A DNA stretch of 64,000 nucleotides. It comes from Monocercomonoides exilis PA203. Lineage: Eukaryota; Protista; Preaxostyla. The DNA is taken from positions 1,054,001-1,118,000 of the forward strand of contig LSRY02000009.1 in the NCBI GenBank assembly GCA_001643675.2. Direction: 5' to 3'. The translations under genes and the position numbers were made by a program. Below, piece after piece: positions 1 to 64,000 of the stretch (position 1 is the stretch's first letter; the number at the start of each line of letters is the position of its first letter). Below the pieces are notes generated by a model, which did not search any database, had not been told where the DNA came from, and was given only the letters and a program-made list of their open reading frames with translations.

Positions 1-819
1 AAAGAATTGAACAAATTTTAATAAATAATATCAACTTAATTAATAGCTGAATATGTATTTATTTGAATCAAAATATTAACTACAGTAAGTCATTAGTATA
101 AATACCATATAAACAAAGTTTGGCTTATCATTGAACAAATTAAATACCAACAAACTTTAAAAAAATATACAATAAACACTGCAGTTATAGCCCCATTTTT
201 GAAGCTTTTAAAAGTGAGGCATAACAAACAATAATAGAATAAATTTCATTCCAAAAATAACAGACTGTAACCTTTTCTTTTGGAACGTCTGCTACCAAAA
301 AAGCATGCTTGAGACAAAACAGGTATCTGGCAGACGTATTCATAAAATTATAGTTGTAAATTAAAAGAAAGATAAATTGTTATTAAAGGCTTCTTGAAAT
401 ATTTAATGCAAACCTCTCTCGCAAGTTGTGGTTGAGCTTGCCAATAACTTTTCACATTCTTATGGTTATGATCAAATGTGAAAAAATTATTTTGTCATGT
501 GAATCACAAATATTTTTTAACACATATTGATTTTTTATTCACATATATAAAACAAATCGTGATATGATATTTTATTTTTATTGTTATCTTGTTTACAATA
601 TTTATTTTTGGATAATTGATGAATTAAACAATTTTTATGAATACGAATGTATTAGCGTTTTTGATTAAAAAATATAAATAAATAATAATAGGCATAGTCA
701 AATTTTGAATGAGAGCTCTTCGTTCTTTGTTTGCAATAAGTTATTATTTTTTTCAAATTACACAAATATTTGCCAGTTCCGGGTTTGGCACCAGGTTCAG
801 GGTTTGGCACCAATGGTAA

Positions 820-1137
820 TTAATTATGGTTCAATTTCTAAATTTTTTTTTTGATATTCTTCACAACGACACTTTTTTCAACATCAACAACAATTTTTTT
901 ATAAATACACATAATTCAGTTTTATTAAAAAATCTTTGAGAAATATTGAAAAATCGATATTATATGATCAAAAATTCAATTTTTCAATGAAAAATGAACC
1001 CATTAAGAGACAAAATGCAATTTAATATATTTGGTCCTGTGATTATATGCAATGAAAAATAAATGGAAATAAATTCAAAAAATGTTATAATAAACAAATG
1101 TGTTTGTGCTCGATGTGATTATTTCCTGTTTTGACTG
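820..1137. mobile_element. Truncated pogo/Tc1-mariner-like MITE (right TIR only; inverted partial copy at 19055-19202)
   Basis: Ends GATGTGATTATTTCCTGTTTTGACTG|TA and is homologous to the right part of 22076-22524. Confidence 0.65.
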
Positions 1138-1867
1138 TATTGTTTTTTGGGTGTGGATTTCAATAAAGTCTTTTTGTCACAATCTTGAAAATAATCATTG
1201 ACATGTGAAATACATCACAGCTATAACAGAAGCTTATGCACAAGATGAAAGAAAGATGAAGATATCTTTGTACGGTATTGTTTCTTCTCAGTGATCATTT
1301 GAAACCAATCACAACAAAACTTCACACAAAAATTATCAACATCCAAAATATTATTTCAATAACAATTACCCACATATCTTTCAAACAGTCCAAAGTGAGT
1401 TATTCATTTTGAACACTAACTTTTGATATTGGTGATTGTCTGTTTTGATGAATGAATGATTCTGTCAAAATTCACAAAAATCAGATTTTCCATTATCACC
1501 TCTGAAAGATATGAGAATTTTTGATGAAAATGTTTCTTTTCACTGTTGTGTTTATTGATTCCCATTGAAAATGCGGGATGCCCAACTATTGTGATGGTTC
1601 CAAATTTGGGACGAAATTTTTGGTTTTTTGAAAAATAATAAGGATTTGTTCACAACTTTTTCTGCAATTATTTCATAATAAATCTTCTGTAACAATGAAA
1701 AAAATTCAGAAAAATTCAAAAGTTGAGAAAAAAATTATAGGAAATATTGTGTGGAACAAAATTGGAAAATGATAAAATTTTATCCCAATTTGTTTTGAAC
1801 AGATACTCCTAAAATGGGCATGATCAAATCAGATTTTTGATTGAATCTTCTTATTTCCGATTTGACG

Positions 1868-4800
1868 ATGAATAAAGAACTTTCGAGCGAATTCTACAAA
1901 GCATTTGGAGAGCATCCGCAGAATTATTTGTCCTTGCCATTTCCAGTTCAGCTTGGGTGTGCTTGTGTTTTTGTGCTTTTGTTGTTGTTGAAATGGTGTT
2001 TTGTGGATTGGAACCTGGACTTCGAAGAGAAACTTCGTTTTTGCCGGCATTTGCGTCGAAGCCTCGAAACGTGATTCTTGTGGACTGCTTCCTCGAAGCG
2101 GTGTTTTCGAAAAACAGAGTTAAAGATGCATCATGTGATTGCGCAATTGATTGCCGCGGTGCTTTGGAAAAGGAGTATTTTGAAAGAGCGTTGGGATTGG
2201 TGCAGAGGCATTTTCCGCACAAAAAACTTGGGGCTTCATTCAAAATATACACACGAAATAAAATGCCGATGGTTTCGAATTTGATTTCATTATTTTTGTT
2301 ATTATTGATGAAGTTTTATCTTTGGCATTTTTTTTTTTTTTGAAATGTCTGTTAGGAAAAGATGGAGATTTCGAAAGAGCTTTTGCTGTTGGCAGCGATT
2401 TTGACAGTGCTGGAAGTTAATTCGCTGGCAGCTTCTATTTGTTCGATAAAGGAGATGCTGCTGAGTGCAATGGTATGTGTTTATTGTTTCATTCTATTCT
2501 TTCTTTATTTGTTAAAAAAATAATTTTTTTATAAATATTTTTGTGAATCATTGGGTGAATTTTATTGTTTGATATTAAAATTTGCACAACCTCAAATTTT
2601 GACTGAAGCCAAGATCTCGCCAAGGCGAAGGGGTTGCTGCGTATTTGAGCGCGCTTTTTGTAGGGTGCCAGAATGTTGTTGTGCATCTTCCGTCATTTGA
2701 TTCATCGCGAAGCGAAAACTCGCATCCGCTTGTTTACCCGCTCACCGAGAATATTGTTCGCTGTGGAGGGCAAAGCAAATGTGAGGAATCGAAGGCGGAG
2801 GATTCGTGTGGGGCAGTGTTGAGCGGCGGTGCAACTGGACGCAGCAGATGGCTGTTCCGGATTGGAAAAGAGGCAGAGTTGGAGAAGGACGAAGTTGAGA
2901 AGCTTCGAATTGTTCAATTTAGCGCAGAGCTTACGTTCCTTCTTGTTAAATATGTATGTTGGGGTTTTGAGAATAATTATGTGATTATTATTTTGTGATT
3001 ATCAAACTTTTTTCTTTTCTATCTATCTTTCTTTTTTATTTGTGTGTGTGTGTGTGTGTGTGATTTCATTTTTTTTTAAAATGCAAATGATGATTTTTGG
3101 TGTGTTATTCATTTATTTTTGTGAATATGTGTGGATGTGAAAATGAGTAGAACTTGCATGAGAAACATTACCCCAGGCTTCTGCTGAACGAGATGACGCA
3201 CCCGGGCACGCTGACTGAGCAGAATACACAAAGAGAAGGAGGGATGGATGTGATATGGGAAGCGGTGGAGGAAATGAAGAAGAAAGTGAAAGGAGCAGAA
3301 TTCTCAATAGAAGAGAAGGAAAAGAAAGGAAAAGAAGGAGATGAAAAGGGCTGTGTTGCAACGATTGGAGCAGTGAAGGCAGCGTATCCGTTGCTTGGAA
3401 CACTGATTGATGAGCTTGTTGAGCAATATCTGGGGAAGGAACAAAAATTGCCATTGGAGTCTTCATCTGTTTTGTCTTCGTTGGATCTGATAAATCCGTT
3501 TGTCTACTGCATGAAGAACTGTGCAAGAGATGCGTGGCTGCCTGTGAGTGCATTGCCGTGGACTGGGGTTGAAAAGAATGGAAAAGCAGAAAAAGGGATT
3601 TGTTTGTGTGAATCGGTCAGATGTTGTGGCGGGAAGGAGTTTCATTGGCCGGGAATTCCGCAGAAGACTGAGAAGAAACAAGAAGAATGTGCTTTCTTCT
3701 TTCTGGAGGGGAGTTGCGTATACAAAGTGGAGGCTGTGAAGGATGGGGGCAATGGATGCAGCGTGGAAACGGCGGGGAAAGCGAGTTCGGAAGGAAAAGA
3801 ACGGAGTTCTTCGAGTTGTGGTTCAGAAAATGAGGTGTTCCCTCTTTCGTCTGGGATTTGTGTTGCACCGCTTTCACTGGTTGAGATTGTTTCGAAAAAG
3901 ATGACAGAATTTTCTGAATGGAATCAGAAACTGACAGATTTTTCTTCTGCTTCTGCTTCTGCTTCTGCTTCTGCTTCTGCTCCTTCGGGTTCTTCGGGTT
4001 CTTCCACTTTTCATTCGCTCGTTTATTCTCTGTGCCAAACATTCACAAAGGATGAGCCTGATCTCAAGTCGGTCAAAACAGATGCCACTGCTCTTTTAGG
4101 TATGATTGAGAGGATTCTACCTGCTGAGCGCCAAAAGCGAGGCTTTTTTGATTCGCTGAGGGAATTGCGTGCGGCTGTGAATGCGCTGCGCTTGCCTTCA
4201 TGTGTGTGTGCGCGGGGAAACGATTGCAGCGGAAAAGAAGGCGAAAGAAAAGCCGAGAAGGAAGAGAAGGAAGAGAAGGAAGAGAAGGAAGAGAAGGAAG
4301 AGAAGGAAGAGAAGGAAGAGAAGGAGAATGGCAAACAACAGGAAAGGGAAGCGATTAAGAAGGAATCGGAGTCGTTGGCCTTCTTGCTCCGCCCCATACC
4401 GCCTCCTTCTTTATTCCTCCCAGCTTCGCTTTTGACTTCTTCTGTTGATAATGAGAGCGTGTCTGTTGCGCAGTCGTCCTCAATTGAGTCAAGCGATCCG
4501 CCAAAAATTGCGCTTGTGACAGGAGCAGCTGGCTTTATTGGGTCTTGGGTGTGCCACAGACTTCTGATGAGCGGGGTTGCTGTGATTGCAGTTGACTCGC
4601 TGAATGATTTTTATTCATCGTCAATCAAGGAACATGCGATTGCAAGGCTGGAAGAAGTGGCTCGTGCGGTTGGAGGGAAGAGATGGAAAGAAGAGAGAGG
4701 AGGAGAAAAGAAAGAGGCAGGAAGTGAAGACAGCAACGGAACAGGGGTTATATCGCTTTTGACGAATTTTGTGTTCATTTACCACGATTTGCGAGACAAA

Positions 4801-6068
4801 GAAGGATTTCACGCGAAAATTGAAAAAGCATACAAATATGTCACTGGAGTGAAATGTCCTGTTTCAGAGGACAAAGCGAATGATAATAGCCAGATTCATT
4901 CAGAATCGAAAACGAAAGTGCGCATTCCGTATATTGTTCATCTGGCAGCGCGTGCTGGTGTTCGGTCGTCGATGCTGTATCCGGAGCTTTTCAGATCAGA
5001 AAATGTGTTGACGACACAAAATGTGTTTGAGCTGGCTGTGGGAGACTGGAGCGATGGGAAGAGAGGAGAAGGGTGGGGCACACAGAGCATTGTGTATGCC
5101 TCTTCAAGTTCTGTGTATGGAAAGATGAAAGACGGACTTTGTGCAGAGCATCTTTGCGTTGGGCCACCTGAATGCATATACGCGGATACAAAAGTGTGAA
5201 GAGATGTGTGAGTGAGAAAGTTGAATGCTTTTGTATATTTATTTGTGGTTGTAAGATAACTTGAGGATATTGTTGAGTCTTTTTTCATTTTTCATTTTTC
5301 ATTTTTGCATTCTTCCTTCCTTGTTTCACAAAAGGTTGAAAACGAAAGGCAAGCCGCTGAATTTATATCGAAATTAACCCACACTCCCATGATATCAACA
5401 ACAGCGCCTCCTTCTCCTCCCGTGTCCACATTCATTCCATCTTCAGTGCTTGCGCACTCGCCAATTCCACCTGTCTTCACAGGGCTCCGATTTTTCACTG
5501 TTGATGGCGAGGTGCTGGGCAGCTCGGCAATGGGGCGGATTGACATGGCGATTCCCTGCTTCACTCGGATGCTGCATTCAGAAGGGAAGGAGAAAGTGAC
5601 GATGTATGGGGACGGGTCGTTCAGAAGGGATTATACGAATGTGAGGGACATTGTGGATGGAATATGCCTGAGCTTGGACAGAGCAGAGCGATTGAGGAGC
5701 CAGATGAGAAAAGAGAAAGAATTGGCGCTCTCGAAAGAAAGAAGTGCAGAAGAAGAGAAAAGCGAGAAAACGAGTTTAACTACGGGTTTGTCTGGCAGTT
5801 CGTCAGTTGCAGTGGAAGACTTGCTGAGAGTGTTCAATTTGGGAGAGGACCATTCGACTTCTGTGAGGCAGCTTATTGTTCAATTAGCGAAGGAAATGGG
5901 GATGTTCAGCAAGGAGACGATTTCAGCTATTAAAGAGAAAGTGAAGCACGAAGTGACTGAAGAAGAGTTTGCATTCATTTATTTGCTTGATTGTTGTTCA
6001 TGAGAATATTTAATATTTGGGGAATGGGCATATATGTATATTCCCATTTGAATATCAAAAAAATCTTT

Positions 6069-6111
<43 letters not shown>

Positions 6112-7219
6112 TTTTTTGTTTCCTTTCATTCGGTGTTATTTCATCTGGGAAAACGAATGCACTGTATTTTTTTTTCATTTATGAAATGAATGTCTGATTT
6201 TTAGTTTGCTGCAATATCTTCTCGAGCGGGAATATGTTGCTTCTGTTACGCCGCCTCCAGGTGATATTCCGATCTGCATCACATCTCTCACGCGATCCCG
6301 TTCAGAGTTGCGTTATTCGCCAACTTTTTCAATGGATGAGAATTTGCATGCATGCGTTCATGATACGTTCAATGAAAAGGTGTATGAGAGTTCGATATTT
6401 GCTCACAGACAGACAAGTTGCAATTCGAAAGGAAAAGGGAGTGAATGGCTTAGTGCCAATAACTGTTCTCATTCTGGTGAAGAATGCACAGAGCTGTCTC
6501 TGCATCCATCTAATTGTTGCACGTTGAATTGTTTGTTGGCAACGCTTGCATCTCTTAAATCCTTCTTTTCCTCGCATCTCCTGAACCAAATTAACCTCTT
6601 TTTGTCCCTTCCTCTTCCGCAGCAGACAACGATCCTTTCTTCTTTCCTGCTGCGCTTTGGTCTGAACACGCACCAGGCTCATCCTTCGTCAAAGGAGCCC
6701 GCTTTCCTGCCAATTGCAGAGCTATCTGCTGTTGAAGAGCACGCATTGCTTGGATGGGATGGAAAGCGTGTTAAGGTTCTGGGAGAGGCTGGAAATGAGG
6801 CGGAGAAAGCTGAAGATGGACAGTTGAGCTATTCAAAGCAGCTGGAGAAGATTGGAAAGGGGAAAGCAAGAGGGTCATATGGAGGTGCAGGGTTGTTTTA
6901 TTTGAATCCTTTGTTTGTTCCTGGAGAAGGGGAGGAAGAAGGGAAGAAGAGCGGGTCACAATCGGAGATCAGTTGCCCATCTACAAGAAAGAATGAGGAT
7001 ATGAACACAGAAAAATGTGAAAGTGTATTTGTGGACAAAGCACATCTTTTCACTCTGGGAGACTTTGTGTTTTTGGCATGTGTGTTTGAGCAAATGTGGG
7101 TTGAATGCAATGGGATTGAAGGTAACGTTGCTGGGGAAGCGAAGCAGGCGCTTCTCGAAATGGTGGTTGAAGCTTTCAATAGAATGCTTCAGCTTATTTA
7201 TCAGGTTGCTAATAAATAA
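1868..7219 (+). CDS. Multi-exon gene (~1494 aa): degenerate GHMP/galactokinase-like N-terminus fused to an NAD-dependent epimerase (UDP-glucuronate 4-epimerase-like extended SDR)
   Basis: Exons 1868-1956, 2028-2271, 2356-2472, 2609-2953, 3151-5193, 5335-5966 and 6205-7219 join in frame across GT-AG introns (4485 nt). Motifs: VTGAAGFIG, DSLNDFY, HLAARAGVRSS, YASSSSVYG, YADTK (YxxxK), GLRFFTV, RDYTNVRDIVDG, VFNLG. Confidence 0.85.
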
Positions 7220-7666
7220 TTCCTTCAAATGAAAGAACAGAAATTGACACACTCGTTAATTGGGTATTTATAACTCGAAATATCTATCTATTTATTTATT
7301 TTGACAATTAAAGTTTGAGAGATTTAGTTTCTGTTGATCTTTATTTTAATGTTTGCTTTTATATTTAAAGTTAAGCGCAATCCTTTTGTTGGATTGCACA
7401 AACAATCAAGTTATGCCTGTCAAATTTGATTTTTTTCCCCTCCCCTTTTAATCTGTCAATGGCAAATTGACAAACGAGTCAATTTTGCTTGTCATTTCTC
7501 ATATATTTTTTTCAAAGGTTCTTTCCTTTAATTTCAAAAACTTGAATATGCTGTTTCATTAATGCAATATGAGGAACTTGTGAAGTTTTTTATTCTTGAC
7601 AAATTTTGATTGGATTTGTCGCAAAGCGTCAGATGTGGAAATTGAATTGACACAATTTTTGAAATA

Positions 7667-8850
7667 GGGTGGTTTTTTTATCCGGACTTTTTTTATCCGG
7701 ACAAAAATTTAAAATTAAAATATCTCAACAAATATTCAATATTAATTTAGGCATAAACATACAAAACGCGTACCAAAAATTTTCACTAAATAATAACAAC
7801 GGAAGTTCTGTTTTATGATTCTGTTAATATTCACTTCGTAACATCTTGCGAAAAGTGATGTGAGTGAAAAAAGATCAAAAAATATTTTCGCAAAAAATTT
7901 ATAAAAATTATTATGTTTATGGTTCAAATTCCGAGGAATCTTCTCCTGTTCCAGCTCCAAAAGGATCTGAATCCTCGCTTTCTGATTTTAAAAGTTCTTC
8001 TTCAGTATCCTCTTCATCTCTAATTCCTAAAAGGTCATTTATATCAGGAATTTCTTCGTTTTCATCAACTTCATCATCATCAATTTCCAATTCAAATTCA
8101 TCTTCAGATTGAAAATTTATTACTTTTTCGATGAATTCTCCGTAGGAAAGTAAACCTGATCTTTTAACAATGAACGTTGCAAGCACTCCAGGAATAAACC
8201 GCTCTCTCACTCCATATCTTGGAAAAAAAGATCGCAAATGTGCCCACATTCCTTCGATAGAGTTCGTATTGGCTTTTGTAACGGGGTCAACGTAATGACG
8301 TTTGTGGCAGACGGTTTGGTGGGTGTAACCAATTTCTCCTAAGCAAGTGTATGCTTTCCACTCGTCGCTGATTATTGTTGTTCCTTCTTTGATTATATTT
8401 TTAATTATAGGGATTAATGTCTCTTTTTTTCGATTAGGCACAATGACCACAAATTTTTTTCCTAATTCTTCTTCACTTTTTCGTTCGACAGCTCCAAATA
8501 TCCACATCAATTTTTTCTGCTTTCCTAATTCAAAAATAGTTATTTTCACAACAAATAAATTAATATAAATGTTTTCAATATTAATATACGATGTTAAAAC
8601 CTTTTTGTATTTCCGTCTCCTCCATGCGGCTTCATCAATTTCTACTATTTTGCCTGCCCCTCCAATTTTTTCATTTCTGTAATTTAAGTGATTTCACGCA
8701 GTCGACCTTGCAACGCTTGTCCAGTACCCAATCGTCATTTGAGATACATTTAACATCATGCCAATTTGTCAATCTTTGATTTCAAGCCAAAACATCAAAA
8801 GAATCATCATCACAGTGGAAATAGGGGCATAAGTGTAACAAAATACCTCC
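7667..8850 (-). mobile_element. Merlin (IS1595/ISXO2-like DDE) transposon remnant, 5'-truncated, copy 1
   Basis: Motifs KIGGAGKIVEIDE, WIFGAVER, GTTIISDEWKAY, HQTVCHKRHYVDP, NTNSIEGMW. Putative terminus at 7667 is GGGTGG(TTTTTTTATCCGGAC)x2. There are in-frame TGA stops upstream, and one A-run is a base shorter than in copy 2. Confidence 0.85.
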
Positions 8851-9699
8851 TTCAATTTAACGATTTTTCACATAAAAATAAAAATGAAATAAATGACATA
8901 AAAAAGCAACACTTTTGGGTGGAGCAGTTTTTTGAGATATCAAAAAAATTTTTTATCTAAAAAATTTTTGTGATCAATCCCATAATAAAATTTTCATATT
9001 TATCTTTAGAGTTTTCAATGCGAATGCTTTTGAATTGAAGATCATACAGCATATTGATCAAAACAATTTATAAAAAGAAGCAAAATGTTTGTGTATTTTC
9101 TCCTTTTTTATCTCTTTTGAAACATATTTTTATTATGTTTTTATATGTTGAAAGTTTCCATATGCTTCTTGTTCATTTTTTTTTAAACTGTTAGAATTAA
9201 TTTCACTTGTATGAAAAAATGCTCTTTTTTGTATTATATGTTTATCCTTTTGTTATACAGTGAAATTAACAGAATGCTCTTTAAAACGCAAAAAACAAAA
9301 TAGAAAAGCTTTATGGATCGAGAAAAATAATCTAACCATTTTCTAGGGTTTTTTATAAGCATTGGTCCAGGTAATGTTGAAACGATTATAAGAAATGTGT
9401 CACATGAAAAATATTTACAGAATTTATGTTTTATTTTGTTATTTTAGCGCTTATATTGAACAATCAAAAAGAAATTTCTTTCTTGTTTTTTCGTTTAATT
9501 CCAATAAACAGAGCTTTAAAAAAATTATTGAATGAAAACTTTTAATAATTTATTATCGTTGGATAAATCTGTGAATATTTTTTATTGAGTTGATAAGATT
9601 AAAAATTCATGAATTTGATATCTTTTTTATTTTCTCGTAATAAAAGGTGCGTTTTCAATGACAAATAATTCATTGGTAGTTGATGGAGTTTTATCAAAA

Positions 9700-10900
9700 C
9701 CGCGCTTGCGGAAGATGATTAATTTGCAACCAGTTTCAACTTTGTTAATGTGGAATTTTTTGTTCAAACAAAAATGAAGTATGTATTCGGTCTTCAAAAT
9801 AAACCATGTGAATGGTGTTTCTGCTTTTGCTTCTGCTGTTTATCTGCTGATTGAAAAAGATGCATCTCCTCATCTGCTGATAACTTGCTATCGCTGGTAC
9901 CTTCTTAAAACTTTTTCAGCAGTTGAATGACCAGCATTGTGTTAAAGAAATTGTTGAATATGCACAGTGTTCACTTTTCTCTCAGATCAACATCCAACAG
10001 TTTCAGCGCTTTTTTATAGTGGAAAACTTTGACTCTGCTCATGGAATGATGGAATACGAAATACTTCTACTGTGATGGCACATGTGCACCACTGACAAAT
10101 TGCTTATGCGTCTGGGATGAAATTCTCGACAAGAGGATATTTTCTTTTGATGGCTCTGCATGAGAAGGTTTGACAGTGGCTGCAGGTGTCGAGAAGATGA
10201 ACGAAGAAAGCAAGACGACAGTATCTGGTAATGAAATTGCTGCTGTTGTACTTGGAAAAATACTTGCATTAAAGAAGAGGAAGAAGAGAAAAAAAAAGAA
10301 GAAAAAGAGAAATTGGAAAAAGGATTATGAAATTTCGTCTGAAGAAACAAGAAAAAGAAATGAATAGAAATGAACCATCAAACTTGGAGTTATCAGCTGT
10401 TCCGCAATTCCACTCTTTTTATTGTTTTGGTTGTTGAGTCGCATTGTTGGAAATGATGCTGCTTCAATTAAAGAATGCATCATTTGCTCTGCAATTAGTG
10501 GCGGTGTTGCCATCGAAAAAGAAGAAAAAGATGAATCTAATACTATTCATCCAAGAATATGGAGGAAGGAAACATATCGCTGCACCATTATAGGAAGTTG
10601 AATTTGATGTCAATTTGATATTTTCAAATTGGCAATCATTAACCAGAAATTTAGTTGACTTGTTTTGTGGAGGATAATTGAATGTGAGAGAACCAGCAGA
10701 ATCACCACCTGAATTTGAGATGCACTTGCATTTGGAAAATTAGATTTGAAAATTTGTATTATCATGTCCAAGAGCAGAATATCAACAAGTTCCTCACCAA
10801 TCAGTTATTTTGCAATGCTCCACTCTGTTTTCTGAGAAGGTCCAATCAGAATTTGGTTGTGAATGGTTAACGAACGCTATTTTTCCATGAACAGCAGAAT
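9700..10900 (-). pseudogene. Fragment of a beta-helix/pectin-lyase-like repeat protein gene in the IR1 spacer
   Basis: Minus-strand pieces such as SAGSLTFNYPPQ..VNDCQFENI..NGAAICF..FFDGNTATNCRANDAFF, broken by stops. The family call rests on recalled resemblance only. Confidence 0.4.
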
Positions 10901-11319
10901 CGGTCTCGTATTAAAAATAGACAGTAAAGACATTAATAAAATATATTTAAAACACAGTTCCACTTAATGGAAAAAATGCATTGCATCAAAAACAGAAAGT
11001 GACAGCGCAATTCCAACATATAAATATATAATAAAAATATGTTTCAAAAGAGATAAAAAAGGAGAAAATACACAAACATTTTGCTTCTTTTTATAAATTG
11101 TTTTGATCAATATGCTGTATGATCTTCAATTCAAAAGCATTCGCATTGAAAACTCTAAAGATAAATATGAAAATTTTATTATGGGATTGATCACAAAAAT
11201 TTTTTAGATAAAAAATTTTTTTGATATCTCAAAAAACTGCTCCACCCAAAAGTGTTGCTTTTTTATGTCATTTATTTCATTTTTATTTTTATGTGAAAAA
11301 TCGTTAAATTGAAGGAGGT

Positions 11320-12499
11320 ATTTTGTTACACTTATGCCCCTATTTCCACTGTGATGATGATTCTTTTGATGTTTTGGCTTGAAATCAAAGATTGACAAAT
11401 TGGCATGATGTTAAATGTATCTCAAATGACGATTGGGTACTGGACAAGCGTTGCAAGGTCGACTGCGTGAAATCACTTAAATTACAGAAATGAAAAAATT
11501 GGAGGGGCAGGCAAAATAGTAGAAATTGATGAAGCCGCATGGAGGAGACGGAAATACAAAAAAGGTTTTAACATCGTATATTAATATTGAAAACATTTAT
11601 ATTAATTTATTTGTTGTGAAAATAACTATTTTTTGAATTAGGAAAGCAGAAAAAATTGATGTGGATATTTGGAGCTGTCGAACGAAAAAGTGAAGAAGAA
11701 TTAGGAAAAAAATTTGTGGTCATTGTGCCTAATCGAAAAAAAGAGACATTAATCCCTATAATTAAAAATATAATCAAAGAAGGAACAACAATAATCAGCG
11801 ACGAGTGGAAAGCATACACTTGCTTAGGAGAAATTGGTTACACCCACCAAACCGTCTGCCACAAACGTCATTACGTTGACCCCGTTACAAAAGCCAATAC
11901 GAACTCTATCGAAGGAATGTGGGCACATTTGCGATCTTTTTTTCCAAGATATGGAGTGAGAGAGCGGTTTATTCCTGGAGTGCTTGCAACGTTCATTGTT
12001 AAAAGATCAGGTTTACTTTCCTACGGAGAATTCATCGAAAAAGTAATAAATTTTCAATCTGAAGATGAATTTGAATTGGAAATTGATGATGATGAAGTTG
12101 ATGAAAACGAAGAAATTCCTGATATAAATGACCTTTTAGGAATTAGAGATGAAGAGGATACTGAAGAAGAACTTTTAAAATCAGAAAGCGAGGATTCAGA
12201 TCCTTTTGGAGCTGGAACAGGAGAAGATTCCTCGGAATTTGAACCATAAACATAATAATTTTTATAAATTTTTTGCGAAAATATTTTTTGATCTTTTTTC
12301 ACTCACATCACTTTTCGCAAGATGTTACGAAGTGAATATTAACAGAATCATAAAACAGAACTTCCGTTGTTATTATTTAGTGAAAATTTTTGGTACGCGT
12401 TTTGTATGTTTATGCCTAAATTAATATTGAATATTTGTTGAGATATTTTAATTTTAAATTTTTGTCCGGATAAAAAAAGTCCGGATAAAAAAACCACCC
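11320..12499 (+). mobile_element. Merlin (IS1595/ISXO2-like DDE) transposon remnant, copy 2
   Basis: Same DDE motifs. Intron 11565-11641 joins RKYKKG to KQKKLMWIFG. In-frame TGA at 11393 and 11468; stop at 12249; putative terminus ends 12499. Confidence 0.85.
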
Positions 12500-12947
12500 T
12501 ATTTCAAAAATTGTGTCAATTCAATTTCCACATCTGACGCTTTGCGACAAATCCAATCAAAATTTGTCAAGAATAAAAAACTTCACAAGTTCCTCATATT
12601 GCATTAATGAAACAGCATATTCAAGTTTTTGAAATTAAAGGAAAGAACCTTTGAAAAAAATATATGAGAAATGACAAGCAAAATTGACTCGTTTGTCAAT
12701 TTGCCATTGACAGATTAAAAAGGGGAGGGGAAAAAAATCAAATTTGACAGGCATAACTTGATTGTTTGTGCAATCCAACAAAAGGATTGCGCTTAACTTT
12801 AAATATAAAAGCAAACATTAAAATAAAGATCAACAGAAACTAAATCTCTCAAACTTTAATTGTCAAAATAAATAAATAGATAGATATTTCGAGTTATAAA
12901 TACCCAATTAACGAGTGTGTCAATTTCTGTTCTTTCATTTGAAGGAA

Positions 12948-14064
12948 TTATTTATTAGCAACCTGATAAATAAGCTGAAGCATTCTATTGAAAGCTTCAA
13001 CCACCATTTCGAGAAGCGCCTGCTTCGCTTCCCCAGCAACGTTACCTTCAATCCCATTGCATTCAACCCACATTTGCTCAAACACACATGCCAAAAACAC
13101 AAAGTCTCCCAGAGTGAAAAGATGTGCTTTGTCCACAAATACACTTTCACATTTTTCTGTGTTCATATCCTCATTCTTTCTTGTAGATGGGCAACTGATC
13201 TCCGATTGTGACCCGCTCTTCTTCCCTTCTTCCTCCCCTTCTCCAGGAACAAACAAAGGATTCAAATAAAACAACCCTGCACCTCCATATGACCCTCTTG
13301 CTTTCCCCTTTCCAATCTTCTCCAGCTGCTTTGAATAGCTCAACTGTCCATCTTCAGCTTTCTCCGCCTCATTTCCAGCCTCTCCCAGAACCTTAACACG
13401 CTTTCCATCCCATCCAAGCAATGCGTGCTCTTCAACAGCAGATAGCTCTGCAATTGGCAGGAAAGCGGGCTCCTTTGACGAAGGATGAGCCTGGTGCGTG
13501 TTCAGACCAAAGCGCAGCAGGAAAGAAGAAAGGATCGTTGTCTGCTGCGGAAGAGGAAGGGACAAAAAGAGGTTAATTTGGTTCAGGAGATGCGAGGAAA
13601 AGAAGGATTTAAGAGATGCAAGCGTTGCCAACAAACAATTCAACGTGCAACAATTAGATGGATGCAGAGACAGCTCTGTGCATTCTTCACCAGAATGAGA
13701 ACAGTTATTGGCACTAAGCCATTCACTCCCTTTTCCTTTCGAATTGCAACTTGTCTGTCTGTGAGCAAATATCGAACTCTCATACACCTTTTCATTGAAC
13801 GTATCATGAACGCATGCATGCAAATTCTCATCCATTGAAAAAGTTGGCGAATAACGCAACTCTGAACGGGATCGCGTGAGAGATGTGATGCAGATCGGAA
13901 TATCACCTGGAGGCGGCGTAACAGAAGCAACATATTCCCGCTCGAGAAGATATTGCAGCAAACTAAAAAATCAGACATTCATTTCATAAATGAAAAAAAA
14001 AATACAGTGCATTCGTTTTCCCAGATGAAATAACACCGAATGAAAGGAAACAAAAACACAAAAA

Positions 14065-14113
<49 letters not shown>

Positions 14114-17100
14114 AAAGATTTTTTGATATTCAAATGGGAATATACATATATGCCCATTCCCCAAATATTAAATATTCTCATGAACAACAATCAAGCAAAT
14201 AAATGAATGCAAACTCTTCTTCAGTCACTTCGTGCTTCACTTTCTCTTTAATAGCTGAAATCGTCTCCTTGCTGAACATCCCCATTTCCTTCGCTAATTG
14301 AACAATAAGCTGCCTCACAGAAGTCGAATGGTCCTCTCCCAAATTGAACACTCTCAGCAAGTCTTCCACTGCAACTGACGAACTGCCAGACAAACCCGTA
14401 GTTAAACTCGTTTTCTCGCTTTTCTCTTCTTCTGCACTTCTTTCTTTCGAGAGCGCCAATTCTTTCTCTTTTCTCATCTGGCTCCTCAATCGCTCTGCTC
14501 TGTCCAAGCTCAGGCATATTCCATCCACAATGTCCCTCACATTCGTATAATCCCTTCTGAACGACCCGTCCCCATACATCGTCACTTTCTCCTTCCCTTC
14601 TGAATGCAGCATCCGAGTGAAGCAGGGAATCGCCATGTCAATCCGCCCCATTGCCGAGCTGCCCAGCACCTCGCCATCAACAGTGAAAAATCGGAGCCCT
14701 GTGAAGACAGGTGGAATTGGCGAGTGCGCAAGCACTGAAGATGGAATGAATGTGGACACGGGAGGAGAAGGAGGCGCTGTTGTTGATATCATGGGAGTGT
14801 GGGTTAATTTCGATATAAATTCAGCGGCTTGCCTTTCGTTTTCAACCTTTTGTGAAACAAGGAAGGAAGAATGCAAAAATGAAAAATGAAAAATGAAAAA
14901 AAGACTCAACAATATCCTCAAGTTATCTTACAACCACAAATAAATATACAAAAGCATTCAACTTTCTCACTCACACATCTCTTCACACTTTTGTATCCGC
15001 GTATATGCATTCAGGTGGCCCAACGCAAAGATGCTCTGCACAAAGTCCGTCTTTCATCTTTCCATACACAGAACTTGAAGAGGCATACACAATGCTCTGT
15101 GTGCCCCACCCTTCTCCTCTCTTCCCATCGCTCCAGTCTCCCACAGCCAGCTCAAACACATTTTGTGTCGTCAACACATTTTCTGATCTGAAAAGCTCCG
15201 GATACAGCATCGACGACCGAACACCAGCACGCGCTGCCAGATGAACAATATACGGAATGCGCACTTTCGTTTTCGATTCTGAATGAATCTGGCTATTATC
15301 ATTCGCTTTGTCCTCTGAAACAGGACATTTCACTCCAGTGACATATTTGTATGCTTTTTCAATTTTCGCGTGAAATCCTTCTTTGTCTCGCAAATCGTGG
15401 TAAATGAACACAAAATTCGTCAAAAGCGATATAACCCCTGTTCCGTTGCTGTCTTCACTTCCTGCCTCTTTCTTTTCTCCTCCTCTCTCTTCTTTCCATC
15501 TCTTCCCTCCAACCGCACGAGCCACTTCTTCCAGCCTTGCAATCGCATGTTCCTTGATTGACGATGAATAAAAATCATTCAGCGAGTCAACTGCAATCAC
15601 AGCAACCCCGCTCATCAGAAGTCTGTGGCACACCCAAGACCCAATAAAGCCAGCTGCTCCTGTCACAAGCGCAATTTTTGGCGGATCGCTTGACTCAATT
15701 GAGGACGACTGCGCAACAGACACGCTCTCATTATCAACAGAAGAAGTCAAAAGCGAAGCTGGGAGGAATAAAGAAGGAGGCGGTATGGGGCGGAGCAAGA
15801 AGGCCAACGACTCCGATTCCTTCTTAATCGCTTCCCTTTCCTGTTGTTTGCCATTCTCCTTCTCTTCCTTCTCTTCCTTCTCTTCCTTCTCTTCCTTCTC
15901 TTCCTTCTCTTCCTTCTCTTCCTTCTCTTCCTTCTCGGCTTTTCTTTCGCCTTCTTTTCCGCTGCAATCGTTTCCCCGCGCACACACACATGAAGGCAAG
16001 CGCAGCGCATTCACAGCCGCACGCAATTCCCTCAGCGAATCAAAAAAGCCTCGCTTTTGGCGCTCAGCAGGTAGAATCCTCTCAATCATACCTAAAAGAG
16101 CAGTGGCATCTGTTTTGACCGACTTGAGATCAGGCTCATCCTTTGTGAATGTTTGGCACAGAGAATAAACGAGCGAATGAAAAGTGGAAGAACCCGAAGA
16201 ACCCGAAGGAGCAGAAGCAGAAGCAGAAGCAGAAGCAGAAGCAGAAGAAAAATCTGTCAGTTTCTGATTCCATTCAGAAAATTCTGTCATCTTTTTCGAA
16301 ACAATCTCAACCAGTGAAAGCGGTGCAACACAAATCCCAGACGAAAGAGGGAACACCTCATTTTCTGAACCACAACTCGAAGAACTCCGTTCTTTTCCTT
16401 CCGAACTCGCTTTCCCCGCCGTTTCCACGCTGCATCCATTGCCCCCATCCTTCACAGCCTCCACTTTGTATACGCAACTCCCCTCCAGAAAGAAGAAAGC
16501 ACATTCTTCTTGTTTCTTCTCAGTCTTCTGCGGAATTCCCGGCCAATGAAACTCCTTCCCGCCACAACATCTGACCGATTCACACAAACAAATCCCTTTT
16601 TCTGCTTTTCCATTCTTTTCAACCCCAGTCCACGGCAATGCACTCACAGGCAGCCACGCATCTCTTGCACAGTTCTTCATGCAGTAGACAAACGGATTTA
16701 TCAGATCCAACGAAGACAAAACAGATGAAGACTCCAATGGCAATTTTTGTTCCTTCCCCAGATATTGCTCAACAAGCTCATCAATCAGTGTTCCAAGCAA
16801 CGGATACGCTGCCTTCACTGCTCCAATCGTTGCAACACAGCCCTTTTCATCTCCTTCTTTTCCTTTCTTTTCCTTCTCTTCTATTGAGAATTCTGCTCCT
16901 TTCACTTTCTTCTTCATTTCCTCCACCGCTTCCCATATCACATCCATCCCTCCTTCTCTTTGTGTATTCTGCTCAGTCAGCGTGCCCGGGTGCGTCATCT
17001 CGTTCAGCAGAAGCCTGGGGTAATGTTTCTCATGCAAGTTCTACTCATTTTCACATCCACACATATTCACAAAAATAAATGAATAACACACCAAAAATCA

Positions 17101-18324
17101 TCATTTGCATTTTAAAAAAAAATGAAATCACACACACACACACACACACAAATAAAAAAGAAAGATAGATAGAAAAGAAAAAAAGTTTGATAATCACAAA
17201 ATAATAATCACATAATTATTCTCAAAACCCCAACATACATATTTAACAAGAAGGAACGTAAGCTCTGCGCTAAATTGAACAATTCGAAGCTTCTCAACTT
17301 CGTCCTTCTCCAACTCTGCCTCTTTTCCAATCCGGAACAGCCATCTGCTGCGTCCAGTTGCACCGCCGCTCAACACTGCCCCACACGAATCCTCCGCCTT
17401 CGATTCCTCACATTTGCTTTGCCCTCCACAGCGAACAATATTCTCGGTGAGCGGGTAAACAAGCGGATGCGAGTTTTCGCTTCGCGATGAATCAAATGAC
17501 GGAAGATGCACAACAACATTCTGGCACCCTACAAAAAGCGCGCTCAAATACGCAGCAACCCCTTCGCCTTGGCGAGATCTTGGCTTCAGTCAAAATTTGA
17601 GGTTGTGCAAATTTTAATATCAAACAATAAAATTCACCCAATGATTCACAAAAATATTTATAAAAAAATTATTTTTTTAACAAATAAAGAAAGAATAGAA
17701 TGAAACAATAAACACATACCATTGCACTCAGCAGCATCTCCTTTATCGAACAAATAGAAGCTGCCAGCGAATTAACTTCCAGCACTGTCAAAATCGCTGC
17801 CAACAGCAAAAGCTCTTTCGAAATCTCCATCTTTTCCTAACAGACATTTCAAAAAAAAAAAAAATGCCAAAGATAAAACTTCATCAATAATAACAAAAAT
17901 AATGAAATCAAATTCGAAACCATCGGCATTTTATTTCGTGTGTATATTTTGAATGAAGCCCCAAGTTTTTTGTGCGGAAAATGCCTCTGCACCAATCCCA
18001 ACGCTCTTTCAAAATACTCCTTTTCCAAAGCACCGCGGCAATCAATTGCGCAATCACATGATGCATCTTTAACTCTGTTTTTCGAAAACACCGCTTCGAG
18101 GAAGCAGTCCACAAGAATCACGTTTCGAGGCTTCGACGCAAATGCCGGCAAAAACGAAGTTTCTCTTCGAAGTCCAGGTTCCAATCCACAAAACACCATT
18201 TCAACAACAACAAAAGCACAAAAACACAAGCACACCCAAGCTGAACTGGAAATGGCAAGGACAAATAATTCTGCGGATGCTCTCCAAATGCTTTGTAGAA
18301 TTCGCTCGAAAGTTCTTTATTCAT
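12948..18324 (-). CDS. Second (inverted) copy of the GHMP-like/epimerase fusion gene
   Basis: Mirror of 1868-7219 within IR1. Coding exons stay open, with one extra EEK repeat unit. Confidence 0.85.
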
Positions 18325-19202
18325 CGTCAAATCGGAAATAAGAAGATTCAATCAAAAATCTGATTTGATCATGCCCATTTTAGGAGTATCTGTTCAAAAC
18401 AAATTGGGATAAAATTTTATCATTTTCCAATTTTGTTCCACACAATATTTCCTATAATTTTTTTCTCAACTTTTGAATTTTTCTGAATTTTTTTCATTGT
18501 TACAGAAGATTTATTATGAAATAATTGCAGAAAAAGTTGTGAACAAATCCTTATTATTTTTCAAAAAACCAAAAATTTCGTCCCAAATTTGGAACCATCA
18601 CAATAGTTGGGCATCCCGCATTTTCAATGGGAATCAATAAACACAACAGTGAAAAGAAACATTTTCATCAAAAATTCTCATATCTTTCAGAGGTGATAAT
18701 GGAAAATCTGATTTTTGTGAATTTTGACAGAATCATTCATTCATCAAAACAGACAATCACCAATATCAAAAGTTAGTGTTCAAAATGAATAACTCACTTT
18801 GGACTGTTTGAAAGATATGTGGGTAATTGTTATTGAAATAATATTTTGGATGTTGATAATTTTTGTGTGAAGTTTTGTTGTGATTGGTTTCAAATGATCA
18901 CTGAGAAGAAACAATACCGTACAAAGATATCTTCATCTTTCTTTCATCTTGTGCATAAGCTTCTGTTATAGCTGTGATGTATTTCACATGTCAATGATTA
19001 TTTTCAAGATTGTGACAAAAAGACTTTATTGAAATCTACACCCAAAAAACAATACAGTCAAAACAGGAAATAATCACATCGAGCACAAACACATTTGTTT
19101 ATTATAACATTTTTTGAATTTATTTCCATTTATTTTTCATTGCATATAATCACAGGACCAAATATATAAAATTGCATTTTGTCTCTTAATGGGTTCATTT
19201 TT

Positions 19203-19530
19203 GGAGATATGGTATTTCAAATATAGATCCAACCGGGCTGGATCAGTGATATTGATTAATTTATCCATGCTACTGCAATACTTGATATTTCAATAAAAAG
19301 TTATAGAAGAGCTGTGGTATGAGATTTATGGACATAGTATTGCTTTTGTTTCATTGTTTATTGTGAGGTGATATGCAATGTATATGAGCAATTATATAAA
19401 TAAATGGTTGAATACAGTACTATAGTCCTTGTTATAGATAAATCGTGAATGTGTAAGTAGTTTGATAAATTAATGATGAGAAAACTGATGTATAGGTCCG
19501 GTCGATCTATATTTGAAATATCATATCTCC
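19203..19530. mobile_element. ~328 bp MITE with 27-bp TIRs (possibly MULE-type), copy 1
   Basis: GGAGATATGGTATTTCAAATATAGATC ... GATCTATATTTGAAATATCATATCTCC (1 mismatch). No TSD visible. The MULE guess rests only on the GAGATA terminus shared with maize Mu. Confidence 0.8.
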
Positions 19531-19663
19531 AGGAAAATTGATAGTTTTAACCATGTTTTAAGTCAATAAGTATTATCAGCATTGTGAATTGACATGTGGG
19601 AATGAATGCGTGTATTGAAAAATAATTATCAATATTTTTCTTATAACAAAGTTTAAAAAGCTG

Positions 19664-19879
19664 ATGGGAAGAAAGAAGATATATGCAACTGTTGAAGAAG
19701 CTAAGGAAGCACAACAGAGACAGATAAAACAGTATCAGGAAAGATGTAAGCAACAAACAAAGTATTACAAAGAACATGTGTCTGAGAAACAGAAGAATAT
19801 AATAAAGATTCTGAGAAGAAAGATAATAGAAGACGAGGATGTATTAGATGAGATAATGAAAAGAGTGGAACAAAAATAA
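19664..19879 (+). CDS. Small basic helical protein, 71 aa (MGRKKIYATVEEAKEAQ...), function unknown
   Basis: Clean ATG-TAA ORF with purine-rich, coding-like composition; the protein is K/R/E/Q-rich. Confidence 0.55.
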   Translation: MGRKKIYATVEEAKEAQQRQIKQYQERCKQQTKYYKEHVSEKQKNIIKILRRKIIEDEDVLDEIMKRVEQK

Positions 19880-20229
19880 GTGGTGAATGCAATTGTGCGT
19901 GAATGAACGTGAATATTTTTATCAATTGATGTTAAGCTGGGTCATTGTTTGTTGGTTTATGTTTGACTTTTTGAACACACCATGGTAATACATCACTGAA
20001 TACAATGAATTCGAGAAGAGGTGCAAATGACATGAAGTAAATTAACAGTGAGCATATGACAGGGAGAGTCGGGTTTGTTTGAATACAAATCAGAACACAA
20101 AATGGTAGGAATAACATGTAGTGAAAGAACAGTATGTTTACAATATCGTGCATGTGGTATGTTTGTATATGTGTTTTAAAATTAATTAAAAATAAAATAA
20201 GGAATCTGCGTTGTTTTGAGTGTGATTGC

Positions 20230-20291
20230 ATTATGTCAGTATATTATGTCAGTATATTATGTCAGTATATTATGTCAGTATATTATGTCAG
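20230..20291. repeat. 13-bp tandem repeat (TATTATGTCAGTA) x ~5; mirror at 24367-24428
   Basis: Directly visible. Confidence 0.95.
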
Positions 20292-20327
20292 CGACTTACA
20301 TAAATAATATTGCATATATTGTCATTA

Positions 20328-21295
20328 GAACTTGATTGATTTGACTGCATCAAGTGGCATTAGATCGGTCAACATCCAATGAGATCGATCTAATGCCATT
20401 AAGATGCAGTCAAATTGGATGTGACTCAGTCACATCCGATCATTTCCATTCTGGGTTTCAAGATCAAAGTATTTTTTTTTTTAAAAATGATAATAAAAAT
20501 TGATAATTTCCGTTTTATTTTATATCATTTTGATTGAATTAAATAATTTTTCACTCTAAATAGTTTTTTTATTTTGTTAGTAATAAAAAATTGTTGATAT
20601 ATTTCGGAAAAACCTAAAAATTCTAATTGTTTTTGTTTGATATTAATTATTGATGATTTATAAAAAATGATATAAGAAAATTTCATCTCATTTTTCAATA
20701 TTAAGAACTAGTTTCATTTGTTTTTCACATTTCTCAAAAATTTTCAGAAAAAGAAAAAATACAAAAAAGAAGCTTTCGAATCATATATTCTTTTTATTTT
20801 TCATTCGAAAGAAAAAATATCAAAAAATGATTGATTCATAAACACATAACAGTCAAGAAAACACAAAAAGTTTAATTTTTTATAAATGTTGAAAATTTTT
20901 CAAAAAAACTGAATATGAAAATGTTAATAATGAAATATATTTACAGTTTCATCTCGATTTTAGTTGAAAAAGTTCGTTGCAGAGTCGCAATGATAAATAA
21001 ATCAAGTTTTCAAATTGCTGAATTAACTAAAGAAAACAACAAAAAATCAAACAAACATCAAAATAATGTATTTTAAACAATAACATATTGAAAATTCAAT
21101 GTTTACAAACTTGTTATAATAAAAATATTAATAAAACAAAAAAATGCTCGATCACAATTCGTGATCATAAAAATCACAATTTCGCCCTTTGTGAGATTGA
21201 GGGAAATTCGAAAAAAATTAGCAAAATTCGATAAACCAGACAAAATTGATTTGACTGAGTCACATTTTCGCGACTCAGTCAAATCAATCAAGTTC
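20328..21295. mobile_element. ~970 bp non-autonomous TIR element with hairpin-forming ends, copy 1
   Basis: TA|GAACTTGATTGATTTGACTG ... CAGTCAAATCAATCAAGTTC|TA. The perfect inverted repeat spans 20324-20347 / 21276-21299 and the interior is AT-rich and non-coding. Confidence 0.75.
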
Positions 21296-21306
21296 TAATT
21301 AAGACT

Positions 21307-21515
21307 GCACAGTTAGTCTAGTGGTATGGTCAAGTACCTTGTTAATGAGAGGTTACAGGTTCGAGTCCGGGTCGAGCCAATAATGTTTCTCAAAAACAAA
21401 GTATAAGATCCTTGTGGGCTGGCCACCTACATGTCCACTAAAAGCTGGAGGTTATAAATAATGGTGCATCTGTTCCAATAATAACAATTACAATAACAAT
21501 AACAAAAAAGCTTTT
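21307..21515 (+). ncRNA. tRNA-derived Pol III unit / SINE-like sequence (degenerate tRNA head 21307-21379)
   Basis: A-box TAGTCTAGTGG (21314-21324) and B-box GGTTCGAGTCC (21358-21368). Stems are mispaired. A CAATAA-like/A-rich tail precedes the first TTTT at 21512. Confidence 0.6.
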
Positions 21516-21694
21516 AGGAGCTTTCTCAAGAAACCTCCAGCTCAGCTTGAGTTTTGCTATTTTATTTGTTAACCACATGTTACCTAATTGAAGCGTGTAT
21601 CCTGAATTGATTATAAACGATAAGTAGTAATGTGTTTGTTCAAATAGCTGCATGTGTGGAATGGGTTTATTCAACAAAAGTCTCAGGTCAGAAA

Positions 21695-21950
21695 TGTCAC
21701 CGGATAAATTCTGTGTGGAGAAAATGTTCTAAAACCCATTCCAGAAAGTGTCACCGGATAGTGTGACCAACTTCTTGAATGGAGAAAATGTTCTAAATCC
21801 TATTCTAGAAGTCGGTCACTGTCACCAGAAGTGTCACCGGATGAGATTTAATCCAGTGACAGTACTTCTGACATGGAGATTTGCTCATGAAACTCCGCAC
21901 CAGAAGTGTCACCGGTGTCACCGGATGAGGACTCTTCGGGTCCGGGGTAT
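21695..21950. repeat. GTCACCGG motif array followed by a GC hairpin (array mirrored at 22725-22957)
   Basis: Five GTCACCGG plus variants, a duplicated TGGAGAAAATGTTCTAAA block, then GGACTCTTCGGGTCC and GGGGTAT. Confidence 0.8.
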
Positions 21951-22075
21951 ATGTATACACAAATATATATTTAACAATATATTTTTAACAATAACGTTTA
22001 TTGACGTATACAGTAAATAAACAGTAAATAGACATATACACTTTCGAGATACTTTCATGAGTTTATTAACGTATA

Positions 22076-22524
22076 CAGTCTAAACCAGATATAATCACAT
22101 CTGTTTTTGCAGGACTTTTTGTGACTATATCCGATTGTGAAAATATCCGATGCTGCTTAACACAGAAATAAATAATAATTTATAAATAAATATATTTATT
22201 CTTGGTCAATTTTTAATTTTTGAAAATTCTTCATTAAAACGCATTTTTCAATAGAAAAAACAATTATTAATGTTTCATTATGTTATTCAGACTTATTTAA
22301 ACATTATTTTGAAAAATGGATTTTTTGAATTTTTTGATCAAAAAACCGATTTTTCAATGAAAAAATCATCCATCATAATTAAAAATGTGACTATCTCTTT
22401 TCAGCACTGTGATTATATGCGATGAAAAATGAATGAAAAATAGGCCAAAAATGTCGGTGCATGGAAAAATGTGACTATAAACGAATGTGATTGTATTTGA
22501 TGTGATTATATCCGGTTTTGACTG
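22076..22524. mobile_element. pogo/Tc1-mariner-like MITE (449 bp) in the IR2 spacer
   Basis: TA|CAGTCTAAACCAGATATAATCACATC ... GATGTGATTATATCCGGTTTTGACTG|TA: 26-bp imperfect TIR, CAGT terminus, TA duplication. Confidence 0.85.
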
Positions 22525-23136
22525 TACAATTTATGAATAAAACTGGTAAGATATACTGTTTATTGTTATAATATTTATGAAAACTACTGGTAAGATAAAT
22601 ATAACAATAATATTTATGATAGTTACTGATGTTCATTAAAACTTATAATCATTTCTATTAATATATTTTACGTAATAAATCAATTACTCTCTGTTTTATA
22701 TCTCACATAAAAATGAAGAAGCTCCATCCGGTGACACCGGTGACACTTCTGGTGCGGAGTTTCATGAGCAAATCTCCATGTCAGAAGTACTGTCACTGGA
22801 TTAAATCTCATCCGGTGACACTTCTGGTGACAGTGACCGACTTCTAGAATAGGATTTAGAACATTTTCTCCATTCAAGAAGTTGGTCACACTATCCGGTG
22901 ACACTTTCTGGAATGGGTTTTAGAACATTTTCTCCACACAGAATTTATCCGGTGACATTTCTGACCTGAGACTTTTGTTGAATAAACCCATTCCACACAT
23001 GCAGCTATTTGAACAAACACATTACTACTTATCGTTTATAATCAATTCAGGATACACGCTTCAATTAGGTAACATGTGGTTAACAAATAAAATAGCAAAA
23101 CTCAAGCTGAGCTGGAGGTTTCTTGAGAAAGCTCCT

Positions 23137-23345
23137 AAAAGCTTTTTTGTTATTGTTATTGTAATTGTTATTATTGGAACAGATGCACCATTATTTATAA
23201 CCTCCAGCTTTTAGTGGACATGTAGGTGGCCAGCCCACAAGGATCTTATACTTTGTTTTTGAGAAACATTATTGGCTCGACCCGGACTCGAACCTGTAAC
23301 CTCTCATTAACAAGGTACTTGACCATACCACTAGACTAACTGTGC
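23137..23345 (-). ncRNA. Mirror copy of the tRNA-derived unit
   Basis: Reverse complement of 21307-21515. Confidence 0.6.
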
Positions 23346-23356
23346 AGTCTTAATTA

Positions 23357-24330
23357 GAACTTGATTGATTTGACTGAGTCGCGAAAATGTGACTCAGTCA
23401 AATCAATTTTTGTCTGGTTTATCGAATTTTGCTAATTTTTTTTCGAATTTCCCTCAATCTCACAAAGGGCGAAATTGTGATTTTTATGATCACGAATTGT
23501 GATCGAGCATTTTTTTGTTTTATTAATATTTTTATTATAACAAGTTTGTAAACATTGAATTTTCAATATGTTATTGTTTAAAATACATTATTTTGATGTT
23601 TGTTTGATTTTTTGTTGTTTTCTTTAGTTAATTCAGCAATTTGAAAACTTGATTTATTTATCATTGCGACTCTGCAACGAACTTTTTCAACTAAAATCGA
23701 GATGAAACTGTAAATATATTTCATTATTAACATTTTCATATTCAGTTTTTTTGAAAAATTTTCAACATTTATAAAAAATTAAACTTTTTTGTGTTTTCTT
23801 GACTGTTATGTGTTTATGAATCAATCATTTTTTGATATTTTTTCTTTTCGAATGAAAAATAAAAAGAATATATGATTCGAAAGCTTCTTTTTTTGTATTT
23901 TTTCTTTTTTCTGAAAATTTTTGAGAAATGTGAAAAACAAATGAAACTAGTTCTTAATATTGAAAAATGAGATGAAATTTTCTTATATCATTTTTTATAA
24001 ATCATCAATAATTAATATCAAACAAAAACAATTAGAATTTTTAGGTTTTTCCGAAATATATCAACAATTTTTTATTACTAACAAAATAAAAAAACTATTT
24101 AGAGTGAAAAATTATTTAATTCAATCAAAATGATATAAAATAAAACGGAAATTATCAATTTTTATTATCATTTTTAAAAAAAAAAATACTTTGATCTTGA
24201 AACCCAGAATGGAAATGATCGGATGTGACTGAGTCACATCCAATTTGACTGCATCTTAATGGCATTAGATCGATCTCATTGGATGTTGACCGATCTAATG
24301 CCACTTGATGCAGTCAAATCAATCAAGTTC
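23357..24330. mobile_element. Same TIR element, copy 2
   Basis: Mirror within IR2. Confidence 0.75.
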
Positions 24331-24778
24331 TAATGACAATATATGCAATATTATTTATGTAAGTCGCTGACATAATATACTGACATAATATACTGACATA
24401 ATATACTGACATAATATACTGACATAATGCAATCACACTCAAAACAACGCAGATTCCTTATTTTATTTTTAATTAATTTTAAAACACATATACAAACATA
24501 CCACATGCACGATATTGTAAACATACTGTTCTTTCACTACATGTTATTCCTACCATTTTGTGTTCTGATTTGTATTCAAACAAACCCGACTCTCCCTGTC
24601 ATATGCTCACTGTTAATTTACTTCATGTCATTTGCACCTCTTCTCGAATTCATTGTATTCAGTGATGTATTACCATGGTGTGTTCAAAAAGTCAAACATA
24701 AACCAACAAACAATGACCCAGCTTAACATCAATTGATAAAAATATTCACGTTCATTCACGCACAATTGCATTCACCAC

Positions 24779-24994
24779 TTATTTTTGTTCCACTCTTTTC
24801 ATTATCTCATCTAATACATCCTCGTCTTCTATTATCTTTCTTCTCAGAATCTTTATTATATTCTTCTGTTTCTCAGACACATGTTCTTTGTAATACTTTG
24901 TTTGTTGCTTACATCTTTCCTGATACTGTTTTATCTGTCTCTGTTGTGCTTCCTTAGCTTCTTCAACAGTTGCATATATCTTCTTTCTTCCCAT
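24779..24994 (-). CDS. Second copy of the 71-aa basic protein
   Basis: Identical mirror ORF in IR2. Confidence 0.55.
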   Translation of the reverse strand: MGRKKIYATVEEAKEAQQRQIKQYQERCKQQTKYYKEHVSEKQKNIIKILRRKIIEDEDVLDEIMKRVEQK

Positions 24995-25127
24995 CAGCTT
25001 TTTAAACTTTGTTATAAGAAAAATATTGATAATTATTTTTCAATACACGCATTCATTCCCACATGTCAATTCACAATGCTGATAATACTTATTGACTTAA
25101 AACATGGTTAAAACTATCAATTTTCCT

Positions 25128-25454
25128 GGAGATATGATATTTCAAATATAGATCGACCGGACCTATACATCAGTTTTCTCATCATTAATTTATCAAACTA
25201 CTTACACATTCACGATTTATCTATAACAAGGACTATAGTACTGTATTCAACCATTTATTTATATAATTGCTCATATACATTGCATATCACCTCACAATAA
25301 ACAATGAAACAAAAGCAATACTATGTCCATAAATCTCATACCACAGCTCTTCTATAACTTTTTATTGAAATATCAAGTATTGCAGTAGCATGGATAAATT
25401 AATCAATATCACTGATCCAGCCCGGTTGGATCTATATTTGAAATACCATATCTC
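25128..25454. mobile_element. Same MITE, copy 2 (outer end of IR2)
   Basis: Mirror of 19204-19530; no TSD visible. Confidence 0.8.
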
Positions 25455-27639
25455 TGCTATAGCTCCTCATCTCCAAACCGCACTCCTCCTAATCTCCATT
25501 TTAATTGCAACCATCACCTTCATTGCTGTTTGGGCCGACCCAGGCACTTGGATCATCGAAAAATTCTTCTGTTTCGAAATATCTCCAGCTGCTCCCTCTA
25601 GTGAAATTATTTATGGTAGAAAAGGCATGCAAAAAGTGAAACATGCAAATATCTCTTTCGAAAGATAAACAAATTTATAGATATTTTTTATTCAGAGTCG
25701 AAAAGATAACATTATGATTCGGAACAATGTTACTCACAGGCATTCTCCTTCCACACAATGTTAATCTTTCAACACTGCTACGACATTTTTCCAATCCGGA
25801 GTATGGAATAAGGTGTTACAAACAATTTTCATAAGAAGAAAAAGCCTTTGTGACGATTTATTTTTGCCTAATTTAGCTTATAGACTTGCTCAGCAGCCAT
25901 GATCTCTCTCAAATCTTGTTCAACGTCAAAGATGATTCAGTGCACAATGCATGTGACATTCATAACAAATATTATTTGAAACTTTTAGCTTTTTTAACAG
26001 ATTAACTGAATAATCAAATTAATGAATGAACTTTCTGTTATCTCTTTTTTTAATGAAAATACTTAAAAAAGTGAGAAATGATATTTACTAAAAGAGAAAA
26101 CGAAACATGAAAACATAAAATTTATCGAGCTTTCTGTGAACGAATAACTGAAGATAGAATGAAATGGATTATTTTATGAATAAAAAAAGTTGTTTGAGGC
26201 AAGGAGCAAAAAAAATGATGAAAAAAGATAAAAATCATTGTTTAAAGATAATCCACAAATTATTTGACAATTTCTGTGAACTTTCCACACAACTCCTACT
26301 ATACCACAAGCCACTTCTATCAATTTGACTCCCATATTTCATCCTTTTCCTTCTTCTCTCTTTCCTTCAAGCTCAATTATACCAAACGATCACATCCTTT
26401 CCTCTCACCTTCTTTCCAAAAGTTAATTCTTTCAACTTCTCTCACTGAACAGCTCTTCACTTTTTGCTGATACTCCATAGGAAGTGTGCCCATCCAGAAT
26501 CTCCTCCGCTTTTCTCGCTCAGTTCAAAAAAGCTCTTCCATAACTCGGTATTTTCCCTGCTGCTCACCACTCCTCCTTCTTTTTCAATATTTTTAATCTG
26601 CCTTTCCCGATATTATGTCTCCGAGTTACGAATCTGTTGTTGACTCCATAGTCATCGTCAACAATTTCAACAAGAGTAGGTTTATCTCCCTCAAGCAATT
26701 TATAATCCTTTTCATTTTTCCAGCACAACATCTTCAATGCACATCCGCATTTCTTTGCAACTTCTTCTTCTTCTTTCGATTTTTCATAAAAACCAATAAA
26801 AAGCCAATATCTAGCAATTTAATATGGTTTATCAAACATGTTTGACCATTCTATCTCGATCTATTTGTCCAAGTCCTGATTGACATTCCAATTCTTTGCT
26901 CTAATTCTTTTCTTCTTTCCAACTTCCTTACACAAACTTTGAAACATCTGGAAAATTGCGCATTTCTTCATTAAATTCTTCTCCTTCAATTCTTCTTCAG
27001 GTCTTTTGTGTCCATTTCTTCCAAACCTTCAGCCCATCCATCCTCTTCAAACGTTTTTTTTATACAAAGTCCATTTTTCGCTTCATTCTCTTTCTCATCA
27101 AACTTTGATTCTTTCCTTTCAAAAACAAAGTTTTATCCGCGATTGAAAAAATCAATTGATTATCTTGGAATTTTGAAACAAAAATTTAAAATGTGCAAAG
27201 AATTATATCATAACAAATAACAATAAATAAAAATTAAAGTGCATGAACCTATGAAAATAAAAGCTAAGAATTATTTTTCGATACTAAAGTTAGACATGGG
27301 ATTTGCATGTTTATGCTTGAAATATAGGATCTTTTGAAAAAATATCAATTTAAAAAGAAAATAGCAAAAAATTATTCCTTTTAAAAATAACAACCACAAC
27401 ACTGCCTCTACTGTAATAACATTATGAAATTGCCTTTAACTTTTTAATGTCAAGAAATTGTATTTAAATTTCTTTATGATCAATAAGGAAATATTATTGG
27501 TTGAGAAAAAAAGAAAAAATTTCAAGTTTTTGATGGAAGAATTTTAACTTTTTCCATCAGCAGTTAATTTTCAATAATTATAAGAATCAATTCCATGTTA
27601 ATAAAAAAATTTTAAAAAGCCTTTCCAAACTGGTACAAA

Positions 27640-28630
27640 ATAGACCTATGCCCTATCGAGCTGCACCTTCCACCTCGTTCCTCATTCATCACCAAATCAT
27701 TCATTGTAATTGCATTTGTTCCACATCTTTCCCCAAACTTCCTTCACTTCCATCGAAGTTTTTCCCAAAGATCCATCTTCTGCTCTTCTTTTGCTCTCAA
27801 GCTCTCCTGTTAAATGCTATTGGTTGGAGAAGAACTGCACACTTCAGATTCCACTGAATGCTACTTGCTTACACCCACCTCAGCATCAGCCTTCACAAAC
27901 CTCAGCCGACTCAGCCCAAGCGCCTCCACAACCAGCGGCGCCATCGCTGCTTCCTACTCCCCCTGGCTCTTTTTGATTCTTTCCACTAACTCTCTGTGCG
28001 CTGCCGGACAACCTCCTTTCATCTCCTCCCCTTCACCTTCCTTTGCCTCTTCGAGCTCCTCCAGCACCTCCAGCAAAAGAGCCTCATCTTCCGTCCTCAA
28101 CCCCGTTTCCTCAAATTCCTTCCCCACAATATCTTCAGCTTCACGCATCGTCACTTCGTCCTCAAACTTCATCTCCACACGCCTCGACTGCGGAGATCGC
28201 AACACCAGATGCACAATCGCTGATTGAAGCAGCGATGGGTCAAACAAATCATAGATCAACGGGAACGCATTCACATCTGCCGCATCAAAGATCCGCTTGC
28301 TCCCCGACTTCGTGCCCACCGATGCTGCAAGTGATGGAAGCAGCACCATCAGCGGAACTGAAAACATCGATTAAAGATTCTCATTGAGCACTCACAACAC
28401 TCCCATACATCACCGCCCTCCGCGCAACTTCATTTCTCTGCAGCATCTGCAGCTCTTGCTGCGACAGCAGCATGTGCTGCGCATGCACCCAGACCACATA
28501 CAATGTTTCAATCCTATGTATCATATCGTCTTCATCTATTGCAGCAGTTGATGTGTCAAAAGAGGCAGCCGAGGGTTATTCTGTTTTGTGGATTTCAGGA
28601 GCCGTTGAAAATAATATTGATGAAGAAAAA
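27640..28630 (-). pseudogene. Decayed member of a multicopy unknown gene family (paralog of 40430-41290)
   Basis: GC-richer block sharing LLQSAI..LV.RS.QSR.V..K..DEV..R with 40361..41128-; contains stops and frameshifts. Confidence 0.6.
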
Positions 28631-30184
28631 AACCTATTCCTCAAGAGAATTTAATCTTCACATGGTAAAAATTATGGACTTTCAAGCTTTTTTTGCACAA
28701 AGCATGAAAAAATTGCTTCACTCTTAACTTTATTTCACTTTCCCAGATTTTTTAATAAATTTATTTTTCACGTCTGAAAACAAACGTCATTGATATTATA
28801 ACATAACGTTTTGTGACATCAAACGAATTTCAAAAATGGACCCATTTTTATTGTGTTTTTTGATATGAAAAAGTTCATCGAAGATGCATTATATTTTAAT
28901 GAAAATACCTGAAGTCAAATATTTTGTCCCACATGTTTTCTTCTTTTGCACCACAATCGATAATTCAGAGCTGAGCAACAAGAACATGTTGAAAGGTTCA
29001 AAAAAGAAAAAGGAGGAGAAAAAGAAAAAGAGATTCAATTAGTCAAATCAATTGATATAATGCTTTGATTGTTTCATAAATGAAAAGAATGATTACCGAA
29101 GCAGTATCAAATCATTATCCCTTGTATCTTCTGTGAAAATTTTATTATTTTGACTCGACAAGAACTTTTCAGTTTGATTTTTTGAAGAATATTTTCTTTT
29201 ATACGAAAATTATTGTTAACAACCTGTTAATTTGATGTGAGAAGAAAAAGCAAAAAAAGCATTTTGCAGAATGAAGGCCTTTAAAACAAGTGGTGAATAT
29301 TCTCTATTATTTTAACAAATCATTTTTGAATGTTTGCAAATAAGAGTTGATTTTTTGATGTTTTCCTTTACTATTTATTCATTGTTCAAAAGCTTAACTT
29401 GAATGAATGTGATTTGTTCTTATTCTATAAGAAAAAACAATAATTGAAAAAACAGAATTTCCTTTATTCCTTTTTGATAAACAAATATTGTGAATACGAA
29501 AACTTGAAAAATGGATTGTTAAAAAACAAAAAACAAACTTGCAGTTGCGCTTCCAACGATTGCAGACATGAAAAGATATCTTTTCACCTTAAAGATATTG
29601 TTTTCGAAGTGGTTCTTTCGCAGCAAGCTTCGTTGCAAGGTGAGGTTATTAGCGCAAAACACAGTACAAATGATGCAATGTGAAATCTCCAAATGAAGAA
29701 AAAAACATTATAAAATTTTCAGCATCTTCTTTGAAAAACTCAGAAAAATTGCCTTTCAAAACAAATCTGAAACATATTTTGTATTTCCATAGTTTTCGAG
29801 AGAAAAAATAAGCAAAGTATTTTGTCGATTTATTCTCCTAATTTCAAATGAATCAGCCCTGAAATATGTCATTTGTTATTTATCAGAATTAAATAATGAA
29901 GATCAAAGGATGAAAATATCAAACAGGCTATTTTCCGATTCTTCTCTTTATTGAATTCGTTCCTGACCCATTGAACATTTTCAGATGCCACTGCTTGACA
30001 CTGACTCCATTGACGTTTTTTGATCAAAATTATCCACCTTCGTCAGTTTAGTCAGTTCCCCTTAATCAAAAAATCGATAAAAAAATTTTCGAAAACTTCA
30101 ACTAATCGTTTTTTTAAAAATAGTAATTATTGTGAATTATGAGGCTTTTTGAAATTATTCTGTTATTAAAAACATATAAAGTCA

Positions 30185-30415
30185 AAATTTTTTTGAAAAG
30201 TTCCTTTTGTTTAATTTTCAAAGAAAATAAAAATTTCGTATTTCGATCAAATTTCTGTTCCCACTCACCAAATTTTGTTGTAATGAAAACTAAACCTTAA
30301 CAATGTTATTATTACCATTTTTGTGAAATTTCGTGAGTGGGAACAAAAATTTGATCGAAATACGAAATTTTTATTTTCTTCGAAAATTAAACAATCGAAT
30401 TTTTCAAAAAAATTT
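30185..30415. repeat. Short foldback (~60-85 bp arms, 64 bp loop)
   Basis: ...AAAATTTCGTATTTCGATCAAATTTCTGTTCCCACTCAC (to 30268) mirrors GTGAGTGGGAACAAAAATTTGATCGAAATACGAAATTTT... (from 30333). Confidence 0.85.
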
Positions 30416-31157
30416 AAACACAAAAATCTTTGATAATTTTTCTGACGGGATTTTTTTCCATCGCGTCAGTCAAATTTCGCTTTTTTTCAAATCAAAGTCA
30501 GTCAGTCACTCAGGCTATTTTTAGAAAACAAATTCATCAAAGTTTTCCACAATGCTCTATTTTTTCACATAAAATAGGTTTGAATATATTTATTTGCACA
30601 GTGAAAAAATTTGATGGATTTGTTGATAAAAATTATCAAATAATGTCTATTCTTTTTTTCTCAGATATAACACATTCTCGACTCTTCTGAAAGAATATCT
30701 CATTTAATGAAATTTTAGCTTTATAAATTTTGTTCCGCATTATTTTTTCTAATATTTATCTCAACTTAAAAAATTTTCTGCATTTATTTAAAATGAGAAT
30801 GTGAGACTAATGATGATATGATAGAAGAAAAAATTTGGAACGAATGGTGGTTTTATAAAAAAATAAAAAAAATAATCCCAAATTTCAATAAAAAATAATA
30901 TTAAAAATTATTATTACAACTAATACAAAAAGAAATAGGATAAGAAATAGAAATAGAAAAAGAATAAGAAACAGAAACAGAAAAAGAAATAAAAATAGAA
31001 AAACTGATGCGCTTAATTGATAAATTATTCTCTCACAAACAGTGAAAAAAAATAAATAATATAAATATAGCAATAACCAAGAAAATAAAAAAAGCTTAAA
31101 TACAAAGCATAACTGACTGTTATTTACAAAATAATAAATAATAGCATAACTGAAAAT

Positions 31158-32045
31158 CTAAATAAAATCAACATCAGGGAATTTCACTTTCCCTCTTGAT
31201 CCAGAATAAAACTTGGTGATTGGACTCTTCCGTATTTCCGGATCATTTTCCCACCTATGCGCCATACACCAGCCATCCCAATCACAACCTATAGCCAGCT
31301 TGTAAAAACTCTCTTCCGAATTCATCAGGATAATATTTGGATTTCCTTTGTATTCTCTTTGTATCACCGTCTGAAAACATACATAAGGAGCAAAATAAGT
31401 TCCAAAGAATTCAGGCTCGGTTTTTGTTGCAAATTTGTGAACAACATGGCTTTTTATAATTATTCCGCTGTGAATGCGATCTTTCATGTAAGGTTCAATC
31501 CCCATTGACATCATTATCCTGAATTCTCTTAGTACTTTCCCTAAAAGCGGGCTTCCCTTTGGCGCCATAATAAACCCCAGTTCAATGTGATACATTGGAG
31601 GCCAATAGCTATTAAAGCCGAGCAGATCTGCTTTAGCCTTTGTCAAATTTCGATAGCAATCTTCCAAAAAAGTTTCGTTGTGAACATACGTCGTTGCATC
31701 CATCCACAGACCTCCGTATTGGTAAAGTAATTGAAGGCGATAAAAATCAGCTTTATTTGCTTTTGGAAGTGTCCTTAATTTGTGTGGAATTGTGCTTCTG
31801 TCCATATACAAATTGATTGTCGAATCTGTAACGAAAATCAGAGTAAAAGTCGGAACTTTTTCCTTCAAGTTGTGTAGAAGATAGCGTACTTCCTGATTCA
31901 TTTCTCCTTCCCAATAAAGCCATATAATCTTCGGCAGTTCATACGGTTTATCGTCTTTTAAAAATGTGGTCACCTCAAAAAAAGAGGCTCCTATCAGTAA
32001 TGCAATTGCAGAAAGTAATAAAGACATGCACATATGATGACTCAT
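31158..32045 (-). CDS. Glycosyltransferase, GT32/capsular polysaccharide synthesis-like (DxD sugar-binding fold), type II membrane protein
   Basis: Intronless ORF with an N-terminal hydrophobic anchor and motifs PKIIWLYW, KADFYRLQLLYQYGGLWMDA, FIMAPKGSPLL. First ATG at 32045. Confidence 0.88.
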   Translation of the reverse strand: MSHHMCMSLLLSAIALLIGASFFEVTTFLKDDKPYELPKIIWLYWEGEMNQEVRYLLHNLKEKVPTFTLIFVTDSTINLYMDRSTIPHKLRTLPKANKADFYRLQLLYQYGGLWMDATTYVHNETFLEDCYRNLTKAKADLLGFNSYWPPMYHIELGFIMAPKGSPLLGKVLREFRIMMSMGIEPYMKDRIHSGIIIKSHVVHKFATKTEPEFFGTYFAPYVCFQTVIQREYKGNPNIILMNSEESFYKLAIGCDWDGWCMAHRWENDPEIRKSPITKFYSGSRGKVKFPDVDFI

Positions 32046-34554
32046 TTTGTCTTTCAATGATTCTTGTAATCAGACAAAATTAGTTCACACATTTGTAAAT
32101 AAAATATCATTTACAAATGCACATATAATTTTCACAGAATAAAATGAACAAAAAAATTTGCACACTTCAAAAGCAGCTTCAGCTGAAAAATTCGAGAATG
32201 ATCATACATGATCTCTTGTATAAGTCGTGACATTGTTGCGTTTGAAGAATAATGAATCATTGTTATTGTGATATAATAAAGTTAAAAAAATATAAAATAA
32301 AAATTCAACAATTCCAAACAAACAGAAAGAAACACAAAACAATAAGTTGAAATAATCCATAAAATGGCATTGCCAACGTTGTGCTCAAATCTTTTTCACA
32401 GAAGCATAAATCTGTATTTCTTTCAAACTTTAAAAGAGCTTGAAGATTCGAGAAAATATCTTTGCAATTGCAAATCTTATCACACATAACAAACCAATTA
32501 TTTACAAAATATTTCTCCAATTGGATAATTTTGAGCAAAATTCATTACCATGTACTCAAAGGAAAGTCATTGACATAATCAAAGCCCAAACACGAAATTC
32601 GTCTTTTCCCCAACATATTTATCTTTGTTGTCCAAATGCAATAATTGGATTTCAGACAGATCAAATTGGACTTTAGCAAAAAGAAGTCATTGTCATCAGC
32701 AATTTCGTTAGCCTTCACATTCCAAAAATTTTCACTGGAAGTTACTGAGATTGAAATTATTCTGCTGATTCCTCCGATTCAACAAGAATTCCCAATTTAT
32801 TGAAATTATATTTCGTCTTCTTCGCCTTCTTCAAACAAGAAATGAATTTCTTATTTCACTTTCCTGAATTAAACAAGATTCGTCTGATTGCATTTGTTGG
32901 TACCATTGGTGCTTAACCCGCACCCAGCAAATATCTTGAAAATCGAGATATTTATTTTTGCTTATCACAGTTGTTCATTGATAGTGAATTTTATTGAAAC
33001 TTGTTCAAAAAAATATAATAATTTTTTTTATAAAAAGACTTTCAAAAAATCGGATTTATAATTTTTTTATTTAGTAAAGAACTTTATCGATATTTACTGA
33101 AAAAGAAAAAAAGAAGAGTTAAAAAAATATTCGCGTGCTTGTTTGTTAATGTGTTTACAAATATCTTTATTAGTTTTTTGGATTTGAAGTATTAAACAAC
33201 AAATTTCCCTTTTTATTAAATTGATTGAGCCCATTAAGATATGAAAAACGAATCGAAAGTTTAGCAGCTGCTTTGAAATAGGTTTGTGAAAGTTATATCA
33301 AATGTTTTTCGATGAAAATAAACTTTTGTTTTCAAAGAAACCAGAAAAAATTGTTGTTTTCGATATAATTGATATCTTAGATTGATATATGTTTTATTTT
33401 GATGTGATTGATGAAAAAAATGATGTTTATTTTATTTTATAACTTTTTATAATAGAGTTAATTGTTTTCATAATATTCAAATTATTTTTATTTTAATTCA
33501 CTTTATTGTTTTTATGTTTTGAAAATCAAATTACAAGCTGCTTTTTTTCACTGATCAGGAATCATATTGCAGATTCACTATTTTCATCAATATATCGCAT
33601 TATCTTTGACCTATAAAAAGCATTTATCAAGTGGATAATTTCATATTGCATGTATTGTCCAAAATAAAAATTTCCTTAAAAATTAGTGATCATGCAAATG
33701 AATGTAACTGCGTTGTTCCAAATGAAGATTTTTCATTTGCATATTGAAATTATCTTTATTAAACATGTTTTCATTTTTCAGTTCATATAGTTTTCTTCTC
33801 ATATCACTTGTATTTTTGAGCTCTTTTCAACTTCTTTTTTTGTTAAATTTCGCTTCTTTTGAGCAAAGATTGACCAATCATATCATTCAAATTTCTTGAA
33901 ACAATTTAATATTGATCATTCTTAAATAATAATTTGTGAAAAACGAAATATGCCAAAGATAAAAATATTTTTAATCTATTTGTGAGAAGATTTTCTTTTG
34001 GAACAATTCAAAAAACTAATTTGGAAAATGTTAACATTTGTCATAATTTTTTTGAAAAGTGACATCAGATCAAAAATCTGACCCATGGAAGTTAATTTAT
34101 AAACACTCCGTTTCCATAATTCAAATGAAAAAAGGTGACTTTTTCCATAGTGTTTGTTGGTACATTGCAAACGTCTTTGTTAGAAAAAACAATTTGAAAC
34201 AAAAAATTATATATCCAATTATTTGATCAAAATTAATATTTTTGTTATTCAATGAAAAAGGGTTTTTCTTGATTATACTGTTTAGCAATTGTTGATTCAT
34301 GAAATTTTCATAGTACGTATCGATTATTTTTTGAGAATATTTAAACGATAATAAGAATTTTTGTATTGTTTAAAATGGGAATTTTTCATTGCTCATAATG
34401 AACATCAATGTTTCATAGAAGCTAATATAATTTATTCAAGTCCAAATAGACAAAGTTATTAACAAAATTGATGGTTTGTGATTTGTTTGTTCTTTTATGT
34501 TAATAAAATTTTGGATTTATTTAAATTAACTGTTTTGTTGCAATATTCCCAATA

Positions 34555-36620
34555 ATGCAAATGAAGCCTTTATTCAGCGCTGCCCTGTTATCTTTGCAAC
34601 GTCTGCAAATGTCAGGATTGGGCGTCTCGACTTCCTCTTCGACCCATCTTTTTCGCACACGGGCCAGTGCTGTTGTGTGCCACACCGATGGCCACATTTT
34701 TCTCTTCTTTGTTCATTTTGCTTCCCTTACCGTTTTGTCAACCACGGAGCAAGCTGAACATCCAGCATTCCTCAACTACTCTTTGCTAGCCATCGAGAAT
34801 GGTCACTTGATTGAAGATAACAGCTACGTCAAACGCCTCGCGTTCGCTCTCCCGCGTTTCCTTCTCTCCGCTGTTGACCGCATCTCCTTCGCAGAAATAA
34901 ACTTTCAGCGCCTCCAGATGTCAGTTAGCGTCTTCGAGTTTCGCAGGTTCGGGAGCTCCATGGAGCACAGCGTAGGAATAGAGCGTCTGGTGTTTTCGCA
35001 GGGAGGAATCCTCTGCCTCCCCTTCACAGCCGAAGAATATTTTGCCTTTTCCGGTTCATCTTTCCCAACTGAACAAACATAGGTGCCAGCGCATCCTTCG
35101 GCTCGTCTGTACTTTTTGTGTCTTCTCCATCTGAGTATATTTCCCCGAACAATTGCAACTACATGCAACGTGATCCATCCTCTGTCAGCGAATCAAAAGA
35201 ACAGACACTCCAAGGAAGTTATGTGAGTGTAAGGAATGCGCCCTAACTCTCGCTTATCGTGTGATTTATTGAGAGAGCTCACATAGAATGCTCTACAATA
35301 CAAACGGAGACAGCTGAGACAGCATCTCCTCTTTCATTTGTACAACACAATAGCAGCTATCAGCGATCTCACCGTGGCAAACGCATCAGATGAGCGTTGT
35401 CTGTCTCTGGAGGTGCTGTCCGCATCGACGATGCAAAGTTTGTGGGCAACAGCCCCTCTATGTGTAGCAACGTTTCTGTCAGCAGCTATCTGTCTGCCCG
35501 CAGGAACATCGCCTGCTCCGATGGGGGGTCGCTGATCGAAGAGAGTTTGAAAGAGGAAGACAATGCGAAAGACAACACCTCCCTGTGGATGCTGGACAGC
35601 AAATACACGCTTGCCTGCATCCCCCACCAGAGGCAGTCTCTCTTCTTTATCCCAACACTCCATTCCACCTAAGAGGTGAAAAATGAAACAAAGAGCGAGT
35701 TCACAATCACATTCAAGGGGGAGTTTTTTATCCTGCAATTTGTCATTCCGGCTGTAAACAACCATCGAAACAGAGGTTTTGCTGAATCTGTTGGAGTTCG
35801 ATGCGAAAGGGATTGTCTAGGAAAAAGAGTCCATTGAGATAATGCGAGAGAGCATTCTTCGAGAGGCGTTAGCGGAGGCAAAGGCGTATGCGTGTCTGCT
35901 CTTTAGAAATGCTGATGCTCCCTCGGCCATAGAGCCTTTCATTCTGAAGAACACAAGAGAGGTGAAAACAAATAGAGATGGGAAACTTGTACAAGGAGGA
36001 AAAGAAGGAAAATCTTATTGATTGTTAATTGTGATTGCTTGTTCGGTCTTCATAATGTTGCTATCTTTAATTGTTGTTCGATGGAGAAAGGCAAAGAATG
36101 AAGCAAAAAAATACAAGGAGATCGTTGATGATAACATCAAAAAGGATACGAATGCGTTTGAGATAGTGACGATGGAGCCTTCTTCAGAAGAGAAGTGGAG
36201 GAGAGCAGAGAGGGAGGGAGAAAAAAAGAATGAAAGAGGATAAAGAGAGAATATATGAGAAAGCTTGGGACATTCAGAATCATCAGAGTATTTTTTGGCT
36301 GAAAGTTGTTCGACTGAATACATCCTGGGGATAGATTTATACAAGATTCCAAAATGTTAAGTGGAAAAACAGAAATAAGAAAAAGAAGAAGAAGAAGAAT
36401 TAACTCTGAGCGAAGTTTTCAGAAGAGTAGCTTCAAACCGTTGGTATGAACATGAGTCATCAAAAGACGAGAAGGAAAGAAAAGATATTTTGAAGATTCA
36501 ATTTGGTTGAATTGTTCATTTATGGAAAGCACTCTGTATCACGCGGACAACTATTATAGTTATCGTCACCAGATAATTCAGTCAGATCCAATTCCCACGA
36601 TCGCAAATCAGTCTCAAAAA
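34555..36620 (+). pseudogene. Decayed, internally rearranged large single-pass membrane protein gene of an expanded family
   Basis: Fragmented frames. A TM segment plus basic juxtamembrane stretch (LIVIACSVFIMLLSLIVVRWRKAKNEAKKYKEIVDDNIKKD) lies at 36022-36243. Confidence 0.55.
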
Positions 36621-38199
36621 CCTCAAATGCATCGATTCCATCCAGAATCTGCCATTTTCTTTTCCCTTCATCTGCTCTCTCTCTCTCTCTTCTCCATCAA
36701 CTCTTTCAGTTCTTCTTTTACATTATCAATGTCAAACAAAGAAAACGACATCCTTCCAACAACTTTATCTTTTTCGGAGCGTGCAACATTCAAACTGGAA
36801 AAGATGAGAATGAAGAAGCAGAGGCAAAAATGAATGCAGAAGATAAAATTTAACAGAAAATCAAGCATAATCCAAGCACAAAGACATAATAATAAGATGT
36901 CACACACCATATAGAAATGACAGAAGTTAGTGAAGAGAAAATAATCCTCGAATTTCTCTGCAACCAGCTCGCATTCAGTCTTTATTCGGAGCATTTTTAT
37001 GTGCATCTTCCAATCTGAAGCATAAAGTCGAAGCAATCGAGAAGCAGAAAGCAATGGAGTGAGTGATGTTGAAAAAGCTGCTCAGTATGCTTTTATATCT
37101 CATTCACTCCACATAGCAACCGCAAGCAATTCACTTTCAGGCACCGCATCGGGCTTGTCGTTCTCACTCCAACTACTGCTGGCTACCCTGCACTACTTGC
37201 TCCTCAATTATTTCAGAAGGAGACATGCGCACACTTTTCGAAAGGGGAACAATAAAAAGATGTGTGCGAAGTTGGCGAGGAGGATAGAGGCGATGACATG
37301 GATGGAGTGGAAAATGAAGGATGAAAAAATGATAACTAACTTGAGCATAGTCTCAAGCTTTAACAAAAGCTGGAAAAGCCCTCTTGCAAGCTGCAATGCA
37401 CACAACATCAGCTGTGTTCAGTGTAGACACTGAAGAAAATGTCATTCAATCTCACTTAACGTGATTTTGTTTACTCACTCTTCTGAAGTCATTGGAGATA
37501 AACCATCAAAACATCTTACATATAAAGAAGACCTCACAAAAAAAAATTGCAGAATAAAAATAAAAGAGAAGACGAATATATCGATAACCTTTCATAAGCT
37601 CACTCCACAGAGGGAACAACCTGAGGGAAAATATTCAAGACGATTATCAGACTCTCGTCAAACACGCTTTAAGCACATTGTCAGGCTTCTTATGCAAAAT
37701 CCGTTTTTTTGTCTATCCCTTCATCTGCGACGTTTGCTGCTTCTTCTTCAAGAGATTCTTCTTCTTCTATATTTCTCACATTTTATTTGAATTCTGTAAA
37801 AAGAAGACAACGTATTCAAAGATTAATAAAATGTTTGTTTCGCTCGACAAGTTCATTAAAAGAAAACGAAGGCAATAATAAACAAAAAATGGAAGATGAA
37901 ACAGGTTAATGGACAGAGCGGAAGCAAGTATCGAAGAAAAATAAAGTGCATTTCAAAAGAAAATAGAGATAATTTGAATTAAAGAGATAAAAGAAAATGA
38001 AAAAATAAAAAAAAGACTTATTTGATGATTATGATAATGCCGATGAAAATATGGTCGGAGAAATCTGAGGATCGATCAAGCCAAATGCAGCCTCAAAGGA
38101 CAGCAACATGTTATTGATCGCCATCACCATCTCACTCGAAATCTGTTTGTGCTGTGTTGAAGAAGCAGATTAATATGAGAAATGACAAGATTTTGACTC

Positions 38200-40340
38200 C
38201 TCCTCCCTCCCTTTATTGTGCCATCTCCTTGTGAAACTGCATCACTTGCTGCCCATCCTCCAGTGGCAGCCCAAAGCGGATCGCCCTTTCCACATCGTTC
38301 TACACAACTGTTGCTCCACTAGCTCCACAACCAGCCGCACCATCCACAACAGCGCCCGCCGCCCTTCTTTCTTCCCCACCTCCGGCTGCACACTCTCCAC
38401 ACTCCACCTCAGCACAACCTTTTCCCTCATCTCAGCCGACACCAACGAAAGCGCCCGCATCTATTCGTCAGGAGTTTGCTTCCGCAGTGCAAAGTGACAG
38501 CTCACAGTCTTTACAACCGCAACGTTCTCAGGCTATGATAGAGGCTCTCGTCGGTACGCAGCATCGCACACGTCCGGCTGCCGCTGGTACAGCTTCATAA
38601 AGTCGTTGTCCTCATATGCCCACAGTACCAACACTTAATATGGCAGACAGCACCAAAACAGCCAACACGCGTCTTCGAAGATCCTCAGGGACAGCGCTAA
38701 TAGCGTCTGTGGATTGCACATGCAGAAGAGACTCCACTTCATCGTTCGCATTGCCTCAACAAGCCACACCAATTGACGATGATGTTGCTGAAGATGATGA
38801 AATCAGTGGATCTTCACTGCATATCGCATCTGACTGCGCATTCATCGCCTCTTTCAACCTCGCAGCTTCTTCCTCAGATGTTCAGCTGCAATCCAAGAAA
38901 CACATACGCTTCTGCCTCCCCCTTGTCCGACTTAATCTCTTCCAACTCCCCAAGAAACAACTTTATCTTCTTCCCAAATTCCCCTTCAAGCACAATGTTG
39001 ACACACATCCGACACATCCGTAACGACAAAGTCAAGAAGTCCTCTTTCTCTTTCATTGGCTACTGCTGCTGCTCACCTTCAAACAGCACCGTGTTGCAGT
39101 ACAGGAAGTCATACAGCTCGCATCCAGGAAACTCCTCCGGCACATTCTTCCAAACAGCCGCATCTTCGCAAAGTCCTTCCGGAACAGCTCCACTTCGCAC
39201 ACCATCGCCCACCGCGCCGCCTCGCTCTTCTTCTGCGCCGCGTGCTTCTCCCCCAGCCGCATCCACAAAAAATCCCCAAAACAACTGACTTGGAAGTACC
39301 CCATCTTCCTACCCAACGCTGCCATCGCTCAAATCTGCTAATATCTTCTCCGCATATTCCCTGGATCATTGACAGCGTCCACGCCAGCTTCTATCGCAGT
39401 CCTGTCTTTAGCTACTACTGACTCAGCTGAATCGGAATAGACGACTTATATATGTGCGACATCCGAAGTACATAAACCATTTCGTACGCCACTTGCCCCA
39501 GCACACTTGACACCGTGCTCATCAGCCGCTTCATCTCTGTCTTCCCCTTTTGCAAAGGCTCCCCGCCTGCCACAGACAACCCTGCCCCAGATCCACCAAA
39601 AAGCGCAGCAGATCGCTCCGACTCTTCTCGGTCTCTGTTGTCTGTCGTCTGCTCAAGAAGCATGTACAGCCGCTGCACAATTATCGCCTTCCCCACTCCT
39701 TTTTCTTCACAATTTGGAACAACAGCTAGCATCCAGTCCTTTCACTCTTTCGTTAGATCTTCACACTGCGATAGAGGAAACCCATACGGCGCACTCTCAT
39801 CTGTTTCTTCTCCCTTTTCACCTTCCTCAGCTTCATCGTATTTTCCGACTCAACTTTTGTTCTTCCTCCTCCTCGCAACATCATTGTTCTTCTCATCTTT
39901 CTCCACTGCCCCGCATTTATTGCCACCTCCAAAGTCCCCAAGCCCAAACTGCTCCTCCAGATCATTCACCTCCCCAACCAGGCGCGGCACTGTCTCTTCA
40001 TACGACTCCTCATTTTCTTCTAATCCTGCTTCTTTTGCGCAAGCGCTGTGTGCTGCTTCTCAATCACCTCCTTGAACAGCGCCTTCTGCTCGCTTAACGT
40101 CTGCTACTGCACTTTCGACAGCGCAATCAGCATCTTCGTTTCCTTCTCCATCTTGTTCATCTTCTGCTGCACAGTTGCATCTGCTCTTCCACCACCTCCT
40201 CCACCAAAGCTGTTTGTTTTTCTCGCAACACTCACCCCGCTCCCCACTTTTGCAACAATCCCCTTCCCATTCAGATCTGGTCCAAGCATCACAACACTTC
40301 CATTTTTGTTGATCTCTGTTAACTTCTCCTTTCACTTTTC
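38200..40340 (-). pseudogene. Fragmented unknown gene
   Basis: GC-richer, coding-like block with successive minus-strand ORF pieces in different frames (40104..40292, 39415..39732, 39060..39284, 38242..38460). Confidence 0.5.
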
Positions 40341-40429
40341 ATGCAGCCCCAACGGCAGAATCAACAAAGCCAAAGATGGAACCACCCGCCACACGCACAA
40401 ATTAATGAAGAAGATGTATCAATTGTAAC

Positions 40430-41290
40430 CCCCGACCAGCCAGTTTTCACTTGACATCCATACTCACCACTCCTCCTTGCTGAGCCCAGCACTTCTTCTC
40501 CTTCACCTGCTTCACCTCTGCGTTGTGCTTCTCGCTCAGCTGCAGAATCTTCCTCTGATTCATCCAGATGATCTTGCCCTTCTCCTGCAGCTGCTCTACC
40601 AGCCCGCTCACCCGCTTCGCATCCTTTTCCTTTTCCAACTTCTTCTTCTTTTCTTTCTTCCAGCAAATTCAGCACAATCGCTGCTGGAGGCAGGACTACA
40701 TCCTCCATTCTCATTCCTACCATCCACGACCCTTTTTCCACAATTTCCACAACTTCGTGCCCTGCAACCCCTCGCACCATCACTTCATCGTCCAGCTTCA
40801 CCACCACATGCCTCGACTGCTGCGATCGCGATACCAGCCGCGCTATTGCCGACTGTAGCAGCGACAGATCAATCAGATCGTTGATCGAAGGGAGTGCATT
40901 CATGCAACCTTCACAAAATTCTGCTTTCTCCCTAACTTCATGTCCACCTACGCTGCAAGCTACGGAAGCTGCCCCACCAGCTGAACCGAAAGCATCGCCA
41001 AAAGCACCACGTCGTGCGCACACACAACACCCCCATTCAGCAGAGCCAGCTGCGTCACACCACAATATATCCCCGCAGCGTGTGCAGCGCACACGGCAAC
41101 GACTTCTTTTGATTTGCACACACCTCACATTCTTCTAATTCAACAATCCGCAGCCGACTTTCGATGTTATCCATCGTTGTTGTTGAAGTGATAAATGACG
41201 CCTCCACCATTGAGTCATCCGAAGGGTCAATCGTAGGCGCTGATGATGAAGATGAAGATGAAGATGACTTTTCATCTTCTGTCATTTTCT
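40430..41290 (-). pseudogene. Decayed member of the multicopy family (paralog of 27640-28630)
   Basis: Frameshifted ORFs 41055..41285, 40361..41128 and 40447..40638. Confidence 0.6.
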
Positions 41291-42215
41291 TCTTTGTGCT
41301 TTTTCACCTCCGAAACGGCGAATATAACCTTCATGCTGTCCAAGTTGAAGATGGAGAAGAAGACAAAAGCACGGAGAGAAAAGACGACTGCTGCGCTGCA
41401 CCAGTCACAAGAAGTTTAATGAGACATCTCGCACCACGTTAGCAGGCAGCTTCACTGGTGATATAAATACAACATTCACATTCTTATCAGAATGGTCGAC
41501 CGGCAAAGAAAATCTGCTTTTTTCGTGTTATTTGAAAAGAATAAAGCGGAATACGTCTCAACGACGTATGGAGACGAAATGAAAAAGAGAAGAAAACAAG
41601 TTGTTTGATTCAAACTTTTTGAATCTTTATATGAGAATGGATTGCATTTTTGAGTTTGTAATAAATAAAGATTTATTTTGAAAAAAGTATATCATTCTGC
41701 ATTTCAAAATGATAACATTTATTATTGCTCAATGTTGACATCTTTTCGAATAGCTTTCGATTGTTTCGAATGTAGATTTGATGTATTTTTCATGTTTGAA
41801 ATTTTCTAATAAAAAATTCTATTATTCAAGCAAATAAAACTTTTTTTGTCTTTAACAAAGGAAAATAACAAAAAACCAAGTTAATATCCAAAAATTCAGA
41901 ATGAATATTCGAACAGATGAAATGAAAATGAGGAAATAATAACATATATATCATCTGATTCAAACAGCTGGAAAGCATTCGTTGACAAAAGTGTATTATG
42001 AAATAAAGAAAAAATTTATATTATTTCAACTAATTTGTATCCTGTTTTTCTTTGTAAAGCGAAATAAATAACTATAAATAACATTTACCAAACTTAAATG
42101 GGAACGGAATGATCAAAATATATTGATCATTTTTGATCTTTTGTGGGACAAAATAAAAGTCGTGGAACTTTTCAAAAAAATTTAGACATTTTTTATGCAA
42201 TATCGATGAATGTTG

Positions 42216-42270
42216 TAAACCTCTGCGTCACCCAAAAAAGAAAAATCATTCGTCAGTCACTTCGTCACTC

Positions 42271-42304
<34 letters not shown>

Positions 42305-45300
42305 TTTTTTAATTTTAAAATTTTAAAAAAAAATTATTAGATTATATTTTCTGTTATTGTGTATTGATTATGATAATGTTACAAAAAAGAAAAAATTTAT
42401 ATCGAAACCCATACTTTATTTATCAAAATTTATTGTTTGACTTTTGAAAATAGAAAACATTAAATTATGTTGAATTTTAAAAGCACTTATAAGGAATGTT
42501 ATTTGCCAATGAAATAAATTTGAAAAATATATTTAAACATCCAGGGTTCCAACGGGAACAGAAACAATTTAAAAAGTTCAATTTAGTGGAAAAAACGTGA
42601 TAGCATTATTCATTATCTTTGAAAACCGATGTTGAAATTAACAAAAGTTTGATCAAGATATTGCAATCTCTTTATCTATCCTTTTAATAGCATTTTATCG
42701 TTTTGCTTTTGTTATTAAATATCTTTTATTTTTTGCTTTCAAACATATCCTCAATGCATTGTTCTTGACTTTTTTCAACTTTTTCTTCTTTCTATTTCAT
42801 CACCTTTTTTCTTCAGCAGTAAACAGAAAACAATAATTGTGAGAATTGCTTTCCCTTTTTTATGATTATCATTTGTCTTTTTTTTTAGTTCTTTGCCTCT
42901 CAGTTCTTTGACTGCTATTATTTTTCATTCATCATTCTTTTATCTTTCAGAACGAAATTCATTCATGCTGTAGAAGCACATCCTCAGCCTCCTCCCCATT
43001 AAATAATGCATCTTCAAAAGCAAGCCACTCTTTTATCCTGGGCGATGGCATTGTTTGAAAAAGTTAGCACTCAGCACCTTCGTGAAGAGCGTCTTTGATG
43101 CAGCCATGGTCTTTTCTACAGTAGCAACATTCGCAGCAGAGTGCAAACAGCGAGGCAGCCACTGAAGATCGTTGCACTTCGGTCATCGCATCACACACAC
43201 ATAAATGAATGGCTTCGCTTTCTTCTTCCAACGCAAATTCAGAATCTTCTTCTTCTTTCTGCGCTCTTCATTCCCTTAGATATTCATTAGAAAAAGCAAA
43301 AGAAATTCAATTGATATTTCAATATCTTCTTTTCCTTATTCCTCCCCCCACTTTTCTTTTTCTTTGTAATTGTTGTTATAATTGTTTTCTTTTTTCAATA
43401 AATCGAATCGGGGACAATTTCAGTTTGATAATCCTCGAAATTTGATGATTAAATTTGCACATTTTCCTTTCATCGTTTGCTTTGTCTTATGATATATATC
43501 GTTATGTTATTTGCTTCATTTTTCTTTTTATAATAAAATGACGTAAGGTTGACCACAATTTCAAATCAATTAATTGTTTTAAAAGTTATAAATAAAAAGT
43601 TGGATAAAAAATATTCAGAGTAATATGGAACATTTGCTTTTTTTGCGAAATATTGAATATGACAGAATCTTTCTATTTTCCCAAAGACATTATTCTAATA
43701 ATCTCATGAATGTTTGAATAAATTTCAATATTTACAAAAAAACATAAATAAAATGAAATTTTCAAATTATATAAAAAATTTTCTTTTTTTATATTAAACG
43801 CGATAGGGTTTAATGCATTTGCTTCTTCGATGAACACTGAAGCTTCCTTTTCTTTTGCCTCTAATCTGTTGCATAATCACTTTTGATAATTATATATGAG
43901 AAGATAGATATTTATTCGCATGTCAATGATAAACCTGAAATGAAAATGAAAAGAACAAAAAGTTAAATTTTTTATTAAAGATGCAACAAGCTGTTCAAAG
44001 TGTCAATTGACAAACTCTGACGTCTTTCTCCCACAATTCTTCGAGCCCTGGAAAATAATCTTTCACAAAAACATTCGCCACAATGAAATTGGATAAGGCT
44101 GTATGCAAATGAAGGTAAACTTTGTGAATATCGCTTTTTCGAAACATATTTGAATAATAAATGTGTGAATCATCTTCAATCACACATTTTTCAGTTTCTT
44201 TTTTTTCCAAAGATCTCTGAAACAACAGCAAACAACCTTCAATTATTTCTCCTTTTTCTTGACCAATAAAACTTTGAATAGTCTCCCTAAAGCTGTAAAC
44301 CATCCTCCCATGCCAATCTCCAAACACTGTATCAAAAATATCGAGCATCGTTTTCTCTTCCAGTTCGAAATTATGTAAATGAATTTTTTTACTGATTCAA
44401 ATATCACAAGGCACGTTCCATCATCATTTTCAACATATTTCTCCTCCAGTTTATGAAAATCATCATTTGTTGAGCAACGACATTCCTCCTCCTCATCAAT
44501 TAAATTGACAATTTTCTGTTGATCATCAAATTTTGTCTTTTTTTCTTTTTTGAAATGACGAGCATTATCCATTGAATTTCTTTCATCTAAATCTTCTATA
44601 TATTCATCGTTAATTGCTTCGTTTTCTGCGCATAACAATCCGAATAGATCTTCATCATTCTCTTCATCTGATTCGTCAGTGTTGCTTTCCATCTCCATTG
44701 ATAGTGAGCTTGTTCGAAGAGTTTCAATGAAATTAAACAAATCTATAACAATGCTGTTTGAGCTTTTCCGGATATTTTGTTGATCATAATCAAAAGGAAT
44801 CAAACCTAATGTATCATTCATTCATTGTAAAAACTTAAATTCTTTAACTCTTTTGAGTTTCAAAAATTCGCATTTTGCTTTATTAAAATCATTCATGTTG
44901 TTTCTGAATAATAAATCCTTTCGAAAATACATCACAAAAGAGATAAAGTGGGCAAGATCATCCAAAAAGTGTTTAATGAGGCAAACTGTGTCTGGATCTT
45001 TGATTGGCCGATTTTATTTTGTCAAGAATTCGTTTTCATCAACATGGTTTTGTAATATAATTCTAGAACAATTTGTTTCAAAGATGACAAGTCACATAAA
45101 AATGACGTCAGTGACGGGAAGTTCCAAAATGATCAAAAAGTGACAAATGATCAAAAAAAGTGACGATCAAAAAAGTCCGAATCTGAAAAAATTAATCAAC
45201 TTTTCCATAACGAAAAATTTTCAAAAGTTTAATTGATATTAATTAATTCGCCAATAAATTAGAGATATATCATTATAAAACAAATATCATTTCAATATGT

Positions 45301-45425
45301 GAAAAATGTATTAGTTATCAGAATAAATAATTTTTCTCGTTTGAAAAAAGTGACATATAAATTTCAGATTTGTCAGTCACTTTTCAAAAAATGGCTCGTC
45401 ACTGGCGGGGTGACGAGGAGGTTTA
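42216..45425 (-). mobile_element. 3.2 kb TIR DNA transposon with 8-bp TSD (hAT-like), carrying a decayed spliced gene
   Basis: TSD GAATGTTG at 42208-42215 and 45426-45433. Imperfect TIRs TAAACCTCTGCGTCACCC / GGGTGACGAGGAGGTTTA with subterminal GTCAC/GTGAC repeats. Minus-strand ORFs 44243..44821 and 43995..44348, and an intron-like stretch at ~43936-44011. Confidence 0.85.
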
Positions 45426-45649
45426 GAATGTTGTATTATGTGAATATTTAGTTTTAAACTTATCGGTTGAATCCTAATTACAAAATAGTTTTATCATTTT
45501 TGATATTATTGAAACTTGTCTGAATACCACTTGATACGAAAAATATAATTTAGTATTAAACATAAAACAAAATCAAAGATTAAATGCACAAAATAAAAAT
45601 CACTATTAAATATAAATTTCTTTGCAAATTACAATTAAAAAGAAATAAT

Positions 45650-48600
45650 ATGGGTGATTTTTTTTGAAATCATAAAAAAAGATCAAAAATTGAAATAATA
45701 AATCTATTGTGGTATTTTTTGATCAAATAACAAGAATTGATTTTTCATGAGTATTTAGCATGTGTTGACAAAACATTTATTTGTTTTTTTCATTTAAACA
45801 AAAATACAAACCTATGTTTATATGATTTAGATGAAAAAGAATTTTTTTGATCAAGTTAATTAAAATTAATTAAAAATATTAAAAAAATGAATAAATAAAT
45901 TTAAAATAAGAACAGAAAAAACGATAAGAAAACAAAAATATTGAAACCAATTTATAAATAATAGTTATTTCTCTTTTTTCTTTTCGTCTTTGTATAGCCA
46001 ACAAATCATTATTCCTTTATTTGATTCATCGGATTCATCAAACGTAACAGATATAGTGGTGCATTGGATAAAGCCAAGTTCAATATCTGGATCATCTTCA
46101 TTTCTTTGAATTAAATCGTTTCAAACAGAGGAACTAATTCTGATGCATGTGGCAAATCCAAACACACTCGATGTGCCACCATCGAGTATGCACTCAACGG
46201 CTTCATTTCCCTCCTCCAAGGCTCCTCCCTCACTCTCCTCAGCTCAACGTTTGTTCCCATTCAAACACTCACTTTCGACGCGGTTGACACAAAAATCACT
46301 GTAAATGACAAACATTTTCTAATTTCTTTATTATTAATTCCATTTACAAATTTTTGAATATTTTCCATATCATTGAAAAATTCTTGAGATTTCATAGCTT
46401 TTTCAACTGAAGCATTTGTCATCATTATTTTTTTCAAAAAGCATAACATCAACAAGACAAAAATATTTCTTCGTCATTACCTCATCTATTTTTTCTTCTC
46501 CATCAACAACAAATTAAGCTCATGAAAAAAGATTCATTGCTGTCGTATCTTTCAAAAAGAAATATATTCATGTATAACAGGCAATTTTCTTCAGTTTATA
46601 TTTTCTTCACCTTTCCGATTTCAACTTGCTTGCATCCAATTAGCGCAAGAATTTCATATGACTTCCCTTCAAACATGATTTTTCCCAAAAACCGCTTTGT
46701 CTCATTGTTTCATTTTCCGCGACTTTTTGAAGGCATGTGGCCTTGTGAAATCTCTCAAAAACCATCCCTGCAACTGTTTGTTCAAAGAAATCTTTTCCCA
46801 CCTTGTTCTTTCTGCTTCATGTTATTCTTTCATCTTCCAAATGAAAAAAAGTCAGATTCGATTTTCTTGTTGATTTCGTGCCTTCTGATCAGCTTTTCTT
46901 GGTTTAACGTAAATCTCTCATCTTCATATAACTTCAGCTGATATTCATTATTTGAATAAGTTTTTCTTTGCATCTTTCCAAATAGCAACGAAAGATGAGG
47001 TCTGGCACTGAATTCGATGATTGTTGAATGAAAAGGAAGCAGACGAAGAAAGACCAGTCAGTGAAAGTGGAGAAAGTGAGCCAGGAGCAGCAGGATTAGA
47101 AATGGATGGATGAACAGCTTGAGATAAAAGGAAGGGAGAAGAAGAGATTCTGAGTAAAGGAGAAGATTGCTGTTGGACGTTCATAAACAAGGACGAATTG
47201 ACAAGCGAAGAGGTGCAATGAGAAAGAGGATGCAGAGAAATATTTGTATTTGAACAAAATCAGCAGCTGAATCAAAAGGCGCAACCGAATTGAGGGCAGG
47301 GCATTTCAACATCAAATCCATCTCCATTGAATTCTGCGACGTGAAGAAAGATGCCAACTTTGAGAACGACAGCGAAGAAAACAGCTTCGACAACGCATCT
47401 CTTCTTCCAGGCACGCTGCTCAGGCTGAATGTTCTGATCCCTTTCTCCTTCTGAAACAGCAGCGGTGATCCTTTCCCTGCTCCTTTCCTTCCCTTTCTGT
47501 GTGTCACTTCTGCTTCCTCTTTGTACGGCTACCATCCCCTCCACTTCATCCCCCTTCCTCTTCTCAACTCTGCACGACTCTGCCTCAGCCCGCTCTTCAG
47601 CGCACTCATCAGATCCAACCGCGTTCTTGTCTGCCTCGCGTCGACTGCTGCATACACAGGTACCTTCTGCATCTTCCACGCAAATTGCCCGTTTTCCTCG
47701 CTTTTGATACGCACATAGCTGAAAGGCACATCCAGTTCATAGCTCAAATCTTCAAAGTCAGAATTAAAGAGGTCATTCAGCGTGCAGTCCAATTTCCGCT
47801 CTCTTGTCAAAAATTGCGTTTGGCTTTCTTTCGTTTCTTGTTGCGCCTCGCTTGCCATTTTGTTCACCTTCTGGTTAATCGGTGTGCCTGTCTCAAGGTA
47901 CGGTTGTAATATTCCTTGGATGCTGCTGAACAAATTCTTGTCTTTTTCCTCTATCTTCTTCGCCATTTTCTCCATTTTCCTGTGCTCTCTCTTCTTTCTA
48001 CTTCCGCCTCCTCTCTTTCTCTTCTTTCTCCTCCTTCTTCTTCTGTATTCCCTGCAGTTTCATCAGCCGAAGCAGTTTTTCTCTCTGATCATCAGATTCC
48101 TATGAACCGAACATGATCTTCGCTTCTTCATCGTCCACTTTCCCTTTCTCATTCTGAAACTCATCTGACATCGCCCTTGTAACTTTTTTTGTTGAACTCC
48201 TTCATCCCCATCACACCCAACGTCACCTCTCCTCCTCTTCCTCCAATTCCTCCTCCAACAGCACGTGATAGCGGAGTTGTAGGTGTACCTACAGCTCCTC
48301 TTCCCATCTCCATCTCTTGGCTGTACGCAATCAACGCTCTCCCTCCGACTCCTCTCCATCCTCCGTCCATTCGCTTCCCTCGTGTAAAGTGTATCGTTCC
48401 AAAGTTTCCTCTTCCAGAAATTTATTGTTTAGGCTGTAAAGAAGGAAATGGTGAAGGAGAGGAATTTGTTGCTGCTTTTGATGTTGTTTTTGCAGTGCTC
48501 GTGATGAAAGCGGATCTGTTTTGGTTCATTGGAATGAATTTCGTCTTTCCTGCCGTTTCTTATTGATTCTTTGGTGTTTGAATTCTTTTCTGCTTCCGTT

Positions 48601-50110
48601 TAATTATCTTTGTTTTTCAATCAACAGCTTTGCGGTTGTTTGTTGAATCCTCCAAAATCACTTCTTGATCCTCGTCTTTCGTGCTATCTTCATCGCCTTC
48701 AACTTCTTCCTTGTTTCCATTTCCATTTCCAGAATTTGTTGCTTCTTTCTCTTCTTTTCCGTCTTCTTTGCCATCCCCCTCACTTTTAGTAGCATTCACA
48801 CTCATTCCTGGTCTTTTAATCGATTCATCTATCCGCGTCGGAGAAAGCAGAAGGTTCGGTCTGACCATCAAAAGCACTTCATTCACAACAAAATCACGTT
48901 GAAACTCAAGCGCCTGGTAATACCTTCGCATCAGCCTCTGTTTCTCTCTCTGTTTGTGTCTCTTCTCTCTTCGCTCTTCTTCATCACTGATGATGGAGCT
49001 GTCGGAAAGGCATTCACTTCCTTCATTATTCTTGGTTTCCTTCAGAGTATCTCTTCCAATCAATGATAAACTCTCATTTTCTTCTGATTTTGCTTTATTA
49101 TCATTTTCATCATCATTATTATTTACATCATTTTCGGGCTTCAATACCTTCCTCATCTTTATTTGATCTCTTGTTCTTTCTCTCTCTCTTCTCTCTTTCC
49201 TTCGCTCTCTCTCTTTCTCTCTTCCTCTTCTCCAGATTCTCTGCATACCACTCCACCATCCGAATCTCTGCAAACAGCGGCATAGCCTCAAATACATCTG
49301 GTGGGAGAACAAAATATTGTCTTTTCCTTCTTCTTCCGAACTGCTGCCTCATCCTCCTCATCTGCTGCTCTTCGCTTGTTAGAAATCTGTTTCTAGAAGA
49401 GCGAAGCAACGAGGAAGAAGAAAATAGTGAAGAAGGCGATGACATTGGGGCTGCTTCCACTTGTGCACAACGGTTGAGATAGCATCTGCGGAGGAGAGTG
49501 TCCATTGCTCTTATGCAGCGAGCTATTGCAATCTCAGAGCGATAGGGTGATCTGGGGTGGAGAGAGTGGTCAGTTACCGCTGGAGAAGATGGGGAAGATG
49601 AAGGAGAGGGAGAAGGAGATGGCTGACAAAGAGAAAGAAAAGATTCATTGTGCAACGAAGAAGGAGATGTTTCTGTTCCTGTGCCAATGCCAGCAATTGA
49701 ATGAGTCAAAAAGGTTTGTGTTGAATTTTGATTGCTTTTTCTCAGTCTTTGTCTTCAAGGGACATAAAATGAATTTTGAAGAGTTGTTTCTTGTGGCGGA
49801 AGGGTCACAGGAAGAGGCAGGTGCGGCGCATGTTTTCTTTTGAAGTGTCGATGAATTCGTCGATTTCTGCTTTTTTGACTCTTTCTTGTGAAGAATTCAC
49901 TTCTGACTGTTCTGATGAAGAGAAAGATGAAGATGAACAGTTTTCTATTTTTTCTTTCTCGAAGAATATAACTGTTGCTGCTTTTGATGACGATGTTGAA
50001 GCAGAAGAAAGCGAAGAGGGAGAAGAAGAAGGTGAAGAAGGTGAAGAAGAAGAAGAAGAAGAAAGCGAAGAAGATGAGATGATGATGAAAATGAATATTT
50101 TTGGCGTTTG
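45650..50110 (-). pseudogene. Copy A of a large low-complexity unknown gene plus 3' flank
   Basis: Diverged direct paralog of 51518-55920 (shared ATGGGTGATTTTTTT..ATCATAAAAAAAGATCAAAAAT boundary and shared peptides); contains stops and frameshifts. Confidence 0.7.
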
Positions 50111-51312
50111 ACAAATCCATAAAAAATGCAAAAAAATTCTAAGGAAGAAGTTGGGAGGTTCCATGTGATGCTGTTTTCTGAATGAAACATCTCATTTAAC
50201 AAGTTCACTTCACAACGAGACAAAAACCCAAATTACAATTATATTGGCTGATATTTTGTTATTAATCAATAAAGCTTGATTTATTCTAATCAACTCACTT
50301 TCTTTCAACAATTTCCTCTCTTTTCGCTTCAATAACAAAAAATGAAGATATCTCTCAATTTCCACTCCTTTCCATTTTCCTCTTCCACTCAGCTCTCAAA
50401 ATCATCAAAAAAATATCAATCCCCTCCTTTTCTTCATCATTTTCGTTCTCTTTCTACAATACATTCTCCTATTTTAAAAATTACCCCTCTTCCACTTGAA
50501 CACTTCTCAATTTTTCTCGTCTTGCCCGCTTTTGCCCTCTTTTCTTTCTTTTCAAATTCCATTTCTCCAATTAGTCTCAAATATCTTCCCCATCATCTCC
50601 AGCAACTTTTCTATATATTGACTTCAATGTCTTCCCCAAATCTCAACCTGCTCTTCCCCACCACTTTGTCTCCAAAATTTCTTTCATTCAAAAACCCCTC
50701 TCGAAATATAAACAATTTCAAAATCACTCAACTCCCGCCCCTTGCTACAAATAATCATTTTCTATCTCTTCTCTGTGCCATATCCCTCCTGTGATGGGTA
50801 CTGACGAAATAAACGAGATATTCTTCTTTGGGTATTTGAGAATATTATTAAAGGAGATGATCATGCCAAAAACAGAAAATACCCCCTTGGACATCCACCA
50901 CAATGTGTACGGGCAGAGAAGACTCTCCAGTGAGATGAACAATGTATTTTGTGAAGAAGATGCAATGCTGTATTCAACCATTCTGAGACTGAAACGAAGA
51001 GATTGATTTATTTTTTGAATGATGATTGTTGTGGAAATGAGTGTGCTTGGCAAAAAACAGTCGAAGAGCAGTTTGACATTTATTTATTTTTCTATATATG
51101 AATATTTATCTGTTGAATGTTTTTGTGTTTCTTTCAGGGCAGGAAGTGGAAAAGAATGAAAATGAATGAAAGCTGGATATCTCGTTGTGCAGGGTGACTA
51201 TAGAGTTGAGCCAGCAAATTCATATGGAAAGTTCCCAGGGTGAAGGGATTGGGAAGGGAATTGGAGATGATATTTTCAGACGAGAAACAGGATATTTTTC
51301 AATGAGAAAGAT
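47398..51312 (+). repeat. IR3 left arm, near-identical core
   Basis: Mirror of 58789-62703 (paired ORF coordinates sum to 110101-110102). Confidence 0.95.
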
Positions 51313-51517
51313 GAAATTGAAGAAAATACATAAGTTTCACATTTTTCAGAAGAGAGGGAAATCGATGCATTTGATGGAGAAACAACTGATGGAAAGGATG
51401 GTTGGGGAATCAGAGGATGAAACGCTAGAAAATTGATTGTTTTCATTTACACTTTATCGATTTCAACTTATCTTTTTCCATTTCTTTTCCAATTGCATTA
51501 TTTAACTTATTTTTGAA

Positions 51518-54500
51518 TATGGGTGATTTTTTTTGATATCATAAAAAAAGATCAAAAATCGAAAAAATATAATCTATAGTGGTATTTATTGATCAAAGAG
51601 TTAATTTGATTTATTACAGTATTTAGCTTTTATTTCTGTCATATGTATTTGTTTTATTATTATATGCAAAAAAACATACCTTTTTGATAATTTCAGAGCA
51701 AAAAGATTTTTTTGATCAAGTTCAATAAAAATTAGCCAAAAATAAATAAAAAAAACTTCAAAAGAAAAAATTGCAAATTCATAATTGGCAAAATACAACA
51801 TTGCAAAGAGAAAGTTTATAAGAAGAACAGAAAAAATGATAGGAAAACAAAATTATTGAAACTAATTGAACTATAATAGTCATTTTTCTATTTTTTCCCT
51901 TTCCTTTATAAGGCCAACAAATTTCCATTCTATTTATTCCATTCATAGGATTCATCTTACGAAAACAGATTCAGTGACATATCAGATAAAACTGAGTTCA
52001 ACAGCTGATTCCCTCTCATTGCCCAGAATAACATTGATTTCAGAAGTGGAATTGAAGCTTATTCCTTTGGTAGACCCCAACAGACCCCATGTGCCAACGT
52101 CGAGTGTGCCCTCAATGGCTTCATCTCCCTCCTCCACGACGCCTCCCTCACCCTCCTTTCCTCAACATTTGTTCCTTCTCAAACACTCACTTTCAGCGCA
52201 GCTGATGCAAAAATCACAGGAAACGATATCCTTTTCTAATTTCATTAAAATTTCTTCCATTTTCCATATCATTGAAAAATTCTTGAGCTTTCATCTTCTT
52301 TTCATTTGAAATTTATTTTTTTTCTAAATCCTTAATGTCATCTCAAATAAAAGCATTTCTTTGTCATTTTCAATTTGATTTCGCTTCTTCATCAAACGAA
52401 AACAAAGCTCGTTGCTTTAAGAAATCGTCGATTTCTCCTCTTCAATATTCATCTCTTCGATCATATCAGAAAATTCTTCAAAAGCATTTATTTCCTCAAC
52501 ATTCCGATTTCAACTTGTTCGTATCAAATAAGAGCAAGAATCTCTATAATTTCTCTTCAAATATGCCTTTTCCTCAAAATTCTTTTCTTCCTCATTTCAT
52601 TTTCTGCAATTCCCCGTGGTTTCGCTGCTGTGAAATCTGCCGAAGGCTATTTTCAAACTCATTCATTCCAAACAAAAATTACTTCAACATTATTTCGTTT
52701 TTATCTGTGCTTCTTTCAGCATCTAAATGAAAAGTCAGAATTGATTCAGTTGTTGATAACGAGCAGACTTTTCTTTGCTTTGTGGAGAATTGCTTCCGTC
52801 GTTATACTCTTTCAGCTGATATTCATTATTTGAATAAGCATATCTATGCATCTTTCCACGTTGCAACGAAAGATGAGGTCTGGCACTGAACTCGATGAAA
52901 GTTGAATGAAAGAGAAGGAGAAGAAGTTACGGTAAGCAGTAAAAGGGGAGGAAGCGAACCAGGAGCAACAGGATTAGCCGAAGATAGTTGTTTAGCTTTG
53001 GATTGCAGTGAAGGAGATAAAGATGTTCAGAGAGAAGGAGAAGATTACTGTTGGATGTTCATTAACAAGGAAGAATTGACAAGTGATGAAGTTCAGTGAG
53101 AAAGAGGAGAAGAACATTTTTTGTATTTGCGGCAAAATCAGCAGCTGAATCAAAAGGCGCAACCAAATTGAGGGCAGGGTATTTCTGTATCAGATCCATC
53201 TCCATTGAATTCTGCGATGTGAAGAAAGATGCCAACTTTGAGAACGAAAGCGAAGAAAACAGCTTCGACAGAGCATCTCTTCTTCCAAGCACGCTGCTCT
53301 GACTGAATGTTCTTATCATTTTATCCTTCTGAAACAGCAGAGGCGATCCTTTCCCTACTCCTTTCTATCCCTTTCTGTGTGTTTCTTCTGTTTCCTCTTC
53401 GCAGTTCTGTACAGCTTTGCTTTTTCCCGCTCTTCAGCGCACTCATCAGATTCAACCGAGCCCTCGTTTGCCTCTCTTCGACTGCTGCATACACAGACAC
53501 TTCCTGTAACTTCCTCACAAATTGCTCGTTTTCCTCGCTTTTTATGCAAACATAGGGGAGGGGCACATCCAATTCATCGCTCAAATCTTCAAAGACAGAA
53601 TTAGATAAATCAATCAACGTGCAGTCAAATTTCCGCTCTCTGGTCAAAATTGGCGTTTGGCTTTCTTTCGCCTCTTGTTGCGTCTCGCTGGCCATTTTGT
53701 TCTCTTTCTGGTTGGTTGGCGTGTATGTATCAAGGTGTGATTGTAGTATTCCTTGGATGCTGCTAAATAGATTCTTGTCTTTTTCCTCTATCTTCTTCGC
53801 CATTTTCTCCATTTTCCTGCGCTCTCGCTCTTCTTTTTTCTCCTTTTTCTTCTTCTGTATTTCCTGTTGTTTCATCAGCCGAAGCAGTTTTTCTCTCTGA
53901 TCATCTGATTCCAATGAATTAAACGTGTCCTTCTCCTCTTCATCGTCCACTTTCCCTTTCTCATTCTGAAACTCATCTTGCATCGCCCTTGTCACTTCTT
54001 TGTTCAAATCCTTCATCTCCATCACACTCAACGTCACCCCCCCTCCTCCTCATCCTCCTCCTCCAATTCCAATTCGAATTCCTCCTCCTCCAACAGCAGG
54101 TAACAGCGGAGTCGTAGGTGCACAAACAGCTCCTCTACACATCTCCATCTCTTGGCTGTGCACAATCAACGCCCTACCTCCGACTCCTCTCCATCCTCCG
54201 TCCATTCGCTTTCCTCGTGTTAAGTGTATTGTTCCAAAGGCGCCTCTTCCTGAAGTATATTGTTTAGGCTGTGGAGAAGGTGATGGTGTTGGAGATGGAA
54301 TTGTTGTTGTGTTCTGTTGTTGTGGTTGTTGCTGCTGTTTTTGCTGAGTTAGCGATGAAAGAGGCTCTGGTTTTGGCTCATCATTGTTCTTTTCGCCTTT
54401 TTTGTTGTTTCTTATTGATTCTCTGGCGTTTGCACTCTTTTCCACTTCCGTTTGATTATATTTGCTTTTGAAACAACTGCTTTGGGGTTGTTCATTAAAT

Positions 54501-57500
54501 CCATCAAAATCACTTCTTCGTTTTCGCCGTTGTTTGAGCGATCATCTTCTTTGTGCTCATCTTTTCCATCATTTTCATCGCCTTTAACTTCTTCCTTGTT
54601 TCCATTTTCATTCAAAGAATTATTCCATTCTTTCTCTTCTTTCTCCCTTTTTCGCCATCCCCCTCATTTTTGAAGCACTCACATTAATTCCTTGTCTTTT
54701 TATTGATCGTCAATCGGTGCAGGAGAAATCAGCTTGTTTGGAATGAACATCAAAAGCACTTCATTCACAACACAATCACGTTGAAGCTCAAGTGCCTGGT
54801 AATACTTTCGCATTTATCTCTTTTTTTCTCTCTGTTTGTGTCTCTTCTCTCTTCGCTGTTCTTCATCACTGATGATGGAGCTGACAGAAAGGCATTCAGT
54901 TTCTTCCTTTTTTTTCGATTCCTTCAAAGAATTTCTTCTCATCAATGATAAACTCTCGTTTTCTTCTGCTTTTGCTTTATCTTCTTTTTCATTTTCATCA
55001 TCATTGTGATCTCCTTTATCAACATGCTTTAATGCCTTTATCAACTTAATTTGTTCTCTTGTTCTTTTTTCCTCTCTTTTCTTGTTCCTTGCTTCTTTCT
55101 TTCTTTCTCTTTCCCTCTTCTCCAGATTCTCCGCATACCGCTCCACCATCCGAAACTCTGCAAACAGCGGCAGTGCCTCAAACACATCGGGAGGGAGAAC
55201 AAAACATCGTCTTTTTCTTCTTCTTCCGAACTGTTGCTGCATCCTCCTCATCTGCTGCTCTTTGCCTGTCAGAAATCTGTTTCTAGAAGAGCGAAGCAAC
55301 GAGGAAGAAGAGGAGGAAGAAGAAGAAGAGGAAGAAGAAGAAGAACGTGAGGCACCAGAAGCAGCAGCCACTTGTGCACAGCGGTTGAGATAGCATCGAC
55401 GGAGGAGAGGATGCATCGCTCTTATGCAGCGAGCCATAGCAATTTCAGAACGATGAGGTGGTTTGGGGTGGAGAGAGGGGTCAGTAACAGCTGGAGAAGA
55501 TGGGGAAGATGAAGGAGAGGGAGAAGGAAATAGCTGATGAAGAGAAAGAAAAGATTCATTTTGCATTGAAGAAGGAGATGTGCCTGTTCCTGTGCCAATG
55601 CCAGCAATTGAATGAGTCAAAAAGGTTTATGTTGAATTTTGATTGCTTTTTCTCTGTCTTTGTCTTCGAGGCACAAAAGATGAATTTTGAAGGGTTACTT
55701 CTTGTGGCGGAAGGGTCACAGGAAGCAGCAGATGCGGCTCATGTTTTCTTTTGAAAGTCTTCGATGATTTCATCAATTTCTGCTTTTTCTGCTCTTTCTT
55801 GTGATGAATTCACTTCTGACTGTTCGGAAGAAGAGGAAGATGAAGATGAATCGTTTTCTATGTTTTCTTTCTTGTATAATTTGACTGAGACTGTTTTTGA
55901 TGACGATGTTGAAAAAGAAGAAGAAGAAGAAGAAGGTGAAGGAGAAGAAGGAGAAGAATCAGAATCAGAATCAGAAGAAGAAGAAGAAGAAGAAGAAGAT
56001 AAAGATGAAGAAGAACATGATGAAGAACATGAAGAACAAGAGAATTCACCACAAGTTGAACACACAGATTCTGTTTCAGTTGTACCTTCTTTGCTATCAT
56101 CTCCATTTTCATTCGTTTCTTCTTTTTCTTCTCTCATATTCTTCTTCTCAGAAGAATGCTGATGATGATGATGATGATTTCTGCATTGATGTCGATGATT
56201 ATGTTTATTTCCATGAATATGTCTATGTTCATGTCTGTTCTGTTTCATCTGTCTGTATCTGCCACACAAACATTCGCCCACCGGAAACACGTCTTCTTCT
56301 GTCAAATCGTCTGTCATCGGAACAATCTGCAGCCAAATGCCAAATGCCCGTGTGTTTGCTGATTGGAGCTGAGAAGTGGTGGATGCAATGGATTGATGTA
56401 ATAGCAGCTTCAGAACAGAATTTGGAGGAGGAGAAGAAGAAGAGGAAGAAGAAGAGTAAGAAGAAGAGGAGCTTGAAAGGGATTCTGAATTGGAAGAGAA
56501 AGAAGAAGAAGGAATAATTGAAGAGTTTGATTCATTTTGAAGGTATTTTTCGACTTCTGTTTTTGTTTTCAGCAGTTCAAGCGCTCGTGTCAGTTGTCTA
56601 CACACCGGAAATAAGGAGCTTTTATATGAACAAGGTGAGTTCATCACAAATGTCTGCAGTTTATTCAGCACTTTCATCGAACAAGTTTTGATCAAGTTCG
56701 AAAATTTTTCATTGGCTTTATAAGCAGAATGGTTTTCATATGTGTTTATATTCCCCCCAAATCTTGGCAGATTCGCCAATGACTCACTAAATGCTGCTTT
56801 TGTATTCAACGAATAACAAGCTTGAGACAACCTCACCAGCTTCTGGATGGATGCTCCTCTTTCACACAGCCAGAGTGGATCTCCAAAGCCCTCTCTAACA
56901 GCGCCAGCCATAAAGTCCCTTCTGATCGCGTCTGACTGAAAAACAGACAGTTCTCTGCTCGAAATGAGGCTGTTTGCAAGCGAGCCGAATCTTCTTCGCA
57001 GAATACCATCGCCGTTGTTCAGCACTTGCTCAAAGAGGAAATCGTCAATGAGATTGGTTGCATAGCCAGGAAAGCCAAATGTGTTGATTGTGTTAAAGGA
57101 TGAGTAGTTTTCGAGTGTCAATGGATTGACTCCACATTCATCGACCGCCTCGTCTGTGTCAAGATGTTCCACCCAATCACCCAACAGCTTAAAACCAGGA
57201 AATTTCTCTCGTTTCTCTTTCTCTTTTCCTTTCCCTCTTTCTCTCTCTTTCAGTTTTTCTTTCCATTTCTCCTTCTCTCTCTCCCTCATCGCTGTTATTC
57301 CTGTTGTTCCTCTCACAGCATTTCCTCTTTTTCCCTTTCCATCTTTCCCATCATTCCCATTCTCATACATTCCAGTGAAAATAGCCAGCATCCTCTGCTC
57401 TTTGTTCGACATTTGTTTGTTTCTCTGCCCCCATCTCAGTTTGTTTTGTCTCAATTGAAGTTTTCTTGTGTAAATGTTTGAAAATTCGTTGTCTTCATCA

Positions 57501-58540
57501 AAAAGAGGCAGCGGAGGAGGAGGAAAATCAGGTGAAGTTGAATGAGAAAGAAGCTATTGAGTGAGAAAAGAATGAGGGAGAGAAGGGATGTGTGAGAGAG
57601 AAGAGAGAGAAGGGAAAGAAGGAGAAAGGAAAGAAAGGGAAGACGATAAAGAAGAAGTGGAGATGGAAGGAGTTGATAGAGAAAGAATAACAGAAGAAAA
57701 AGAAGAAGGTTTGAGGGATGTTTTGAAGCTAAGTTGTGGTTGTTGATTAAGATGCTGATGTTGATGACGAGAATTAGAAATGAATAAGAACATGAATAAG
57801 AAAAATTAAAAGAAGAAGGAGTGCGCGATGTGTTAAATGAGTAAATGTCTGTTGGATACAGATGATTAATAGAGGTGGAAGAAGGAGAAAAGAGTTGAGT
57901 GGCGAAATGGAAATTGAAAGAAGATGAAAGATGAGAAATAGGAGAATATTGAAGAGCTAATGAAGAAGGAACAAGAGAAGATCTGCTTGTTGAGAGAAGG
58001 CAGTGAATGAAAGGCGTATTAAATGAAAGAGAAGGACAAGGAGGATGAAAATGATGAGGAAGAGAAAGAGAAAACAGAAGAAGAAACTGTATGATATGAT
58101 GTTGAAATAATTGATTATGAAGAAGAAGAAGATGATGAATGAATGTCATGAAATGATTAATTGTTGGACATAAAGAAGATGAGTGTCAATTTACATCAAC
58201 TGAGATATTCATTGAAATTCTCTTCTTCCCATTCTTTTATGTTCTTCTGGTGAGCAGCATCCACTGAATCTTTCACTCAATCAGTTTGCATCTCTTTCTT
58301 TCAAACATAAAAATGAATGAATTTGGCATTTTTTCATTTCTCCTTTTAAATTCCATCTCTTCCACATTCGCTTCCATTCTTTCATAAAATATCATCTTTC
58401 CTCAAAAATAATTCTTTGCCAATGCCCAACGCCAGGCATCTTCGAAATATCTCGCATTTCATCTATCTGTATTTTTCTTCCTTGATTTTCTTCTTCTTCT
58501 TCAAAGCCATATAATCCTTCGCTTTTTCAACATCCTGAAT
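51518..58540 (-). pseudogene. Copy B (longest) of the same unknown gene plus 3' flank
   Basis: Collinear ORFs 55739..57454 (571 aa), 54814..55620, 54050..54445 and 53321..54037, broken by stops and frameshifts. Confidence 0.7.
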
Positions 58541-58788
58541 GAAAAAATAATAATCACTTCAAACAACAACAACAACAACAAACCTTCTAAACATTTTTAT
58601 ATGCAATTTTCTGTTTTATATTCTATTGGCAACTGTTTCCCTCCAATAAAAATTCTTTATTCCTTCCATTTTCAAATATTTCATCATCTGATTCCCCAAC
58701 CATCCTTTCCATATGTCATTTCTCCATCAAGTGCATCGATATCTTGCTCTTCTGAAAAATGTGAAATTTATGTATTTTCTTCAATTCC

Positions 58789-61700
58789 ATCTTTCTCATT
58801 GAAAAATATCCTGTTTCTCGTCTGAAAATATCATCTCCAATTCCCTTCCCAATCCCTTCACCCTGGGAACTTTCCATATGAATTTGCTGGCTCAACTCTA
58901 TAGTCACCCTGCACAACGAGATATCCAGCTTTCATTCATTTTCATTCTTTTCCACTTCCTGCCCTGAAAGAAACACAAAAACATTCAACAGATAAATATT
59001 CATATATAGAAAAATAAATAAATGTCAAACTGCTCTTCGACTGTTTTTTGCCAAGCACACTCATTTCCACAACAATCATCATTCAAAAAATAAATCAATC
59101 TCTTCGTTTCAGTCTCAGAATGGTTGAATACAGCATTGCATCTTCTTCACAAAATACATTGTTCATCTCACTGGAGAGTCTTCTCTGCCCGTACACATTG
59201 TGGTGGATGTCCAAGGGGGTATTTTCTGTTTTTGGCATGATCATCTCCTTTAATAATATTCTCAAATACCCAAAGAAGAATATCTCGTTTATTTCGTCAG
59301 TACCCATCACAGGAGGGATATGGCACAGAGAAGAGATAGAAAATGATTATTTGTAGCAAGGGGCGGGAGTTGAGTGATTTTGAAATTGTTTATATTTCGA
59401 GAGGGGTTTTTGAATGAAAGAAATTTTGGAGACAAAGTGGTGGGGAAGAGCAGGTTGAGATTTGGGGAAGACATTGAAGTCAATATATAGAAAAGTTGCT
59501 GGAGATGATGGGGAAGATATTTGAGACTAATTGGAGAAATGGAATTTGAAAAGAAAGAAAAGAGGGCAAAAGCGGGCAAGACGAGAAAAAATTGAGAAGT
59601 GTTCAAGTGGAAGAGGGGTAATTTTTAAAATAGGAGAATGTATTGTAGAAAGAGAACGAAAATGATGAAGAAAAGGAGGGGATTGATATTTTTTTGATGA
59701 TTTTGAGAGCTGAGTGGAAGAGGAAAATGGAAAGGAGTGGAAATTGAGAGATATCTTCATTTTTTGTTATTGAAGCGAAAAGAGAGGAAATTGTTGAAAG
59801 AAAGTGAGTTGATTAGAATAAATCAAGCTTTATTGATTAATAACAAAATATCAGCCAATATAATTGTAATTTGGGTTTTTGTCTCGTTGTGAAGTGAACT
59901 TGTTAAATGAGATGTTTCATTCAGAAAACAGCATCACATGGAACCTCCCAACTTCTTCCTTAGAATTTTTTTGCATTTTTTATGGATTTGTCAAACGCCA
60001 AAAATATTCATTTTCATCATCATCTCATCTTCTTCGCTTTCTTCTTCTTCTTCTTCTTCACCTTCTTCACCTTCTTCTTCTCCCTCTTCGCTTTCTTCTG
60101 CTTCAACATCGTCATCAAAAGCAGCAACAGTTATATTCTTCGAGAAAGAAAAAATAGAAAACTGTTCATCTTCATCTTTCTCTTCATCAGAACAGTCAGA
60201 AGTGAATTCTTCACAAGAAAGAGTCAAAAAAGCAGAAATCGACGAATTCATCGACACTTCAAAAGAAAACATGCGCCGCACCTGCCTCTTCCTGTGACCC
60301 TTCCGCCACAAGAAACAACTCTTCAAAATTCATTTTATGTCCCTTGAAGACAAAGACTGAGAAAAAGCAATCAAAATTCAACACAAACCTTTTTGACTCA
60401 TTCAATTGCTGGCATTGGCACAGGAACAGAAACATCTCCTTCTTCGTTGCACAATGAATCTTTTCTTTCTCTTTGTCAGCCATCTCCTTCTCCCTCTCCT
60501 TCATCTTCCCCATCTTCTCCAGCGGTAACTGACCACTCTCTCCACCCCAGATCACCCTATCGCTCTGAGATTGCAATAGCTCGCTGCATAAGAGCAATGG
60601 ACACTCTCCTCCGCAGATGCTATCTCAACCGTTGTGCACAAGTGGAAGCAGCCCCAATGTCATCGCCTTCTTCACTATTTTCTTCTTCCTCGTTGCTTCG
60701 CTCTTCTAGAAACAGATTTCTAACAAGCGAAGAGCAGCAGATGAGGAGGATGAGGCAGCAGTTCGGAAGAAGAAGGAAAAGACAATATTTTGTTCTCCCA
60801 CCAGATGTATTTGAGGCTATGCCGCTGTTTGCAGAGATTCGGATGGTGGAGTGGTATGCAGAGAATCTGGAGAAGAGGAAGAGAGAAAGAGAGAGAGCGA
60901 AGGAAAGAGAGAAGAGAGAGAGAAAGAACAAGAGATCAAATAAAGATGAGGAAGGTATTGAAGCCCGAAAATGATGTAAATAATAATGATGATGAAAATG
61001 ATAATAAAGCAAAATCAGAAGAAAATGAGAGTTTATCATTGATTGGAAGAGATACTCTGAAGGAAACCAAGAATAATGAAGGAAGTGAATGCCTTTCCGA
61101 CAGCTCCATCATCAGTGATGAAGAAGAGCGAAGAGAGAAGAGACACAAACAGAGAGAGAAACAGAGGCTGATGCGAAGGTATTACCAGGCGCTTGAGTTT
61201 CAACGTGATTTTGTTGTGAATGAAGTGCTTTTGATGGTCAGACCGAACCTTCTGCTTTCTCCGACGCGGATAGATGAATCGATTAAAAGACCAGGAATGA
61301 GTGTGAATGCTACTAAAAGTGAGGGGGATGGCAAAGAAGACGGAAAAGAAGAGAAAGAAGCAACAAATTCTGGAAATGGAAATGGAAACAAGGAAGAAGT
61401 TGAAGGCGATGAAGATAGCACGAAAGACGAGGATCAAGAAGTGATTTTGGAGGATTCAACAAACAACCGCAAAGCTGTTGATTGAAAAACAAAGATAATT
61501 AAACGGAAGCAGAAAAGAATTCAAACACCAAAGAATCAATAAGAAACGGCAGGAAAGACGAAATTCATTCCAATGAACCAAAACAGATCCGCTTTCATCA
61601 CGAGCACTGCAAAAACAACATCAAAAGCAGCAACAAATTCCTCTCCTTCACCATTTCCTTCTTTACAGCCTAAACAATAAATTTCTGGAAGAGGAAACTT

Positions 61701-62703
61701 TGGAACGATACACTTTACACGAGGGAAGCGAATGGACGGAGGATGGAGAGGAGTCGGAGGGAGAGCGTTGATTGCGTACAGCCAAGAGATGGAGATGGGA
61801 AGAGGAGCTGTAGGTACACCTACAACTCCGCTATCACGTGCTGTTGGAGGAGGAATTGGAGGAAGAGGAGGAGAGGTGACGTTGGGTGTGATGGGGATGA
61901 AGGAGTTCAACAAAAAAGTTACAAGGGCGATGTCAGATGAGTTTCAGAATGAGAAAGGGAAAGTGGACGATGAAGAAGCGAAGATCATGTTCGGTTCATA
62001 GGAATCTGATGATCAGAGAGAAAAACTGCTTCGGCTGATGAAACTGCAGGGAATACAGAAGAAGAAGGAGGAGAAAGAAGAGAAAGAGAGGAGGCGGAAG
62101 TAGAAAGAAGAGAGAGCACAGGAAAATGGAGAAAATGGCGAAGAAGATAGAGGAAAAAGACAAGAATTTGTTCAGCAGCATCCAAGGAATATTACAACCG
62201 TACCTTGAGACAGGCACACCGATTAACCAGAAGGTGAACAAAATGGCAAGCGAGGCGCAACAAGAAACGAAAGAAAGCCAAACGCAATTTTTGACAAGAG
62301 AGCGGAAATTGGACTGCACGCTGAATGACCTCTTTAATTCTGACTTTGAAGATTTGAGCTATGAACTGGATGTGCCTTTCAGCTATGTGCGTATCAAAAG
62401 CGAGGAAAACGGGCAATTTGCGTGGAAGATGCAGAAGGTACCTGTGTATGCAGCAGTCGACGCGAGGCAGACAAGAACGCGGTTGGATCTGATGAGTGCG
62501 CTGAAGAGCGGGCTGAGGCAGAGTCGTGCAGAGTTGAGAAGAGGAAGGGGGATGAAGTGGAGGGGATGGTAGCCGTACAAAGAGGAAGCAGAAGTGACAC
62601 ACAGAAAGGGAAGGAAAGGAGCAGGGAAAGGATCACCGCTGCTGTTTCAGAAGGAGAAAGGGATCAGAACATTCAGCCTGAGCAGCGTGCCTGGAAGAAG
62701 AGA
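58789..62703 (-). repeat. IR3 right arm, near-identical core
   Basis: Mirror of 47398-51312; the differences I saw are single-base homopolymer changes. Confidence 0.95.
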
Positions 62704-64000
62704 GAGCTGTCATTCTCAAAGTTGGAAACTTTCTTCACATCGCAGAATTCAATGGTGATGGATCTGATGTAGAAATATTCTGAACTTAATTTGGTTGCGT
62801 CTTTTGATTCAACTGTAGAATTTGACGCAAATACAAAAATTTCTCTGCGTCCTCTCTCCAGCTGCACTTCTTCGCTTGTCAATTCGTCCTTGTTTATGAA
62901 CGACCAACTTCAATTTTCTCCGTCTCTCAGAACATCTCTATCTCCTTCACTGCAATTCCAAGCAAAACTCCTATCTTCTGCTTTTCCTGCAGCTCCTGGC
63001 TTGCTTTCTCCACTTTCACTTACTGCTCTATCTTCGTCTCTTTCTCTTTCATTCAACTCCCGTTAAATTCCGCTCCAGGCCTTGTCTATCATTCCCATTC
63101 AGAAGCACAGATAATTATTTATTCTTTCATGGAATTACAACCAACCTTACTCGGCAATGAAATGGGTAATTTTGATCCGGAGTAACCTATCAGAAGACAT
63201 TCATTAAAGGAAGAAGATTGAATCTGACTTTTTTAACTTGGAAGCTGAAAGAATTCACCAAAAACATAATGAACAAGCCAAGATAGGATTTTTAGGGTGA
63301 ATTGGTTCCAAAATAGCCTCCAACAGATTTCACAGCCACGAACAAACAGCGAATTGCAGGAAATAAAAGGATGAGGGAAATTGATTCAGAAGAAAAGGCT
63401 TAAGTGAAGAGAAATTATATGAGGTTCTAGTGCTAATCGGATACGAATGGATTGAAATCGGAAAGCTGAGGAAATAAATGTTTTTGAAGAACTTTCTGAT
63501 ATGACCGAAGAAATGAAAACGATAATGACTGTTTTTCAACGAACGTATTATTCATTGGATGAAGAAGCCAAATCAAATGGAAAATGACGAAGAAATAATA
63601 AAACCTGTGCTGATTTAGGGATCAATGAAAGGCAAGTGATGGTAAACACTCATGTTGAAAAGAAGATGGCAGCTCATGAATATGAAGTGAAATGAAAAAT
63701 TATCAAAGTTTGAAGATGAAACGATTGAGGAATGTTTAATATTAAAAATGATGAAAATGGAAGGAATTCTGATGAAAACATAAAAAATACATCTTTTTCA
63801 GTGATTTTTGTGTTAACCGCATTAAATGTGAGAGGGTTTGTGAGAGTGAAAGCGGAGACGAGAAGAAAGAGGGATGCATCGCTGAAGGGAGCAATGCATC
63901 CGAGAGAATCCTCCACGGTGGCGCATGGGCTTTGCTGTGTTTTGCCACTGGCATCAACATCACTTCCACCATTTGCAACGACTTTATACTGGGCAATGAG
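59980..64000 (+). pseudogene. Copy C (inverted) of the same unknown gene
   Basis: ORFs identical to copy A up to 62703; homology is diverged beyond that point. Confidence 0.7.

Follow-up and report, generated by a model that had tools for sequence, protein, structure and literature searches.

An inverted duplication of host DNA joined to the tip of a long-TIR element in the genome of Monocercomonoides exilis

Foldback and other long-TIR transposons, such as the Drosophila FB elements, are known rearrangement hot spots. Palindromes primed by fold-back at a short inverted repeat after a double-strand break are known from Tetrahymena rDNA, yeast and tumour models. Alternative transposition of Ac/Ds elements in maize and rice, in reversed-ends and sister-chromatid modes, is outlined in two reports (PMC3744419, PMC3239180), and in the large palindromes of primate and mouse sex chromosomes gene conversion between the arms preserves their similarity (PMC8600007, PMC8327919, PMC8981503). 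We analysed a window of 64,000 nucleotides from Monocercomonoides exilis PA203 (GCA_001643675.2, contig LSRY02000009.1, positions 1,054,001 to 1,118,000) that can be compared with each of these systems. Palindromes are not mentioned in the published description of the genome (PMC8767320).

An inverted repeat search of the window found two adjoining pairs of inverted repeats between positions 990 and 25454, A/A' and B'/B, each made of colinear inverted blocks with arm identities of 99.9-100% (Table 1). This mapping confirmed the layout A-S1-A'-B'-S2-B of the original prediction, which had read the two pairs as giant palindromes; the inner limits it gave for the B arms (21927/22725) fell 10 bp short owing to one mismatch, the true limits being 21937/22715. 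A and A' mismatched at 6 of 8163 aligned sites in a four-way alignment of two loci and two arms, and B and B' mismatched at none of 2046 aligned sites, their differences being homopolymer indels only. A single G separated the last base of A' from the GAGATATGG terminus, the mirror copy of which ended at 25454. One extra base at the tip was also present in two other copies of the element family described below.

Table 1. Coordinates of the features in and beside the two inverted-repeat pairs (window positions)
Feature	Position	Strand	Remark
Old ~325-bp repeat (MITE family)	817-1141	.	crosses the outer edge of arm A (990)
Host inverted duplication, native arm A	990-9153	+	inverted repeat and four-way alignment
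NAD-dependent epimerase/dehydratase-family gene in arm A	ORFs 3154-5199, 5305-6003	.	
Merlin/IS1595 DDE remnant in arm A	7917-8549	minus	
Spacer S1, 1857 bp	9154-11010	.	unique save for a ~475-bp repeat at 10389-10864
Host inverted duplication, derived arm A'	11011-19202	-	outer end corresponds to 990, within the old repeat
Single G separating A' from the GAGATATGG terminus	19203	.	either filler or a variable first base of the element
Element U, 6.25-kb non-autonomous long-TIR element (by sequence comparison)	19204-25454	.	tips, TIRs, 71-aa ORF
Left TIR of element U (B')	19204-21937		
Internal inverted copy of the tip motif	19504-19529	-	mirror at 25129-25154
Conserved 71-aa Lys/Glu-rich family ORF, left TIR	19664-19879	+	
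975-bp nested repeat, left TIR	20326-21299	.	mirror at 23353-24332 in the right TIR
Centre S2 of element U, 777 bp	21938-22714		
454-bp MITE inside S2	22073-22526	.	same family as the 817-1141 repeat
Right TIR of element U (B)	22715-25454		
71-aa ORF, right TIR	24779-24994	-	exact mirror of the left copy
C, last ~70 codons of a multigene-family exon	25455-25668	+	cut exactly at the right tip

By sequence comparison, 19204-25454 is one non-autonomous member, here called element U, of a long-TIR Prim-Pol/D5-helicase family with GAGATATGG tips. Its tips matched the termini of five elements of 4.1-5.3 kb at 23 of 26 bases (25 of 26 for the copy on contig C41) and aligned with those of the family over at least 70 bp, and its first 700 bp aligned to family members with z of 16-27 against shuffles. 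These other copies had TIRs of 833-1292 bp at 99.3-100% identity, each with a 71-aa ORF 0.4-0.6 kb from the tip, and at least 17 further paired copies of the block holding this ORF lay 3-5 kb apart in the genome. DNA identity for the ORF of element U was 78-80%, and roughly three quarters of its residues, as judged by eye, were identical to those of the ORF at L016:769-990, which lay at the same distance from its tip. Because tips, ORF and long-TIR architecture are common to the family, B' and B, at 2.73 kb, are element U's own TIRs, and because the architecture is a family trait they require no rearrangement. The supposed MITE at the joint proved to be the terminal 326 bp of this element. The internal inverted copy of the tip motif makes this segment MITE-like and hairpin-folding (DNA fold -51.6 kcal/mol, z -6.9), and the tip motif was confined to this lineage and so is not an active MITE family.

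The full-size family copies gave a DUF5906/VapE-like (D5-type helicase) match and a weak Prim-Pol-like signal, and domain searches of these copies found no DDE transposase, other transposase or integrase. A primase-helicase ORF was absent from 19204-25454, where the ORF examined had no Pfam match, and element U is classed as non-autonomous because this central gene is missing. Its 975-bp nested repeat had at least 17 copies at 79-89%, and read contigs broke at the ends of this repeat. Like FB elements, element U is built largely from long, near-identical inverted repeats that flank a short centre, and both of its arms hold copies of nested insertions. Unlike FB elements, its full-size relatives code for a protein with Prim-Pol-like and D5-type helicase domains and carry one 71-aa ORF in each TIR. 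The original prediction had counted the occurrence of 19204-25454 elsewhere as a discrete element against itself. Such elements do occur at the level of the family, and the exact 6.25-kb unit was not found in the genome as a separate copy, only as a partial paralog.

The outer end of A' was joined to the left tip of element U within 1 bp, so that the expected base-exact union of a derived copy with a mobile-element terminus was borne out. The predicted lack of a TSD at either terminus also stood, as the flanks ...CATTTTTG and TGCTATAG... did not match; they had a 2-bp 'TG' in common. As there is no flanking TSD, an ordinary insertion of element U can only be inferred, and the missing TSD would be explained if A' replaced the element's left flank. 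To the right, homology of C to its closest paralog (85%, on contig C2, with an unrelated left flank) began immediately beyond the tip, with the very next base, at a point within a 280-codon ORF, and about 190 upstream codons of this paralog were missing from C. The 5' half of the C-family gene, expected beside the left tip of the element, was missing there.

The A palindrome is of a different kind from B'/B. More than 30 genomic copies of the 817-1141 repeat, at about 72% identity, covered the region without a break at 990; the repeat did not fold as a hairpin (z +1.85). Because this old repeat runs unbroken across 990, the junction of A with the DNA to its left (L|A) is native contiguous DNA, which agrees with the earlier assignment of the left copy as native. 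In the 18-kb palindrome, 8.2 kb of host DNA has been truly duplicated in place and in inverted orientation, with S1 as the spacer. It doubled the epimerase-family gene, as predicted, and four copies of this gene were present in the genome. At the inner border an 11-nt inverted match (9141-9151 / 11013-11023), lying after two mismatches, is a weak candidate for a fold-back seed, and the inner 20-35 bp were degraded in all four arms of the two loci. Like known fold-back palindromes, the structure is an inverted duplication with a spacer, with an apparent loss of DNA beyond the presumed break and a candidate short inverted match at the inner border. Unlike them, the arm is short and interstitial, its seed is weak, and it stops at a second joint, with a transposon tip, where the known cases run on to the chromosome end.

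A second locus, C91:1511115-1542472, lying 457 kb away on the same contig, had the same A palindrome with the same L|A border, S1 borders and A'|tip joint, including the G between A' and the terminus, and also had its own variants and transposon insertions. S1 differed from that of the paralog at 26 of 1857 sites (1.4%) and A differed by 0.27%, while the tip region was 5.0% diverged and its neighbours 0.3-1.9%; the tip divergence requires an extra event. In the four-way alignment the A arms had 6 and 10 mismatches within loci and 21-24 between loci. The arms of a locus were alike and the loci different at 15 sites, against 1 and 0 for the other groupings (p = 8e-7), and at two of the 15 (18422 and 18702) read contigs split about 50:50 between states. 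Since the arms within a locus share 15 between-locus differences, the A palindrome is old and homogenised arm to arm, apparently by gene conversion at each locus. The recurrence of palindrome and joint with the same borders and these arm-shared differences contradicts the earlier description of the rearrangement as recent.

This behaviour is best known from mammalian sex chromosomes. In common with those palindromes, multi-kb gene-bearing arms more than 99.9% identical surround a unique spacer, the arms are closer within a copy than between copies, and the spacer and inner edges are less conserved. The comparison differs in that it sets two paralogous copies in one protist genome side by side and not species, and that the arms measure 8 kb, where those of sex chromosomes reach tens to hundreds of kb. 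With the paralog as an internal control, the locus documents that palindromes of several kb persist in an oxymonad genome and are homogenised arm to arm. To our knowledge, sex has not been described in Monocercomonoides.

We consider it probable that the locus as a whole combines a resident long-TIR element with an older host inverted duplication that was joined at its tip and has since been homogenised. This account starts from the observed anatomy, the family membership of the element, the native A arm, the joint common to both loci and the concerted pattern of their arms. Element U lies in a member of a multigene family, the 3' part of which starts precisely where the right tip ends. The proposed series of steps opens with a break at the tip of this resident element. 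The centromere-side end would have been resected and would have folded back to prime synthesis at the right border of S1; A would then have been copied as far back as position 990, and the new A' end-joined to the intact left tip. In this way A' would have taken the place of the original left flank, with its copy of the target duplication and the 5' half of the gene that the element interrupts. The composite would have been copied, or moved by a long conversion tract, to the second locus, and gene conversion between the arms would afterwards have kept each locus uniform. Both the tip break and the fold-back steps are what we infer from this anatomy; that an enzyme cut the tip is assumed, since the family yielded neither a transposase nor an integrase.

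A different origin of the joint, which we regard as unlikely, is that a free linear copy of the element was ligated into a break in the C-family gene during the fold-back repair that made A', so that A'|tip and tip|C would both be end-joining products of one event. This would agree with the lack of a TSD at either tip and with flanks that are both broken, A' ending inside an old repeat and C starting inside an exon. The Prim-Pol-like and D5-helicase domains of the family, with no recognisable transposase, are also reminiscent of plasmid-like or virus-like linear replicons. Against capture, matching AT-rich 7-mers lay beside the tips in two of the five full-length copies, and the candidate TSD of about 7 bp, which rests on these two, suggests integration at a staggered cut; further, there is no sign that the element exists in a free form.

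The original prediction, in which one alternative (one-ended or sister-chromatid) transposition of a recently active MITE made both palindromes and ligated the MITE end to 990, is very improbable. It drew on the single novel joint exactly at an element terminus without a TSD, on the near identity of all arms and on the Ac/Ds precedent for duplications with one breakpoint at an element end, as outlined in PMC3744419 and PMC3239180. As these reports describe Ac/Ds products, they resemble this locus in having a duplication breakpoint exactly at the element terminus and a joint without a TSD. The locus differs from them in having only one novel joint at an element end and an element family with no detectable hAT/DDE transposase, its second 'palindrome' is the TIR pair of the element, and the event is old and not recent. 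The comparison with the family contradicts the single-event model. B' and B show the long-TIR architecture of the family, with its tip and its sub-terminal ORF, and the A palindrome and joint are common to the paralog, so the two pairs do not come from one event. With the low divergence of A between the loci beside the far higher divergence of the tip region, the second locus cannot simply be a later copy of something made in one step. The tip motif is restricted to one lineage. The protein encoded by the family is Prim-Pol-like with a D5-type helicase, no DDE transposase was found, and an Ac/Ds-type (hAT, DDE) mechanism is not supported. Where hAT elements have a DDE transposase and an 8-bp TSD, possible 7-bp TSDs were found in two of five copies. 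Only one of the two 'giant palindromes' is therefore a rearrangement, which corrects an attractive but wrong reading.

Read support was assessed with Logan contigs from four public runs of one sample. The assembly is ONT-based (Canu) with a read N50 of 8.9 kb, and the genome authors reported poorer polishing in multi-copy parts (PMC8767320). As the read N50 is below the 18 kb of the A palindrome, Nanopore fold-back chimeras or mis-joins in the Canu assembly might have made the palindromes. The arm differences were mostly homopolymer indels, and base 18962 and a 2-bp indel at 19025-19026 of the A' arm were contradicted by all four read sets and are therefore assembly errors. However, both palindromes have unique spacers (1857 and 777 bp), and short-read contigs from the four runs bridged 19800/19808 and both S2 borders (21937/21938 and 22714/22715). 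The A'|terminus joint was bridged by one 1507-bp contig, in the sequence variant of the paralog; among the read contigs listed, none directly spanned the S1 borders or the A'|tip and tip|C joints of the window itself. The A structure recurs at the second locus, which carries variants and transposon insertions of its own. Unitig depths of about 409 (A arms), 206 (tip) and 72-143 (S2 flanks), which are depths and not copy numbers, were in the ratio that the assembly predicts and argue weakly in the same direction. An artefact is thus highly unlikely.

That the A palindrome was already joined to C and element U later inserted normally at this older joint is scarcely credible: it would account for an intact element with both tips and for the 'TG' common to the flanks, but needs an insertion within 1 bp of the breakpoint without the family's TSD of about 7 bp, for which the prior chance in this region is roughly 1 in 10,000 per insertion, and no locus with A' joined directly to C was found, the C2 paralog having an unrelated left flank.

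Read as a host inverted duplication joined at the tip of a resident element, the locus is a tidy natural example of known processes and alone opens no new question. It is also one clean case of a host inverted duplication that ends at a mobile-element tip, and it links this tip to a poorly understood family of primase-helicase long-TIR elements. Tentatively, DNA in Monocercomonoides may break repeatedly at the tips of this family, and such breaks may start the inverted duplication of adjacent host sequence. If such breaks were general, a virus-like or plasmid-like replicon without a recognisable transposase would drive palindromic gene amplification in this genome, and the resulting palindromes would be maintained by arm-to-arm conversion. 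This reading draws on two observations: the 8-kb gene-bearing arm at the tip in the window, and an inverted repeat that continued past both tips, through all 300 bp of flank fetched, in two of the five other full-size copies sampled.

A repeat search of the window recovered both sets of inverted arms where the original prediction had placed them (see table). The arms of the host palindrome, A and A', differ at 6 of 8163 aligned sites. The last base of A' is 19202, position 19203 is a G and the GAGATATGG terminus of the neighbouring element begins at 19204, with its mirror image ending at 25454. A mobile-element tip does form a breakpoint of the host inverted duplication, as had been proposed. 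At the other end, 817-1141 is an unbroken repeat of about 325 bp, more than 30 diverged copies of which exist; position 990 lies inside it, making the junction of left flank and A native and A' the derived copy, in agreement with the earlier assignment. The right border of the spacer S1 carries an 11-nt inverted match, and the inner 20-35 bp are degraded in all arms. The target site duplication (TSD) CAGGAAAA, which would have placed A' between TSD and tip, was absent from the right end of S1. A hairpin of the 817-1141 repeat with its loop at about 979 was considered as a cause of breakage at 990 and rejected, as it folds no better than shuffled sequences. A GHMP-kinase domain upstream of the epimerase was also rejected, with Pfam giving no match even at E = 1. 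Both A arms carry remnants of a Merlin/IS1595-type DDE transposase near their inner ends, pointing away from the spacer. Directly left of the old repeat lies a foldback-like element, an inverted pair of about 1 kb with a spacer of about 220 bp; it has copies on contigs C23 and C34, and the paralog version carries about 19 kb of extra DNA in its centre.

The joint region 19150-19560 recurs at C91:1541811-1542222, in a paralogous locus (P) 457 kb away. Alignment of the window to C91:1500001-1560000 demonstrated the same order in P: left flank, A, S1, A', the same G, and the terminus with about 600 bp further. An 11.5-kb transposon, flanked by a TA target duplication, splits the A' arm of P. P and the window have identical inner and outer borders, so the palindrome and the joint had a single origin. 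Mismatches among the four A copies numbered 6 between the two window arms, 10 between the two P arms and 21-24 between any window arm and any P arm. Among 16 sites split two against two, 15 pair both arms of one locus (p = 8e-7), one (9139, 15 bp from the inner edge) pairs left arms against right arms, and none shows the crossed pattern. [quoted passage not shown] The same kind of arm-to-arm conversion is described for mammalian sex-chromosome palindromes (PMC8600007, PMC8327919). Between window and P, the arms differ at 21 of 8117 sites compared to 26 of 1857 in the spacer, five times less, and this is also true of the non-coding parts of the arms.

The B'-S2-B unit has a different character. 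Its two arms differ at 0 of 2046 aligned sites, homopolymer indels aside. The exact 26-nt tip is confined to this lineage (the two outer tips and two internal copies in the window, and two sites in P), and contig C41 holds a copy with one mismatch. Five discrete elements of 4.1-5.3 kb are bounded by a variant with three mismatches; their terminal inverted repeats (TIRs) are 833-1292 bp long and 99.3-100% identical. The protein encoded in the centre of these five full-size elements combines a D5-type helicase domain (DUF5906/VapE-like; PHROG 'DNA primase') with a weak Prim-Pol-like signal in its N-terminal part. Both TIRs of all five contain a match (78-80%) to the block 19664-19866, placed 0.4-0.6 kb from the tip just as it is in the window, and at least 17 more paired copies of the block lie 3-5 kb apart genome-wide. 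This block is a Lys/Glu-rich 71-aa ORF, intact in both arms, and roughly three quarters of its residues, judged by eye, are like those of the corresponding ORF in L016. The first 700 bp of the unit aligned to family members with z of 16-27 against shuffles, the tips aligning over at least 70 bp. Together the tip, TIR, ORF and 700-bp alignment evidence identifies B'-S2-B as one non-autonomous member of a long-TIR family, its 'arms' being its TIRs. What had been read as a MITE is the terminal 326 bp of the unit; this stretch folds into a hairpin and carries the tip motif a second time, internally and inverted. The unique sequences on either side of the S2 MITE showed no inverted similarity to each other; such similarity would have made the element centre MITE-centred. 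A homology between the 99-aa ORF of the element arms and the 167-aa ORF of the L016 TIRs was considered and rejected. Both TIRs have a 975-bp repeat (at least 17 copies, 79-89%) nested in them at an identical position, which fits TIR homogenisation. Read contigs from other copies of this repeat pass from its end into tRNA-like sequence, suggesting a tRNA-gene-targeting element.

Coordinates of the features described (positions without a prefix are window positions; C91 is contig LSRY02000009.1, and C2 to C59 are other contigs)
Feature	Coordinates	Remarks
Host palindrome, arm A	990-9153	native
Host palindrome, spacer S1	9154-11010	
Host palindrome, arm A'	11011-19202	derived
Element, left TIR (B')	19204-21937	
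Element, centre (S2)	21938-22714	
Element, right TIR (B)	22715-25454	
71-aa ORF	19664-19879 (+); 24779-24994 (-)	
975-bp repeat	20326-21299; 23353-24332	
Truncated C-family exon	25455-25668 (+)	
ORF across right tip	25390-25668 (+)	
Merlin/IS1595-type remnants	7917-8549 (-); 11656-12249 (+)	
Foldback-like pair	C91:1052613-1053606 / 1053829-1054823	L008, window 1-823
Full-size family copies	C5:929643-933714; C12:852898-857264; C25:1027347-1032637; C55:259303-264497; C59:417580-422081	L014-L018
Inverted repeat beyond element tips	L015:1-300 / 4668-4967; L018:2-300 / 4803-5102	all 300 bp of flank, 99.8-100%
Tyrosine-recombinase (Phage_integrase) ORF	C2:1458187-1459248 (-)	L013:3187-4248
Large TIR transposons, 8-12.7 kb	34035-42192; C91:1523788-1535293; C91:1542465 onward; C91:1225628-1238326	ends TGTC...GACA, TA target duplication
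Third locus (T)	C91:1238322-1242913	
Palindrome of T	C91:1239820-1242913	L009/L010

Taken together, the locus is one old host palindrome beside a long-TIR element, and belongs to two known kinds of structure: inverted duplications that have a breakpoint at a transposon end, and palindromes whose arms gene conversion keeps alike. The original prediction that both palindromes arose in one recent MITE event did not hold: the B palindrome requires no rearrangement, the A palindrome is common to the window and P, and the two sides of the joint differ in history. Between window and P, A' differs by about 0.3%, whereas 30 of the 597 sites in the tip region 19204-19800 differ (5.0%), with the step in divergence falling between 19146 and 19212 (p = 4e-7 compared to neighbouring single-copy DNA). 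Had a one-step product been partly copied later, divergence would be uniform, and the unequal values argue against this. The proposed Ac/Ds-like enzymology was unsupported, as no DDE transposase was found in the five full-size elements.

On its right, the element adjoins a gene fragment, C, from a multigene family. Similarity to the closest paralog of C (85%, on contig C2) sets in at the base directly following the right tip, in the middle of a 280-codon ORF, and the window holds only the last ~70 codons. The C family has at least 40 members, and no copy of the upstream ~190 codons was found near the locus. Left of the element lies the A' copy, ending inside the old repeat, and neither flank pair forms a TSD. 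Matching 7-mers lie beside the tips in two of the five full-size copies, with an extra left base like the G at 19203, and 7-bp TSDs are possible for this family. In simplest reading, the element inserted into a C-family gene, and its left flank, the 5' half of the gene with the left TSD copy, was later replaced by A'. This replacement would have begun with a break at the left tip and resection; the end would then have folded back and primed at the right S1 border, the site of the 11-nt inverted match, A would have been copied as far back as 990, and end-joining to the tip would have followed. As a variant, a free linear copy of the element may have been caught during the same repair event. In L015 and L018 the inverted repeat extends beyond both tips, so that, from the tip outward, the two host flanks are inverted copies of each other. 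An ORF runs from 22 codons in the right tip in frame into the truncated C-family exon and could give a chimeric transcript or protein. A tyrosine-recombinase ORF adjoins the C2 paralog of the truncated gene, and the C 'multigene family' may be part of a Crypton- or DIRS-like element.

The PA203 assembly (82.3 Mb, 101 contigs) was built from ONT reads with a read N50 of 8.9 kb using Canu, Nanopolish and ten rounds of Pilon (PMC8767320); the words 'palindrom' and 'inverted' are absent from that paper. Logan contigs from four public runs, all of one sample that is probably the source strain, were aligned to 17500-23499. They bridged 19800/19808 (records 20 and 29), 21937/21938 (records 14 and 32) and 22714/22715 (records 8, 15 and 24). 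For the joint of A' and terminus there was one bridging contig, of 1507 bp (record 26), and it has the P variant of the sequence; no contig among the listed pieces bridged the window variant of this joint, the S1 borders or 25454/25455. Contig depth was split about 50:50 between two states at 18422 and 18702. All four read sets contradicted the assembly in A' at 18962, where the reads have an A, and at 19025-19026, where the reads lack two T's, so some arm differences are assembly errors. Most arm-to-arm 'differences' are homopolymer indels. Unitig depths of about 409 (A arms), about 206 (tip) and 72-143 (S2 flanks) are in the ratio expected for 4, 2 and 1 copies, depth not being copy number.

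Far upstream, the window locus and P are colinear at only 91-93%; between about C91:1051280 and the joint their divergence is 0.3-1.5%. These values suggest that the two loci are old paralogs and that one later received from the other a copy of a stretch of about 22 kb that includes the palindrome. A stretch of this kind would stop at the border between like and unlike sequence, which is the element tip. Alternatively, the right TIR may have overwritten the left tip in the window. P stops at window 19800, where a TA-duplicating transposon adjoins it; the third locus, T, begins at 19801 next to the opposite end of a transposon of this kind, so that P and T represent both sides of a single insertion into window-like sequence. 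The large TIR transposons ending in TGTC...GACA have one copy in the A' of P and one at the equivalent of 19800/19801, inside the 71-aa ORF. The distance between P and T is 304 kb and their order is 'wrong'; neither a single inversion nor a simple tandem duplication explains this order together with the orientation and the sharing of the inserted transposon's first 3.7 kb. A separate palindrome in T has arms of 715 bp (99.4% by BLAST) around a spacer of 1665 bp. Its arms are identical over the 550 bp in common with window 21304-21853, and the border of the 975-bp repeat marks the end of one of them.
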